DNA of 64,000 bases from Antechinus flavipes. Taxonomy: Eukaryota. Where the stretch lies: NCBI RefSeq assembly GCF_016432865.1, contig NC_067401.1, forward strand, positions 190,278,001 through 190,342,000, in the 5' to 3' direction. The position numbers were made by a program, and so were the translations under genes. The stretch's first letter is position 1. Every line of letters begins with the position of its first letter. Positions 1 to 64,000 of the stretch are shown piece after piece. The notes below the pieces were generated by a model. It saw only the letters and a program-made list of their open reading frames with translations, was not told the origin of the DNA and did not search any database.

Positions 1-744
1 ATATTAAAGGAAAACATGTGGTGGGTGTAGAAGAAAGACTGTAATTCTAATGAAATGGACCAATCTGTTCATTCAGATTCATTCATTCATTTGCTGCTCC
101 ACCCTAGCAAGTATAAAGGTTTTCCCATTTCTGTGCTCAGTGCTCCCTCTTCCCAAAGAGAAATGGGGCCTACTTCTGGCCAGAAATGTTGAATCGATTC
201 CTTTGAGATTCTAATTTAGTAAAATTAAAAAAAAAAAAAAAAGATTCTTTAGTAAAATTTCCTTAATCTCTGATTTTCAGTGTCAAGAATGTTATTTCTA
301 ATAATTTCAAGAAAAAAATTTCCTGAGTCATTGGGGATAATTCCAGGAATTTATCCCATTTTGAAAGATGGGAGTGGAAAAAAAAAAGGCAAATAGCAAC
401 TTTTGACTAACTATTCTTTCACTCCTATCTTGTCTGGAGTTCCCTTCTGGTCCATTTGAAAGAAAAATATGGTACACTTTATATAGAGGCTAAGCTAGCA
501 CCCCAGAAGGTAATAAGGGACCCTCTCCATAACCCTGATCACTCAGGATGCTCCACTCCCCAGAGTCCTGAGTGTATCTCAGTTGTGAGGATTGCTAACA
601 AGATCAATATATTCCATATCCCTCTGTTAGCTCCTCTCATCTCAGATCAGAATAAGAAAAGAGAGAATTCTGCTCCACCTATAGAAATGGGGGATCCAGC
701 AGTGGGGACCCCATATACCTTGCCCAAGCACATCCCCAACCCAG

Positions 745-1216
745 CTTGGGTGGTAGGTGGTGGAGTGGAGGTCAGGCCCCCAAGTTCAGCATTCCCTGAA
801 CCCTGGCACCTGAAACTACTATCAAAGTGAGATCTTGGCCCCATCTACCCCAACCTTCAACAGGTTGCCCCTGCAACCTGCCTGGGAAGAATTTGGTTAC
901 CCCATGGCAGCACCAAGGTGGTAGTGTGAATTGAGAAAGTCAGTCAACCTTTGCATTTGGTAAGCCCATCATTTTCTGTTTCAATTGCAGATATGTATTA
1001 GTGATCTAATTGATGGTAAATTATTTTATCTCTGCTCAGTTTTCTGATTTCTAAAGAGAAATAATAATGGTTGTTGCGAAGATCACATGATTGTTTAGTA
1101 TAAAGCAAATGCTATATAAAGTTAACTGCTTTATTGGATATATTTAATTCATATTTAATAACTTTATATGGGTTTTTAGCTGTAAGTGACATCTATTGCC
1201 AATGTTGAGATACATG

Positions 1217-1259
<43 letters not shown>

Positions 1260-3945
1260 AAGTCATTTGAAAGCAAATTCAACTAAATTAAAATTATCAC
1301 ACCTGGGCTCTCCAGAACTAGGAGGATAGTGCATAGAGGAAAGAGGATTTCTTTTTCTTTCTTTTCCCTTCCCTCCTTCTTTGACTGCAACAGGAATACA
1401 TGGATGGAGGGGTGAGAGGAAAAGAAAGAAAATATACTCAGTTCAATGAAATTTGTTATTTGAGATACAATAATAAAGCAGTTTTAAAAGAGCTTTAATC
1501 ACAACCTATAAGGGATATGTAAATTGTAATCTATTTTTACTGACGATGTTAACAGAAGATTTAAGTGTTTGAGAACTTTAGGAAAATAGAAAGACAATTC
1601 ACTGCTACTTTAAAAACTCTGGTAACAAACAGTCTGTTTTTGCATTACTTGGAGTCAGACTTCCGGAGGTCCTATCAATAAAAACTGGCACACAAAAGAG
1701 AAATGATTTGTGTGAACTGAAAAATAACCAAATGGCAATTCAGTTTGTCTGGGACATTTAATGAGAATTTAGGGAATCTCATAAATCTCAATAAGTCAAT
1801 TTTACAATAATTTTTAAAGTGGTGTGTATTTTAAGATAGGAAATTTAAGTGTAGATTATATGAGACCTCTATTCATTTTTTATGATAGATTCTGTTCTAT
1901 CTCAGTTTTAAGAATTGTCTTGTTTTCTCACTAAAACAAAAGGGAAACTTGTTTAAGGGAACAGGAAGGGAAGCTGGAATCTTCCCTGAGAACTTCCAAA
2001 GCTGCAATAGCTTGGGGACAGAATAGACTGATCAACTAAAAGAAGGTGGAAAGTTTATTTAAGCCTTGCTAACCCTGTTTTATGTAATTTGGGAATTAGA
2101 TATTTCCACCTTTGCTAGAAAATTAAGGGGAAATTACAGCTAAGACTATTTGGCTATAACTTTTGAAAATTCTAACATTGTTAACTAAGTTATTTGGAGT
2201 TATTGTCATCATGTTAAAGCTAAAATTGGTCATTACTGTGCATGGAACTAGTTTGAGAGTGTGCAGCACCTTTTTCCCTTCACAGAATAGGGGAAGGTAT
2301 CATACAGCACAGCTCAAGGAAGCTGATTAATTGGGATGGGCAACAACAAGCTCAGCTCCTTCTTTGGAATCTGTCAACTCTCCTTAATTTGTAAGCTTGA
2401 CAGTTTTCTTGAAACCTTTAAGATAAGCAAGATCATCAGCCCTAAAAAATGAGCTTGTTTGGAATATGTAGTTCCCAAACAAGAAATGTGTTTATTAAGA
2501 ATCTATAAGCTGCTTTAATGATTGGTACTTGCACCAGGATGAGTTTAAACTCAAGAAAAAGAAAACAAAACCACATTAAACACAATCTCCTATGTCTGTG
2601 AGTTCCGGTAGACTTTTATTGTTTATTGCAACATCATGAGAATCAAAAAATGTATATTTAGCCCTAAGAATGATTAGTAGAATTTGTTATTAGAGATAAA
2701 AGTCTCTTGGGAACATAACTAATATTCTTTTGAGTTTTGAATTGGAATATGATTGTCTGATGGATCAAGTCAGTAACTCATTGTTAGGTTAAGATTTATG
2801 ATTTGCTCCTACAGAATGGTTCGCTCCCACAACAAGACCTAAGATGCCAAGTTGTATGAAAATGTTTAATAACAATGAAATATTAAAAAAGAAAACAAGA
2901 ATTGACAGTGCATTTCTTACAACAAAAACACTTAATGTATCCTATGATTAATATAACTAGTACAATACAAAGAGACAGACTAGAGGAGGAGAGAAGAAAG
3001 AATACATCACGGATACAGGGAAGCACCAGCTTTGCAGCCCTTAGGCTTGGGGAATCCCGGATTACAGTCCTGCAAATCTCAACTGGGAGGGTCCCAGGCA
3101 GAGCATCCTCTCCATGGGTGAGATTCCAATTTGGGTATTGATCTATTATGACTTAAATAGCCCAGGGAACAAAGGTGGTGGCAATACTGACTTCATTTTC
3201 TTGAGACAATCCAGAAGGGGGGCCAGTTCTGCCAGAGTCTGTCAAGAGTGAAGCTTTACTCCTGGAGTGGCTAGTTCCAGTATACAAATAACATGTCCTT
3301 AGCGGATTTGGCTAGAATCCACCCAGGATGGCATTCTTTAAACTATATTTGTTTCTGGGGTTATTTAGCAGCTGTATAACAAGGGTGATTAATAGTTCAT
3401 TGTATTGTGATTATTCTATGGATGTGGAGTGAAATTGAGGGTTGAGACCTATGGAATCTTATCCTTATACCTAGATGTTTTACCCACCATTCAAGAGAAA
3501 TGCCATGTTACTTAGAAAAATGCCTTTTTGAACTGTCACAGGTGAAGACAAGAGGTCTGGGGAAGAGCTGGGAGGATAATCTTAGCCTCTGTTCAAGGTT
3601 GGATCCTTCTGACTTAGTTTCCCAATTCTGTTTCTTTGTTTCCCACCTGATTTATTCCTGAGTCTGGCTATAAGGTGGAATTGTTATTACATGGTTGGTT
3701 GTCAAACAAGAGCTAAGGATGCTGTTTTCAGTCTGAAAATATGTATTCATTTTATCCTAAGTAATTAGGTAAATGACTAGCTATATACCTGTATGAAATT
3801 AGATCCCTAAAATGATACACTGGTCCCATAGGACCTAACTGTTATTCTATTGATCATTGAAATAGAATTTGAAACATCTTTGGTAAAGGTTTATATCTAA
3901 TCACTCCCTAAATCTGTCTCAAAGAAACAACTGTGTACTTTCCTA
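745..3945 (+). mobile_element. AT-rich ERV internal module, copy 1
   Basis: Collinear similarity to 25620-28020 (e.g. GGAGTGGAGGTCAG, AAATTATTTTATCTCTGC, CTAACTGTTATT). Contains an extra LTR-like insertion at about 2860-3540. Confidence 0.7.
1218..1256. repeat. (TG)n microsatellite
   Basis: Perfect TG run. Another (TG)n lies at 26603-26642. Confidence 0.95.
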
Positions 3946-3961
3946 GGCATGGCTAGATTTT

Positions 3962-4605
3962 TAAAAAATTAATTAATTAGAAAAATTTTATTAAAGCTTT
4001 TTATTTACAAAATATGTGCATGGGTAATTTTTCAACATTGACCCTTGCAAAGCCTTCTGTTCCAAATTATACTCTCTTCCCCCTACACTCTTCCTCAGAT
4101 GGCAGTTAATTCAATACATGTTAAATATGTTAAAATATATGTTAAATCCAACATACACACACACACACATTTATGCAGTTATCTTGCTGCACAAGAAAAA
4201 TCGGACCATGAAGGAAAAAAAAATTGGGAAAAAAAACCAAAATGCAAACAAACAACAACAGAAAGTGAGAATGCTATGTTGTGGTCCACACTCAGCTCCC
4301 ACGGTCCTTTCTTTGGGTGTAGATAGCTCTCTTCATCACTGAACAATTGGAATGGGTTTGAATCATCTCATTGTTGAAGAGAGTCACGTCCACTGAACTG
4401 ATCATCATATAGTACTGTTGAAGCATATAATGATCTCCCAGTTCTGCTCATTTCACTCAGCATCAGTTCATGTAAGTCTCTCCAGGCCTCTCTGAAATCA
4501 TCCTGCTGGTCATTTCTTACAGAATAGTATTCCATAGCATTCATACACCATAATTTATTCAGCCATTCTCCAATTTACGGGCATCCATTCAGTCTCCAGT
4601 TTCTT
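3962..4605 (-). mobile_element. 5'-truncated L1 3' end
   Basis: TSD GCATGGCTAGATTTT at 3947-3961 and 4606-4620. Same family as 10238-10575 and 21953-22272. Confidence 0.85.
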
Positions 4606-5384
4606 GCATGGCTAGATTTTGTAATTATTCAGGGCTCTGACACATTTCCTCTCCATTGGGGCCCTCATCAAGCTAAGGCTTTTATGACCCTGAAAGCAAA
4701 ATCAACTTCTGCCTCAGCATTAGCCTTACCTCATTTTGAAAAGCCTGAACTCTGTATGTTAATGAACAATGGAGCCAGGGCTTAGGGGTCTTACTCAGTC
4801 CCAGGCCTATTGCTTACTCCTCAAAGCAACTTGGTGTCCATGAGGAGGGTCATCTCCTGCCTTAGAGCAGTGGCTACCATAGCCCTTCTAGTTGAGGAAA
4901 CCCCCAAGCTCACCCCAGGCCAACCATTGGAGGTTCTAACTCCACACTGGGTTCAGAGCACTTTTGGAAGCCAAAAGTCGTCAGTGGTTTGCTGGTGGGA
5001 TGCTTGCCAGATATCAGACTCTCCTGTTAGACATTCCCGACTTGATTCTCCAAATGCGTCACACTTTCAACCCTGCCACCCTCCTCCCTGCCAGCACTCA
5101 GATGACATCCTTTACAATTATGAGGAAGCTTTAGGTTCTGTCTACTCCAGTCAACCTGACTTAAGGGACAATCCTCTCTCAACCCAGATGGTGAATGGTT
5201 TACAGATGGGTATGTTTTTTTTTGAAAATGAAGAAAGGAAGGTGGAAGACAGGTTACTCTGTAATGAACCTCAATAACACCTTGGAGGCTAAATCACTCA
5301 CCCCAGACATCTGCTCAGAGAACCAAATTCATGGTCCTCATCAGAGCTTTAGAATTGGGGAAAGGCCCCCTGCATCCCTATTTT

Positions 5385-5545
5385 CTTTTCTTTTCTTTTC
5401 TTTTTTTTTTGCTGAGGTAATTGGGATTAAGTGACTTGCTCAGGGTCACACAGCTAGGAAGTGCTAAGTATCTGAGACCAGATTTGAACTCAGAAACTCC
5501 TGACTTCAGGACTGGTGCTCTATCCACTGCACCACCTATCCGCCC
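5385..5545 (-). mobile_element. WSINE1-like CORE-SINE
   Basis: tRNA-derived head, GTGTGACCCTGAGCAAGTCACTTAA core, poly(T) tail, TSD CTGCATCCCTATTTT. Confidence 0.85.
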
Positions 5546-6443
5546 CTGCATCCCTATTTTCATTGGTCACAAGCTGGGAGAAACTATTAAACAGATTGGT
5601 CAGGGCTGCCTAATTTGTGTCCAAATAAATCCTAAATGGGCTCCTAACTCCCCTCTCCCCCTTCAAGTCTTCCTCTGGGTAGGATTCCTGGTTACTGTTC
5701 TTGCTAACCCCCATACTAACTTCACTTTTGATTATTCTTTTTTGGTCACATTTGGCCCCGGAAATTTTAATCTACTTGTGAGATTTGTTTATTACAGACT
5801 CCAAGCCATTAACTTCCAAATGCTTGTTCAACCTGAATATCACCTGCTACCTGATCCTGACACTCAGCAACCCCTGGATGCTGCTGCCTCTACTTTCAAG
5901 TCACATGTCTCCTCTCTATGCCCCTTATCAGTTTGAAGCAGCTCCAGATGATGAGACCTTTATCCCTTTGTCTCAAATGAATTTGGCTCTCAACTGAGGT
6001 GGGTGAATAATGGAGTGCAGCTTCTTTGGAAATGTCACCCTGAGGCCCTCGATCTTAGAACAAACATTGCTGACTGTCAGATGAACAATCTATTTGTCAA
6101 TAACCTTAAAGTGTCCTGGCCTTGGAGTGGCAACAACTCTGAGGTCACCTGACTTTAGGGGTACTGTAGTCCTACAAACATTGCTGACTGGTAAACAATC
6201 TGTTAGTCAGTGATAATAAAATTCCTGAGACAATAGTGAATAGACCACCCCTCAAACCTATCTGTAAGCCATAAAATTAGCAAATAAGTAACATGAAGTT
6301 CCTGATAGCTCTTTTTCCTAAAATTTATCTTCTTACTCCTGGGTCTTTGTTACATTCTTTTGAAACTTAGCCCACTTCAATTGGCTTTACAATTATAATA
6401 AAATTTATCCCTTACCTTGCAGATGGATTCAAGCCTGCAAATT

Positions 6444-7128
6444 ATTATTATTATTTTTTATTATAGTTTTTTATTTACAAGTTATATGCCTGGGTAATTT
6501 TTCAGCATTGACAATTGCCAAACCTTTTGTTCCAATTTTTCCCCTTCTTCCCCTCACCCCCTCCCCCAGATGGCAGGTTGACCAATACATATTAAATATG
6601 TTAAAGTATAAATTAAATACAATATAAGTATACATGTCCAAACCGTTATTTTGCTGTACAAAAAGAATCGGACTTTGAAATAATGTACAATTAGCCTGTG
6701 AAGGAAATCCAAAATGCAGGCGGACAAAAATAGAGGGATTGGGAATTCTATGTAATGGTTCATAGTCATCTCCCAGAGTTCTTTTGCTGGGTGTAGCTGG
6801 TTCAATTTATTATTGCTCTATTGGAACTGATTTGGTTCATCTCATTGTTGAAGAGGGCCACGTCCATCAGAACTGATCATCATATAGTATTGTTGTTGAA
6901 GTATATAATTCTCTCCTGGTCCTGCTCATTTCACTCAGCATCAATTCATGTAAGTCTCTCCAGGCCTCTCTGAAATCATCCTGTTGGTCATTTCTTACCG
7001 AACAATAATATTCCATAATATTCATATACCACAATTTATTCAGCCATTCTCCAATTGATGGGCATCCACTCAGTTTCCAGTTTCTGGCCACTACAAAGAG
7101 GGCTGCCACATACATTCTTGTACATACA
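6444..7128 (-). mobile_element. 5'-truncated L1 3' end
   Basis: A/T-rich tail; TSD AAGCCTGCAAATT/AGGCCTGAAAATT. Homologous to 11650-12205 and 22808-23319. Confidence 0.85.
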
Positions 7129-7394
7129 AGGCCTGAAAATTCTTTTGAGACATCTCGTGACACTGGTCGGAAACCCCAACCTTTTGGGATCTCATTTGAA
7201 CCTTAACACTACTAATTTTGAAAAAATATGTTACTATTTACAATTGTCCTTTGTGTAACAATCATTTGGAGGAAGCTAAGCTGGTGAGACTAACTTATTA
7301 TTCTATTATTCTTCCCTTGAGGATTGATCAGGGAAAGTAGTTTTTATTCTAAACTCCTAAAAGACCTTGTCTTACATTTCCAATTGTCTTTTAG

Positions 7395-9060
7395 ACATCT
7401 TGAACCAGTTATCCTATGTTATATCTATGGATAAAGGAAAACTTTATGACCAAGCAAGAGATAGAGAGCATTATAAGATATAAACTGGATAATTTTGATT
7501 ACATCAAATTTAAAAGGTTTTACACAAACAAAACTAATGCAGGCAAGATTAGAAAGAAAGAAGGAAACTGGGAAAACATTATTACAGCAAGTTTCTTAAA
7601 TAAAGGACTTATTTCTTAAATATATAAAGAACTGAGTGAAATTTACAAATCTGTGTCCTTCCTCAATTAAAAAATGGTCAAAGGATATGAACAGGCAGTT
7701 TTCAGAAGAAATCAAAGCTATTTGTAGTCATATGAAAAATGCTCATGTCATTTATTGACTAGAAAAATACAAATTAAAAGACCTCTATCTATCAAATAGG
7801 ATAATATGACAGAAAAGGAAAATGATAAATGTTGGCAGGGATGTGTACTGCTACACTGTTGGTAGAGTTGTGAATTGATTCAACCATTCTGGAGGGCAAT
7901 TTGAAACTTTGCCCAAAGAGCAATCTTTGATCCAGCAATACCACTACTAAATGTATCCCAAAGAGATCAAAGTAAAAGAAAAAGAAAAAGATTTAGTGCA
8001 GCTGTTTTTATTTTTGTAGTGGCAAACAATGGGAAATTGACAAGATATCATCCATCTATCAATTGGGGAATGGCTGAACAAGTATATGATTGTGACAGAA
8101 TACTATTGTGCTATAAGAAATGATGAGCATGATAATTTCAGAAAAACCTGGGAAGACTTACATAAATTGATACAAAATGAAATGAGCAGAACCAGGAGAA
8201 TATTTATATATAGTAACAGCAGTACTGTACAATAATCAACTGTGACTGACTTAATTATTCTGGACAATTCTGGAGACTAATCTGAAGTTATCCCTAAAGG
8301 GCAAAACCTTAGCTCTACATACCCTTTAACCCACAATACCTCTGTTAGGTAAACAGGGAAAAAGGAAAAGAACCTATCTGACAAAAATATTTATTACGGC
8401 TCTTTTTGCAGTGGCAAAGAATTGTGAATTGAAGGGATGCCCTTCAGTTAGGAAATGGCTGAACAACTTGTATATAAAAGGGACACTAGGTGACATAGTA
8501 GATGGAACTCTGGGCCTGTAACCAGGGAGAATGGAGTTCAAATACAGCCTCAGAGATTTACTACCTTTGTGGCCCTGGACATTAACCTTGTTCACCTCAT
8601 TTCCAGATCTGTAAAATGAACTGGAGAAGGAAATGGCAGACCACTTCAGTATCTTAGTCAAGGAAACTTCAAGTGAGGTCACAAAGAGTCAAACACAACT
8701 AAACAACAAAAATATAATTGTGATAGAATACTACTATGCTGTAAGAAATGACAAGCAGGCTTTTTTAGAAAAACATGGGAAAAAATTGCATGAAATAATG
8801 CAGAGTGAAATGAAAAGAATCAAGAGATTGGTGAATACAGGAACAGCAATATTGTTCAAAGAATAACTGTGAATAATTAAACTATTCTGAATAACATGAA
8901 TATTCAAATTAACTATAAAGGAAAATATTCACCTCCATAGAAAGAATTGAAATATGGAAATATGTATTATCCATTTATATCTTATTAAATGTTGAACTTC
9001 TCTAATGTGGAGTTAGGAGGGAGAGTTGTTTCAAACAACTCAAAACTCAAAATGTAATGA
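7395..9060 (+). mobile_element. Older L1 ORF2/3' fragments
   Basis: ORF2-like peptides (LWIKENFMTKQEIE..KLDNFDYIK) with many stops; interrupted by a CORE-SINE. Confidence 0.7.
8470..8710 (+). mobile_element. Mar1/Ther-type CORE-SINE
   Basis: CORE plus GGAGAAGGAAATGGCAGACCAC tail. Similar copies at 32320-32565 (-), 39318-39545 (+) and 45625-45855 (+). Confidence 0.7.
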
Positions 9061-10237
9061 AAAAATAAATATTTTTTTTTAAAAAAGAAAATAGCTTACT
9101 GGTTGATCTACCTACTAGTCTTTCTCCACTCCATTCAGCCATCATAGTGATTTTCCTGAAGTGAAAGTTTGACCATTTCACCCCTAACACAGTCAACTCT
9201 AATGACTTCTTATTCTGGCATTTAAAGCCCTTCATAACTAAATTCTCTCTCCCTTCATCTTTCCCATCTTTTTATACTTTATATCTCCCTACTAACTCTT
9301 GGATCCAGTGACATTGGCCTCTTTGCTTTTCTTGTCCAAAATAATCCATCTTTCAACTTCTTGCATTTTCATCTATTTTCTTCCATACTTGAAATGATCT
9401 CCTTTCTCATCTCCACCTTCTGGCTTCCCTGGCTTCCTTCCAGTATCAACCAAAATTCTATCTTCTACATGAAGTTTTTCCTGATACCTCTTTTAAAAAA
9501 CATTTTAATTTAATATTTTATTTTTCCCCAGTTACATGTAAAACTATTTTTCAACATTTGTTTTTTAAATTTGTTGATTTCCAGATTCTTTCCCTTCTTT
9601 TCTCTCCACTTTTTCCCATAAAGCATTGTGAAATTATGCAAATCATTTCCACAAGTCATATTTTAAAAGAAAACATAGGACCTCTCCCCCACCCCCCAAA
9701 ATAAGCCAACCCAAAAAGCTTCAAGAAATAAAGTTTAAAAAAAGTATGATTCGATCAGTACTGAGGCACAATCAATTCTTTCTCTGGATTTGGATAGCAT
9801 TTTTCATCATAAATCTTTCAGAGTTATCTTGGATTCTAATACCTCTTAACAATAGTCCATTATATCTTTATTATTTCTAACGTATCTTGTATATATCTTT
9901 TGGTACTTAGTCATTTTCATGTTGTCTCCCCCATTAAATTGTGATCTTTTTGAGAGCAGAAGGAATCTTTTATCTTTTTTTTTTTTTTTTAAGGAACTCG
10001 GGGAACCTGGAATTTTAAAATCTGAATTTAGATACTAGCTGTTTACACAACATACAAAATGGTAGGGACTACATTAGTGTAACAGGCAGCACTGAGCAGG
10101 CAGGGGGTGCTCTGTCCTTCTGTATGAATACTATGTCATGCTTACAGCAAGACAGAAGGTTCTGTCCTGTAAATAATACATGTTTTACCCTAGCATCAAG
10201 TCCTTTACCCACATCTCTTCAAGTTCTCATTCTTTTT

Positions 10238-10575
10238 TTTTTTTGTTTTGTTTTTAATTTTATCATTTAATTTTTATTCTTTCTTTATTCTTATTAAAGC
10301 TTTTTATTTACAAAACATATGCATGGATAATTTTTCAACATTGACCCTTGCAAAACTTTCTGTTCCAAATTTTCCCCTCTTTTCTCCCATCCTCTCTCCT
10401 AGATGGCAGATAGTTCCAATAACAAGTATGTTAATATATATTAAATCCAATATATATATACATATTTATTCACTTATCTAGCTGCACAAGAAAAATTGGA
10501 TCTAGGAAAAAACAAAACCTGAGAAGGAAAACAAAATACAAGTGAACATCAACACAAAGTGTGAAAATACTATGT
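10238..10575 (-). mobile_element. L1 3' end fragment
   Basis: T-rich tail and the shared AAAGCTTTTTATTTACAAAACATATGCATG signature. Confidence 0.75.
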
Positions 10576-11649
10576 TCTCATTCCTTTTGAAAAGCATTAA
10601 CTATCTCTTAGGAGGTTTTTTGGTTTGTTTTTCCCCAAAGAACCTTAAAGCAGAAGAATTTCTTCTCTCTGATTCTACCATGCAGCACCAGCTCTTTTAG
10701 ACTTTATTCCAAACTCCTCTTGCTCTTCATTCATTTGTGCTGAATTTCTTGCATGCTGAACATTTTGTAAACAAGGGGAAAATATGTTCTAAAATGTATA
10801 TAGCAGTTCTCTTGGTGGTGACAAAGAACTGGAAATTACTGGGATGTCCATCAAGTGGATAATGGCTGAACAAGTCATGCTATGATTGTGATGGAATACT
10901 ACTGTGCTATAAGAAATAATGAGCTCAATGAGTATAGAAAAACACTGAAGGACTTGCAGGAAAAAATGAAAATGAAATGAACAGAACCAAGAGAAGACTG
11001 TAAACAGTAACAGGAGTATTGTTTTAAGAACGACTTTGATTATTATAAATACCCAAATTAACCATAAAGAACATATGAAGAAAGATGCTATTTAAATTCA
11101 GAGAAATATAGACCTATTTTGGTCTAATGGTAGACATCTGGGGGGAGGGAAGAAAAAAAAACTTTAAATGATAATTTTGTTGTATATTTGAAAGGAATAA
11201 CAAGTTGTGTACAGTAGACTTGCAGTGTCGTGAGCAATCATTTTTTTGGTACTGTTATAGAAATACTAGTTTTATTCCATAAATTAAAAATAATAAAAAT
11301 AATTAAAAAAAAATTCTCAAACTGAATGACTTATGCCTCTCAAACTTCTATTCTCTGATGGATCTTCTTTGAGCTCTTTGAGCTCAGTTGGATTTTTCTC
11401 TGAGATCTGTCTGGACTTCTTTCTCCACCATCTCCTCATTTGGATACTTTCTTTCTTCTTACCTATTTTTTGATATAAAATCTAAGTATTTTATATACCA
11501 AGGTTTTAATTTTCTGCTAAAATTAGAGATTTAATTTTACAAAGAGGAATTTAGGATATACTGTTTTTCTTCTTTATTTAATCATTTAGTATTTTATCTT
11601 TTCCCAATTACAATTTTAGCATTTTTTTCCTTTCAAATTTTGAATTCTA

Positions 11650-12205
11650 TATTATTGTTCTGTAAAAAATGACCAACAAGATGATTTCGGAAAGGCCTGG
11701 AGAGATTTACAAGAACTGATGCTGAGTGAAATGAGCAGGACTAGGAGATCATTATATACTTCAACAATACTATATGGTGATCGATTCTGATGGACGTGGC
11801 CCTCTTCAACAATGAGACGAACTAAGTCAGTAATGAACTGAACCAGCTACACCCAGTGAAAGCATTCAGGGAGATAACTATGAACCATTACATAAAATTC
11901 CCAATCCCTCTATTTTTGTCTGCCTGCATTTTTTTATTTCCTTCGCAGGCTAATTGTATACTATTTCAAAGTCTGATTCATTTTATATAGCAAAATAACT
12001 GTATGGACATGTATACATATATTGTATTTAACTTATACTTTAACATGTATAACATGTATTGGTTAACCTACCATCTGGGGGAGGGGGTGGGGGGAAGGAG
12101 GGTAAAAGTTGGAACAAAAGGTTTTGCAATTGTCAATGCTGTAAAATTACCCATGCATATATCTTGTACATAAAAAAGCTATAATAAAAAATAAACAAAC
12201 AAACA
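11650..12205 (+). mobile_element. 5'-truncated L1 3' end
   Basis: Ends AAAAAGCTATAATAAAAAA; flanked by CAAATTTTGAATT repeats. Confidence 0.8.
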
Positions 12206-12904
12206 AATTTTGAATTTCAAATTCTCTCCCTCCTTCCCTTCCTGTCCTGTTCATAGGAGGACTTCAGTACCAGCCCAAGTTCTAATCTTGGGTGAGGAGT
12301 GATGAGGTAGAATTCACGAGGATGGTCAAGCAGGAGTCTGATTATTCAAAATATTCTCAGCCTTATATATCCTATGTTTATATAATACACTTACATAACT
12401 ATAGGATACCATGCGTGAACTAAATATAGGATACTACGAATGGGGAACCACATAAAAAACTTGCTATTGTATGCAGATGTTTCTTTGTCACATCAGCATA
12501 ACTCTGTTTCAAGTATAACATAGATTGTCATGCCCTCTGACTTCTCAGGAAGGCTGATATACACTTAGGAGAAATGGGGAGCCAATCCAGACACTGTCAG
12601 CAGAGTTCCTTACTGGACTACTTACCTCTCCCAGAGCTCCCCACTATCTGTAGCCCTCTACACCTTCCCCCTCATTAAGAAAGCAAGCACTTTGACTTAA
12701 GTTATACATTGTAGTTAGGCAAAACACATTCCCATGAAAGTCATTCTGTGGGGAAAAAAAAAAAAAGACAGACAAAAAAATCACAAGAAAAATGAAGATA
12801 AAGCATCTTTGATCAGTATTCAGGCTTTATCTGAAGATGGACAACACCTTTCATCATAGTCCTACAGATTATTTTGGATCATTGCTTAAGAATAGCTAAG
12901 ATTC

Positions 12905-13068
12905 AGGCAGCTAGGTGGCACAATGGATAGAGTACCAGCCCTGAAATCAGGAGGACCTGAGTTTAAATCTGGTCTCAGACACTTAACACTTCCTAGCTGT
13001 GTGACCCCAGGCAAGTCACTTAACCAAGTCACTTAACTCCAATTGCCTCAGGAAAAAAAAAAAAAAAG
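12905..13068 (+). mobile_element. WSINE1-like CORE-SINE
   Basis: GGCAGCTAGGTGGCACAATGGATAGAG head, CORE and A-tail. Confidence 0.85.
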
Positions 13069-13074
13069 CTAAGT

Positions 13075-14130
13075 TATCATTGTACAATATTGTTATTATG
13101 CTGTATACTGTTCTCATAGTTCTCCTCATTTCACTTTGCATCAGTTCATGTAAGTCTTTTCATGTTTTTCTGAGAACATGCTGCTGCTTATCATTTCTTA
13201 AAAGTATAATAATATTCCATTACAATTATATACATAATCATATATGCATTCAGCCATTCCCCAATTGATGGATATCCCCATAATTTTCAATTTTTTACCA
13301 CCACTGCTACAAATATTTTCATACATATAGGTCCTTTTCCTTTTTGCTTTTTTATTTCTTTGGGATACAGATCTAATAGTATTGCTTAGTTAAAGGTTGT
13401 GCATGGTTTTGTACACTTTTAAGCTTAATTCCAAATTGGTTTCTAGAATGGTTGAATTAGTATACAACTTCATCAATAGTTAGTATTTCAATTTTCCCAC
13501 ATCCTCGCTAATTTTTGTTATTTTCCTTTTTTGCCATATTATCCAATCTGACAGGTGTGAGGTAGCAGCTGAGAGTTGTTTTAATGTGTATTTATCTCAT
13601 CAGTAATGATTTAAAGTATTTAAAAATATGATTATAGATAACTTTAATTACTTTGTCTGAAAACTATCATTCATATCCCTTAGTCATTTATCAGTTGAGG
13701 AATGGCTTTTATTTCTACAAAATTTGACTCATTTTTCTATATATTTGAGAAATGAAATCTTTATCAGAGATACTCACCATAAATATCTTTATTCACAGTA
13801 ATTACCAACTATGTATTTCCCTCTATCCTATTCACCCCTGTTTATTCTACTCATACTCTCTCTCCTTTTATCCTGTCCATTCTCAAAAGTATTTTGCTTC
13901 TGACTTTTGCATCCTTCAACTGTCCTCCCTTATATCTCTCTACCTCCACTCGTTTTTCCTTCCCTTCCTACTTTCCTATGTGGTAAGAGACTTCTACACT
14001 CCACTGAGTGTGTATATTACTCTTTCTTTGAACCAATTCTGATGAGAATAAGGTTTACGTGCACCCCTCCCCACTTTCCCCATTGTCTTCTCCACTGTAA
14101 AATCTCTTTCAGGCTCTTATGTCAGATAGT
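13075..14130 (-). mobile_element. Older L1 ORF2/3' fragment
   Basis: Antisense L1 motifs TTTCACTTTGCATCAGTTCATGTAAGTCT and CAGCCATTCCCCAATTGATGG. Confidence 0.7.
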
Positions 14131-14149
14131 TTGATCTATTTTACCTTTC

Positions 14150-14325
14150 CCTTTCCCTTTCCCCCAATGCATTCTTCTTCTTCTACTTGTTCTTCTTGTC
14201 TTTGTTCTTGTTCTTCTCATTGTTCTTCTTCTTCTCTTTCTTCCTTCCTTCTTCCTCTTCTTCTTTTTGTTCCTCCTCTTCCTCCTCTCCTTCCTCATCT
14301 TCTTCCTCCTCTTCTTCTTCCAAAA
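14150..14325. repeat. Degenerate (CTT/CCT)n polypyrimidine tract
   Basis: Low-complexity sequence that produces spurious Ser-rich and Lys/Arg-rich ORFs. Confidence 0.9.
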
Positions 14326-14822
14326 TATAGGTTTAATTAACATTTCAAACACTAAAACAAAAAACAAAAGCAAAAAAAACCCTCAGTACTTTGAAAGTAA
14401 AGTGACTTAAATACTCTAACAATATTTAATCATTCAAGAATAGTAACATGTTCAATAAGAATTATAAACTTGGTATCAACAAGTTTATAAAATATCTAAT
14501 GAAACTCTTAAAAAATTTCTGTAAATAAAGATTCAACATGACAAAATCACTTATTTAGAATAAAGCACAGAAGTTGAAACTTAGACTAATCTTTATTGCT
14601 TACAAGGGGATCATAACAGGTATTTTTATCATGATAAGTAAAGTGCAGATCTAATTAAATGAACTACTGTATGAAACACATGTTGCTGCTACCTAGAGTT
14701 TGTGTTCAGTCATGATCCTTTTGTTTTTGATGGTAAAAAATATTTCAAGATTGGCTTCTTAAGAACTGAAGTTGATTTTAAGGACCATAGATGTCAAAAA
14801 AAAAAAAAAGCAAATTAATGTG

Positions 14823-15995
14823 TGTAACATTTCCCTCCTTTAATTAATATCTTCTAAGGTATAAAACTTAAGATGGCAAAGGTAGAGTGGGAAATGGTTT
14901 GGACCCTTCCTCTACCCCCAATATTAGAATAAAGTACAAAAATATTTAACTGTACTTATCCATAACCGAAGCTATTGTACTAGTTAAATTGGATCGCATT
15001 ATCAATGGGAGGTGTCTCCTTCTCTAGTTGGCTATATGTGTGACCTCATAGACCCTATATAAGCAGTGGGGGCCAGAAAGTAGGTGGAGTTCATTAGGAG
15101 TTCAAGAGAGTTCATTAGGACTCAGCAGGAGATCAGTAAAAGTGCAGGAGAGACAGGATGTGAACATGTGGAATAAAGATCTTGAGCTTGCATGCAGTGT
15201 CTTTGGGTGTTCTGTTGAATGTTGAGAACCACTACTCAGAGAGGTGGTGGCCAGAGATCTCTGAAGACCTCTGATTGAGGTAAGAATGGTAAAGAACCAC
15301 TAGAGATACTAAAGAAGGGAAAGGGACCTGTATGTGCCAAAATGTTTGTGGCAGCCCTGTTTGTAGTGGCTAGAAAGTGGAAAATGAATGGATGCCCAGC
15401 AATAGGAGAATGGTTGGGTAAATTGTAGTATATGAATGTTATGGAATATTATTGTTCTGTAAGAAATGATCAGCAGGATGAATACAGAGAGGCTTGGAGA
15501 GACTTACATGAACTGATGCTAAGTGAAATGAGCAGAACCAGGAGATCATTATATACCTCAACAATGATACTGTTTGAGGATGTAGTCTGATGGAAGTGGA
15601 TCTCTTTGTTAAAGAGAGCTAATTCAGTTTCAATTGATCAAGGATGGACAGAAGCAGCTATACCCAAAGAAAGAACACTGGGAAATGAATATAAACTATT
15701 TGCATTTTTGTTTTTCTTCCTGGATTATTTATACCTTCTGAATCCAATTCTCCCTGTGCAACCAGAGAATTATTTGTATCTAGGATATACTGTAACCTAT
15801 TCAACATGTAAAGGATTGCTTGCCATCTTGGGGAGGGGGAGGGGAAAATCGGAACAGAACTGAGTGCAAGGAATAATGCTGTAAAAAATTACCCTGACAT
15901 GGGTTTTATCAATAAAAAAATTATTAAAAAAAAAAAAAAAAAGAACCACTGTATGAGACAGTGGCCAGAAATTTTCTGAAGGCCTGGGAATTACA
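14823..15995 (+). mobile_element. Solo LTR split by an L1 3' end
   Basis: TGTAA...TTACA termini; TATATAA near 15056; AATAAA near 15172. Flanks TGTG/CATG are compatible with a CpG-decayed CGTG TSD. Confidence 0.7.
15302..15940 (+). mobile_element. 5'-truncated L1 (ORF2 end and 3' UTR)
   Basis: Poly(A) tail; TSD AAGAACCACT on both sides. Confidence 0.85.
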
Positions 15996-16289
15996 CATGA
16001 CTGATAACTGTAATCTTTAAGTGGGAGGATACAAAAAAGGAAGACAAATATATATTCTTTCTTATCCCTTTATTTTTTTAAAACTAATCATACCATTACA
16101 TTCAACTCATACTTCTACTTTCTATGTATATTAACAATCCTAATAAGAATGTTTTAAGGAATTATAAATATCACTTTTCTATATATGAATATAAACAGCT
16201 TGACTTTATCAAATCCTTTGATTTAAATTTCCTGTTTAACTTTTTATTCTCTTTTTTATTCTATCTTGTATTTTAAAGTGAAATTTTTT

Positions 16290-16566
16290 ATTCAGCTCTG
16301 GTATCTTCCATCAGGATTACCTGAAAGTCCTCTACGTCATCCCCCTCAAGGATTATACTGAGTTTTGCTGGGTAGGGGATTATTGATTGCAATTCAATCT
16401 CTTTTGCCCTCTGGCTTATCATATTCTAAGCCCTCTGATCCTTTGATGTAGAAGCTGCTAAGTCTTGTGTTATCCTGACATGATATCTGAATTGTTTCTT
16501 TTTGTCTGCAGTATTTTCTTCTTTATCCAAGATCTGGAATTTGGGTATAATATGCTGGGAGTTTTC
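16290..16566 (-). mobile_element. Host L1 fragment, left part (split by ERV-A)
   Basis: L1-like sequence that joins seamlessly to 30043 onward through GGGAGTTTTC|ATTTTGGGATCTCTTTC. Confidence 0.7.
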
Positions 16567-16573
16567 TGTAGAG

Positions 16574-16899
16574 TGTGATGACCATATTAGCACCCTGGAT
16601 ACTTTAAAATCAGCCAGAGTCAGGGTAAGTAAAAGTCCTTAGTCTTTATTCTTGGTCTTTAGGGGTAGGATTGAATTGGATGGAAGCAGAATCTCTGCAA
16701 CCTTCCTTCTTCATCTCCTGCCCAGAGAGTGACCCTGGCTAGTCTTACTCCACCCCCTAGTCCCTCCTACAATTCTCTATATACACCAATTATCGAGCAG
16801 CACAGGATAGTGGGAAGGGCCATTCCCCAAGCACATGCCCATAGAGTATTGTCCAATCGGTAATTAGAGCTAAGTGCTTGAACCAACCTCAGTGCAACA
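16574..16899 (-). mobile_element. Solo LTR inside the ERV-A 5' LTR
   Basis: On the minus strand TGTTGCA...CATCACA termini, with TATA (GTATATAG) and AATAAA in LTR order. No TSD, and about 180 bp of the host LTR is missing here. Confidence 0.65.
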
Positions 16900-17842
16900 A
16901 TTCGCCTTTGTTTTGAACTTAGAACAGGAAAAGGCATTCCACAATACAATAGATCAAAGACATTTAGTGTTAGGAACATTCTTCTCTCTGCCATGTAGCC
17001 TGCAAGCCATGTCAGTTGGTAAGGTTGGCTCAGGAAGTAAAAAGGGGCTTGGTCTCTGAGGCAGGAGGTTGTGTTTGGCAGGTGTTTGGCAGGAACTACT
17101 AATAGGTTCCTTGAGGTGGTGAGGAGTATGTTCTCTTGCTAGATGTCCACCTGGGACACAGCTTTAATTTCAGGTGTCTCCCTTCTGTGGCTCCACCTAT
17201 GTTGTACTGAGTGAACTGGGCACAGGGTAATCCCAGAAGAGAAGAAGCAAAAATAGCCAGCTTTGAGTTGAACTCAGAGATGAGCACAGGGTCTCTTGTT
17301 CTTGCTTCCTGCTAACCCCTGCTGTGATAATTACTAAATAAAGATAGGCTATTTGTGCCTCCTGATCAGCTCATCTCCATGTGTATCCGGGTGGCTCCAA
17401 AGTCTGGTGAGTATGGCCCTGACAGCCTAGAATAGTGGTTGGACAGTCTGGCACAAGTGGCGCCCATACGTGGGGTAGGATTAAGGCCAGGGACACTGTG
17501 AGTCGGCTGGTCAGATCATAGGAAGGGAGACAAGACCCCAAGACTGATAGTAGGTCTGGGAAGGAAGATGGTACAGGTTTTTATTAGGGTCCCAGATCAG
17601 GAGGTACTGAGGAAAGAAGTTTATAGAATAGTAAAGCAAGCAGGAAGTGGATGTGATGTTGCAGGAGCATGCAGTGGGAAAGAAGCAGGAAGTGGATAGG
17701 ACAAAACAGGAAGGAATAAGATGAGGAATGAAGAAGTAAACAGAGGGAGGTATGAAAAAACAGACATGGCCACGGGAGGAGGCAGGGATAAGATGAGGGA
17801 AGAGAAGGAGAACAGAGGGAAGATTGCTTCTGCCTCCAAGGC

Positions 17843-20540
17843 ATGGCCTACTCCTCTGACACCCTGACTCCCCCCTTGTCCTTCCCTGAGGAGGAATGCT
17901 TCCCTTCTGCTCCTTATGCACCCCCTTGTGGAGGCTTTGGAGATTTACTGACAGAATTAGGACAGATGTTACAGAAGGCAGCAAATGAAGGGGACCAGGA
18001 AGCAAGGATTTGGCTGATGCTCTTCCTGTGTTTGATGGCCCCCAGGAAAGGACGTAGACCCCATTAGAGTGGAAGAAATTTAAATAACTGAAAGAGGCAG
18101 TTAACACTTATGGAGTTGAATCTCCAAATGTTAAGGAGCTGTTGGCTCTCCTAGCCTCCAGCAATATACTAACCCCAAATAATTGGAAGACTCTTGCTAA
18201 AGTCTGCCTTACACCTGGGGAGTCTGTACAATGGATGACTCTGCAGACTTAGCAAAAAACTTCGTAAGAGACATGCAGAGCCACATCCCTCAAGATGATT
18301 TTTACAAAATAGTAGGAGTTGGAAAGTATGAAAGGAATGAGGATCAAATACAATATGATACAACAGTGTATGTGGCTGTGTCTCAATGTGCCCAAGGAGC
18401 ATTTAGCAAAATTCAAGTTTCTATGTAAAGGGTAAAATGATGTGGGCAGTCATTTCATTTGGGAATGCCCTTGTGTTACTCTGCAGCTCTTTACATTGCC
18501 AGTCTCTCCTAATTCCCAGGGCTTCAGAGAATCCTCTGGCCATTGACGTTTGAAATGTCAACCGATAACCTGGTTTACCTCTTCTGAGGCCTTCAGAGAT
18601 CTCTGGCTATGATTTCTTCAATCATAGTTTAATAACCGATTGTGCGCTCAAGAACAGCCATGTGCAAATTTAAAGTCTTTTATTATATTTCCTCACATAT
18701 TGCCCTGACTTGTTAACTCCCAAGTGAACACCCAGTCTGTGATAGACCCACGTGTTCACTATCAAGCTTCTTACCTCTTAGCTATCCATGCACTCAGCTT
18801 CCCCAGGACAAAGAGATTGACCTCTTGCTTGCACCAGGGTTAAGAAGGGACTGTGAGGTCACACACACAGCCAATCAGAGAGGGAGATGTCTCCCATTAC
18901 TATCTCAATATGACCAGGGTCGGCCCATGAAGTGGTCTCTGCTCTCAGAAATTATTTCTGGGCCTCTCAAGTTCAACCTCCTGTTTGCCCTGGGCTGACC
19001 CATTTAAAAGACCCTAACTCTTCTGGAAAGCAGAAGCCCTCAATGACAAAGCTTAAACAGAGCCCAGATGAATCTTTCCCTGATTTTGTGACCCACCTAT
19101 AGATGACTGTTGAGAGGTTAGTAGGTAAAGGAGAAGTAGCTGGTCTTCTTATCCAGAAATTAGCTAAGGAGAATGCTAATGACCCCTGCCAGAAAGCCAT
19201 GCTCTTCTTAGATGGGGACACAAGCCTTGAGGAGATGATAAAAAAATGTGAAAATGTTTGCTCCAGTGCCTTTCAAATGGATGTCCTCGCAGTTGCTATT
19301 TCTAAAGGAGTCATGGAGGAAATGAAGTTTAGGGAAACCAAGATGTTATCAATGTGGGAAGACTGGTCACTTCAGGGCCTCACAACAAGCTTATCAGGTG
19401 GAAGAAAGGCATTCTCCGGTGACTCAATCAGGACTACAGCAGGAGTACCTCTGGTTTCTGCCAGGTGGTTCTGGTTTCCCCTTCACAATGTGGGGAGTTT
19501 CCAAATTGACCCTGGATATATAACCATAGTGCCAGAAACCAGGCTAGACCTAATCTTAAGAGCGGGCTTCTTGGTGGTGGGCTTGACAAATTTTATACCC
19601 TTGTTGTAGTTCATACCACAGTTATTACAACAGAACAATCTCAGACTGTGGTGACTACTCCACAAAACACACCAGCATTTTTAGATAAGGGTGAGCTAAT
19701 ATAGCACAGATTCTCCCTCTCTTAGATGGGTCAGATTCTGACATTCATTGGATGCAGCATATAAAGCAAGGCAAGCCTTGGACCAATATATATGTTAAAG
19801 TAAAGGCATTTAAAGGGCTACTTGACACTGGAGCTGATAGGTCTGTTATCTCACAGTTCTTCCGGCCCCCTTTATGGCAGGTTTGTGCAGATGCTACAAT
19901 GTTTAACAGGGTGGGAAAAGCACAGCAGGCATGGGTTTCAGCAGAAGATCTGCCCTGGCAGTTTGCAGACAAACAGGAGATATTCCAATCCCTGGTGGTC
20001 GCAGGTCTCAGGTACAATCTATGGGGTAGAGATATATTGAAGCCTTGTGGAGCCTCAGTGGCTCCTCCACTCCTCAGTGGAACCTCCACAAGATTTTTAA
20101 TTGGGGTCATTGAGTATTCAAGCACCACCTTTCATATTACGCCCATACCATTAACATGGAAATACCCTATTTTAGTACCCCAATGGCCCCTCCCAGTGGA
20201 AAATATCTCTAATCAAATGGCCATCTTCTTTACAACATTCGCCAATAAACAAATTACAGAGATTCCCTATAATCCACAGGGTCAAGCCCTAGTGCAAGGG
20301 GCCCATTGCATTCAAAAGGCCAACCTTACTTAAAATTTTTTGTGTCTTATAGACAGGACAGAAAACTAAGCTCCATAAAAACAGCACTTCAAGTGCTGGA
20401 GAACATTCAAAAGGTTCTTTGGAAGGAGGAGAAAAAGGATATTGGCAAGGTCTATCCTTAGTACTTTGGAGAGGGCCAGGCTGTTTATGTCTTGCAGGTC
20501 CTGATGGTGAAAGCTGCTGGATTCCAGAAAGAAGAACAAG
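17843..20540 (+). pseudogene. ERV-B gag-dUTPase-pro-(deleted pol)-IN remnants
   Basis: PSAP late motif; CA LKEAVNTYGVESP; MHR QSPDESFPDFV; LAKENANDPC; zinc knuckle CYQCGKTGH at 19344; protease LLDTGAD...LWGRDIL; RT start PIPLTWK..PQWPL fused directly to integrase IPYNPQGQALV; IN C-terminus WIPERR. Confidence 0.88.
18424..18969 (-). mobile_element. Solo LTR interrupting the ERV-B capsid coding region
   Basis: TG...CA-bounded segment that splits CA between KIQVS and the MHR; minus-strand AATAAA near 18677. No TSD resolved. Confidence 0.6.
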
Positions 20541-21952
20541 GAGAGTTGTTTCTTCCAGACTTCGAATCAAATTTCTATCACTTGGCCAACCTGAATCATC
20601 TGAGATCTGATTCTGACACTCAACATCTGATGCTGCTGCTGCTGCTGCTGCAGCCTACAACTCATTCATCTCCCCTCTTCAGTCCAAACACCCTATACAA
20701 GGTCAGCTATACACCCCTTGTCAACCTGAAGCAGTTCCAGAAGATGAAACCTTCATCCCTTTGCCCCAAATGAATCTGGGTCTGGACTGTTTTGGATCAG
20801 GACAGAAAAAAAAAAAAACTGAGAAAGAAAAAAAAATGCTTTTTATTTACAAAACATATTGGATCAAACATATTTCCTTTCCCATCCCCTCTATTGTATC
20901 TTTGTATTATTGCTTCTTCTGCTTTTGCCTACGTTTTACACGTATTTTTAGAAAATCTATAGAGTTGCTTAAGGAAGAGTTTCTCATTTATAAACATAAA
21001 AACACTCAGACTTATTAATAAAAAAGGAGGAGTTGTTAGGGATATTCCTCTCTCTTCTCGAGAGTTGCCATGTAGCCTATATGCCACGTCAGCTGGTAGG
21101 GTGGGCCTAGGAGGTAAAAAGGGGTTTGGCCTCTGAGGCAGGAAGGTGTGTCTGGCAGGTGTTAAAGGAAACTGCTAATAGATTCTTTGAAGTGGTGAGG
21201 GGTATATCTTCTTGCTAGATCTCCAACTGGGACACAGCTTTAACTCCAGGTATCTTCCTTCTGTGGCTCCACCTGCGCAGTACTGAATGGGCTGGGCATG
21301 GGGTACTCCTGGAAGAGAGGAATCATAGATAGCCAGCTTTGAGCCAAACTCACACATATACACATGCACACTTGTTCTTGTACTCTGTTGCTCTTGCTTC
21401 CTGCTAATCCCTGCTGAGATAATTACTAAATAAAGATAGGCTGTTTGCACCTCCTGATTGACTCCTCTCCATGTGTATCTGGGTGGGCTCGAAGACTGGT
21501 GAGTATGGCCCTGGCAGCCTAGGATAGTGCTCGGACAGTCCAGCACAATTGAGGAAGAACGTGTCAAACATTGATATGATAATTTCTGCTCTGATGAATA
21601 TCACAATTGTTTACAATTCTGTCAAAGTTGCAGATGTCTGGGACTGACTATTTGCATTTCAGTGGATAGATCTTTTGTTAAAGTAGATACAGGAATATCA
21701 AAGTGTGGGTTGTGTATTGACTCTAAAAAATGATGCCAGTGACAATAGATTGAAAATGTATATAACTCTAACTCTCAGATTAGTAAATTTGAAGACTGCA
21801 CAGCAGATCTCTAGTCTGGCCCTTGGTTTTTTTCGTTTCACACCCTTGGTCATTCACTGGAGTTGGACTCTGACAATTGGTGCCCAAAGGCACCAAGGTT
21901 TCATAGAAAGGGTGCCTTCCTTGGGGCATGCAAATTAATGTAAGGGGGAAAA

Positions 21953-22272
21953 TTTTTTTATTATATTATTATTTTTATTAAAGCTTTTTATTTACAAAAC
22001 ACATGCATAGGTAATTTTTCAACATTGACCCTTGCAAAGCCTTCTGTTCCAAATTATCCCCTTGTTCCCGCACCCCCTCCTTTAGATGGCAGGTAGTACA
22101 ATACATGTTAAATATGTTAAAATATATGTTAAATTCAATATATGTATTTATACAGTTGTCTTGCTGCACAAGAAAAATTGGATTAAGACAGAAAAAAAAC
22201 TGAGAAAGAAAAAAAATGCAAGTGAACAATAACAGAAAGAGTGAGAATGCTATGTTGTGGTCCACGCTCAGT
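21953..22272 (-). mobile_element. 5'-truncated L1 3' end
   Basis: TSD GGGGGAAAA at 21944-21952 and 22273-22281. Confidence 0.8.
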
Positions 22273-22401
22273 GGGGGAAAAGCTTTTTACAAGAAGTAAG
22301 ATAAAATAGGGAAGAGGTGATCACTAAAAAACATTTTTTCATTAGAAATTATTACTAGGTTTGATGCTGTTTGAATGGTCTACATTAGTGACTATGAGAG
22401 T

Positions 22402-23377
22402 TGTTAAGAATCCCCTTTAAATCAGCCGCAGATTTTAGAAGTGAAAGAATTCACTCATTCCCAAATTATTAGTTGCAAAATGAAAGTTTATTATTGGATA
22501 GAAACCAGTTTACCAAGAGACTGACTTCTATAGTGGCACATCTATGGAAAATGAAGTTTTGCACTGAGAATGCATTTCTCAATGGACAGAAAGTCCTGAC
22601 AGTTGAGTGAGTTACCGAGGTCCATCTGCAAAAGACCTTCTTTGAAAGAAGCTATTATACTGGGTCTTAGGAGGGGCTGGGACAGCCTAAGCAAGTCAGA
22701 CCCAGAGGGGGCTGGGGCACTCCAAGTTGGATCATCTACAAGCTAGGTTTCAGCTTGAGCTGGAATTTGAATAGAATTGAATGAGTTTCTTTAATTCAAT
22801 AAGGTCATGGAGAGACTTACATGAACTGATGCTGAGTGAAACGAGCAGGGCCAGGGGATCATTATATGCTTCAACAACAATACTATATGATGACCAATTC
22901 TGATGGACGTGGCCATCTTCAGCAATGAGATGAACCAAATCAGTTCCAATGTAGCAGTAATGAACTGAACCAGCTATGCCCAGCGAAAGAACTATGGGAG
23001 ATGATTAAGAACCATTACATTGAATTCCCAATCTCTATATTTTTGCCTGCCTGCATTTTGGATTTCCTTCACAGCCTAATTGTACACTATTTCAGAGTCC
23101 GATTCTTTTTGTACAGCAAAATAACTGTTTGGTCATGTATACTTATTGTGTGTCTAATTTATACTCTAATATATTTAACATCTACTGGTCATCCTGCCAT
23201 CTGGGTGGGAGGGTAGGGGGAAGGAGGGGAAAAATTGGAACAAAAGGTTTGGCAATTGTCAATGTTGTAAAATTACCCATACATATAACTTGTAAATAAA
23301 AAGCTATGAAATAAAAAAAAATTCAATAAGGTCAGAATTATTTTGCTCAGGACTGAACCAACCCCACCTAGATAACA
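22402..23377 (-). mobile_element. Solo LTR in the ERV-A leader, itself interrupted by an L1 3' end
   Basis: TGTTA...TAACA termini; minus-strand AATAAA near 22490; possible 4-bp TSD GAGT/GAAT. Confidence 0.6.
22808..23319 (+). mobile_element. 5'-truncated L1 3' end
   Basis: Perfect 15-bp TSD AATTCAATAAGGTCA at 22793-22807 and 23320-23334. Confidence 0.88.
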
Positions 23378-23619
23378 GAATGAAACTGTTTGTCTTGTTC
23401 CCTCAGGCAGGGTCCCTCACTGAGGCAGAGTTGAAGATTTTCTCCTTCAAGGAGTTTTTAGCGTTTCGGGGTCCCTTCTTCAGGCTGACACAAGGGAAAG
23501 ATATTAAATACCAGATAAATATATTAAGTATAGAATATGATGTCAAATATATATGTGTATATATATGTATAAAATAAGATAAAATTGACAATATTGATTC
23601 TTATCCAGCTGATATCAAC

Positions 23620-23664
<45 letters not shown>

Positions 23665-23699
23665 AATTGGAATAAGGCAAAATCAATCAAGTAGCAGGC

Positions 23700-24990
23700 T
23701 TAGAGAATATTATCTGAAAGTATTAAAATAACACAGGGCAGTTAGAAGAATTTTTGGAGTCTGTAGAAATATGCTGCCCTTGGTTTCTTTAAGAGGGAAT
23801 GATTGATTTGGAGAAATGGGACAGTAGGAAAAGAAATAATAGATTATCTCAAAGAAAAGGGATCAGCGGCTCTTCCAATTTCTGTATTTTCTATTTGGAC
23901 TAATTTGAAAATATGTCTTTAACCATCAGAAACAATTCTCTAAAATTCAAAAATCCTTAAAGTAGATTTTTCTACTGATACTCTGCAGGGAGATGGGGTG
24001 GCAAAGATTGTGCAATATTTGAATGCTGGAAGAGGGGAGGAATCAGCTCCTCCTCCTCTCCCCCTCTTTCTCTCCCCCTGCTTCCTGTTCCAATCTCATA
24101 GACACAGACCCAAGAGATGACAAATTCTTATGAACTTCTGGGGCTAGTTCAAGGTGCAATGAAAAGATCTAAAGAAAGAGAAATGGATATTCCTTTTAAA
24201 ATACAATTAGTCTTTCCTGTTATTGCAGCTCCTGATCCAAACAATCCAATTCAAATTATAAAATCTTAATTCAGCCTTCAGTCAGTACAGGGAGGCAACT
24301 TAAATTCTGTTGAAATAATTTGCCTTTTGAGACTTATATGAACTGATGCTAAGTGAAATGAGCAGAACCAGGAGATCATTATATACCTCAACAACAATAC
24401 TATTTGAGGATGTATTCTGATGGAAGTGGATCTCTTCGATAAAGAGAGCTAATTCAGTTTCGATTGATCAAGCATGGACAGAAGCAGCTACACCCAAAGA
24501 AAGAACACTGGGAAATGAATATAAACTGCTTGCATTTTTGTTTTTCTTCCCAGGTTATTTATACCTTCTGAATCCAATTCTCCCTGTGCAACAAGAAAAC
24601 TGTTTGGTTCTGCACACACAGAAGTGAATGCAAGGGATAATGCTGTAAAAAATTACCCTGGCATGGGTTCTGTCAATTAAAAAATTATTTAAAAAAAGAG
24701 AAAGAAATAATTTGCTTTTGAAAATGCTAATGCCGATTGTAAAAAAGCATTAGCTGGGGGAGAATAAAAAAATGACTTCACTTCAAAAGTGTTAAAATAT
24801 TGAGACTTCTACTTTTCAAGCCTTATAGCTAAAAAAAAAGTTTACCCTCAAATTCTTGTAGATGTTTTAATTATGGATCACATAAGAAAAAATTATATTA
24901 CTCAAAAAGTTGTACTTCATCACAATTCAGCAGATAAGCCTTTGAAATCCTGCTTTTTTGACAGTGCAAGATTTAATACATGTGATCCCA
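23700..24990 (+). pseudogene. ERV-A gag remnant (MA, CA C-terminus)
   Basis: QLEEFLESVEICCPWFL*EGMIDLEKW resembles the beta MA motif CPWFPEEGTLDLEDW. (A)FENANADCKKAL near 24715 resembles the CA C-terminus. Contains stops, frameshifts and an L1 insertion. Confidence 0.7.
24329..24703 (+). mobile_element. 5'-truncated L1 3' end with internal deletion
   Basis: TSD GAAATAATTTGC(C)TTTTGA. Lacks the middle segment present in the 15302 and 44166 copies. Confidence 0.8.
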
Positions 24991-25063
24991 GAGCATGTTA
25001 GCTTGGATTTGTTCCCCTTGGAGTGGACTCTTTTTAAGGATTGCTCTGAAGATTGATATGGCC

Positions 25064-25489
25064 TTCTCCAATTGATAAATGGTCAAAGGATATGAACAGA
25101 CAGTTTTCAGATGATGAAATTGAAACTATTTCCACTCATATGAAAGAGTGTTCCAAATCACTATTGATCAGAGAAATGCAAATTAAGACAACTCTGAGAT
25201 ACCACTACACACCTGTCTGATTGGCTAAGGTGACAAGAAAAAATAATGATGAATGATGGAGGGGATGCAGGAAACCTGGGATACTGATGCATTGTTGGTG
25301 GAGTTGTGAACAAATCCAACCATTCTGGAGAGCAATCTGGAATTATGCCCCAAAAGTTATCAAACTGTGCATACCCTTTGATTCAATAGTGTTACTACTG
25401 GGCTTATATCCCAAAGAGATACTAAAGAAGGGAAAGGGACCTTTTTATAAGTTAAAAAGTATTAAAGTATTAAAAAAAAAGTTTAAAAA
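25064..25489 (+). mobile_element. L1 ORF2 fragment ending early in an A-rich tail
   Basis: Perfect TSD ATTGATATGGCC at 25052-25063 and 25490-25501. The body stops at GGGAAAGGGACC. Confidence 0.75.
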
Positions 25490-25619
25490 ATTGATATGGC
25501 CCAAATCTCTCTGTTTGCTAACCCTTCTCAACTCAGATTCAGATTAAGAAAAGAGAATACTAAAGTATTGTAGAGAAAGCAACAATAGCAGTAGGCTCAA
25601 AGCCTTGCATAAAACTCCT

Positions 25620-26600
25620 CCCCACCCAACTTGGGGGAATGGGAATGGAGTGGAGGTCAGACTCCATGGTCAGCATTGCCAAATGTGGGCACCAGCCACT
25701 CCAGCCTTCATCAGGCTCTGTCCAGCAACTGCTTAGAAAGAATCTGAGTACTTCTGGCAGCATCCAGCATGGCAGCACAACGTGAAAAAGCCACTCAGTC
25801 TCTGTTTTTGGTAAACTCACCATTCTCCGTTTCAGTTACAGAAATGTATTGGCTATGTAATTTGTGGCAAATTATTTTATCTCTGCCTAGTTTTCTGATT
25901 TGTATGATCATTTGATAATGATTGTTGCTTAGCGAAAAAACAAATACTATATGGATGTTAGCTGCTTTATAGGATAAAATTGCTTTATATTTGATAACTT
26001 TATGGATTTTTAGATGTGACCAATATACAATGCCAGTGTTGAGATATATAATTTTGGGGTGTGTGTAAATTAAATTAAGCAAACTCAACTAAATTAAAGC
26101 CTCACTAAGTCCAGGAAGAAAGTATAGAGAATTTTTCTCTTTCCTCCTCCTTCCCTCTTTCTCTTGATTAAAAAAAAGGGAAAAGAGGGAGAGAAAGAAA
26201 ATATACGTAATTCAGTTAAATTTATTATTTGAGATGATAATAAAAGCAGTTTTAAAGGAGCTTTAATCAAAGACCACTAAAGGAACATATAAATTGTAAT
26301 CTATTTGCACTAAATTTAAGAAAACAGAAAAGCAGCATAACTACTCAAAAACTGCCCCCCCCCCCAAAAAAAAAAAATCCAGCCTGCTTTTAAGGTTATC
26401 TAGGGTGAGGCTTCTCAGAGCCCAGACACAAAATTAACATCTTAACTCTTTCCTGGCTCATAAAAAAAAAAAAAAAAGATTTGTATAAATTGGAAAATAT
26501 CCAAATGGTAATTCAGTTTATCCAGAACATTTAATTGATATTTAGGAAATTTCATGAACTAAAGTTAAAAAAATTTCAAAATCTGTTGTAGCTCAATTAA

Positions 26601-26647
<47 letters not shown>

Positions 26648-27827
26648 AAATAGATTTGTTAACTATAAGAAGGTGAAAAGTTTATTTAACTTTGCTAATC
26701 CTGTTTCATATTATTTTGTAAATTTAATTTAAGGAATTAGGTATTTTTCATGTTGCTAAAAAAATTAATAGGAAATTAAACAAAAACTATTTGGTTATTT
26801 TCAGGAAAAATCAAAATTTGTTAGGTTATTTGGAGCTATTGTCATCATGTTAAATCTAAGTCTGATAATTACTGTATCCATAAAACCCCTATGAATGGTG
26901 AGGATTGGCAACAAATAGCTTATTCCTTTCCTGGGGTCACTATCTACCCTTTTAATTTTAATTTTAAGTTTTCTTAACTTTCAGGATAAGTTAGATCATC
27001 AGTCCTGAGAGATGAGCCTGTTTTAGGAAATATAGTAATATATACAACAAGGAAAGTACTGAAATTCTGTAAGTTCATTTTATGATTAATCCTTTGCACC
27101 AGGAAGAGTTGTTAACATACAAAACAAGTTAAACACTCTTTTATGTGTCTAAAGTTTTGGTAAACTTTTAAAAATAATTTATTTAGCCCTAAGTTGCAAT
27201 TAGTAGAATTTGGTATTAGAGATAAAACTCCCCCTTTCTTTTGTTTTAGAACACAGGTGGTCATGCCATAGAGTATGGTCCAATTAGTATTTAGCCTCAC
27301 ATGCTTGGGACCTCAGTGCATCAACTCAAGCTTCAGCCCATTACATAAAACCTCTTAGGACTACTACTGATAGATTTTTTTTTTTAGTTTTGAATTTGAT
27401 TGATCATTAAGTCAGTAATCCACCACTTGAGAGAATTTTCATAAACTACACAGAGAAATGTGACCCTGAACAGATAGGGGTCTGTATCTGAACAAGAGTT
27501 GGAAGCTTTTGCTCAAATCCTTCTAACTCTGTTTCCCAGTTCTGTTTATTTCCTACCTGATCATTCTTGAGTCTGATAAGATAGAACTATTAAAACTGGA
27601 TTTCCATCTAACTTAAGGAAGCTTTATTTTGTCATGTGTATACTCCCAGAATGAGGCCTGAAGAACCAGTTCTGATATTATCATTCCCCCTCTATTTTCT
27701 TCCTATAACAAATTTCTATGATAAGAGCAAATGGCTAATGCAAATTCAGATTGAAAACAATCTGAAAAGATATAATTATTATATCTTAAATAAATTGGTG
27801 AACAAGTATTTAGCCTACCCATCTATT

Positions 27828-27877
<50 letters not shown>

Positions 27878-28380
27878 TATGTATATATATACATATATAT
27901 ATCTGCATGAAATAAAATCCTTATAGATTTCCAACACAACTTAAGAACAATTAATATGATTGTCCATAAGATCTAACTGTTATTTTATTGTTTATTGAAA
28001 GTAAAGCTGAAACATCGTTAACATTTGTATATACTGTATGTCCTGTGACACAAATATATTTCATTATCTGAAAAGTTGTAGGTCAACCTATATTGATGCT
28101 CTTTACATCTTATAGCAGTCCTTGTAAACTTGTTTTTCCATCTTCCTCTATTTGTTAGATTTGTTTTGTATTCTAGATTTTGGTTGGTTACAGCCTGCAT
28201 TGGCCAGCTTCAAGGAACTGAATCAATAATCGGATACTTCAATTAGTTCCAGCTTACCCCCCTCCATAAAAAGATGGGACCCTGCAAGTGGCTCATTTTC
28301 AGCAGGAAGTAGTTTCTGAAGATGAAATCATCCCCCCTGCTCCCAGAGGACTTTGGGCCTCATTGGTTTTTTTTGGGGGG
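25620..28380 (+). mobile_element. AT-rich ERV internal module, copy 2 (replaces pro-pol in ERV-A)
   Basis: Collinear with 745-3945. Ends with the class I 3' motif CAGCAGGAAGTAG and a GGGGGGAA PPT-like tract near 28375. Confidence 0.7.
27831..27901. repeat. (TG)n(TA)n compound microsatellite
   Basis: Seen directly. A similar repeat lies at 23624-23661. Confidence 0.9.
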
Positions 28381-28559
28381 AACTAGAACTAATTGGGGAA
28401 TGGACCCCAAATTATTCAGTGTCTGGATGGGTATCTGTTATAATGTATTTGGGACTTAGGATGGCAGATTTTCACAATTCAGATATAGGATTCCATGATG
28501 TTTTCAAGCCCCTCAGAGATATACTGTACAGAGTGTTTACAAATATCCATAGATGTTTC

Positions 28560-29490
28560 TAACTTCAGATATTATTTTAAGGAATGGCACTAGGATCCAA
28601 ATCATGAATGTGCTAGAAAGATATATTATAACATGTTACAATTGTGTTTTATCCCATTGTCTTACTTCTATCCAAATGTTTTCAAATTTGCTACCTATGG
28701 TTTTTATTATTGAACACTCATCCTACATGATAATGCCTAATAAGATTAATCACAATTGGTACAGATCAGCAGGTGAACAGGTTTGAGAAAATATCAAAGG
28801 AAAGTTAGAAAATAGTAATAGGGAAAAGAGATTTGTTGGATTACTCGCTGTTAGAATTCTAGCAGCTATAGTAATTATTATTACATCACTTGCTCTTACA
28901 GAATTTGTTCAGACTACTCAGTTCGCAGATGAATTACCAAAAAAAAAAAAACAAAAAACAAAAAAACTATCACAAGCTTTTAAAGAACAAAATATAGATA
29001 ATGAGTTAAAATAAAACTAAACTTAGGGAAACAATTATTTATATGATTAGGGAATCATATAAACAATTTGGAATCTTGATTACAGCTAGCTTGTGATTAT
29101 AGATTCAGTCATGTATGTATAATTCCATATAGATGGCATAATGAAACCAATAATGTGACAGGGCTTCAAATAAGGAACAGAATAAATGGAGCTATATATG
29201 ATTCCAATCTCACTTGGGATATATCTCAGCTACCTGTTTTAATAGAAAACATGGAAAAATAGTGTCTCTGGAACTGATTCTGAGAGCATAGCTAACCAAA
29301 TATTCGAGTGGTTAAAAATATAAATCCTATAAATTATCTGACTTCTATGCTTTTGCATTTTGTTCCTCTTGCATGTTTTATTTTTATATTTTTTGGCTTA
29401 GCCCCTTCTGCTTTCAGATATGTCTTGCAATCATTGTCAACTATGAGAACTGAGATCCATAGACTTTGTCTTTTAAATAAAAGGAAGAAA
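28560..29490 (+). pseudogene. ERV-A beta-type env remnant
   Basis: Furin site REKR at 28820-28831, then the hydrophobic fusion peptide FVGLLAVRILAAIVIII. CDYRFSHVC (CX7C, beta-type TM) at 29092-29118. Membrane anchor and tail fall in ORF 29308-29511. Confidence 0.8.
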
Positions 29491-30036
29491 TTGTGGAGGG
29501 CCAGGAAGTAAGTCCAAAAAACAGTAAGAATCCATTTCAGGTTTTGAAACTAACTCTCTTTTAGGACATTCCTTTTTTACTGATCAGTTTTTTCCAATAA
29601 ACAAATTTAGAGACAGACCTATTCAAAAGCTTGATAAAGGATGCCTGCAACTGGAACAAAAATACAAAGACATACCTTTGAACTTAGGACAGGAAAAGGC
29701 ATTCCACTATACATAGATCAAAGACATTTAGGAAGAATGTATCAAAGACATTGATATGATAATTTCTTCTCTGATGACTATCATAACTGTTTACAATTCA
29801 GTCTAGGACTGACTATTTGCATTTCAGTGGATAGATCTTTTGTTAAAGCTGATACAGGAATATCAAAGTGTGGATTGTGTATCAACTCTTAAAAATGATG
29901 CCAGTGACTATATATTGGAAATGTATATAATTAATAAATTCAAAGACTGCACAGCAGATCTCCTGCCTAGCCCTTTTTTTTTTTTAATTTTTAAAATTTC
30001 ACACCCTTGGTCACTCACTGGAACTGTATTCTGACA

Positions 30037-31450
30037 GTTTTCATTTTGGGATCTCTTTCAAGAAGTATATGGTGGATTCTTTCAATTTCTATTTTATCCT
30101 TTGGTTCTAGAATATTAAGGAAGTTTGATAATTTATTGAAAGATGATGTCTAGGTTCTGTTTTTGATCATGACTTTCAGATAATCCAATAATTCTTAAAT
30201 TATATCTCCTGCATCTACTTTTCCAGATCAGTTGTTTTTCTAATGAGGTATTTCACATTCTCTGTTTTTCTTTTTCCATTCTTTTTGATTTTGTTTTGTT
30301 GTTTTTCAGTGTTTCATAAAGTCACTAGTTTAGTAGTATAATTCTACTTCTAAGGAATTATTTTCTTCAGTGAGTTATTGTACTTCTTTTTCCATATGGC
30401 CAATTCTACATTTTAGGAGTTCTCTTTAGTGAATTTTTGTATGTCTTTTTTTTTTTTTTTTAATCTATGTGGCCATTTCTGCTTTTCAAGACATTCTTCT
30501 CTTCAATGGATTTTTTTAAAAAAAGAACATTGTCTTGTGCCCAGAAGAACATCAGGGAGGATTAAAAATATATAACAAAATATTTCCAGTTTAAGAATAT
30601 ATATATGTAGAATAAATTATATTTATGAACATTCACCTTTTCTTTGCTTCCTTGTGAATTGTTCTTTTGTTCTCTGCTGTGCACCTTTTTTTTACTTTAT
30701 TCATCATTGGATTTTTGAGCCTCTTTCAGATTTTTTTTTAAGGTGTTATTTTCTTCAGCATTATTTTGTATGTATGTGTGTGTGTGCACCTGCTTTAGGA
30801 AGCTGTTGGTTTTTTTTTTTTTTCCATTGTTTTCTATAACACTCATTTCTTTTTTCAGTTTTTCCTTTTCCTTCCTTTTCCTTATTCTGGAGACCTGTAA
30901 GTTTATAGCTCTTTCAAAGTAGTATGATCTTCAGGGAGGTATATTTACTACTTTTCTGTGTTGTGCCCTGTTTGTGAACTGTGACCAAGATACCTGCTTT
31001 TCTGTAGCTACAAACTTAGCTGTGCTTATGCTTCTCTTCACCCTGGGATTGAAATCCAGAACTTCAACACAGATCCAAATATAGCCATTGCAACAGAATC
31101 CTGCCCCTGATGCCTCCTTTGTTAAAAGGACCCCTGTAAATCTTTTTCTGATTAGTTGTCCAATCCCCTTACCATCTGTGTGTTGAAAGGAACCACCATT
31201 TTTTGTCACTGATTCAGTCACCTTCAGGCCATTCTTGGTTTGCTGAGGCCTGCTCTTCACTGGCACAGACTGCGCTAGGCTGTCCTACTCTCCTATTCTG
31301 GTGCAACAAACTTTTCCTGCCTTTTCCTTCTCAGTTGCTGGGCTAGAAAATTGTTTTACTCTATCTTTTTGTGTGTTCTGTTGCTCAAGAATTTGCTTAA
31401 AGTCATTATTTAAAGGTATTTGGAGGGGTTTGGGGAAGAGCTCAGGCAAA
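30037..31450 (-). mobile_element. Host L1 fragment, right part (ORF1/5' region)
   Basis: Continuation of the 16290-16566 L1; T-rich antisense ORF1-type sequence. Confidence 0.7.
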
Positions 31451-33434
31451 TCTCAGGATTGTTGTGAGGATAAAATGAAATATTTGTAAAATGTTTTACG
31501 AGCCTTATAAATGCAAGCTATTGCTAGTACCACTACATAATGATAATAAATGCTTATTTATTGATTGGTCTTCTTGGCTTCCAAGGTATTTGCTATGAAG
31601 AAGTTATATGCTAAGAAAGAAAAAACTTGCTTGATTTGATCCCACTAGGGGTTTTCTTTCCTTTTCTACATTTTGTCTTATTCAGTCTTTACTTGCCAAC
31701 ATCCTAAAGCTTTTAGGTGTCTAGTCCTTCATTTCTCAACCATTGTCCCTAAATCTTGCCTTAAAATCCTCTTCTTTTCTTGGCTCACCAAGCTATAAAG
31801 GATATGTTTTTCCAAGGGGGTTTTATTTGGGTAAGATTTGTTGATCAGGAAAGTCCATGATCAATTTGAGGAATTTCCCCTATCAACTTAATGGGCTTTT
31901 AATTGAAGCACTATGAGACCATGGTGCATGTCACTTGCACCTTGCTGAGAAGACACAGAGAACTAATGATTGGGTTTCAGAAGATGTTACTGTCTCTAAG
32001 ATAATTGACTGGTAGAGATTCAGGTGAAAAGATTTCTGTTGAAGGAATTACCTCTCTTTTATAGTGTATAAAATCATTTAAAAGCCCACCTTTCTTCCCT
32101 TTGGAATTCCCTTTCATTTTTCCCTTTTCAGAAGAGAGACCAGTATACCAGTATAGTGTAACTGCATTCTAGGTAACAAAGGAACCTGTGCTCATACAAA
32201 GCATTCCCCAAAGTAACTAGAACTAGCTACCAAGATATAACCACCCCAACCTGGGGAAATCCTAGGACCATCTAAACTTATAATACTACCCTGTAGTTTA
32301 AGGTAAGGGGACATACTTTTTTTGGTGTTGTTGATGAATCATTTCAATTGTGTCCGACCTTCATGACCCCATTTGAAGTTTTCTTGGCAAAGATATTAGA
32401 GTGGTTTGCCATTTCCTTCTCTAGCTCATTTGACAGATCAGGGACTGAAGCAAACGGGGTAAATGACTTACCTAAGTGTCATACAGCTAAATGAATGTCT
32501 GAGACTCATTTTGAAATTAGATTTTCCTGATTCTAGGCTGGTGTTTTACCCACCTAGCTGCCCCTGGGATATACTTTGAGAAGTAATCTTCTGGCAATTT
32601 GACGTGTATTATTTGAGTAACTTACTGGTTTTGTCTTCCAAGTAGAAGCTGCTCAGGAATTCTGTAGTTTGTTCTCCTTTTTCTCAAAAAGCATGATTCA
32701 TATGAAATCTGGAACTTGGGAATAAAACTCTCAAGATTGGGACTCCTATCTTTGGCCAAGTGGGCACACACATTTGCTTTTTCCATGTGTTTTTGCAGAA
32801 CAAAATCCTCAATACTTGTCTGTTACCACCTCTGGAACTGGGAAAATCCACTTTTAAGATCTTTCCTTTCTGACTGTTGCAAGAAAGTATAACTGTTAGC
32901 TATCCCTGCCAGGGCAGCCATTTTTAGTTCCAGGAAAAAGAGGAATTTTCAATTGCACAAGTTTCTATACTGTGCCTATATTTCCTATTAGAGCTGTGGT
33001 GAAGAGAGTATTTTATAATGCTCAGAATAAACTTAGGTTAGCAAGGAAATCTAAGAGGGTGTTTTGGAGGTTTGTTAGCTTTGAAAACTGTATTGGAAGA
33101 AAAGGGATAATCAAAAAGGGGAAAAAAATCTTTGCTTGGATTGAATGGAATAATGATTGCTAAAAATAGTAAGCTGTAGCTGCTCAATTAATTTTATTTC
33201 TCTTCTCTGCCAAGGAGAATGAATTTTTTGCTAGAAATGATAGAACAAAAATGACTGTTAACAGAAATTAATATTCAAAATAAATAAGAGAGATAGTAAA
33301 AGAACATAGTTTCCCCTAAATTCAAGTTATTTGACCCAGATAAAGTGAATCAGCAACAAAAGATTGGCAGATTTGATTACTGAGCCACTATTAGTAATAT
33401 TTGAAACAGCATAGATAAGATACCCTAACAGCGA

Positions 33435-34172
33435 TGAGGGTCCCCCTGCCAGTGTCGCAGATTTTGCGAAAGAATTCGCAGTTCATCTCCAAGAGAGATT
33501 TGGCAAAAATGGATTTATTTTTACTGAGTAGTTCTCTCAGTGGGTCACTGATTAGGAAGATAGCAAAGACTGGGATACAGAGTCTTGATTTTATTTAGTC
33601 TTTTATGGCTTTGGACTAGGGAGGGACTAATTTCCAAATCAATAAGGGTGATGATTGTTTTCCAGACCAAAGTGATTCCCAGATCAACTGGAGGTGGGGA
33701 TGCTCCCAGAGGCTGGGAGGGTATGAGATTCAGGATTTTCCAACCCAAATCCATTCCCCAAAGATCAGGGGGACACAGAGTCTTATTATATCATTCCCCC
33801 CTCCAAATTCATTTGGGGCAAAGATCTCATCTTCTGAAGCTGCTTCAGGCTGACAAGGACTGCAGATCTGTCCCTCCACTCAATGGGGTTCAGGCCAGGA
33901 GGGGAAGTACATGCTTTGAAGATAACAGCAGCAACATCTAGGCTATGTTGAGTGTCCAAGTCAGTTAGCCCATGATTTTCAGACTGAACAAGTAGTTGGA
34001 GGTTTGTAGCTTGGAGCCTGGAGGAAATGAATCTTACAAGCACGTTAAAAGTGGGGTAGCATCCAGGGTGGAGATGGAGACAATTGGGAATTGGAACTTG
34101 GCAAAAAAATGCATTAAGATACATCTTCCCTAGTCTGACTAGGAAGTTAGCTCCCCACCAGTAAGGACCCAT
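33435..34172 (-). mobile_element. Class I ERV 3' fragment: env tail, PPT and LTR
   Basis: ORF 33786-34172 reads FNVLVRFISSRLQATNLQLLVQ. PPT GGAGGGGGGAA is followed by an LTR at 33793-33435 (TGA...CCTCA) containing AATAAA. Confidence 0.8.
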
Positions 34173-34531
34173 AGAATTACACTATGAAAGCCGAAGAGAG
34201 AGTACTAGGAGTAAAGTTCTCATGATGAGAAAATAAGGAAGGAGATTATAGTGAGAGAAAGGAGGACAGAGACAATTTCACTCTTCTTTCTCCAGAGTAT
34301 TTTCAGGGATCCTGTGGAAAAGTAGCTTCAGGCCCTCTATGAGTTCACAGGAATATTCAGAAATATCTGAGAGAGAAGTAACAGAAACTGTGGCCCAGGG
34401 CCAAGTTTCTTTTTCCAGAAATCATGTGGTTTACAAATAAAGGGATCATATAACCCTTTTCTTTGTGAGACTAAGTTAGGGCTACCTTTGCATTAAAATT
34501 CCCATATAAAGTAATTCAGTAATCCTAAAGA

Positions 34532-34874
34532 TGTGGTTGGGTTAGAAGTTTTTCCTCATTTATGACTGAGAATGTGAGGTCATTTGTCCTGACTAATCAA
34601 GGAAAAGGTCCATCCTATAGGGAGCATTACCCCAGACCCAAATAAATATATACAGGTGTCCTGACTAATCAGGGAAAAGGTCCAACCTATAGGGAGCATT
34701 ACCCCAGACCAGTATATATTTATTCTTTGTTTCCTGTACATTGCCTCTCCTTTTCTGACTCCCTGTCAGACAGGGAGGGACCCACCCTTTCTCCAGAGAT
34801 CATAATAAATTCCTTTCTGCTTTTACCCTGAAAAATCTCCTTGATTTATTTGAGCTCGTGGTCTTTGTCCCACA
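34532..34874 (+). mobile_element. Solo LTR 760 bp upstream of the C2 ATG
   Basis: TGTGG...CCCACA termini; 54-bp direct repeat at 34585-34638 and 34657-34710; TATA-like at 34713; AATAAA at 34804. Confidence 0.75.
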
Positions 34875-35633
34875 AACTTCTGAGGTTACTTCATGCTCTA
34901 CATCAGTGATTCCATGATCTTCAGAACATTCCTATGTTAGAGAGTGCTGTTATTATCATTCCCATTTTGTTGATGAGGAAACTGAAACTTGGATCGATTA
35001 CTCAATTTATCTTGGTCAAATGATGAGGAAATGGTTATTAAACCAGTGTCTTCTGACTCTATATTCTGTGCTTTTTCTTTTCCACTGTCCTACCTGCCCA
35101 TTTGTTTCCCGAGTTTTCTGAAAACAAGCTATAAATAGATTTCTAGTCACTCTTCAAAATCAAACAGTGAATCCAGTTTAATTATTTTACTCCTTTAGGG
35201 GAAGGCAGCAAAGCTTAAAATTCATGAAACATCCCAGCCACAATTTATATTTAGGAAAATATTACAGGCTCATAGAAATTAAAGAGTACTTGGTATAATG
35301 CAAAACCAGAACCCAACAAATCCTTAAGTTCAATTTACAAAAAAGTTTGAAAATTTGTTGCATTGCTGTGTGTGTGTATAATTTTTCACTGATAAATTTC
35401 TTACATGGAAAGCAGAAAAGGGAATGAGGGATTATTGATTTCATGGGGATGTGTTTTCCCTCTTCCCTTCCCCCCAACCCAAAACTCATAGAACTTCCCT
35501 CCTCCCCCATTCCCTATTCCTCTGGCAGCAAACGGCATAGTTTCTGAGCCAATTGTGTTTTCGGGCAAGTCAGATGATCCTGTTCCCCGTTCCTGTTAAC
35601 TTTCAGCCTGTCCCTGCCCCTAAAATTAAGACT

Positions 35634-38600
35634 ATGGGTTTCCTTCATGCTCTTTTGCTGCTGTTCCTGTGTGCAAGTAAGGAGAATGGGAAAAGAAAAT
35701 AAAGATCATAATGATCTTTGGGAAAGTGGGGAGGGGAAGGATAGTGCTGTTCAGACTGAGGTACTTGGATGGGCATCCTCTTTTTCTTCTTAATCTATCT
35801 TTTTATGTCCCCGTCTCTGTGTTTTTCCCCATAGGCTTGTCTATCACTGCTCCCTCCTGTTCCAGGAATGTGAAGATTTTAGGTGGCAACTTTACTCTCA
35901 GCAATGGTTGGGTCCCAGGAAGCCTCCTCATTTATACCTGCCCTCTAGGGCGCTACCCATACCCTGTATCGAGTCGGTTGTGCAACAGCAATGGACAGTG
36001 GAAGTCCTTAGGACGCTCCGAGGTCACCAAAGCAGTATGCAAATGTGAGGGGACACATGTTTTGATCAATTGTAGTACCGACCTCTTCCTCAGAATCAGC
36101 CACCTCCTACTTCTATCACCTGACTCTCTTCCAAATTCCCACTCCTGCTCCTTGACTCTTTGTCCCTATTCTCGACACTGTGGCTTACCAGAACCTAGGC
36201 ATCTTCTTTTCCTAAAGGTTTCCTACTCTCCTCTCAAGCATGTCCTGCTCTCCTGTAACTTAGTTCAATGAAGTATTGATTAAATTCCATCTGTGTTCAG
36301 CACTATACTAGTGTGTCAACTCTGCCTCCCTTTACCTCAGCATACATCATTGTTTTCTTTCCCCAGATGTGCGCTGTCCAGCTCCTGTTGCTTTTGAGAA
36401 TGGGGTCTATAGTCCCCGGCTGAGCTCTCACCCCGTGGGTGGCAATGTAAGCTTTGAGTGTGAGGATGGATACATCTTGCGTGGTTCTGTCGTGAGGCAC
36501 TGCAAACCCAATGGGATGTGGGATGGAGAGACAGCTGTATGTGATAGTGGAGGTGATTATCTGAGGGCACCTGTGATTTGGGAGGGGCAAGGAGAAGAGG
36601 CTGTGTGGTTGGGTGACATCACAGGAGAATCTAGAGGGAAGAGATGGTCTGTGTTTCAATACTAACTGCTGCATTGCATTTTTGAATTCTTTGAGGTGTT
36701 GTGCCCCAGTTCCCTTTTATTGTCCTGACTCAGTTTCCCTAAATTATTCTGCCTCAAATTCCCTTAATTGTTCTGCCTCAATCCCCTTAGTTGCAACACC
36801 CCCTCTAATTCATTAGGACTGATATAACTCAGAACTAGTTATTCTAAGGTTATAAATTGTAAATGTGTAAACTTAAGATAAGGGGGAGTTCAGACTTCTT
36901 GGCTCCTAACTCCTCGTAAGTCATCAATTTATGGTCTTATCCCCCAACCTGTCAGAAATGGATTGATGGTCCCTGCCTGGAGATTCCCACTCACCAGAGT
37001 TTGGACTCCACCCCTCTTTGTGTAACTGAGCTTCAAGCCAAGGGTGTATATGTCATTGAGAACTCACATTTTGGATGCTTTGAATATCAGTCCCTGGGGC
37101 ATCATGCCCCCAGCACAATCTCTCCCTCTCAGAAATCCAAATAAAATATTAAAAATTCTATCTTGCCTCAGTGTCTCAGGCACTACATTGGCAGTTATAC
37201 TGAGGGCTTGTAAATTCTAAATATTACATAATGGAAGGATTTATTTGATCAAGAGAATCAGATGAGGAGTTCTAGATATAATAATTAATATGGTGTTTTA
37301 AGGTTTGCAAAGTAAAGTATCTTCAGGGAAAATATCTGGGGTTCTAGGCTGTCAAGGAAACTATGGCTGTCCTCAAGTCCTGTGCATTGAGACATTGGCC
37401 ATAAATGTAGGTGAAGCAGGTTGTCACTCATGTGGTATGACTTGAGAAGGCACCATCCTTTCTGTTCAGAAACATCAATCTTCCTGTCAGTCTGTCTATC
37501 ATAATAGCTTATTTGCTTTGAGTCTCAAAGACTTTTGTTTGACAGTCCTTTAGTTAAATGCAAAAAGGGGGTGGGAAGACATTAAAAGCTTTATTTACTA
37601 CTATGTTAGGTGTCCATTAACACCTTAGTGGATGGCCATGTGAGAGTAAGTGCCTGAAGAAGTGGGTAGTTAGAGAATAGTAAATGGCACAAGAGAGTGT
37701 GGAAGAGAGAGGGAAAGATTTTGGTGGAGTTTCTGGGAGGACATTAGATATAAACTTCCTCTTGATTTTGCCTAGGTTTGGCAGGTTGTCTTGCATTGAT
37801 TTATATACAATTACACATGCATTTTNNNNNNNNNNNNNNNNNNNNNNNNNNNNNNNNNNNNNNNNNNNNNNNNNNNNNNNNNNNNNNNNNNNNNNNNNNN
37901 NNNNNNNNNNNNNNNNNNNNNNNNNNNNNNNNNNNNNNNNNNNNNNNNNNNNNNNNNNNNNNNNNNNNNNNNNNNNNNNNNNAGCACTGATTCTAGAGTT
38001 CAGATCCAGCCTTCTGATCTTTATTGCTTATGTGTAAATAAGGGTGTTGAACTAGATGGCTTCTGGGATTCATATTCTAAAGCTGTGACCTTGTGTCTTT
38101 AGGAAGCCCTAAGGAAGGTATATATTTCTAGAGGTGGTTTTAGATTTTTCAAGAGATGACTGGGTACCATGTGAAACACTCATAGAATTGTGAGGGAGAT
38201 TAAAGAAGAGAAGGAAAAAAAAAAAGAATGAGAGAAGAATCTGGGAATTTAGGATTGTCTCCTTTGTTTTTGTTTTTTTTTTTTTTCCTCCTCTCTTTAC
38301 ATATAGCCGGACATTGCCCAGATCCTGGAATTCCAATTGGGGCTGTGAGGACAGGATATCAATTCAATGTTGGTAATCGAGTGAAGTATCGTTGTTCAGA
38401 GAAGCTGATCTTGATAGGTTCCGAGGAACGAGAATGCCAGGGGAATGGAGTCTGGAGTGGGACTGAACCCATTTGCAGATGTGAGTAGCAAGTCTCTACC
38501 CTCTCTCCTCCCTTTACTCTTCAGATTAATAAGAAACTCTCACGTATGCATAACAATTTATAGTTTACAAAGCATTTTCATATTTCATTTATATCCATTT

Positions 38601-41600
38601 GATATAGACTAAGGCTTAGAAGGGATGATACTAATCAAAATGGCAAATCCAAAACTCAAACTCAAATCTCATAATTTCAAGTTCTGTTCCCTATATTCCA
38701 CTGGCTCTTGTGGCCTCCTCAAAACCAGAAATCTTTCCTCCTAACTAATGCCAGAGAAACTGAGACAAGGCAGAGATTGGTTTTTAATCTTTTAATGTGG
38801 AGAGTTTAGACTAGCCGGCCAAATCAAACTCATGTTCAAAATCATTCGACCTGGAGTAACTGAGGCACAGACTTTATATAGGACTGTAACTAGCAAAGTA
38901 AACAGATGATACAGAAGCAAAAAGAATGCAGTTGGATCATCAGGCAGCTGTTATATATGAAAAATATGTTTCTCATAGCCTAAAGCAATAACAATGATGG
39001 GAATGGGCTTGGGATGTATACAATGGTGAGAATGAAAGCAATAACAGGATGCATATAATGATGGGAATGGGCTTAAGGGGACCTTCCAGGGTCAGTATTT
39101 TCGGAAAACAATGATATCACCTGTAGAAGCACCTTACAGGTGTGACAGAAGAACAGAAATAGACAAGGTCACTCTGGTCATGCTTGCCACTTTGATCTAG
39201 TGTGTGAGGCAGCTAAGTTCAGGTTCTCATGAGAAATTTACAGGGTCCTTTTTGGTTCCACATAATAACAAATCTTTCTTATAATAATGAATTGAACCCA
39301 AGTATCCCTATTTCTAAGGGCAGCTAGGTGGCGTCATAATGAATAGCACATTAGGCCTGGATTCAAGACAATCAGGTCTCAGTTCAAATGCTAACTAGCT
39401 GTGTGACCCTGGGCAAGTCACTTACCCTGTTTGCCTCAGTTTCTCATCTGTAAAACGAGATGGAGAAGGAAATAGCAAATCACTACTTATCTTTGCCAGG
39501 AAAACCCCAAATGGGATTACAAGAGTTCTTTACAACTGAACAACAAAATCCCTCCTTTCCTACAGCTTCCTACTCCTATGATTTCCCTGAAGATGTGGCT
39601 CCAGTCCTGGACACCTCCTTTTCTCAACTTCTTGGTGCCACCAACCCCCTGATGCAAAACTCTGGTAAGAGATGGGGTATGGGACAGAACCGGGGTGAAG
39701 AGGATGGAGAGAAGGTAAGCCTGAGAGAAAGAGAGTGGTGCTGATCTAGAATCCAGAGGTAGAAGCCATAGCCTAAAGGTGTGAACAGAAGCTCAATGGA
39801 CAGTCTTGGAGAAGAGAGCTGTTCTTAGAAAAGGGAAGGGAGAAGTGGTATAATTGCAGGACCTGTTAAACATAAAACTATGAGGTGATATTTAAATTTA
39901 TTGGCTTGGTAAAACAAAAGAACTTCCCAGGCCTCTTAAATCAAGGGAAGGTGGGAAATGGGGGTCTAACCCTTCCTTCTTTTCTACATTAACCATGTTC
40001 CTCCGTCCTACTTTTCTCCCAGGCAATTTGGGTCGGCGCATCCAGATCCAGAGGGAAGGCCACTTGAATCTCTACTTGCTCCTTGATTCTTCCCAGAGTG
40101 TCAGTAGGGAAGACTTTAACAACTTCAAAGAGAGTGCTGAACTTATGGTAGACAGGGTCAGGAACTGGGGTCAAGATGAACCTCATATTATCTGTCTCTC
40201 TTCTTTTGAAATATAACTTTAAATCTACCTCTAGAAGTCTCTCAGATGGGCCCTTAAGGACACCAAGTAAACACTTTTACATTGATGCACATTGTTTTGT
40301 ATGTGTTCTCAAGTTATCTCTTGATTTTCTTTCTCTGTCTCTGTCTCTCTCTGTCTCTCTTTTTAAAGTGTGTGTTTTCAGCTAGCTCATCCAGAATGTC
40401 TAATTCAGTGCTTTTCTCATGGGGTGCTTAGTAAGTATCTGTTAACTTACTAATAATGATGAAATGAGCATTGTTGGACTAAGGTCCCTTACAGTCCTGA
40501 TATTCTAAGGCTCTACTCCATCTTTCTATTTGGGGTTTCATTTCCTTATGTCTTTCTCCCTCTCCCTTCCTTCTTCACTCACCCCTACTCCCTCTTCCTC
40601 TTTCTCACTCTCTCCTTCTGTCCTTGACTTTCTCTTTCCTCCTTTTCCCCTTTTTTCTCTCGCTCCTTCTTCCTCTCTCTCTTTTATCCCCTTCTCTCTC
40701 CCCTTTTCCCCTCCTTTCTCCCTCCTTTTTCTCTCTATTTTGTGGGTCCTCATTATATTCTTTTCCCTTCTGGTTCATCTTCCCACAGATCTTCAGCTTT
40801 GATGTTAATGTCAGTGTTGGTATTGTCATTTTTGCTAAGACTGCTAAAGTCATCTTGTCTGTCACTCACAAGGATTCTCAGCAACAGACTGAAATAGCCA
40901 AAAAGCTACAGGAGATCAAGTATGGAGGTAAGGATTGGAGGGGATTGAGGGGAAGAAAAGACATAAGAGGGAAGTGCTGCTTCAGGTGGGGAGGACTGAG
41001 AGCACAATTGGGAATGGTTCTGGTTCAGTATACTCTCTGGCTGGAAGGGTTTTGGACTAGATTAAGAAAAAGCATTGTCTCTTAGTAGCGTGGCATGAGA
41101 CTACACTGGGAAAAGTATGGTCTCAGCTTCCAAATATAAAATCTATTTATTAGAGATGTTATAGAAAAGGTTTCCTCCCAGGTACAGTACAGAACAGAGA
41201 CCATCTGAGGTCCCCAATTACTTCGACATTTTGTGATTCTATGTATTCCTGCTTTCAACTCCTTCATGAAAGTCAAAGGAGGATCAGTGAAAACTTGCCA
41301 TGAAGTTAGGTTTCAAAAGAAGGGAGGAATTCAATTAAAGATGGGGATGTTCATTTCAGGCACAAGGCATTGTGTCAGCAAAGATCCTGGGTACCTTTGA
41401 GAAAAGGTGATTCCTGTTGACAGTGGAATTTTACATTTCCTGGATGTCTCAGATAGGGATGGTCTAAGTAGGCAGACAGTATGCTATAAGGCTAGGTTCT
41501 TACTAATTGAAGATAGATTATGTAGAGCATTGAATCCTAGGATCAGGAGTTAATAATAACTCACATTTATATAGCACAACAGGATTCTTCCCGTTGAGTA

Positions 41601-44600
41601 GGTTACAAATCTATTAATATCACTTATAGATGTGCAGATTAATAGTGCAGCTAATAAAATCCCAGATGGCATTTAAATTTAAATTTTCTCAATGCAATGT
41701 AGCCTTCCTATCTACTAGGCACTGCTACTTAAGAGACTACAGACACCATACTGGGATCTTTTGGTTTTTATTATGACTTGGGGCAATAGTAGTTATGTAA
41801 TAAGTACTTAGTTTGAAGTTCAGCTGTGAAGAGGCCTTTGATTTGTGAGTGGGAAATGGAACTGGAGTTCTGCTAGAAGCACAAGATTCTAAGTCCCAGA
41901 GCAGGCATCCTAGAAGGACATTTCTTGTTCCTTAATATGCTTCCCCAGGTGTGGCAAGTAAGATTTTTCTGAGGGATTTCCTCCCCTTTGCTGATTCCAG
42001 ATCCAGACATTGGAACTGGAACCAACATCTACAGAGCTCTAATGCAAATCTATGAAATGATGAATAATGAAATGGCCGTTTATGGCACAAGGCAGAAGGA
42101 GTGGGATGAAATCCGACATGTTATCATCCTTTTAACAGATGGTGAGTGTTGCCTAGATCTTGATGGATGACCTTAAAATTTAGAACACAGGGACAGATCA
42201 GAAGCAAGGAGAGGTAAAGAGTTTTGGTAAAGTGTTTAAAGGAGAAGAAATTAAGGCTTCCAGTAAGTGAAGAAGATATGAGCACTGGAGATGTCTCCAA
42301 GACTCTGAGACTTACTTAGGAATTCTATTTTGCTAACTCTCAGGAGATCCATGAATTCCATACAAACTAACTCTTTTCCACTTTTATTACAATAATCTGT
42401 CCACCATCCAAGTATTAAGCACTGACTGTGCCTTAGGCTTTCTGAGATTTGGCAACTATGTGGGGAATAGAGTGCAGAGGGTCAAGATCTGAGGCAAGAA
42501 TACCAATAAGGAGACTATTACAACACTCCAGATAAGAAGGGTTGACAGCTTGAAGTAGGGTGAGGCTATGTGAGCAGAGAGCTATTAATAATAGCTTGAA
42601 GTTCTACAATACTTAAGACACAGGTCAGGCCTGGCCAGTGCTTTTCCTTACAACTTTGTGAGGTGAATGGTGATAAGTTGTATCCATTTTTATGGATGAA
42701 GGAAATGAGAAATGACTTGTCCAAAGTAATAAAACTAAGCATTTTCAGGAATGGGGTTAGAATTTCAAATGTCTAAATCCTGCTATCATTCTTCTATGCC
42801 TTTCATCCCTGCTTTAGGAAAGTCCAACATGGGTGGATCTCCAAAAGCAGCTATAGAACAGATTGAAGAAGTTTTGAACATAAAGGCAGAGAGGAAAGAT
42901 TTTCTGGGTGAGTATCCAATTTCTGCCTCTATTCATCGCATCCTTCCTCTATATTATTTTTGCATGGAGTTCTTGTCACTTTACAAAGGACATCTGTGAT
43001 TGTGTTTTATGACCAGTGTTTCTGTAAGACACATAATTCTGAATACCTTGATGGGTCAATTCAATTCTTTTTTTTTTTTTAAATTGAGAACCTAGTATGT
43101 TTAAGATATAAATTCTCCTCCATCTCTCAGTAGTAGTTACTCTTCTTTCAGGGCTAAACTCAGATTCTTCTTCCTCTTTTATCGCTCCAGCAGGAAGTTT
43201 TTGGTCCTCAAATATTTCTTAACCACTTTGTATTTTTTTCTTGCCCATTCTCTGACATTTTCCAATTACTTTTCATTTTCAAATTCACCTTCCTATCTTT
43301 GCAAGAGCCTTGCACATTTTAGATACTCAATAAATTAGGGATTTGAATTTAAGGACCTGTGTTAGGGACTATAGGACAGACACAAGGATAACAACAATAA
43401 TCTGGCATCTATATAGGGCTTTAAAGTTTGCAAAGCATTTTACATACTATCTCATTGGATCCTTACCCTGTGAAGTAAGTATGAACAATCCCATTTTTCA
43501 GAAGAGAAAACCAAGCTTGAGAGATTTAAGTTACTTGTCTATTGTCACATTGTTACTGATGAGGTCTAGATATGGGATACCTAAATGAAATTAGGGTTTA
43601 ATTGAGGTCTAGTGGCAGGTTCGGGGTACAGGGAGTCAAATAGAGCTCCCCTGCAGCAGTGCAAGGATATGGCAATAAATGATGTCTACTGATGGCACAA
43701 GAGTCCCTTGTAAAGGAACTCACAGGCCCGAAAAGCTAGATTGATAAAAGAGGTTTATTATGGGGTTAGGAAGTAAGGTTAAAGTCTAGTTAAGGAAATA
43801 GAAGGTAGAGATAAGAGGACATTGGACCCAGGGTTTCAGTGGACACAGATCCCTGGCATGCTAGGCATAAGGCTGGCATGTTTGGAACCTCTGCAAAGAG
43901 AGGGCTCCAGCTTAACTCTTTTATAATGAGATTCAGCTAAAGGGGCCCGTGGGTGGAGTCCCAAGTTGGCTCCTCACTGGATTTCAGTGGGGGCTTGAGA
44001 TTGCTATGTGGGGGTTGAGAAACCTGAGCAGATCATTAGAATGGGGGATGGGACAGCCCAAGTTGGCTCAGATCTGAGTGAGGGCTGGGACAGGCCCGGA
44101 TCTCCTATTGGAATTCAAAGGGATGCTTTTGACCAGGATTTGTGAATCAAAAAGTCCTAGCTTCTCAGCTACACCCAGAGAAAGAACACTGGAAATGAAT
44201 ATAAACTGCTTGCATTTATGTTTTTCCTCCCGGGTTATTTATACCTTCTGAATTCAATTCTCCCTGTGCAACAAGAAAACTGTTTGGTTCTGCACACATA
44301 TATTGTATCTAGGATATACTGCAACCCATTCAACATGTAAAGGACTCTTGCCATTTGGGGGAAGGGGTGGAGGGAGGGAGGGGAAAAATCGGAACAGAAA
44401 TGAATGCAAGGGATAATGCTGTAAAAAATTACCCTGGCATGCGTTCTATCAATAAAAAATTATTTAAAAAAAATAAATAAATAAATAAATAAGTAGCAGA
44501 AGCAGCCAACATCTGCAAAGGGCTAAACAACTGTACTAATCTTACAATCTTTTAAAAATATTTTTTAGCTTGTAAATAAATAAATAATTTTTTTGTAAAA

Positions 44601-47600
44601 TCTCTTTTAAAAAAAAAAAAAAGGCCTAGCTTCTTAGATTGATAATGCGTCAGTTAGGAGGGGTTGGGAATTAGAAATAAACCAGTTCTTAAAGGGACCA
44701 TGACCCACATCACTAATATTAGAGGAAAGATTTGAACCCACTTTTTTCCTGATTCCAAAATCCATTCCTCAGTCAACAAACATTTATTAAGCATCTCCAT
44801 AAGCCAGATAGTGTGCTAAGCATGGGGAAACAAAGACAAATTTTAATTGTATTCACTGTGCTACTCTGTAATCACAAGGCAGTGTTAATCTAGGTACGAC
44901 CTAGGAAGAAGAAATAGAATATTTTAGTGTTAGTTTGTGTTATTTTCACTTTGTACTTTCTAAATTTCTTGGCCTGGCTGTGGGATTTGTGGTTTAGGAG
45001 AAACAATCAGATATTGAAAGATGTTTCATTACTAGTTTTCTAGCTGGGAGAAATCTTAGAGATAAGAGAAAGTCCTAAGGGGCAGCATCTAATGCAACAT
45101 TGTAGTTTTATTCAGTGTTACAAATGCTTCATAGTTATTGCTATTTCAATGACAATATGGGGGTGTCTGATCCCTTTGATGCCACGGGTTTGTGATAAAT
45201 GTTTAACATTTGTTTGTGGGAAGGGAGGGCAGGAAGAAAAGGGGGAAGAGATAGTGGATGGGAATGTATAGTGGACACTTTAAAGTTTAATCTGCATTAT
45301 TAATACTTTCCCCATTATTTTCCTAAATCTAGACAATTACCAGAACAAGAAATCAAGCCCTGGTTTGTTTTCTATTTCTGAGATATAAATGTTCATCTGA
45401 AAATTTTTATAGTTTTCTCTAGCATACCTCTGAAAGCCCAGTGGCATAATGTGATTTTACTTACCCCAGAGATAAGCTAGGAATATTGAGCAGATATCAT
45501 ACTTCATTGAGCAGGGTTAGCTTTCTAAGGATTTCAAGCTCTTCCATGGAAGAACACCTTGTCTTTGATTCTAGAGCTTTCTCCTTTAACTATTTTCCAA
45601 CCTTTTCTGATTTCTAAACTCATTTGGGCAGCTAGGTGATACAGTGGATAGTGTGCTGGCCCTGGAGTCAGAAAGACTTATCTTCCTGAGTTCAAACCTG
45701 GCCTCAGACCCTATGCAAGTCACTTAACCATATTTGCCTTAGTTTCTCATCTATAAAGTGAGTTGGAGAAGAAATGACAAACCACTTTAATATTGACAAG
45801 AAAATCCTAAATGGGATCATGAAGTCAGAAAGCAACTGAAACCCTTCAACAATAAACCCAATTTGGTGCAGATCTCAGTTTCCTTAATTGAGCTCTGTCA
45901 TCTCAATCTCTAGTTATTTTTGCCTTTCTCCTTTTCACAGAGCCACTTTTATTGGGTGCCTAATTGAATGCCTCCTTTTCCGTCTTCTACTCCATTATTT
46001 CCAGATGCTTTAGACCATAAGATTGTGTTTTCTGGGGTTTGTCTAAAGTAAAATATACGAAAATATAGGGCAGTTTAGTGCAGTGGATAGAGCAATGGTC
46101 TTGGAACCAGGAAGACTTCTTCTATTTACCAGTTCAATTCTGGCCTCAGACACTTACTGTATGATCTTGAGAAACTCACTTAACCCTATTTGCCTTAGTT
46201 CCCTCATTTCAATGTTACACATTGGGCTTGTGGCTTCTACCTGTGTGTTGGAGCTTATTTCGTACAAGCACACTAGTAGCCTACTATGATGGGCAGCCTC
46301 CTTTATTACATATTTGACATAACCCAAGAATTTTGAATCATCTTTTTTGATCTCCACCAGACATCTATGCCATTGGTGTGGGGAAACTGGATGTAGACTG
46401 GAAAGAGCTGAATGAACTGGGGTCAAAGAAGGATGGGGAGAGGCATGCCTTCATTCTCCCAGACTCCAAAGCCCTCCTCCAAGTTTTTGAGAATATGTTG
46501 GGTGAGTGAACTTTCCCCTCTCAAGAGCCAAAACCCAGAGGGCCAATATATGGCATATGGGTCATATGTGTTCCAATTTCCCGTCTGCCCATCTCATACT
46601 GCCCTCCTCCCTCTTCAGGTATTTGAGATTGTTTACAAAAAGGTCATTTTTGTTTGTTTGTTTTTACCTAATTAGATGGATCTGATGAGCTACTGGACAG
46701 TAGAACCTAAGAACCTAACTGCTGATACTTTTAGGTTACTGATCCCACCCTGTGACCCCTTCCTTTTCCCCGATGTCACTTATGCTAAGAGGCCCAGATT
46801 AATTAGTGATTATAACCATAAAAAAGTGTGATGATGTACCTTAACTTTTTTGGGAAAAAAGATATTTACCACTAATCTGGGAAAAGGACAACACCCTTTT
46901 CAATTATTTGTTTCCCACCTCTACTCTTACCCTGTCACCTTGTTCACAGATATCTCCAAATTTGTAGACCCCATCTGTGGTGTGGGAAATATGTCAGTCA
47001 ATGCTTCATTTCAAGAGAGGACACCCTGGCATGTCATCATTAAGGTAACAGCCAGATTCTTTATCCCTGAAGATGCAGAAGTAGAGAGAGTAAAAGGACT
47101 GTACAGTATGTCCCTAAAGCTGATATGATCCTCTTTTGCAGCCCAGCAGCAAGGAGACGTGTCGTGGGGCACTTATCTCTAATCAATGGGTTCTGACTGC
47201 AGCCCACTGCTTCCATACAAATAATAACACCAAGCTGTGGAGAGTCATTGTGGGTAAGGAGAGTAGGGAAAGGAACCTCTAACCATAGAGGTCCCAGGCT
47301 GTAGTTTCAACACTCCCTTTCTCTCCCAGAATTCTTGTTGCCTGTCAGAGATATAAGAGCTGAGCTCCTCAACCTACTAATCTATATTTCTAGGAGATCC
47401 TAAGTCAAAGAGGGGTAGAGAGATGCAGATTGATCAGTGGTTCATTCCAGAGGAGTACAATGTTTATGCTAAGAAGGAGCAAGGAATTTCTGAATTCTAT
47501 GGCAATGATATTGCTCTGGTGAAGCTGACTGAGAAGGTCGAGATGTCCAGCCATGCCAGGTACAAAAGCCAGGGGATGTCTCAGCCAGTGGAAAGAAAAG

Positions 47601-49150
47601 ACAGAGTCCTTACACAGGCCTCTTCTGATTCTTCTCTTCTTCTCCAGACCCATCTGTCTTCCTTGTACTGTGGGGGCCAACTTGGCTCTTCGTCGTTCAC
47701 CAACCAGTTCTTGCTTTGACCATGGTAATGTGGGAGGCAGAGAGAAAGGTGCCCAAATCTCAGGGGACTATGAAAGAGCAGTTGGAAAAAAGGACTGGGG
47801 AGGAATTGGGGAGGAGATAGAGGATATATATAGATGCCTGTGATCTGGTGTGAGGGCTGTTGTGAAGATGGTACCTTTCTCTCTGGCTCACAGAGAAGGA
47901 ACTTTTGAAGAAAAACAAAATCCCAGCTCATTTTGTTTCATTGGATGATCAGATAATGGACATTGTTCTCAAGGAAGAAAATGAGGTGAGGACCCAGAGG
48001 GAAATCTGGTAATGTGGGAAGTGATGGGTGAAGAGAAATGGGCAAGAGGAGTCAAGGCTGTCTTCAGACTAAGCTCTCTACATAGGTGTATGCCCTCAAA
48101 AGTTGACCCCACCTCCTTCCTGTGATCTCAACTGCCAGGTCTTCCCTTTCCTTCAAGGGTCATTGGAGAGACAATGGACATTTAACTTCACTATTTTAAG
48201 ATATGGATTGGAACCTTAATTCTAGTACTTGGCAACTTTGGAAAAGTCCCTTAAAACTTTCTGGTCTCAGTTTCCTCATTTGTTAAAAAGTGCGATTGGA
48301 CTCTTTAAGTTTCCTTCCAATTTAAAATCTTTTGACTCTGAATCTTTGCAGCCTATCTCCCTAACATTCTCTACCTTTCCCTCTCCCCCTTCCCCATTCC
48401 TATTCTAGCGAACAAGCTGCCTCCAAGCTGTCTCCCAAGCCAAAGATCTTTTCCCTAACCTCACTGATGTGAAACAGGTGGTGACTGACCAATTTTTGTG
48501 TAGTGGCTCTGGAAATGAGGCATCGCCTTGCAAGGGTGAGTGTAGAAGACTGTAAGGTACCTGGGAAATGAAGTCAGAACTGGTGGAGGCAGAAGACCAA
48601 TCATTTTGGTCAGGGTTAATTATAGCAATGGTTAGCTCATGTCATGGAATGATGGAACCTGGGGTGAGAGGGGAAAGCTGCATGGGAGCTGGACTAATGA
48701 AACCCCTTCCTTCCCATTTTTGGCAGGAGAATCTGGAGGGGCAGTTTTCCTTCAAAAGAGGTACCGATATTTTCAGGTGAGGAGACTAAGGAAAAGGAGC
48801 TAATTGGGTTTGCCTCTGGAATAGAGAATATAGGGTTTCTCCTAGAAAATGGGATCGGAACACTAGGTTAAACGCAACTTTGAAGAATGGGTAGGGTTGA
48901 GTTAACTTCTCACCAAATTTTCTTCTCTATTTAGGTGGGTGTGGTGAGTTGGGGTCTTCATAATCCATGCTCCTCAAAGACAACAAATAGTGCCTTGAAG
49001 TCAACAAACCAAAATGAGGTGAAACGCAAGCCACCTCCAGCTGGCAGTCAAGCCCGTGATTTCCACATCAATGTCTTTCGACTTCAGCCCTGGTTGAGGC
49101 AACATCTAAAAAATGTCTTACGCTTTCTGCCTCTTGGGCCAGCCTCCTGA
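35634..49150 (+). CDS. C2: Complement C2 (3 CCP, vWFA, serine protease), 18 exons, 763 aa
   Basis: Exons: 35634-35676, 35835-36044, 36367-36552, 38307-38480, 39566-39664, 40023-40156, 40789-40927, 42001-42141, 42818-42907, 46361-46501, 46950-47044, 47142-47253, 47394-47559, 47648-47724, 47894-47985, 48409-48535, 48727-48776, 48935-49150. All introns are GT-AG with compatible phases; total 2292 nt. Motifs: LGR|RIQIQ C1s site, MIDAS DSSQS, TAAHC, NDIAL, CKGESGG, RDFHIN. Confidence 0.97.
36858..37228 (+). mobile_element. Solo LTR in C2 intron 3
   Basis: TGTAA...TTACA termini; TATA-like GTATATG; AATAAA at about 37140. Confidence 0.6.
37826..37982. other. Assembly gap (157 N) in C2 intron 3
   Basis: Run of N. 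Confidence 1.
38749..39262 (-). mobile_element. Probable solo LTR in C2 intron 4
   Basis: TG...CA bounded; internal duplication of AAAGCAATAACA/ATGATGGGAATGGGCTT; minus-strand TATA and ATTAAA. Confidence 0.5.
40545..40740. repeat. Polypyrimidine low-complexity tract in C2 intron 6
   Basis: About 200 bp of almost pure C/T just upstream of the exon 7 acceptor. Confidence 0.9.
43586..44709 (-). mobile_element. Solo LTR in C2 intron 9, split by an L1
   Basis: TG...CA bounded; minus-strand AATAAA near 43755 and TATA near 43922. Confidence 0.55.
44166..44622 (+). mobile_element. 5'-truncated L1 3' end with 3' transduction
   Basis: L1 3' UTR, first A-tail ending at 44492, about 116 bp of non-L1 sequence with AATAAA, then a second A-tail. 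TSD AAAAAG(T/G)CCTAGCTTCT at 44149-44165 and 44618-44634. Confidence 0.8.
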
Positions 49151-49347
49151 ATCCTGACCTTGTCTAGCTACTAACCTTCAAATCTCAAGTCCCTTTGATC
49201 TCAGCCTATCCTTTATAGCCTGGTTTCTAGCCCTAGCTGTCTTACTATTTGGATTATAGTCCTTCTCTAGCTTCCTTCTACAGGTTTACTCTTTAATCTT
49301 TTCTAATACCTACCCCTTCTAGGCTGGATTTTCCCAATTATGAAATT

Positions 49348-49353
49348 AATAAA
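49348..49353 (+). terminator. Probable C2 polyadenylation signal
   Basis: AATAAA about 200 bp after the C2 stop codon. Confidence 0.75.
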
Positions 49354-49399
49354 TTTTTGATATTTCACCATATTCCCATTCACTCTTCATCTGTCTGTG

Positions 49400-50027
49400 G
49401 AGCAGAATTAGATTGTGGCTAGAGTAAGTGGGTGGTGGTGGGGAAAACCACTGAAAAGATTCCAGGAATTAGAAGAGGGCAAGAGGTTAGAGACCTTGAA
49501 AGACAAATAGTCTATGGACTCTGTCCCCATTACCCAGACCAGAAAGGAAAAGCTCAGGGCTGTCAGGGGAGGGTAGCTGGCTTTATGGGGAATCATCATG
49601 GGGAACTGGGAGGGGGCCTGGGATTTGGCTAAGAGCTCAGGGCTAGGGAATTTGAAACTCTGGATCCCAAACTCCTGGCAGTAAAGGGAGGGACACGTAT
49701 AGTTTCAGTTCCTTGGCTGCCTATGAATAGGCCTCAAAACAAACACACACATACATTCCCCTTGGGCATTACCGAAAGTGATGCCAGGGGTGGGGCAAGC
49801 TGCAGGTGCCAGAAGAGATTGCATAAGGGGAAGTATAGGGGGTGGTGGTAAGGGGAGAACAGGAGCAATCTAGTTTGGGATTAGAGTTTGGACTTAAACA
49901 TAGCTCTAGTCCCTGATAGATTTAGAGAGAGACAAACCCAACTTCCATCTTATCCCAAGACCCTTTCCCCTCAGTTTTTCTGTTCATAAATTCCCCATTT
50001 CTCTCACCTAGTCAGAACAAGGAAGCC

Positions 50028-50066
<39 letters not shown>

Positions 50067-50084
50067 GTTTCTATTCCCATAACT
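49400..50084 (+). promoter_or_regulatory. CFB promoter in the short C2-CFB intergenic region
   Basis: GAS TTCCAGGAA at 49460-49468, ISRE-like AGTTTCAGTTCC at 49701-49712, C/EBP TTGCATAA at 49819-49826, TATA-like CATAAAT near 49985. These fit the known cytokine induction of factor B. Confidence 0.55.
50028..50066. repeat. (AT)n microsatellite 18 bp upstream of the CFB ATG
   Basis: AT run with one C interruption. Confidence 0.95.
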
Positions 50085-53000
50085 ATGGAGAAAACATCGT
50101 GTTCCTGGTTCTGTGTCCTTCCCTTGTTCCTAAGTACGGGTAAGTTATTTGCCTTATCTCTCATTGGATTGCTGTTGCAGCAGAGTAGCTGAAGTATCTT
50201 GCCTTTCAAATCCTTTTAGTGTTCTTCCTGGATCCTGATGTCTCTTCAACTTACTAGTTCTGTCACTTTGGAAACATATATACAGAGAGAAAAAGAGAGA
50301 CAGACAGACAGAAAGACAGAGAGAGAGGAGGAGGAGAAACATTTATATGTGTGTGTTTTCTGGATGCCAGTTTTCTTAGTTCTAAGATGAGGGGATTTGA
50401 AAATCCTATGATCCTTTCTCTCTAGGTGTGATCTCAGCACCATCTGAATCTTCTACTGCCCAACCATGTCCTTTGGAGGGAATAGAGATCTCAGGGGGCT
50501 CTTTTCAACTCCTCAAGAATGGGCAGTTCCTGGAATATGTGTGCCCATCTGGCTACTATCCATATCCTGTGAAGATACGTCAGTGCAAGCCATGGGGATC
50601 CTGGAGTACCCTTCAGACTCCAAATAAGAAGATAGTTAAAAAAGCTGAGTGCAAAGGTGAGGAGAGCTTGGGTGATGAGTGAGAGGGCTAGGGGTTAGGG
50701 TTAGGGTTGGGAGTAAAGTTAGGGCTGAGTTTAGGACTGAGGTTAGATTGAAGCTTAAAAGTTTGGGTAAAGTTTGGTGACATTAGGTTTAAGTTGAGGC
50801 TTGCCAATAGCTTGGTATTATTGCTTAGGATGTTTGCTTGAGATTGGTTCTGGACTACAGTCAGGTTCCATTTGAGTACCAATTTAGGGAAAGGCTAGGG
50901 CATATGCTTTGATTAAATAGGACACAGAGTTAGGTTAGAAAACTGGAGATAGCATGCTTTGGAATCCTAATAGCAATCCTGATCTTACCCCAAATAGTAA
51001 GCCCACTTTTAACCTCAGAGCACAAGATATCTTAAATAGACCTGGGTTAAATTCTGCCTCTAAAACTAGTTGTATGAGCTTGGGCAAAATCATTTTCTTC
51101 AACTATAAAACTGAATACTTGGTATTACTTATATCAGAGTTTTTGTGAGGAAAATTCTTTGCAAACCTTAGATTGCTATGTAGAGAGGAATTATCATGGT
51201 TTATTTCTCTTTTTAAGCTACTATAATAATAATTGAGGATCAGAATTGAATTAAGATTGAAGGAGGATTGTAGACATGTTTAGAGAATAAGATGATTCTA
51301 TTCTTGAGATAAGGTCTGCAATAGCAAAGGGATCCCATCTGAGAATCTCTCCCCCTTCTACTCCCTACTGGCTTCTTCCCTTCTCTCCTTCTGCTCCTGA
51401 AGTAATCCAGTGCCCAGGCCCCGAAGACTTTGAAAATGGTGATTTCTGGCCTCGAAAACACTTCTACAACATAAGCGAACAGATTTTTTTCCAATGCTAT
51501 GATGGGTATACTTTACATGGTTCTGCCAATCGTATCTGCCAACCATCTGGCCACTGGGATGGCTTTACAGCTATCTGTGATGATGGTGGTGAGTTCTCCC
51601 TTCCACAAAACTCTTCATCTTAGTTCCCTAGTTCTTTTGGTGATAGGATGGATCCCTGTCCCAAACATCATGTGGGCTCAGCCTTGTTTCCCATGTCACA
51701 GACTTGAGACCTTAATCTCCTTGAATTTCTGCAGCGGGGCACTGCCGAGATCCTGGCATCCCCATTGGTACAAGGAAGGCAGGCAGACAATACCGAATGG
51801 AAGATAGTGTAACCTACCACTGTGGCCAAGGGCTCACCTTACGGGGTTCCCAGAAGCGTACCTGCATGGAAGATGGATCCTGGAGTGGCACAGAGCCCTC
51901 TTGCCAAGGTGCTTCCTAAACCCTGTCTCATCTAACATTTACCCCGAATTTATTCAGACCCTATTATTTATAGCCCTGAACCATCTATAGCCACTCCTGC
52001 TCTTAATCCAAAATATACTGGTCTTAATCCTCTGTCTGATTTTTTTCCTCCCCTTCTAAGCCCTTCCTAGGACAATTTCTCTTCTACAATTTCACCTGCT
52101 TCCTCTATTCCTAGAATATAGTCACTTCCTCATTCACCATTTTTTACCTTAAAGACTCCTTCATGTATGATACCTCAGAGGAGGTGTTTGCTGCCTTCAT
52201 ATCCTCCCTGACAGAGACCATTGAAGGGGCTGATGCAGAAAATGGACATAACCCAGGTAAGTGTTGTGTGTTGTGTGTGTGTGTGTGTATAACAGGAACT
52301 GGGCTGGGGGCAGTTTTTGGGATCCAAGGAGAGCATGTGAACCTAGGGACAAGGGGAGGTGGGACATACTGGGGTAGTGGTTTTCAAGCATTTTTGTTTT
52401 CCTCCCAGGAGAGCAGCAGAAGCGGAAGATTGTCTTAGACCCCTCAGGATCTATGAATATGTATCTAGTGCTAGATGCATCAGATAGCATTGGCAAGAAC
52501 AACTTTACAGGAGCCAAAAAGTGTTTTACCAGTCTCATTGAAAAGGTGATGACTAGTAGCCTGCTCCTCCTTGGGTAGCCCATGACTAATCCTAAATCAA
52601 CAAACATTTACTAAGCATTAAGAAATCTTTGTAACAGGAGAGAAATTTTGGATAAGGCTCAGTTCCTGCCATCATGGAGCTTAGTTTCCTGGTGGGAGAG
52701 ATGGTTTTAATAACAACGTGAAACAGTGCATTAAAAGAGGCCCAAAACAAAGTATTGTGTGTAGTCAGACAGGGAAGATTCTTCTTGATTTATATTGATG
52801 AGGAAAGGGTTCATAGAAGAAGTGGCAACAAAACTGGACTTTTAAAGAATAGAAGTGTTCTCAACCTGCCCATACCTTTTTTCTCTCCCCTCATTCCATC
52901 ATGCCACCTATTCCTAGATTCTCCCAAATTCTGCTGGCTTTAAGACCTCCTGTTCCTGAATCACCATGGGTGCTCCACATCCTGGCTAACCCACCCAGTA

Positions 53001-56000
53001 GATTTCTCTTCCTATCACTTTTGAGCCATCCCAGCATCTTCTTTCTTTTGCTAGGTGGCAAGTTATGGGGTGAAGCCACGATATGCAGTGGTGACCTATG
53101 CCACGGAGGCCAAAGCGGTGGTCAAATTATCAGATGAGCAAAGCAGTGATGCAGACTGGGTCACCCAACAGCTGGAAAAGATCCAATATACAGGTCTACT
53201 CAGTAGAACCTTGGGGGTTGGAGATGTTCCTATGGGGGCTCAGAAGAAATTAGCAACCATTACAGTGAGATCAGGAAGTCATATATGTAAATGGTTGGGT
53301 AGAGGGCATGGGGAAGAGACAGGCTATCAGGTAGGGGAGAAGGAGAGGATATTTAAAGATGTCAAGAGGTTGACCAGAGGGTTGAGGGGAGGGGATAATG
53401 ACCTTGTTCCTCCCTGCAGACCACCAGTTGAAGTCAGGAACAAACACAAAACGGGCGTTGATGTTGCTGTATGAGATGATGATCCTACAAGAATCCAAAA
53501 ATGACATTAACTGGAATAAAACACGTCATGTGATCGTGCTTATGACTGATGGTTAGAGGAAACTTCTCCATGGAAGTCTCCAGCCCTTCCATTTTTCTTA
53601 AACCTTAGATTCTGTGGACCCTCAGGTTATGTGACCCTCCAGCCCTCCTGAGTAATTCCCCAACTCTTTGGCCACTTTCCAATCCCCTCTGAATGATTCC
53701 TTTTGGCTTTATGACCACCCCTGGACTTTTACTTCTCTTACCAATTAAAGAAGTCTAAAAGGACTCGTCTCCCAATGCTGCCATTTCTCTTTCCGTCAGC
53801 TCTTGATGGAAATCTTAGCTGGCACATCTGAGTCTGCCTTGTGACTATTTTGAGAACACAATCCCCATTTTCTTCAATATATGCAGGAAATTACAACATG
53901 GGAGGAGACCCTGTGGCAGCTATTGAGCAAATCCGAGAGTTTCTGGATATTGGAAAGAACCGTAAAAACCCAAGAGAAAATTATCTGGGTAAGTAGTTAG
54001 GCTTCTTTGAACAGTTAAAGACCCTGATGTCTAAACAGATTTTGCTCCTTTCAGAGATTCAGGAGGTTCTCAAACTTTGCTTTCATTCTTAGATGTCTAT
54101 GTATTTGGGATTGGGCCTTTGGTGGACCAGGAGAAGATCAATGCTTTGGCTTCAAAAAAGGATGGGGAAAGGCATGTGTTCAAGGTTAAGGACATGGAAG
54201 ACCTGGAGCATGTCTTCTCCTTGATGATTGGTAGGAGCCTGGAAGAGGGTGGTACTACACAATGATGTTAAGAATCTCAGGATCACTATACTTTCCAGCA
54301 CCTCTATTTAATTCCAGAGATTCTGATGTCTAATCTCCTTTTATCCTAATGAAACCAAATTTTCCTTCTGTTGCAATTGTTCATTCTCTTTCCAGTCCCT
54401 ATAACAGAATAGGACATTAACATCCTTACCAGCATGAATTCATCTTCATCCAGGGAGCTAGTAGGCAACAATTCCCTAGTTTTCTTTCTCCCTTAGATGA
54501 AAGCAACACTCTGGGTCTGTGTGGAATAGCATGGGGACATCAGAAAGGTGGAAAATATGAAAGACAACCCTGGCATGTTGCCATTAATGTCATTGTGAGT
54601 GCTTGAGGATGGATTGGAGAAGTGGGGGAAACATGAACAGGTTATTAAGGCATATTTATAGCTAAGGGATATGACACCTCTCTTCTATCCCACCCAATTT
54701 TGTTTACAGCGGCCTTCTGCAGGAAAGGAGACATGTAAGGGGGCTGTTGTGTCAGAATACTTTGTGCTAACGGCTGCTCACTGTTTCAATGTGGATGACC
54801 AAGCCCATTCCATTAAGGTCGATGCAGGTAGGGCAGTTCTGGTTCCCTAAGACTCTAGTTTTTAATTTTCCTCATTCTAACTTCTCAATAAAATATTTCT
54901 GACCATGGGAATTTCCTAATCACTTTTATACCCACCTGAATACCACCTCCCCATTCCTCACCCACTTCTGTTACTCTTGATCAGAGATTGGAAAAGTCAG
55001 GACAGAATTGTAAACTAGGGCCAAAGCAGCAGTTCTGAGATAACTTCCTGTTTGCTATTTCCTCTTCATTCCAGGTGGTATACAGAACAGGCAGGTGGAT
55101 GCTGTCTATTTCCATCCCAATTATGACATCAATAAGAAAAAAGCTGAAGGAATTCCTGAATTCTATGACTATGACATTGCCCTTGTCAAGCTCAAGAAGA
55201 AGTTCATATTCTCAAAAGACCTCAGGTCAGAATCCTTGGGTCAAGAACAAGAATGGGCATTGATGGCTAGTGCCTACAGTGGAGCACTGGTCCTGAATAG
55301 CATGATAGTCACTTGACTCAGGCTCTCTCTCTCCTCCACAGACCCATCTGTCTTCCCTGCACAGAGGCAACAAACCGTGCTTTAAGGCTTCCATTGTCAA
55401 CCACATGTCAACAACAGGGTGAGATAAAAAAGGCTAAATAAGGCATCAAAAGATGAAAGGGGCCAACAGATGGATGTGTAACAGAGAAGATTTGAGGTTT
55501 TTTTTTTCATCACCAGAAAAAGAGCTGCTCCCTGAGAAGAATGTCAAAGCCCTGTTTGTGTTTGAAGACAAGAATAACCTGTTACAAAAAGAAGTTTACA
55601 TAAAGAATGGAGAGATGGTGAGGAGGAGGTGGGAGAAAACCCTGCAGGAGAATCCTTAAATTTCTTCTCCCACAAAACCTATCTCCTTTTATTGTGGCCC
55701 ACACAGAAAGCCAGTTGTGAGGGAGATGCCCGAAAGGCCCAAGGCTATGAGAAGATTAAGCAGGTCTCTGATGTGGTAACTCCCCGATTTCTCTGCACTG
55801 GGGGAAACCAACCTTATGCTGACCCCAACACTTGTAAAGGCAAGAAAACTTCCTCTTCCAGCACCTTTTTCTCCAAAATGTGATCATTTTCTATAAGCTT
55901 ATAATTTGCCCCTTTCTCCCTACAGGAGATTCTGGTGGTCCACTTATTATTCACAAGAAAAGTCGATTCATTCAAGTAAGTCTTTCTTTTCTGTTCCACC

Positions 56001-56304
56001 TTAAGAGGCAAAGTGGCCTCCTGAGTCTACAAATTAGCATAGTGGCTCAGTTCTAGTGGGTAAGAAAGATTCTGCGAAGGTTCTGCAAAATCTTCTTGAA
56101 ATTTCCAATGGGTGGCCAAATGGTCAACATATCCTTCCCCTAACTTTTCCCTAGGTGGGTGTGATTAGCTGGGGTGTAGAAGATGTCTGCAAGCATCCCA
56201 ACAGAATCCCTCCCCCTCATGCTCGTGACTTCCACATCAACCTCTTCCAAGTATTGCCTTGGCTTCAGGAGAAACTGAAGGACGAGGATCTAGGATTCTT
56301 GTGA
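50085..56304 (+). CDS. CFB: Complement factor B, 18 exons, 757 aa
   Basis: Exons: 50085-50139, 50426-50656, 51403-51588, 51735-51908, 52155-52256, 52409-52545, 53055-53193, 53420-53551, 53887-53988, 54093-54230, 54497-54594, 54710-54827, 55075-55225, 55342-55418, 55517-55617, 55707-55839, 55926-55975, 56155-56304; total 2274 nt. Factor D site QQKR|KIVL, MIDAS DASDS, TAAHC, YDIAL, GDSGG. The intron 16 donor is GC. Confidence 0.97.
50685..51016. repeat. Degenerate interstitial telomeric-type (TTAGGG)n repeats in CFB intron 2
   Basis: GGGCTAGGGGTTAGGGTTAGGGTTGGG followed by decaying hexamers; an opposite-strand AACCCT-like phase at 50963-51016. Confidence 0.7.
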
Positions 56305-56328
56305 AAGATTTTCAACATGTCTGTGAAA

Positions 56329-56342
56329 ATTAAAAAATTAAA
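56329..56342 (+). terminator. Probable CFB polyadenylation signals (two ATTAAA)
   Basis: ATTAAA at 56329 and 56337, about 25 bp after the CFB stop. CFB and NELFE are tail-to-tail with 226 bp between stop codons. Confidence 0.6.
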
Positions 56343-56530
56343 ACAAGGAGCTACAATCATTCTTGTGTATGATCTCTTTGTGTATAGGGCTGAAAAATTC
56401 TTGACAGCCAAAGAAATTCAGAAACTAAGAAGGTTAACTGAATATCCACTTCAGTGGGTTTTTACTAAAACCTGGAGGGGAGGAGGGGAGAAAGGGAAGG
56501 AGGGATTTCTTCCCTCCCTCTTTCAGCTGC

Positions 56531-59500
56531 CTAGAACCCATCCACAAGGTTTTCTTTATAGACATCATCATTGTAGACAATCTGGGTCCTCTTGTCCCGA
56601 TGACAGCCTTTAGGGCTGCTTTGTACAGCTAGAGAGAAAGAAGAGAATATGTCAAAAATATTAATTAAAAAAAACCAAAAAACAAACCTAGTCAGAACTC
56701 ATCCTTAGTTTGAAGCAATGTTGGTCTTCAGTTCTTTTTTTTCCTCTTTGGAATCTGCAACTTCACACAGACTTCTGGGAATGTAAGCCCTTCTACATTA
56801 ATCTACTCTGGACTGCCTTCCTGCCATTCTCAAGCCCATGAGTGGCCAACTCAGGTTCTGGAAGCCTCAAGTTCTGAGTGAAGCTCTTGAAACTTAAGTG
56901 AAGGAAAGAAGTGGAAAAAACTGCCATTTTGAATTATATTGTAAAAGCAATTTGTGTCTACAATGATTTTAGAAAGTAAAGACAGTGTTAACAAATACTT
57001 AACTTCTATCAGTACAACAATAGGGTTATTAAAATTCTGAAAGGAAGTTGCATTCTTTTGTCAATGACATTGATGAATTTTCCTTCTTACCTTTGATAAA
57101 TTTGGTTGATATTCCCCTCTCTTTCCTTTCCTCTCTCCCTCACCATGAAAAAATTTCCTATTATTTAGCTATAAAGTTGGGAAATTGATTAATTTATTCA
57201 TCTTAAAGTGATAGAGGCAGATGCAGCAGCAATATAAACAAATCTCTTCCAAGGTAATAAGTCAATTTATTTCAAAATATTCTTAAAGTTCTTAACCTTT
57301 TCTAAACACATTCTGAGAACAATTTGACATACTATCCTTACTTTTGTGTACTACCGCTTCCTTCCTTTAGAATACAGAGGGAGAAAAATCCCTTCTCCTA
57401 AAGTTACTTCCTTTCAGCCAATGCCCTAAAGATAACAGTTCTTCCCAACTCCTGGGAAACTGCATTCTCATATATCCTCCTTCGAATCTCTTTAATTCTT
57501 CCTCCACTTTCAAATATGCTTATTTACCTACATTCTGAAAAAACAAAACAAGAAACAAACCTCCAGGCCCTTTGTTTGATGCTGGCTTAATTCTTTAATT
57601 AATATCTTGTTCCTTTCCTTTTCAATGCTAAGTCTTTCAATTGATTGGTTTCCAACTAAGTAAGTACTGACACTTCCTTACTATTCATTCTCTTCCCTAT
57701 GACAGCTGACTTTTACTCACCAGTTCATGAAAATTGCTCCCTCAAAGTTCACCAACAAATGCATGAAGAGTACTAGAGTAGGAGTGAGATAATGTTGGTT
57801 CTGCTATGTAATTTGGGGCAAATCATTTGACCTCTTAGGACCTCATTTTCCCCATCTGTAAAATGAGGATGTTGGCCTAGATCATCTCTAAATCCTATGA
57901 CTATGATTTAATGATATACTATAAACTAGGACAGTTACTATAAACTGGTCTTTTCCTAGTTTTCACTTTCTGGGGCAAAGTGACACTCTAGATTATACTC
58001 TCCCTTCCCAACTTCCTGAAACTTGACTTTCATGACTATCTCTGGCTATCTCTCTCTTTTCTATTCCCCTCCCTCTCCTACATTTTGGGAGGAAATGAAG
58101 GGGAAAAATGACTAGATAATCCTCAAGGCTCAGTTCCTGATTTTTTGCTCATCTCTATAGCTTTACTGATGAATTGATCTCTCATAACTTCAATTATTTT
58201 CTATGTTACAATTATTTTTTATGTAACTTTCATCCACATCCTTAACATCTGAGTTCCAGGCTCCTATATACATAGAGGGCATTTAACATCTGAAAGTCCT
58301 GCTATCACCTCAAAAATCAACATATCTAAAATGTAACATCTACTTCTCTAACAAAATAGCCTCCTGAATCCAACTTTCCTATTTTTCCAAGTTATTTAGG
58401 CTAGAATTTTCCCTATGAATAGACACTTCCTTCTCTGACAGCCCCCAATCCCCGCTTCACACTTCTATGTCCAACTCAATTTTGTTAATTCTTTCCAAAA
58501 ATCTTGAGTTCATCTTCTTTCCTTTCCCTCTCCATGACTACTAACCTTGTCCTGGCCCTTATCTCATTCTAGTGAATCTACAGTTATGCAGAAAAGGAAG
58601 ATGAAGTGGTGGATTACTGTGGAGTTGAGCTGGAAATGTATTCTTACCAAGGGAGCCCCAGACAGAATTGCCGGTGGCAGCATCTAGCATAGGCTGCTTA
58701 CGAGCGATGCTAACCTTGAGTTGCACAGATTCTACCTTGGTCCCATTGAGCTGTGAGTGGAGAGACCAGTAGTGGTAGAAAGTTAAGAACAAATTAGAGA
58801 GGATCTATTTGCATCAGATACATTCTATGAACATAATGTAGGGAATTAAGATTGAGAATGAGGAAGAGACTATGATGTTGGGAAGGTACTCACAATTTAC
58901 ACTCTCCCATGCCCAATATTTTATGGGGGAAATAACAGGAAGAGGAGAAGGGACAAAGGGAATCTATTTAAGAATTCTGACCTCGGCTATTGCCTGATCC
59001 GCTGATTCCATCTTCTCATACGTGACAAAGGCACAGCTGGGTGAGGATGGAAAACAGCATCATTCCTAGGGCCCACATCTTTTTTGGCCACTTCCTCCCC
59101 CTATTTCTTCTACCAAGCCCAATATAAGTTTCCCCTCCCTACACCCTTCCAATCTTCTGTCTCTGCTTTGGCCCATGAGAACTTTTACTCCCTTATATTT
59201 TTTCCTAGGAGCAAAAATAGCTTACTGAGCCTCTCCTTTTACCTTCCTCTTCCAAACCCTCCTTACTTTCGGGGTGGGTCCATGGAGAGGTCAATGATGT
59301 TCCCAAAGGGTGAGAAGGCTTCACGAAGGAGAGTGGGTGTCATATCTGTTCCAGATACATACAATGTGTTTCCCTTACGTGGACCTCGATACTCAGGAAA
59401 TGAATCAGACCCTGTAAGGCCAGAGATCATATTTAGGATCAGGGATTATAATCCAATCAATCTTTAACTGGAAAGGTCATTGTAGACCCTACTCAAATAT

Positions 59501-62500
59501 TCTCAGAAACTTCCTATCCCCTAAACTCATGTCATTTACTTCGGAAAGGGCCCTCTCGTTCACGGTCTCGGTCCTTGTCCCTGTCCCGGTCTCGGTCTCT
59601 ATCCCGGTCTCGGTCCCTGTCCCGGTCTCGATCACGTTCTCTGTCCCGGTCCCGATCCTTGTCCCGATCACGATCTCTGTCTCGATCTCGATCCCGGTCT
59701 CTATCCCTATCCCGATCCCGGTTCCTCTCATGGCTGCAATCTCGACTTCGGCTTCGGGGTGGGGAGACAGAAGAGGGGGGACCACTTCGTTCCTCATAAC
59801 CCCAATCAAAGCTTCGGGGAGGGCCATCTCCACTCCCTGGACCTTCTGATTCTTCCCCATCTGGTCCTAGCTCCCGAAGTCGATCACTGGATGACACAAA
59901 GCTGTAAAAGTATACAAAAATATTATAAGGTCCTTTTACCCCATTCCCTCCTTCTGAAGTATGTGTATCCTCCCCTTTCAAATCCTGGTTCCTTCCAGTC
60001 CAAGCATGGCTCCAGGAACCCTATTCCATCTCTAACCTCTCATATAGAGATTTCCTCTGGGGCCGTCTGGATGACTAGATGAAAGAAAACAAAGAATAAC
60101 ATGAAGAATAGCCAAGTTAATACCCAGAATCAGATACCCTGTTGCCTCATTCATTTTTCTTTCTCCTCTTACTTTGCCCAATATATTCCCACTACAACTA
60201 TCCCTTATCCCCTATGCTCCCCTTCCTTCCATTTCCCCACCTTGCCTCCAAATGCTTTTTTAAGCACAGGAAGTCTTGTAATTTCCACATTACCTCCTGC
60301 AAATCATCATCAGCTGAGATGCTTCGCTGAAATGGCTGAAAAGTAGGGGCTAGGCCCTTCTCTGGATCCTAAGGATAACAAAGTGGAATTAGGATGCTCT
60401 ATCCAATTGGCCAAAGCTTTCCCGCCTCTTTAAAAAAACAAAACAAAACTGATGATTCCCCTTTTCTTTTAGTTCCTCCCCAAACAGGGCATATGTGAAA
60501 AAGAAATGCCCCTATACATTTCTAATTTCCTCAGATAATTGACTAATCATTCATTAATATGCTCTGGGTTTTTGTGACAATATTGTCTTAGTTTTGCTCC
60601 TACATTATTACTACTATTTCTCAGTCTTCTTCACTCATTTATTATCCTTTATCATGTCCCTTAACTTTGGGTGTACTCCAAAGTATTGTCCTGTGTTCTC
60701 TTCTCTTATTCCTCCTACTCATTTGATGAGTTTTTTAGCTCCCAAATGACTTAATAATAATTTCTACGCTGATAATTTCAAGAACTATATTCAACATTTT
60801 TATTCCTCCAATCTTAAATCAATTGCTTATTGGAAATTTTGAACTATATGTCCTTTAGGTATATCCCATGCAACAAATCCAAAACAGAACTTATATATAT
60901 TTTCCCCAAAACCATCCTCCAAACTTTCTCATCTCTACTGAAGTCACCAATATTTTTGTCACCTATGTTCACAAACTGTAGCATTATCTTTGATTTCGTA
61001 CTCCACAAATACTAAATCTTGTCTATACCTCAACAAAATGTTTTGGGTAGTTTCCTTTTTACTCACATGACTATAGCCCTAGTTTTTAAAGCTGTCCTCA
61101 CCTATTGCCTAAATTACTGCAATAACCTCTTAAGTCTTTCTTTCTGAAGTCTTTCCCTTCTCCAATCTTTCCACATTAGAGCGATTTCCTAAAATGGAGG
61201 TATGACGATGTCATTTTCCATTTCAATAAATTAGCCATTGGATAATGGCTCCCTACTGCTTTTAGGACTAAATATAAAATCCTTCATTTGGCATTTAAAA
61301 TCTTTTATAACCAGGTCCCAACATAGCTTTCCATCTTTATATAATCATTCTGATTCCTACATTAGGAGGGCAACCCAGACTAACCTCCTTTACCCATCTT
61401 GGTGCTTTTTTTTCACTAGCTATTTCCTATGTATTGGTATCATCCCCTAATTTCCTCCTTAACTTATCTAAGAATTCCTTGTTTATTTCAAACCTCAGTT
61501 CAAGGACCACCTTTTTACATGAAACTTTTCTTGATCCACTCAAGCTGTCAGTCTTCCTCTGCCCCAAATTACTCTATACTTATAATATATACATACTATT
61601 TCCCCCAAGATTAAGGGCATTTGTGTTTTTGTATATCAATGCCTAACACTGGGCCTGATACCCAGTAAGCATTTAATGCTTTTTGATTAATGAAATTACC
61701 CAAACCTTTCTTGAGGATATTTTAAATTTGGCTTGTACCACCTCTCAGGTGTAGTTCCATGAATATAATATCTTTGATAGAAAGTAATTTTAAATCACAA
61801 GGGACCTTAAAAAAAAAAATCATCTGGTCTGATTTCCTTATGAGAAAACTGGGGCCCATAGAAAGTGAATTTCCTAAAGGTTTCTTCCTAAAATTGTTTT
61901 CTTCCATCCTCAAGAAAGCCCTCCTTTTCTCAATTCAATTCAAATGCTTATTGGGTATTTACTAGATAGACAAAGCTGTTCTAGTCCTTTAAGAAGATAT
62001 AAAAATGAATGAGATACCATCCCCATTCTAATGGCCCTCAGCATGGTAAATTAAGATTGGACTCACCTATTCTTTCTTTGATTCCACTTACCTTCAATTT
62101 CCCCTCCAGAGTCCGTGATCGCTTGAAGCCAGAATTTTTGGTTTCAGCTTTAATGGCACTAATGGCTCCTGATTTTACCAGCTGTTTAGCCTGCTCTGTT
62201 GCTGTGGCTGTGTCTACCACAGGTTGCTCTGATAGAGCTAATTAAGGAAAAACACAGAAAGTATTAAGTGGAAATAATAATCTTGTCTAACTTGTGGGAG
62301 AAGTCCTTTTAGGTCCCAATTCTTTTTTCCAGTATACTGCTGGAATTCCAACCAAAATCCATCTCCCCTCCTCCACTTCTCTCATCCCTTGTAATAACAG
62401 CACTTAACCCATTAATAACAGCACTTAACCCATTACTCACAGCGTTTGATGCCCCCCTGGCTGGCTGTGCTACTATTACTTTGCTTCTTAAGAGCCAATA

Positions 62501-62925
62501 ATGCTTTTTTCTAGAGAGGATAGGGAAATAAAAAAGAAAAAGGAGTTAATGGAGGCTTTTTCTCACTTTAAGATTTTATGATCTCTTATTTGGAGAATTT
62601 CTCATAAATTTCACTTAAAGTAATTTCTGATAAGAACTACTAAAATCACAATGTCTTGTGGTTGGGCAAGGTGACATAAGGTGATACTGGGTTCACAAGT
62701 CATACGTATACCAAGGGTGTTGTTGCTTATCAAGAGGTACCAAATTTAATGGTGGTGGGAAGATGGTTATTCTTACAGTAATGAGCCCAAGAAAAGAGTT
62801 TGGGATACAAGCCTATGCTTTTCTTCTGTTCACTCTGCTTGTTTGCTTACCTTTTTCTTGAGTTTGCTGAATTTCTTCTGCAAAGTTTCTTCCTCCTCAC
62901 TCAGTCCTGGGGGCAGCACCAACAT
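56531..62925 (-). CDS. NELFE: Negative elongation factor E (RD protein), 388 aa
   Basis: Minus-strand coding exons: 62925-62851, 62510-62441, 62237-62092, 60368-60294, 60074-60037, 59901-59540, 59411-59267, 59036-58982, 58750-58648, 56628-56531; total 1167 nt, all GT-AG. N-terminus MLVLPPGLSEEEETLQKKF, 28 (R/K)(D/E) dipeptides, RRM (GNTLYV...NCAFVTYEK), C-terminus KENLVDGF. Confidence 0.97.
59553..59720 (-). repeat. NELFE: NELFE RD dipeptide repeat (28 units)
   Basis: 168 nt of hexamer repeats within exon 7. Confidence 0.95.
60480..61700 (+). mobile_element. Ancient L2 fragments in NELFE intron 4
   Basis: L2-type 3' motifs (GGCTCCCTACTGC..TAAATATAAAATCCTTCATTTGGCATTTAAA). Similar fragments at 9110-9960 and 57480-58560. 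Confidence 0.55.
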
Positions 62926-63479
62926 GTCAGCTCCCAGTTCTGAGCCAGGTCTGGCTCTCCAGAGACGCAACTGGAAAGCAAAACAACATATCCAAGGGAA
63001 GTATCTTTTATCCATCGATGGATACCACAACCTTAGGGCCTATGGTATCTGAGACATATCCATTAACCATGGCCTGCTCTGTCCTCTCTTTGTGGCTTTC
63101 ATGCGTGCCATCCCTGGACTCCAAAGGAGAGAACCCTGGGACAGCCAAGTCATAGAGTCCCAAAACAAAGAACTTCGAAGGCCACCTGCTCTGACTCTCA
63201 TCTACTCTAGATGTGATGAAACAGATTCTCAAAAGAGAAGTGGCTTGTTTGAGGTGGCAAAGCCACAGGACTAGGACCCAAGTTATGTTTGAATTCCAGC
63301 ACAAAATCATTTTGGAGGAGGACGCTCTTCAGTTAGAATGTAAGCGATATGATGTTGCCCTAGAGATTTAAAAAAATCTCTTTTTTGCCTCCATCTTCCT
63401 CCCCCTATTCTTAGTTGGTAGGGCATTCTCAAGGCAAATCAACTTATTAAGAGCTTACTATGAGCCAGGAACTGTGTTA

Positions 63480-64000
63480 AACGTCGGGAGTACGACGAAT
63501 AGCAAAAACTTTTCCTGCCCTCAAGGGGCGTGAGTTTATTAGGTGAAACAATATACAAATGCTCTCTCCTGGAATATCCCCAACCCTCACGTACATCGTT
63601 ACTATGGCAACAGTGCTCGAACTCGGGCCACTCGAAGGTGGTGATCATAGCAACAACAGGGGTTTCCGAACGTCCGGGGTTCGAGCTGGAATTCCCGCCA
63701 TGTCACCATAGCAACGAGAAAGGAAGACATAAAGAGCCGTAGGCCGAAGAGATGGAGAGAGGGAGGGTTCTCACCAGAAAAGGGAGACGTTATCTCCTTT
63801 ACACGGTCCACCGCAGCAATTCCCTCTGCCCTCTCGGGAAGACCAGACGGGCGCAGAGTGATGACGTTTAGGGGAGGGATCTGGAACTGGTAGGCTCTGT
63901 AACCTAGGCGGCCGGAGGGGAAGGCACTTCCCTTTAGGCCTTGCGCCATTTCCGGCACTGTTTCTTTTCTACACTCTTCCCCACTACCTGCCTTGTTTCT
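63480..64000. promoter_or_regulatory. CpG-rich promoter with NELFE first exon; probable bidirectional NELFE/SKIV2L promoter
   Basis: CpG density rises sharply. Minus-strand donor CTG|GTGAGA at 63775/63774. Composite GCGCCATTTCCGG (YY1+ETS) at 63943-63955. The SKIV2L assignment rests only on conserved mammalian synteny; no SKIV2L coding sequence was seen. Confidence 0.75.

What the first reader, a model, noticed from the sequence alone, without database searches (positions are those of the whole stretch)
5921..33860. Conserved ~65-nt pre-PPT motif in four different ERVs, including a beta-type provirus
CTT(G/A)TCAnnnTGAAGCAG(C/T)T(C/T)CAGA(A/T)GATGA(G/A)A...CTTTG(C/T)C(C/T)CAAATGAAT(T/C)TGG occurs at 5921-5986 (+), 20714-20779 (+) and 33803-33860 (-), and more distantly at 28294-28358 (+). 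At 5.9 kb and 33.8 kb it follows a gamma-type env tail. At 20.7 kb it lies in ERV-B, whose gag, pro, IN and Lys PBS are beta-type. It is better conserved than its surroundings, which suggests a cis-acting RNA element (export, packaging or strand transfer) and a type-D-like class I/II recombinant ancestry for ERV-B.
Basis: partly seen in the sequence, partly recalled or inferred. Interest (0 to 1): 0.7.

Follow-up and report, generated by a model that had tools for sequence, protein, structure and literature searches.

The report
Known SPRE element, captured by beta-ERVs
The short stretch shared by four viral fossils matches SPRE, a known retroviral RNA element that likely once boosted viral protein output; in two of the fossils it sits inside an unrelated beta-type virus backbone, which likely picked it up by recombination.

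Summary
[quoted passage not shown] Copies A, B and C match the reporter-active syncytin-Car1 core at 13, 13 and 15 of 17 bases; D matches the mac-syncytin-3 core at 16 of 17. A, B and C share one class I env-tail lineage over about 250 nt, so their likeness is mostly descent. Only against D is the motif a conserved island. It is non-coding in most copies and has no shared fold. ERV-B is not type D: it has no gamma env, only a 250-nt tail+SPRE cassette joined at a microhomology into an env-less beta family. Carriers form one clade (16 of 16, 100/99) inside the cassette-less majority, and the cassette nests among class I donors. D lies in a second, unrelated beta-type family, 1.1 kb before its PPT. 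What looks new is a breakpoint-level case of the recombinational SPRE transfer that Kitao only proposed. No benefit is shown: cassette-less copies are more numerous. The scan's earlier notes held nothing on this.

The parts
5541..5936 (+). Copy A: class I (gamma-type) 3' remnant; the env-tail frame ends at a TGA inside the SPRE core (5934-5936)
   Evidence: Translation; a relative with this tail carries an RNase H piece whose best PDB hits are XMRV/MLV-type; TM-tail wording recalled, no Pfam or protein hit
5916..5986 (+). SPRE-like element A: 5' C-rich, core 5928-5944, 3' C-rich
   Evidence: 13 of 17 to the Car1 core; alignment
5996..6439 (+). PPT-like tract 5996-6010 and 3' LTR of A (TG at 6011; end approximate)
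   Evidence: Sequence; repeated family
16968..17455 (+). ERV-B 5' LTR; Lys-type PBS at 17458-17475; 6-bp target duplication ATTTAG/ATTGAG
   Evidence: LTR pair 79.5% identical; PBS type and 6-bp rule recalled
17560..20540 (+). ERV-B beta-type gag, pro and integrase C-terminal remnants; RT-RNase H deleted
   Evidence: Pfam Gag_p24, Gag_p24_C, zf-CCHC, RVP, IN_DBD_C; protease best PDB hits 1nso/3sqf (recalled as M-PMV); relatives keep RVT_1 and RVT_thumb, best PDB hit 7sr6 (recalled as HERV-K RT)
20541..20792 (+). Captured class I cassette: env tail plus SPRE; 5' junction in the microhomology GAGAGTTG at 20541-20548
   Evidence: Donor homology starts and stops at these places in 9 of 9 loci
20709..20779 (+). 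SPRE-like element B, core 20721-20737
   Evidence: 13 of 17 to the Car1 and syncytin-1/2 cores
20857..21033 (+). ERV-B's own beta-like env tail and PPT (21020-21033), shared with cassette-less relatives
   Evidence: env identity inferred from a translation ending KKGG over the PPT (recalled signature); no Pfam hit
21034..21547 (+). ERV-B 3' LTR
28150..28358 (+). Copy D: decayed env-tail-like remnant and canonical-type SPRE, core 28299-28315
   Evidence: 16 of 17 to the mac-syncytin-3 core; found in 19 of 19 relatives
28740..29490 (+). Beta-type env remnant and PPT (29479-29490) downstream of D; LTR from 29492
   Evidence: Pfam GP41 E 4.5e-5, below the curated cut-off; family-wide linkage; full-length relative L240 has a Lys-type PBS, Gag_p10 and RVT_thumb
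33794..34060 (-). Copy C: class I env tail, SPRE-like element (core 33853-33837, 8-nt deletion in the 3' C-rich part), PPT 33804-33794
   Evidence: 15 of 17 to the Car1 core
33436..33793 (-). 3' LTR of C (end approximate)

Best explanation
The motif matches SPRE, the three-part RNA element at the 3' end of class I retroviral env genes, and these decayed copies likely served, as SPRE does in reporters, to lift protein output from viral mRNA; ERV-B's family likely gained it once by a reverse-transcriptase template switch. Shown: sequence match, position, non-coding state, junctions, clades. Inferred: a host protein binds the single-stranded core and C-rich flanks in the 3' UTR and relieves repression by the viral coding sequence. 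Inferred: the beta element's RNA was co-packaged with a class I RNA, and RT jumped at a short shared word, replacing about 75 nt of integrase tail with about 250 nt of env tail plus SPRE. The recombinant, which lacks RT, then spread with help in trans. D's family is likely a second, independent class I-to-II capture.
For: Core matches of 13-16 of 17, and 23 columns invariant across the Car1 primer and all four copies. 123 exact genomic matches to 16 nt of the published core and 112 to the Car1-like variant, controls 0. The motif follows the env tail in 14 of 14 loci picked by tail protein alone. Between the B/donor and D lineages only core plus 13 nt is conserved (69-84% versus 27-54% elsewhere, 5' C-rich 60-64%). 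A stop lies about 150 nt upstream of the core in 13 of 16 carriers and 6 of 9 donors. Carriers match donors at 74-89% from -175 to +74 and 26-32% outside, with one 5' junction in a shared GAGAGTTG(C) word. The backbone tree gives carriers as one clade, 16 of 16, 100/99, inside 30 non-carriers. The cassette tree nests them among class I donors. Profile hits: 10 of 10 carriers, 0 of 10 non-carriers over 9 kb.
Against: No activity was tested for these copies, and the published SPRE profile was not available. Three of the five core positions that vary between lineages are third codon positions of the env frame, so past overlap with env coding may have shaped the core. The integrase-only tree does not resolve carriers (4 changes). 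The window's own cassette falls apart from the other 16, with weak support, so a second switch or conversion is possible. The 'gamma env tail' and 'beta env tail' labels rest partly on recalled signatures (no Pfam or protein hit). One junction-bearing locus shows no motif hit (L236).
Confidence: 0.8

Rival explanations
1. Passive hitchhiking: the motif is SPRE by descent but did nothing for the beta recombinant; it came along with a 250-nt tail and drifted.
For: The cassette is not trimmed to the motif: the first 75 nt of tail are as conserved within carriers (88%) as the core (85%). Junction patterns find 88 cassette-less versus 22 carrier-type matches, 6 of the 22 being chance. LTR pairs are of like age in both groups (73-82% and 75-86%).
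Against: 19 of 20 junction-bearing loci keep the motif while gag, pro and pol are variously deleted; a second beta-type family also holds an SPRE.
Confidence: 0.5
2. The element acts in cis on the RNA genome (export, stability, packaging or strand transfer), which is why non-coding, non-autonomous elements keep and capture it.
For: It persists in RT-less carriers (9 of 9 informative) down to 1.8-kb internal regions, and in AT-rich families with few open frames.
Against: The published effect is on protein level with slight mRNA change (PMC8579622). The RT loss is one clade, so one event. No shared fold.
Confidence: 0.2
3. Type-D-like ancestry: ERV-B descends from a beta/gamma recombinant virus with a full gamma env, later deleted.
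For: Type D clades exist in marsupials (PMC11334065); a gamma-type tail follows the integrase.
Against: No env family hit in carriers or non-carriers. The cassette starts inside the cytoplasmic tail and truncates integrase. The beta-like env tail, PPT and LTR follow it. Carriers nest inside non-carriers.
Confidence: 0.05
4. Pure protein constraint on the Env C-terminus.
For: Three of five between-lineage core changes are at third positions; third positions are slightly less conserved within two of three families (0.90-0.91 versus 0.92-0.95).
Against: The env frame stops inside the core (A) or about 150 nt before it (13 of 16, 6 of 9); the best-kept part (+17 to +29) lies after any stop.
Confidence: 0.05

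Closest known systems
SPRE / SPRE-like elements (Kitao, Nakagawa, Miyazawa 2021, PMC8579622), above all SPRE-syn-Car1 and SPRE-mac-syn3
   Same: 17-nt core with C-rich flanks, 3' position at the env tail, no shared fold. The paper lists 378 families, with 11 rows for Tasmanian devil, 5 koala, 8 wombat, 53-71 genomic hits in those three, and a few murid ERV2 families; it proposes transfer by recombination.
   Different: Here a transfer is resolved: donor family, cassette-less recipient family, junction microhomology and two trees. In B and D the element lies upstream of a beta-type env remnant, not next to the PPT. Activity of these copies is untested.
Type D betaretroviruses and marsupial MEBrv 1/2 (PMC11334065)
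   Same: Class II gag-pro-pol joined to class I 3' sequence
   Different: They carry a whole gamma env; ERV-B carries only about 250 nt of tail and keeps a beta-like 3' end
MEBrv 3 env-less dasyurid betaretroelement (PMC11334065)
   Same: Env-less beta-type element with a class I trace after pol
   Different: MEBrv 3 has an ISD remnant, intact genes and near-identical LTRs; this family has about 80% LTR pairs and no env hit. Not compared by sequence.
M-PMV CTE / MLV CAE
   Same: Cis-acting post-transcriptional elements of simple retroviruses
   Different: NXF1-binding export elements; no Rfam match in the window and no stable fold in the motif

Membership tests
SPRE | 17-nt core motif | tested here: met
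   A 13, B 13, C 15 of 17 to the Car1 core; D 16 of 17 to mac-syn3, 15 of 17 to syncytin-1/2
SPRE | 5' C-rich motif | tested here: met
   Clear in A and B, partial in C, decayed in D but present in D's relatives
SPRE | 3' C-rich motif | tested here: met
   Present in A, B and D; partly deleted (8 nt) in C
SPRE | Internal 3' position at or after the env tail, upstream of the LTR | tested here: met
   All four are internal and upstream of a 3' LTR; adjacent in A and C, 240 nt in B, 1.1 kb in D. Absent from 28 of 28 LTR-picked loci, read as solo or 5' LTRs, not checked.
SPRE | Score against the published profile HMM | not testable with these tools
   Profile not held; supplement files 3-5 are images and could not be read
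SPRE | Core-dependent gain in reporter protein output | not testable with these tools
   Needs a bench assay
Type D betaretrovirus | Beta-type gag-pro-pol | tested here: met
Type D betaretrovirus | Gamma-type env ectodomain (ISD, CX6CC) | tested here: not met
   Only about 170 nt lie between integrase and motif; no env family hit in ERV-B, 2 of 2 carriers or 2 of 2 non-carriers scanned
Structured retroviral export element (CTE-like) | Stable, covarying stem-loop | tested here: not met
   Fold z-scores -0.6 to +0.7; consensus energy -0.44 kcal/mol with one covarying pair; core-to-3'-arm pairing below shuffled control in 3 of 5 families

The most novel reading that the evidence does not exclude
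SPRE is a portable module that class II retroelements captured more than once from class I genomes and kept under selection even after losing coding capacity. That would mean it works on the RNA genome itself (export, stability or packaging), and the carrier/non-carrier sister families are a natural experiment for its unknown mechanism.
Probability: 0.2. Interest if true: 0.6.

Novelty: new member of a known kind. Interest (0 to 1): 0.33.

Why it matters
The motif itself is known. The useful addition is a mapped class I-to-II transfer with donor, recipient and breakpoint, which backs recombination over convergence as the reason SPRE turns up in unrelated ERVs, a question Kitao 2021 left open. 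It also extends the Car1-type core to over a hundred copies in this genome. If non-coding elements were shown to keep it under selection, SPRE would have a role beyond translation.

Tried and rejected
Rfam scan of the window: 0 matches. Conserved structure: RNAalifold offers a 6-pair helix between core and 3' arm, 94.7% of cells paired and above slid controls, but with one covarying pair that is one lineage event. Per-copy pairing beat shuffles only in the two canonical-core families (0.41 versus 0.29; 0.50 versus 0.24) and fell below in the three Car1-type ones. Rejected as a shared fold. Naming the env tails by database failed: Pfam and a protein search among longer proteins (0 of 69 candidates). 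One PDB search used a wrong frame and found nothing. LTR-picked relatives of A and C lacked the motif (0 of 14, 0 of 14). The integrase-only tree was too short to resolve. Cluster d5 (3 loci) looked like a third beta capture by eye but showed no beta parts. The 2019 SPRE paper is not held, so its export-versus-translation result was not seen. Earlier scan notes: 0 by words, 2 unrelated by place, 0 by sequence.
Full report
Observation. The four copies are in the sequence at about the stated places, with cores at 5928, 20721, 28299 (+) and 33853 (-). A pattern drawn from them has no match in 100 shuffles. A four-row profile finds nothing else in the window below E 0.07. I label them A (5.9 kb), B (20.7 kb), C (33.8 kb) and D (28.3 kb). 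The window lies in G000:C4.

Identity. The motif matches SPRE. I read parts 1-4 of 7 of PMC8579622 (abstract, results, discussion, start of methods), Table S5 whole, and part 1 of 5 of Table S1 plus searched rows of S1 and S2. Three image supplements could not be read. SPRE is a 17-nt core with two C-rich flanks at the 3' end of env. It raises HIV-1 Gag reporter and syncytin output, depends on the coding sequence, changes mRNA level only slightly, and has no agreed fold. The paper lists 378 families, including marsupial ones and a few murid ERV2 families, and suggests spread by recombination. Its reporter-active SPRE-syn-Car1 has the same variant core as A, B and C: 13, 13 and 15 of 17 bases; D matches mac-syncytin-3 at 16 of 17. 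23 columns are invariant across the Car1 primer and all four copies. The genome holds 123 exact matches to 16 nt of the canonical core and 112 to the Car1-like variant, with 0 for reversed controls. The motif follows the env tail in 14 of 14 loci picked by tail protein and 4 of 5 further ones. One such locus carries an RNase H piece closest to XMRV/MLV, which places this lineage in class I.

How independent are the copies? Of 64 rows (60 core loci and the four copies), upstream sequence gives one cluster of 30 with A, B and C, one of 28 with D, and 6 singletons; downstream sequence gives 11 clusters. So A, B and C are one env-tail lineage under different LTRs. Among them the core plus 13 nt is 76-85% alike and the 85 nt upstream 53-71%. 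Between the B or donor families and D's family, only core plus 13 nt (69-84%) and the 5' C-rich part (60-64%) stand above 27-54% elsewhere. That island is the real sign of constraint.

Not protein constraint. In A the env frame ends at 5934-5936, inside the core. A stop lies about 150 nt upstream of the core in 13 of 16 carriers and 6 of 9 donors. Column conservation by codon position is nearly flat (0.92/0.94/0.90, 0.93/0.95/0.91, 0.92/0.87/0.88). Against this, three of five core positions that vary between lineages are third positions, so old overlap with env may have shaped the core. No shared RNA structure was found.

ERV-B. It has LTRs at 16968-17455 and 21034-21547 (79.5% alike), a 6-bp target duplication, a Lys-type PBS, and gag, pro and integrase C-terminal remnants. 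The protease's best PDB hits are 1nso and 3sqf, and a relative's RT hits 7sr6 at E 1e-68, far above lentiviral RTs (virus names M-PMV and HERV-K recalled). The stretch 20541-20792 is foreign: 9 of 9 class I-type loci match it and nothing else of ERV-B. Of 19 relatives picked by integrase alone, 2 carry it and 17 go straight to a short beta-like env tail, PPT and LTR. A junction query gave 18 carriers among 30 loci. One more carrier, and one junction without a motif hit, came from 8 loci checked. All carriers aligned share one 5' junction, inside a GAGAGTTG(C) word found in both the integrase tail and the donor tail, as expected of an RT template switch (inferred). A tree of the backbone downstream of the cassette (46 rows kept from 70 loci after dropping duplicates and loci without both flanks) puts 16 of 16 carriers in one clade, 100/99, inside non-carriers by midpoint root; the integrase-only tree is unresolved. 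A tree of the cassette (58 rows) nests carriers among donors, 16 of 17 in one clade (99), the window copy apart with weak support. Over 9 kb the profile hits 10 of 10 carriers and 0 of 10 non-carriers. Nine of 9 informative carriers lack RT; 8 of 9 informative non-carriers keep that region; this is one event, not nine. No env family was found in either group, so type D is rejected. Junction patterns give 88 non-carrier versus 22 carrier-type matches, 6 of them chance, so no gain in copy number is shown.

Element D. Its family (355 candidates, 40 scored) places the SPRE 1.1 kb before the PPT, ahead of a GP41-like remnant. A full-length relative has a Lys-type PBS, Gag_p10 and RT-thumb remnants and no blastn or tblastx match to ERV-B. 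It is likely a second class II host of SPRE, with the canonical core. Its breakpoints were not mapped.

Mechanism. Shown here: sequence, position, non-coding state, junctions, clades. From the paper: SPRE raises protein output in cis and needs core and C-rich flanks. Inferred: these copies did the same for their ancestors; capture came by co-packaging and template switch; the RT-less carriers spread in trans. Whether the cassette helped them is open, and hitchhiking is about as likely as not.

Literature on novelty. Searches for 'SPRE-like' with recombination gave 3 papers, for SPRE follow-ups 4, and for non-autonomous marsupial chimeras with template switch 1 unrelated paper; from listings, none maps such a capture. 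For PMC11334065 I saw passages and sections 7 and 10: it reports whole-env beta/gamma recombinants; the passages seen do not discuss SPRE. For PMC9367772 and the bioRxiv version of Kitao I saw passages. The 2019 SPRE paper was not held. Subscription journals, Dfam and Repbase were not searchable, so the carrier family may already be catalogued.

Verdict. A new member of a known kind, with a well-resolved but modest evolutionary addition. Interest 0.33.

Noticed in passing
window 16915-16967 and 21548-21880: ERV-B sits inside a copy of the same LTR type that closes element D (29492 on); the halves match D's LTR at 95% and 78% and rejoin at the 6-bp duplication.
   Followed up: yes
window 18440-19000: A 560-nt insertion in ERV-B gag found in none of 20 relatives; looks like an antisense solo LTR by eye.
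   Followed up: partly
window 20793-20856: The roughly 100 nt that follow the cassette in other carriers are replaced here by an A-rich piece resembling the reverse LINE end at 22138-22216.
   Followed up: no
window 27500-27740: An AT-rich non-coding segment upstream of D is shared by 23 of 60 SPRE-core loci from several LTR families; possibly a second cis element of non-autonomous class I internals.
   Followed up: partly
L240 (G000:C1:697236500-697246499): Full-length relative of D, about 8.8 kb, LTR pair 93% identical, Lys-type PBS, Gag_p10 and RT-thumb remnants: a beta shell around a class I-like AT-rich block and SPRE.
   Followed up: partly
L101-L130: 24 of 30 canonical-core loci form a family related to D upstream, in most of which the +17 to +29 part has diverged.
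   Followed up: no
window 20520-20570: The integrase frame runs in frame into the captured env-tail frame; in most carriers it stops a few codons after the junction.
   Followed up: partly
window 59536-59756: An imperfect 6/12-nt repeat array that would encode an Arg/Asp-rich stretch on the minus strand; perhaps part of a host gene or retrocopy.
   Followed up: no
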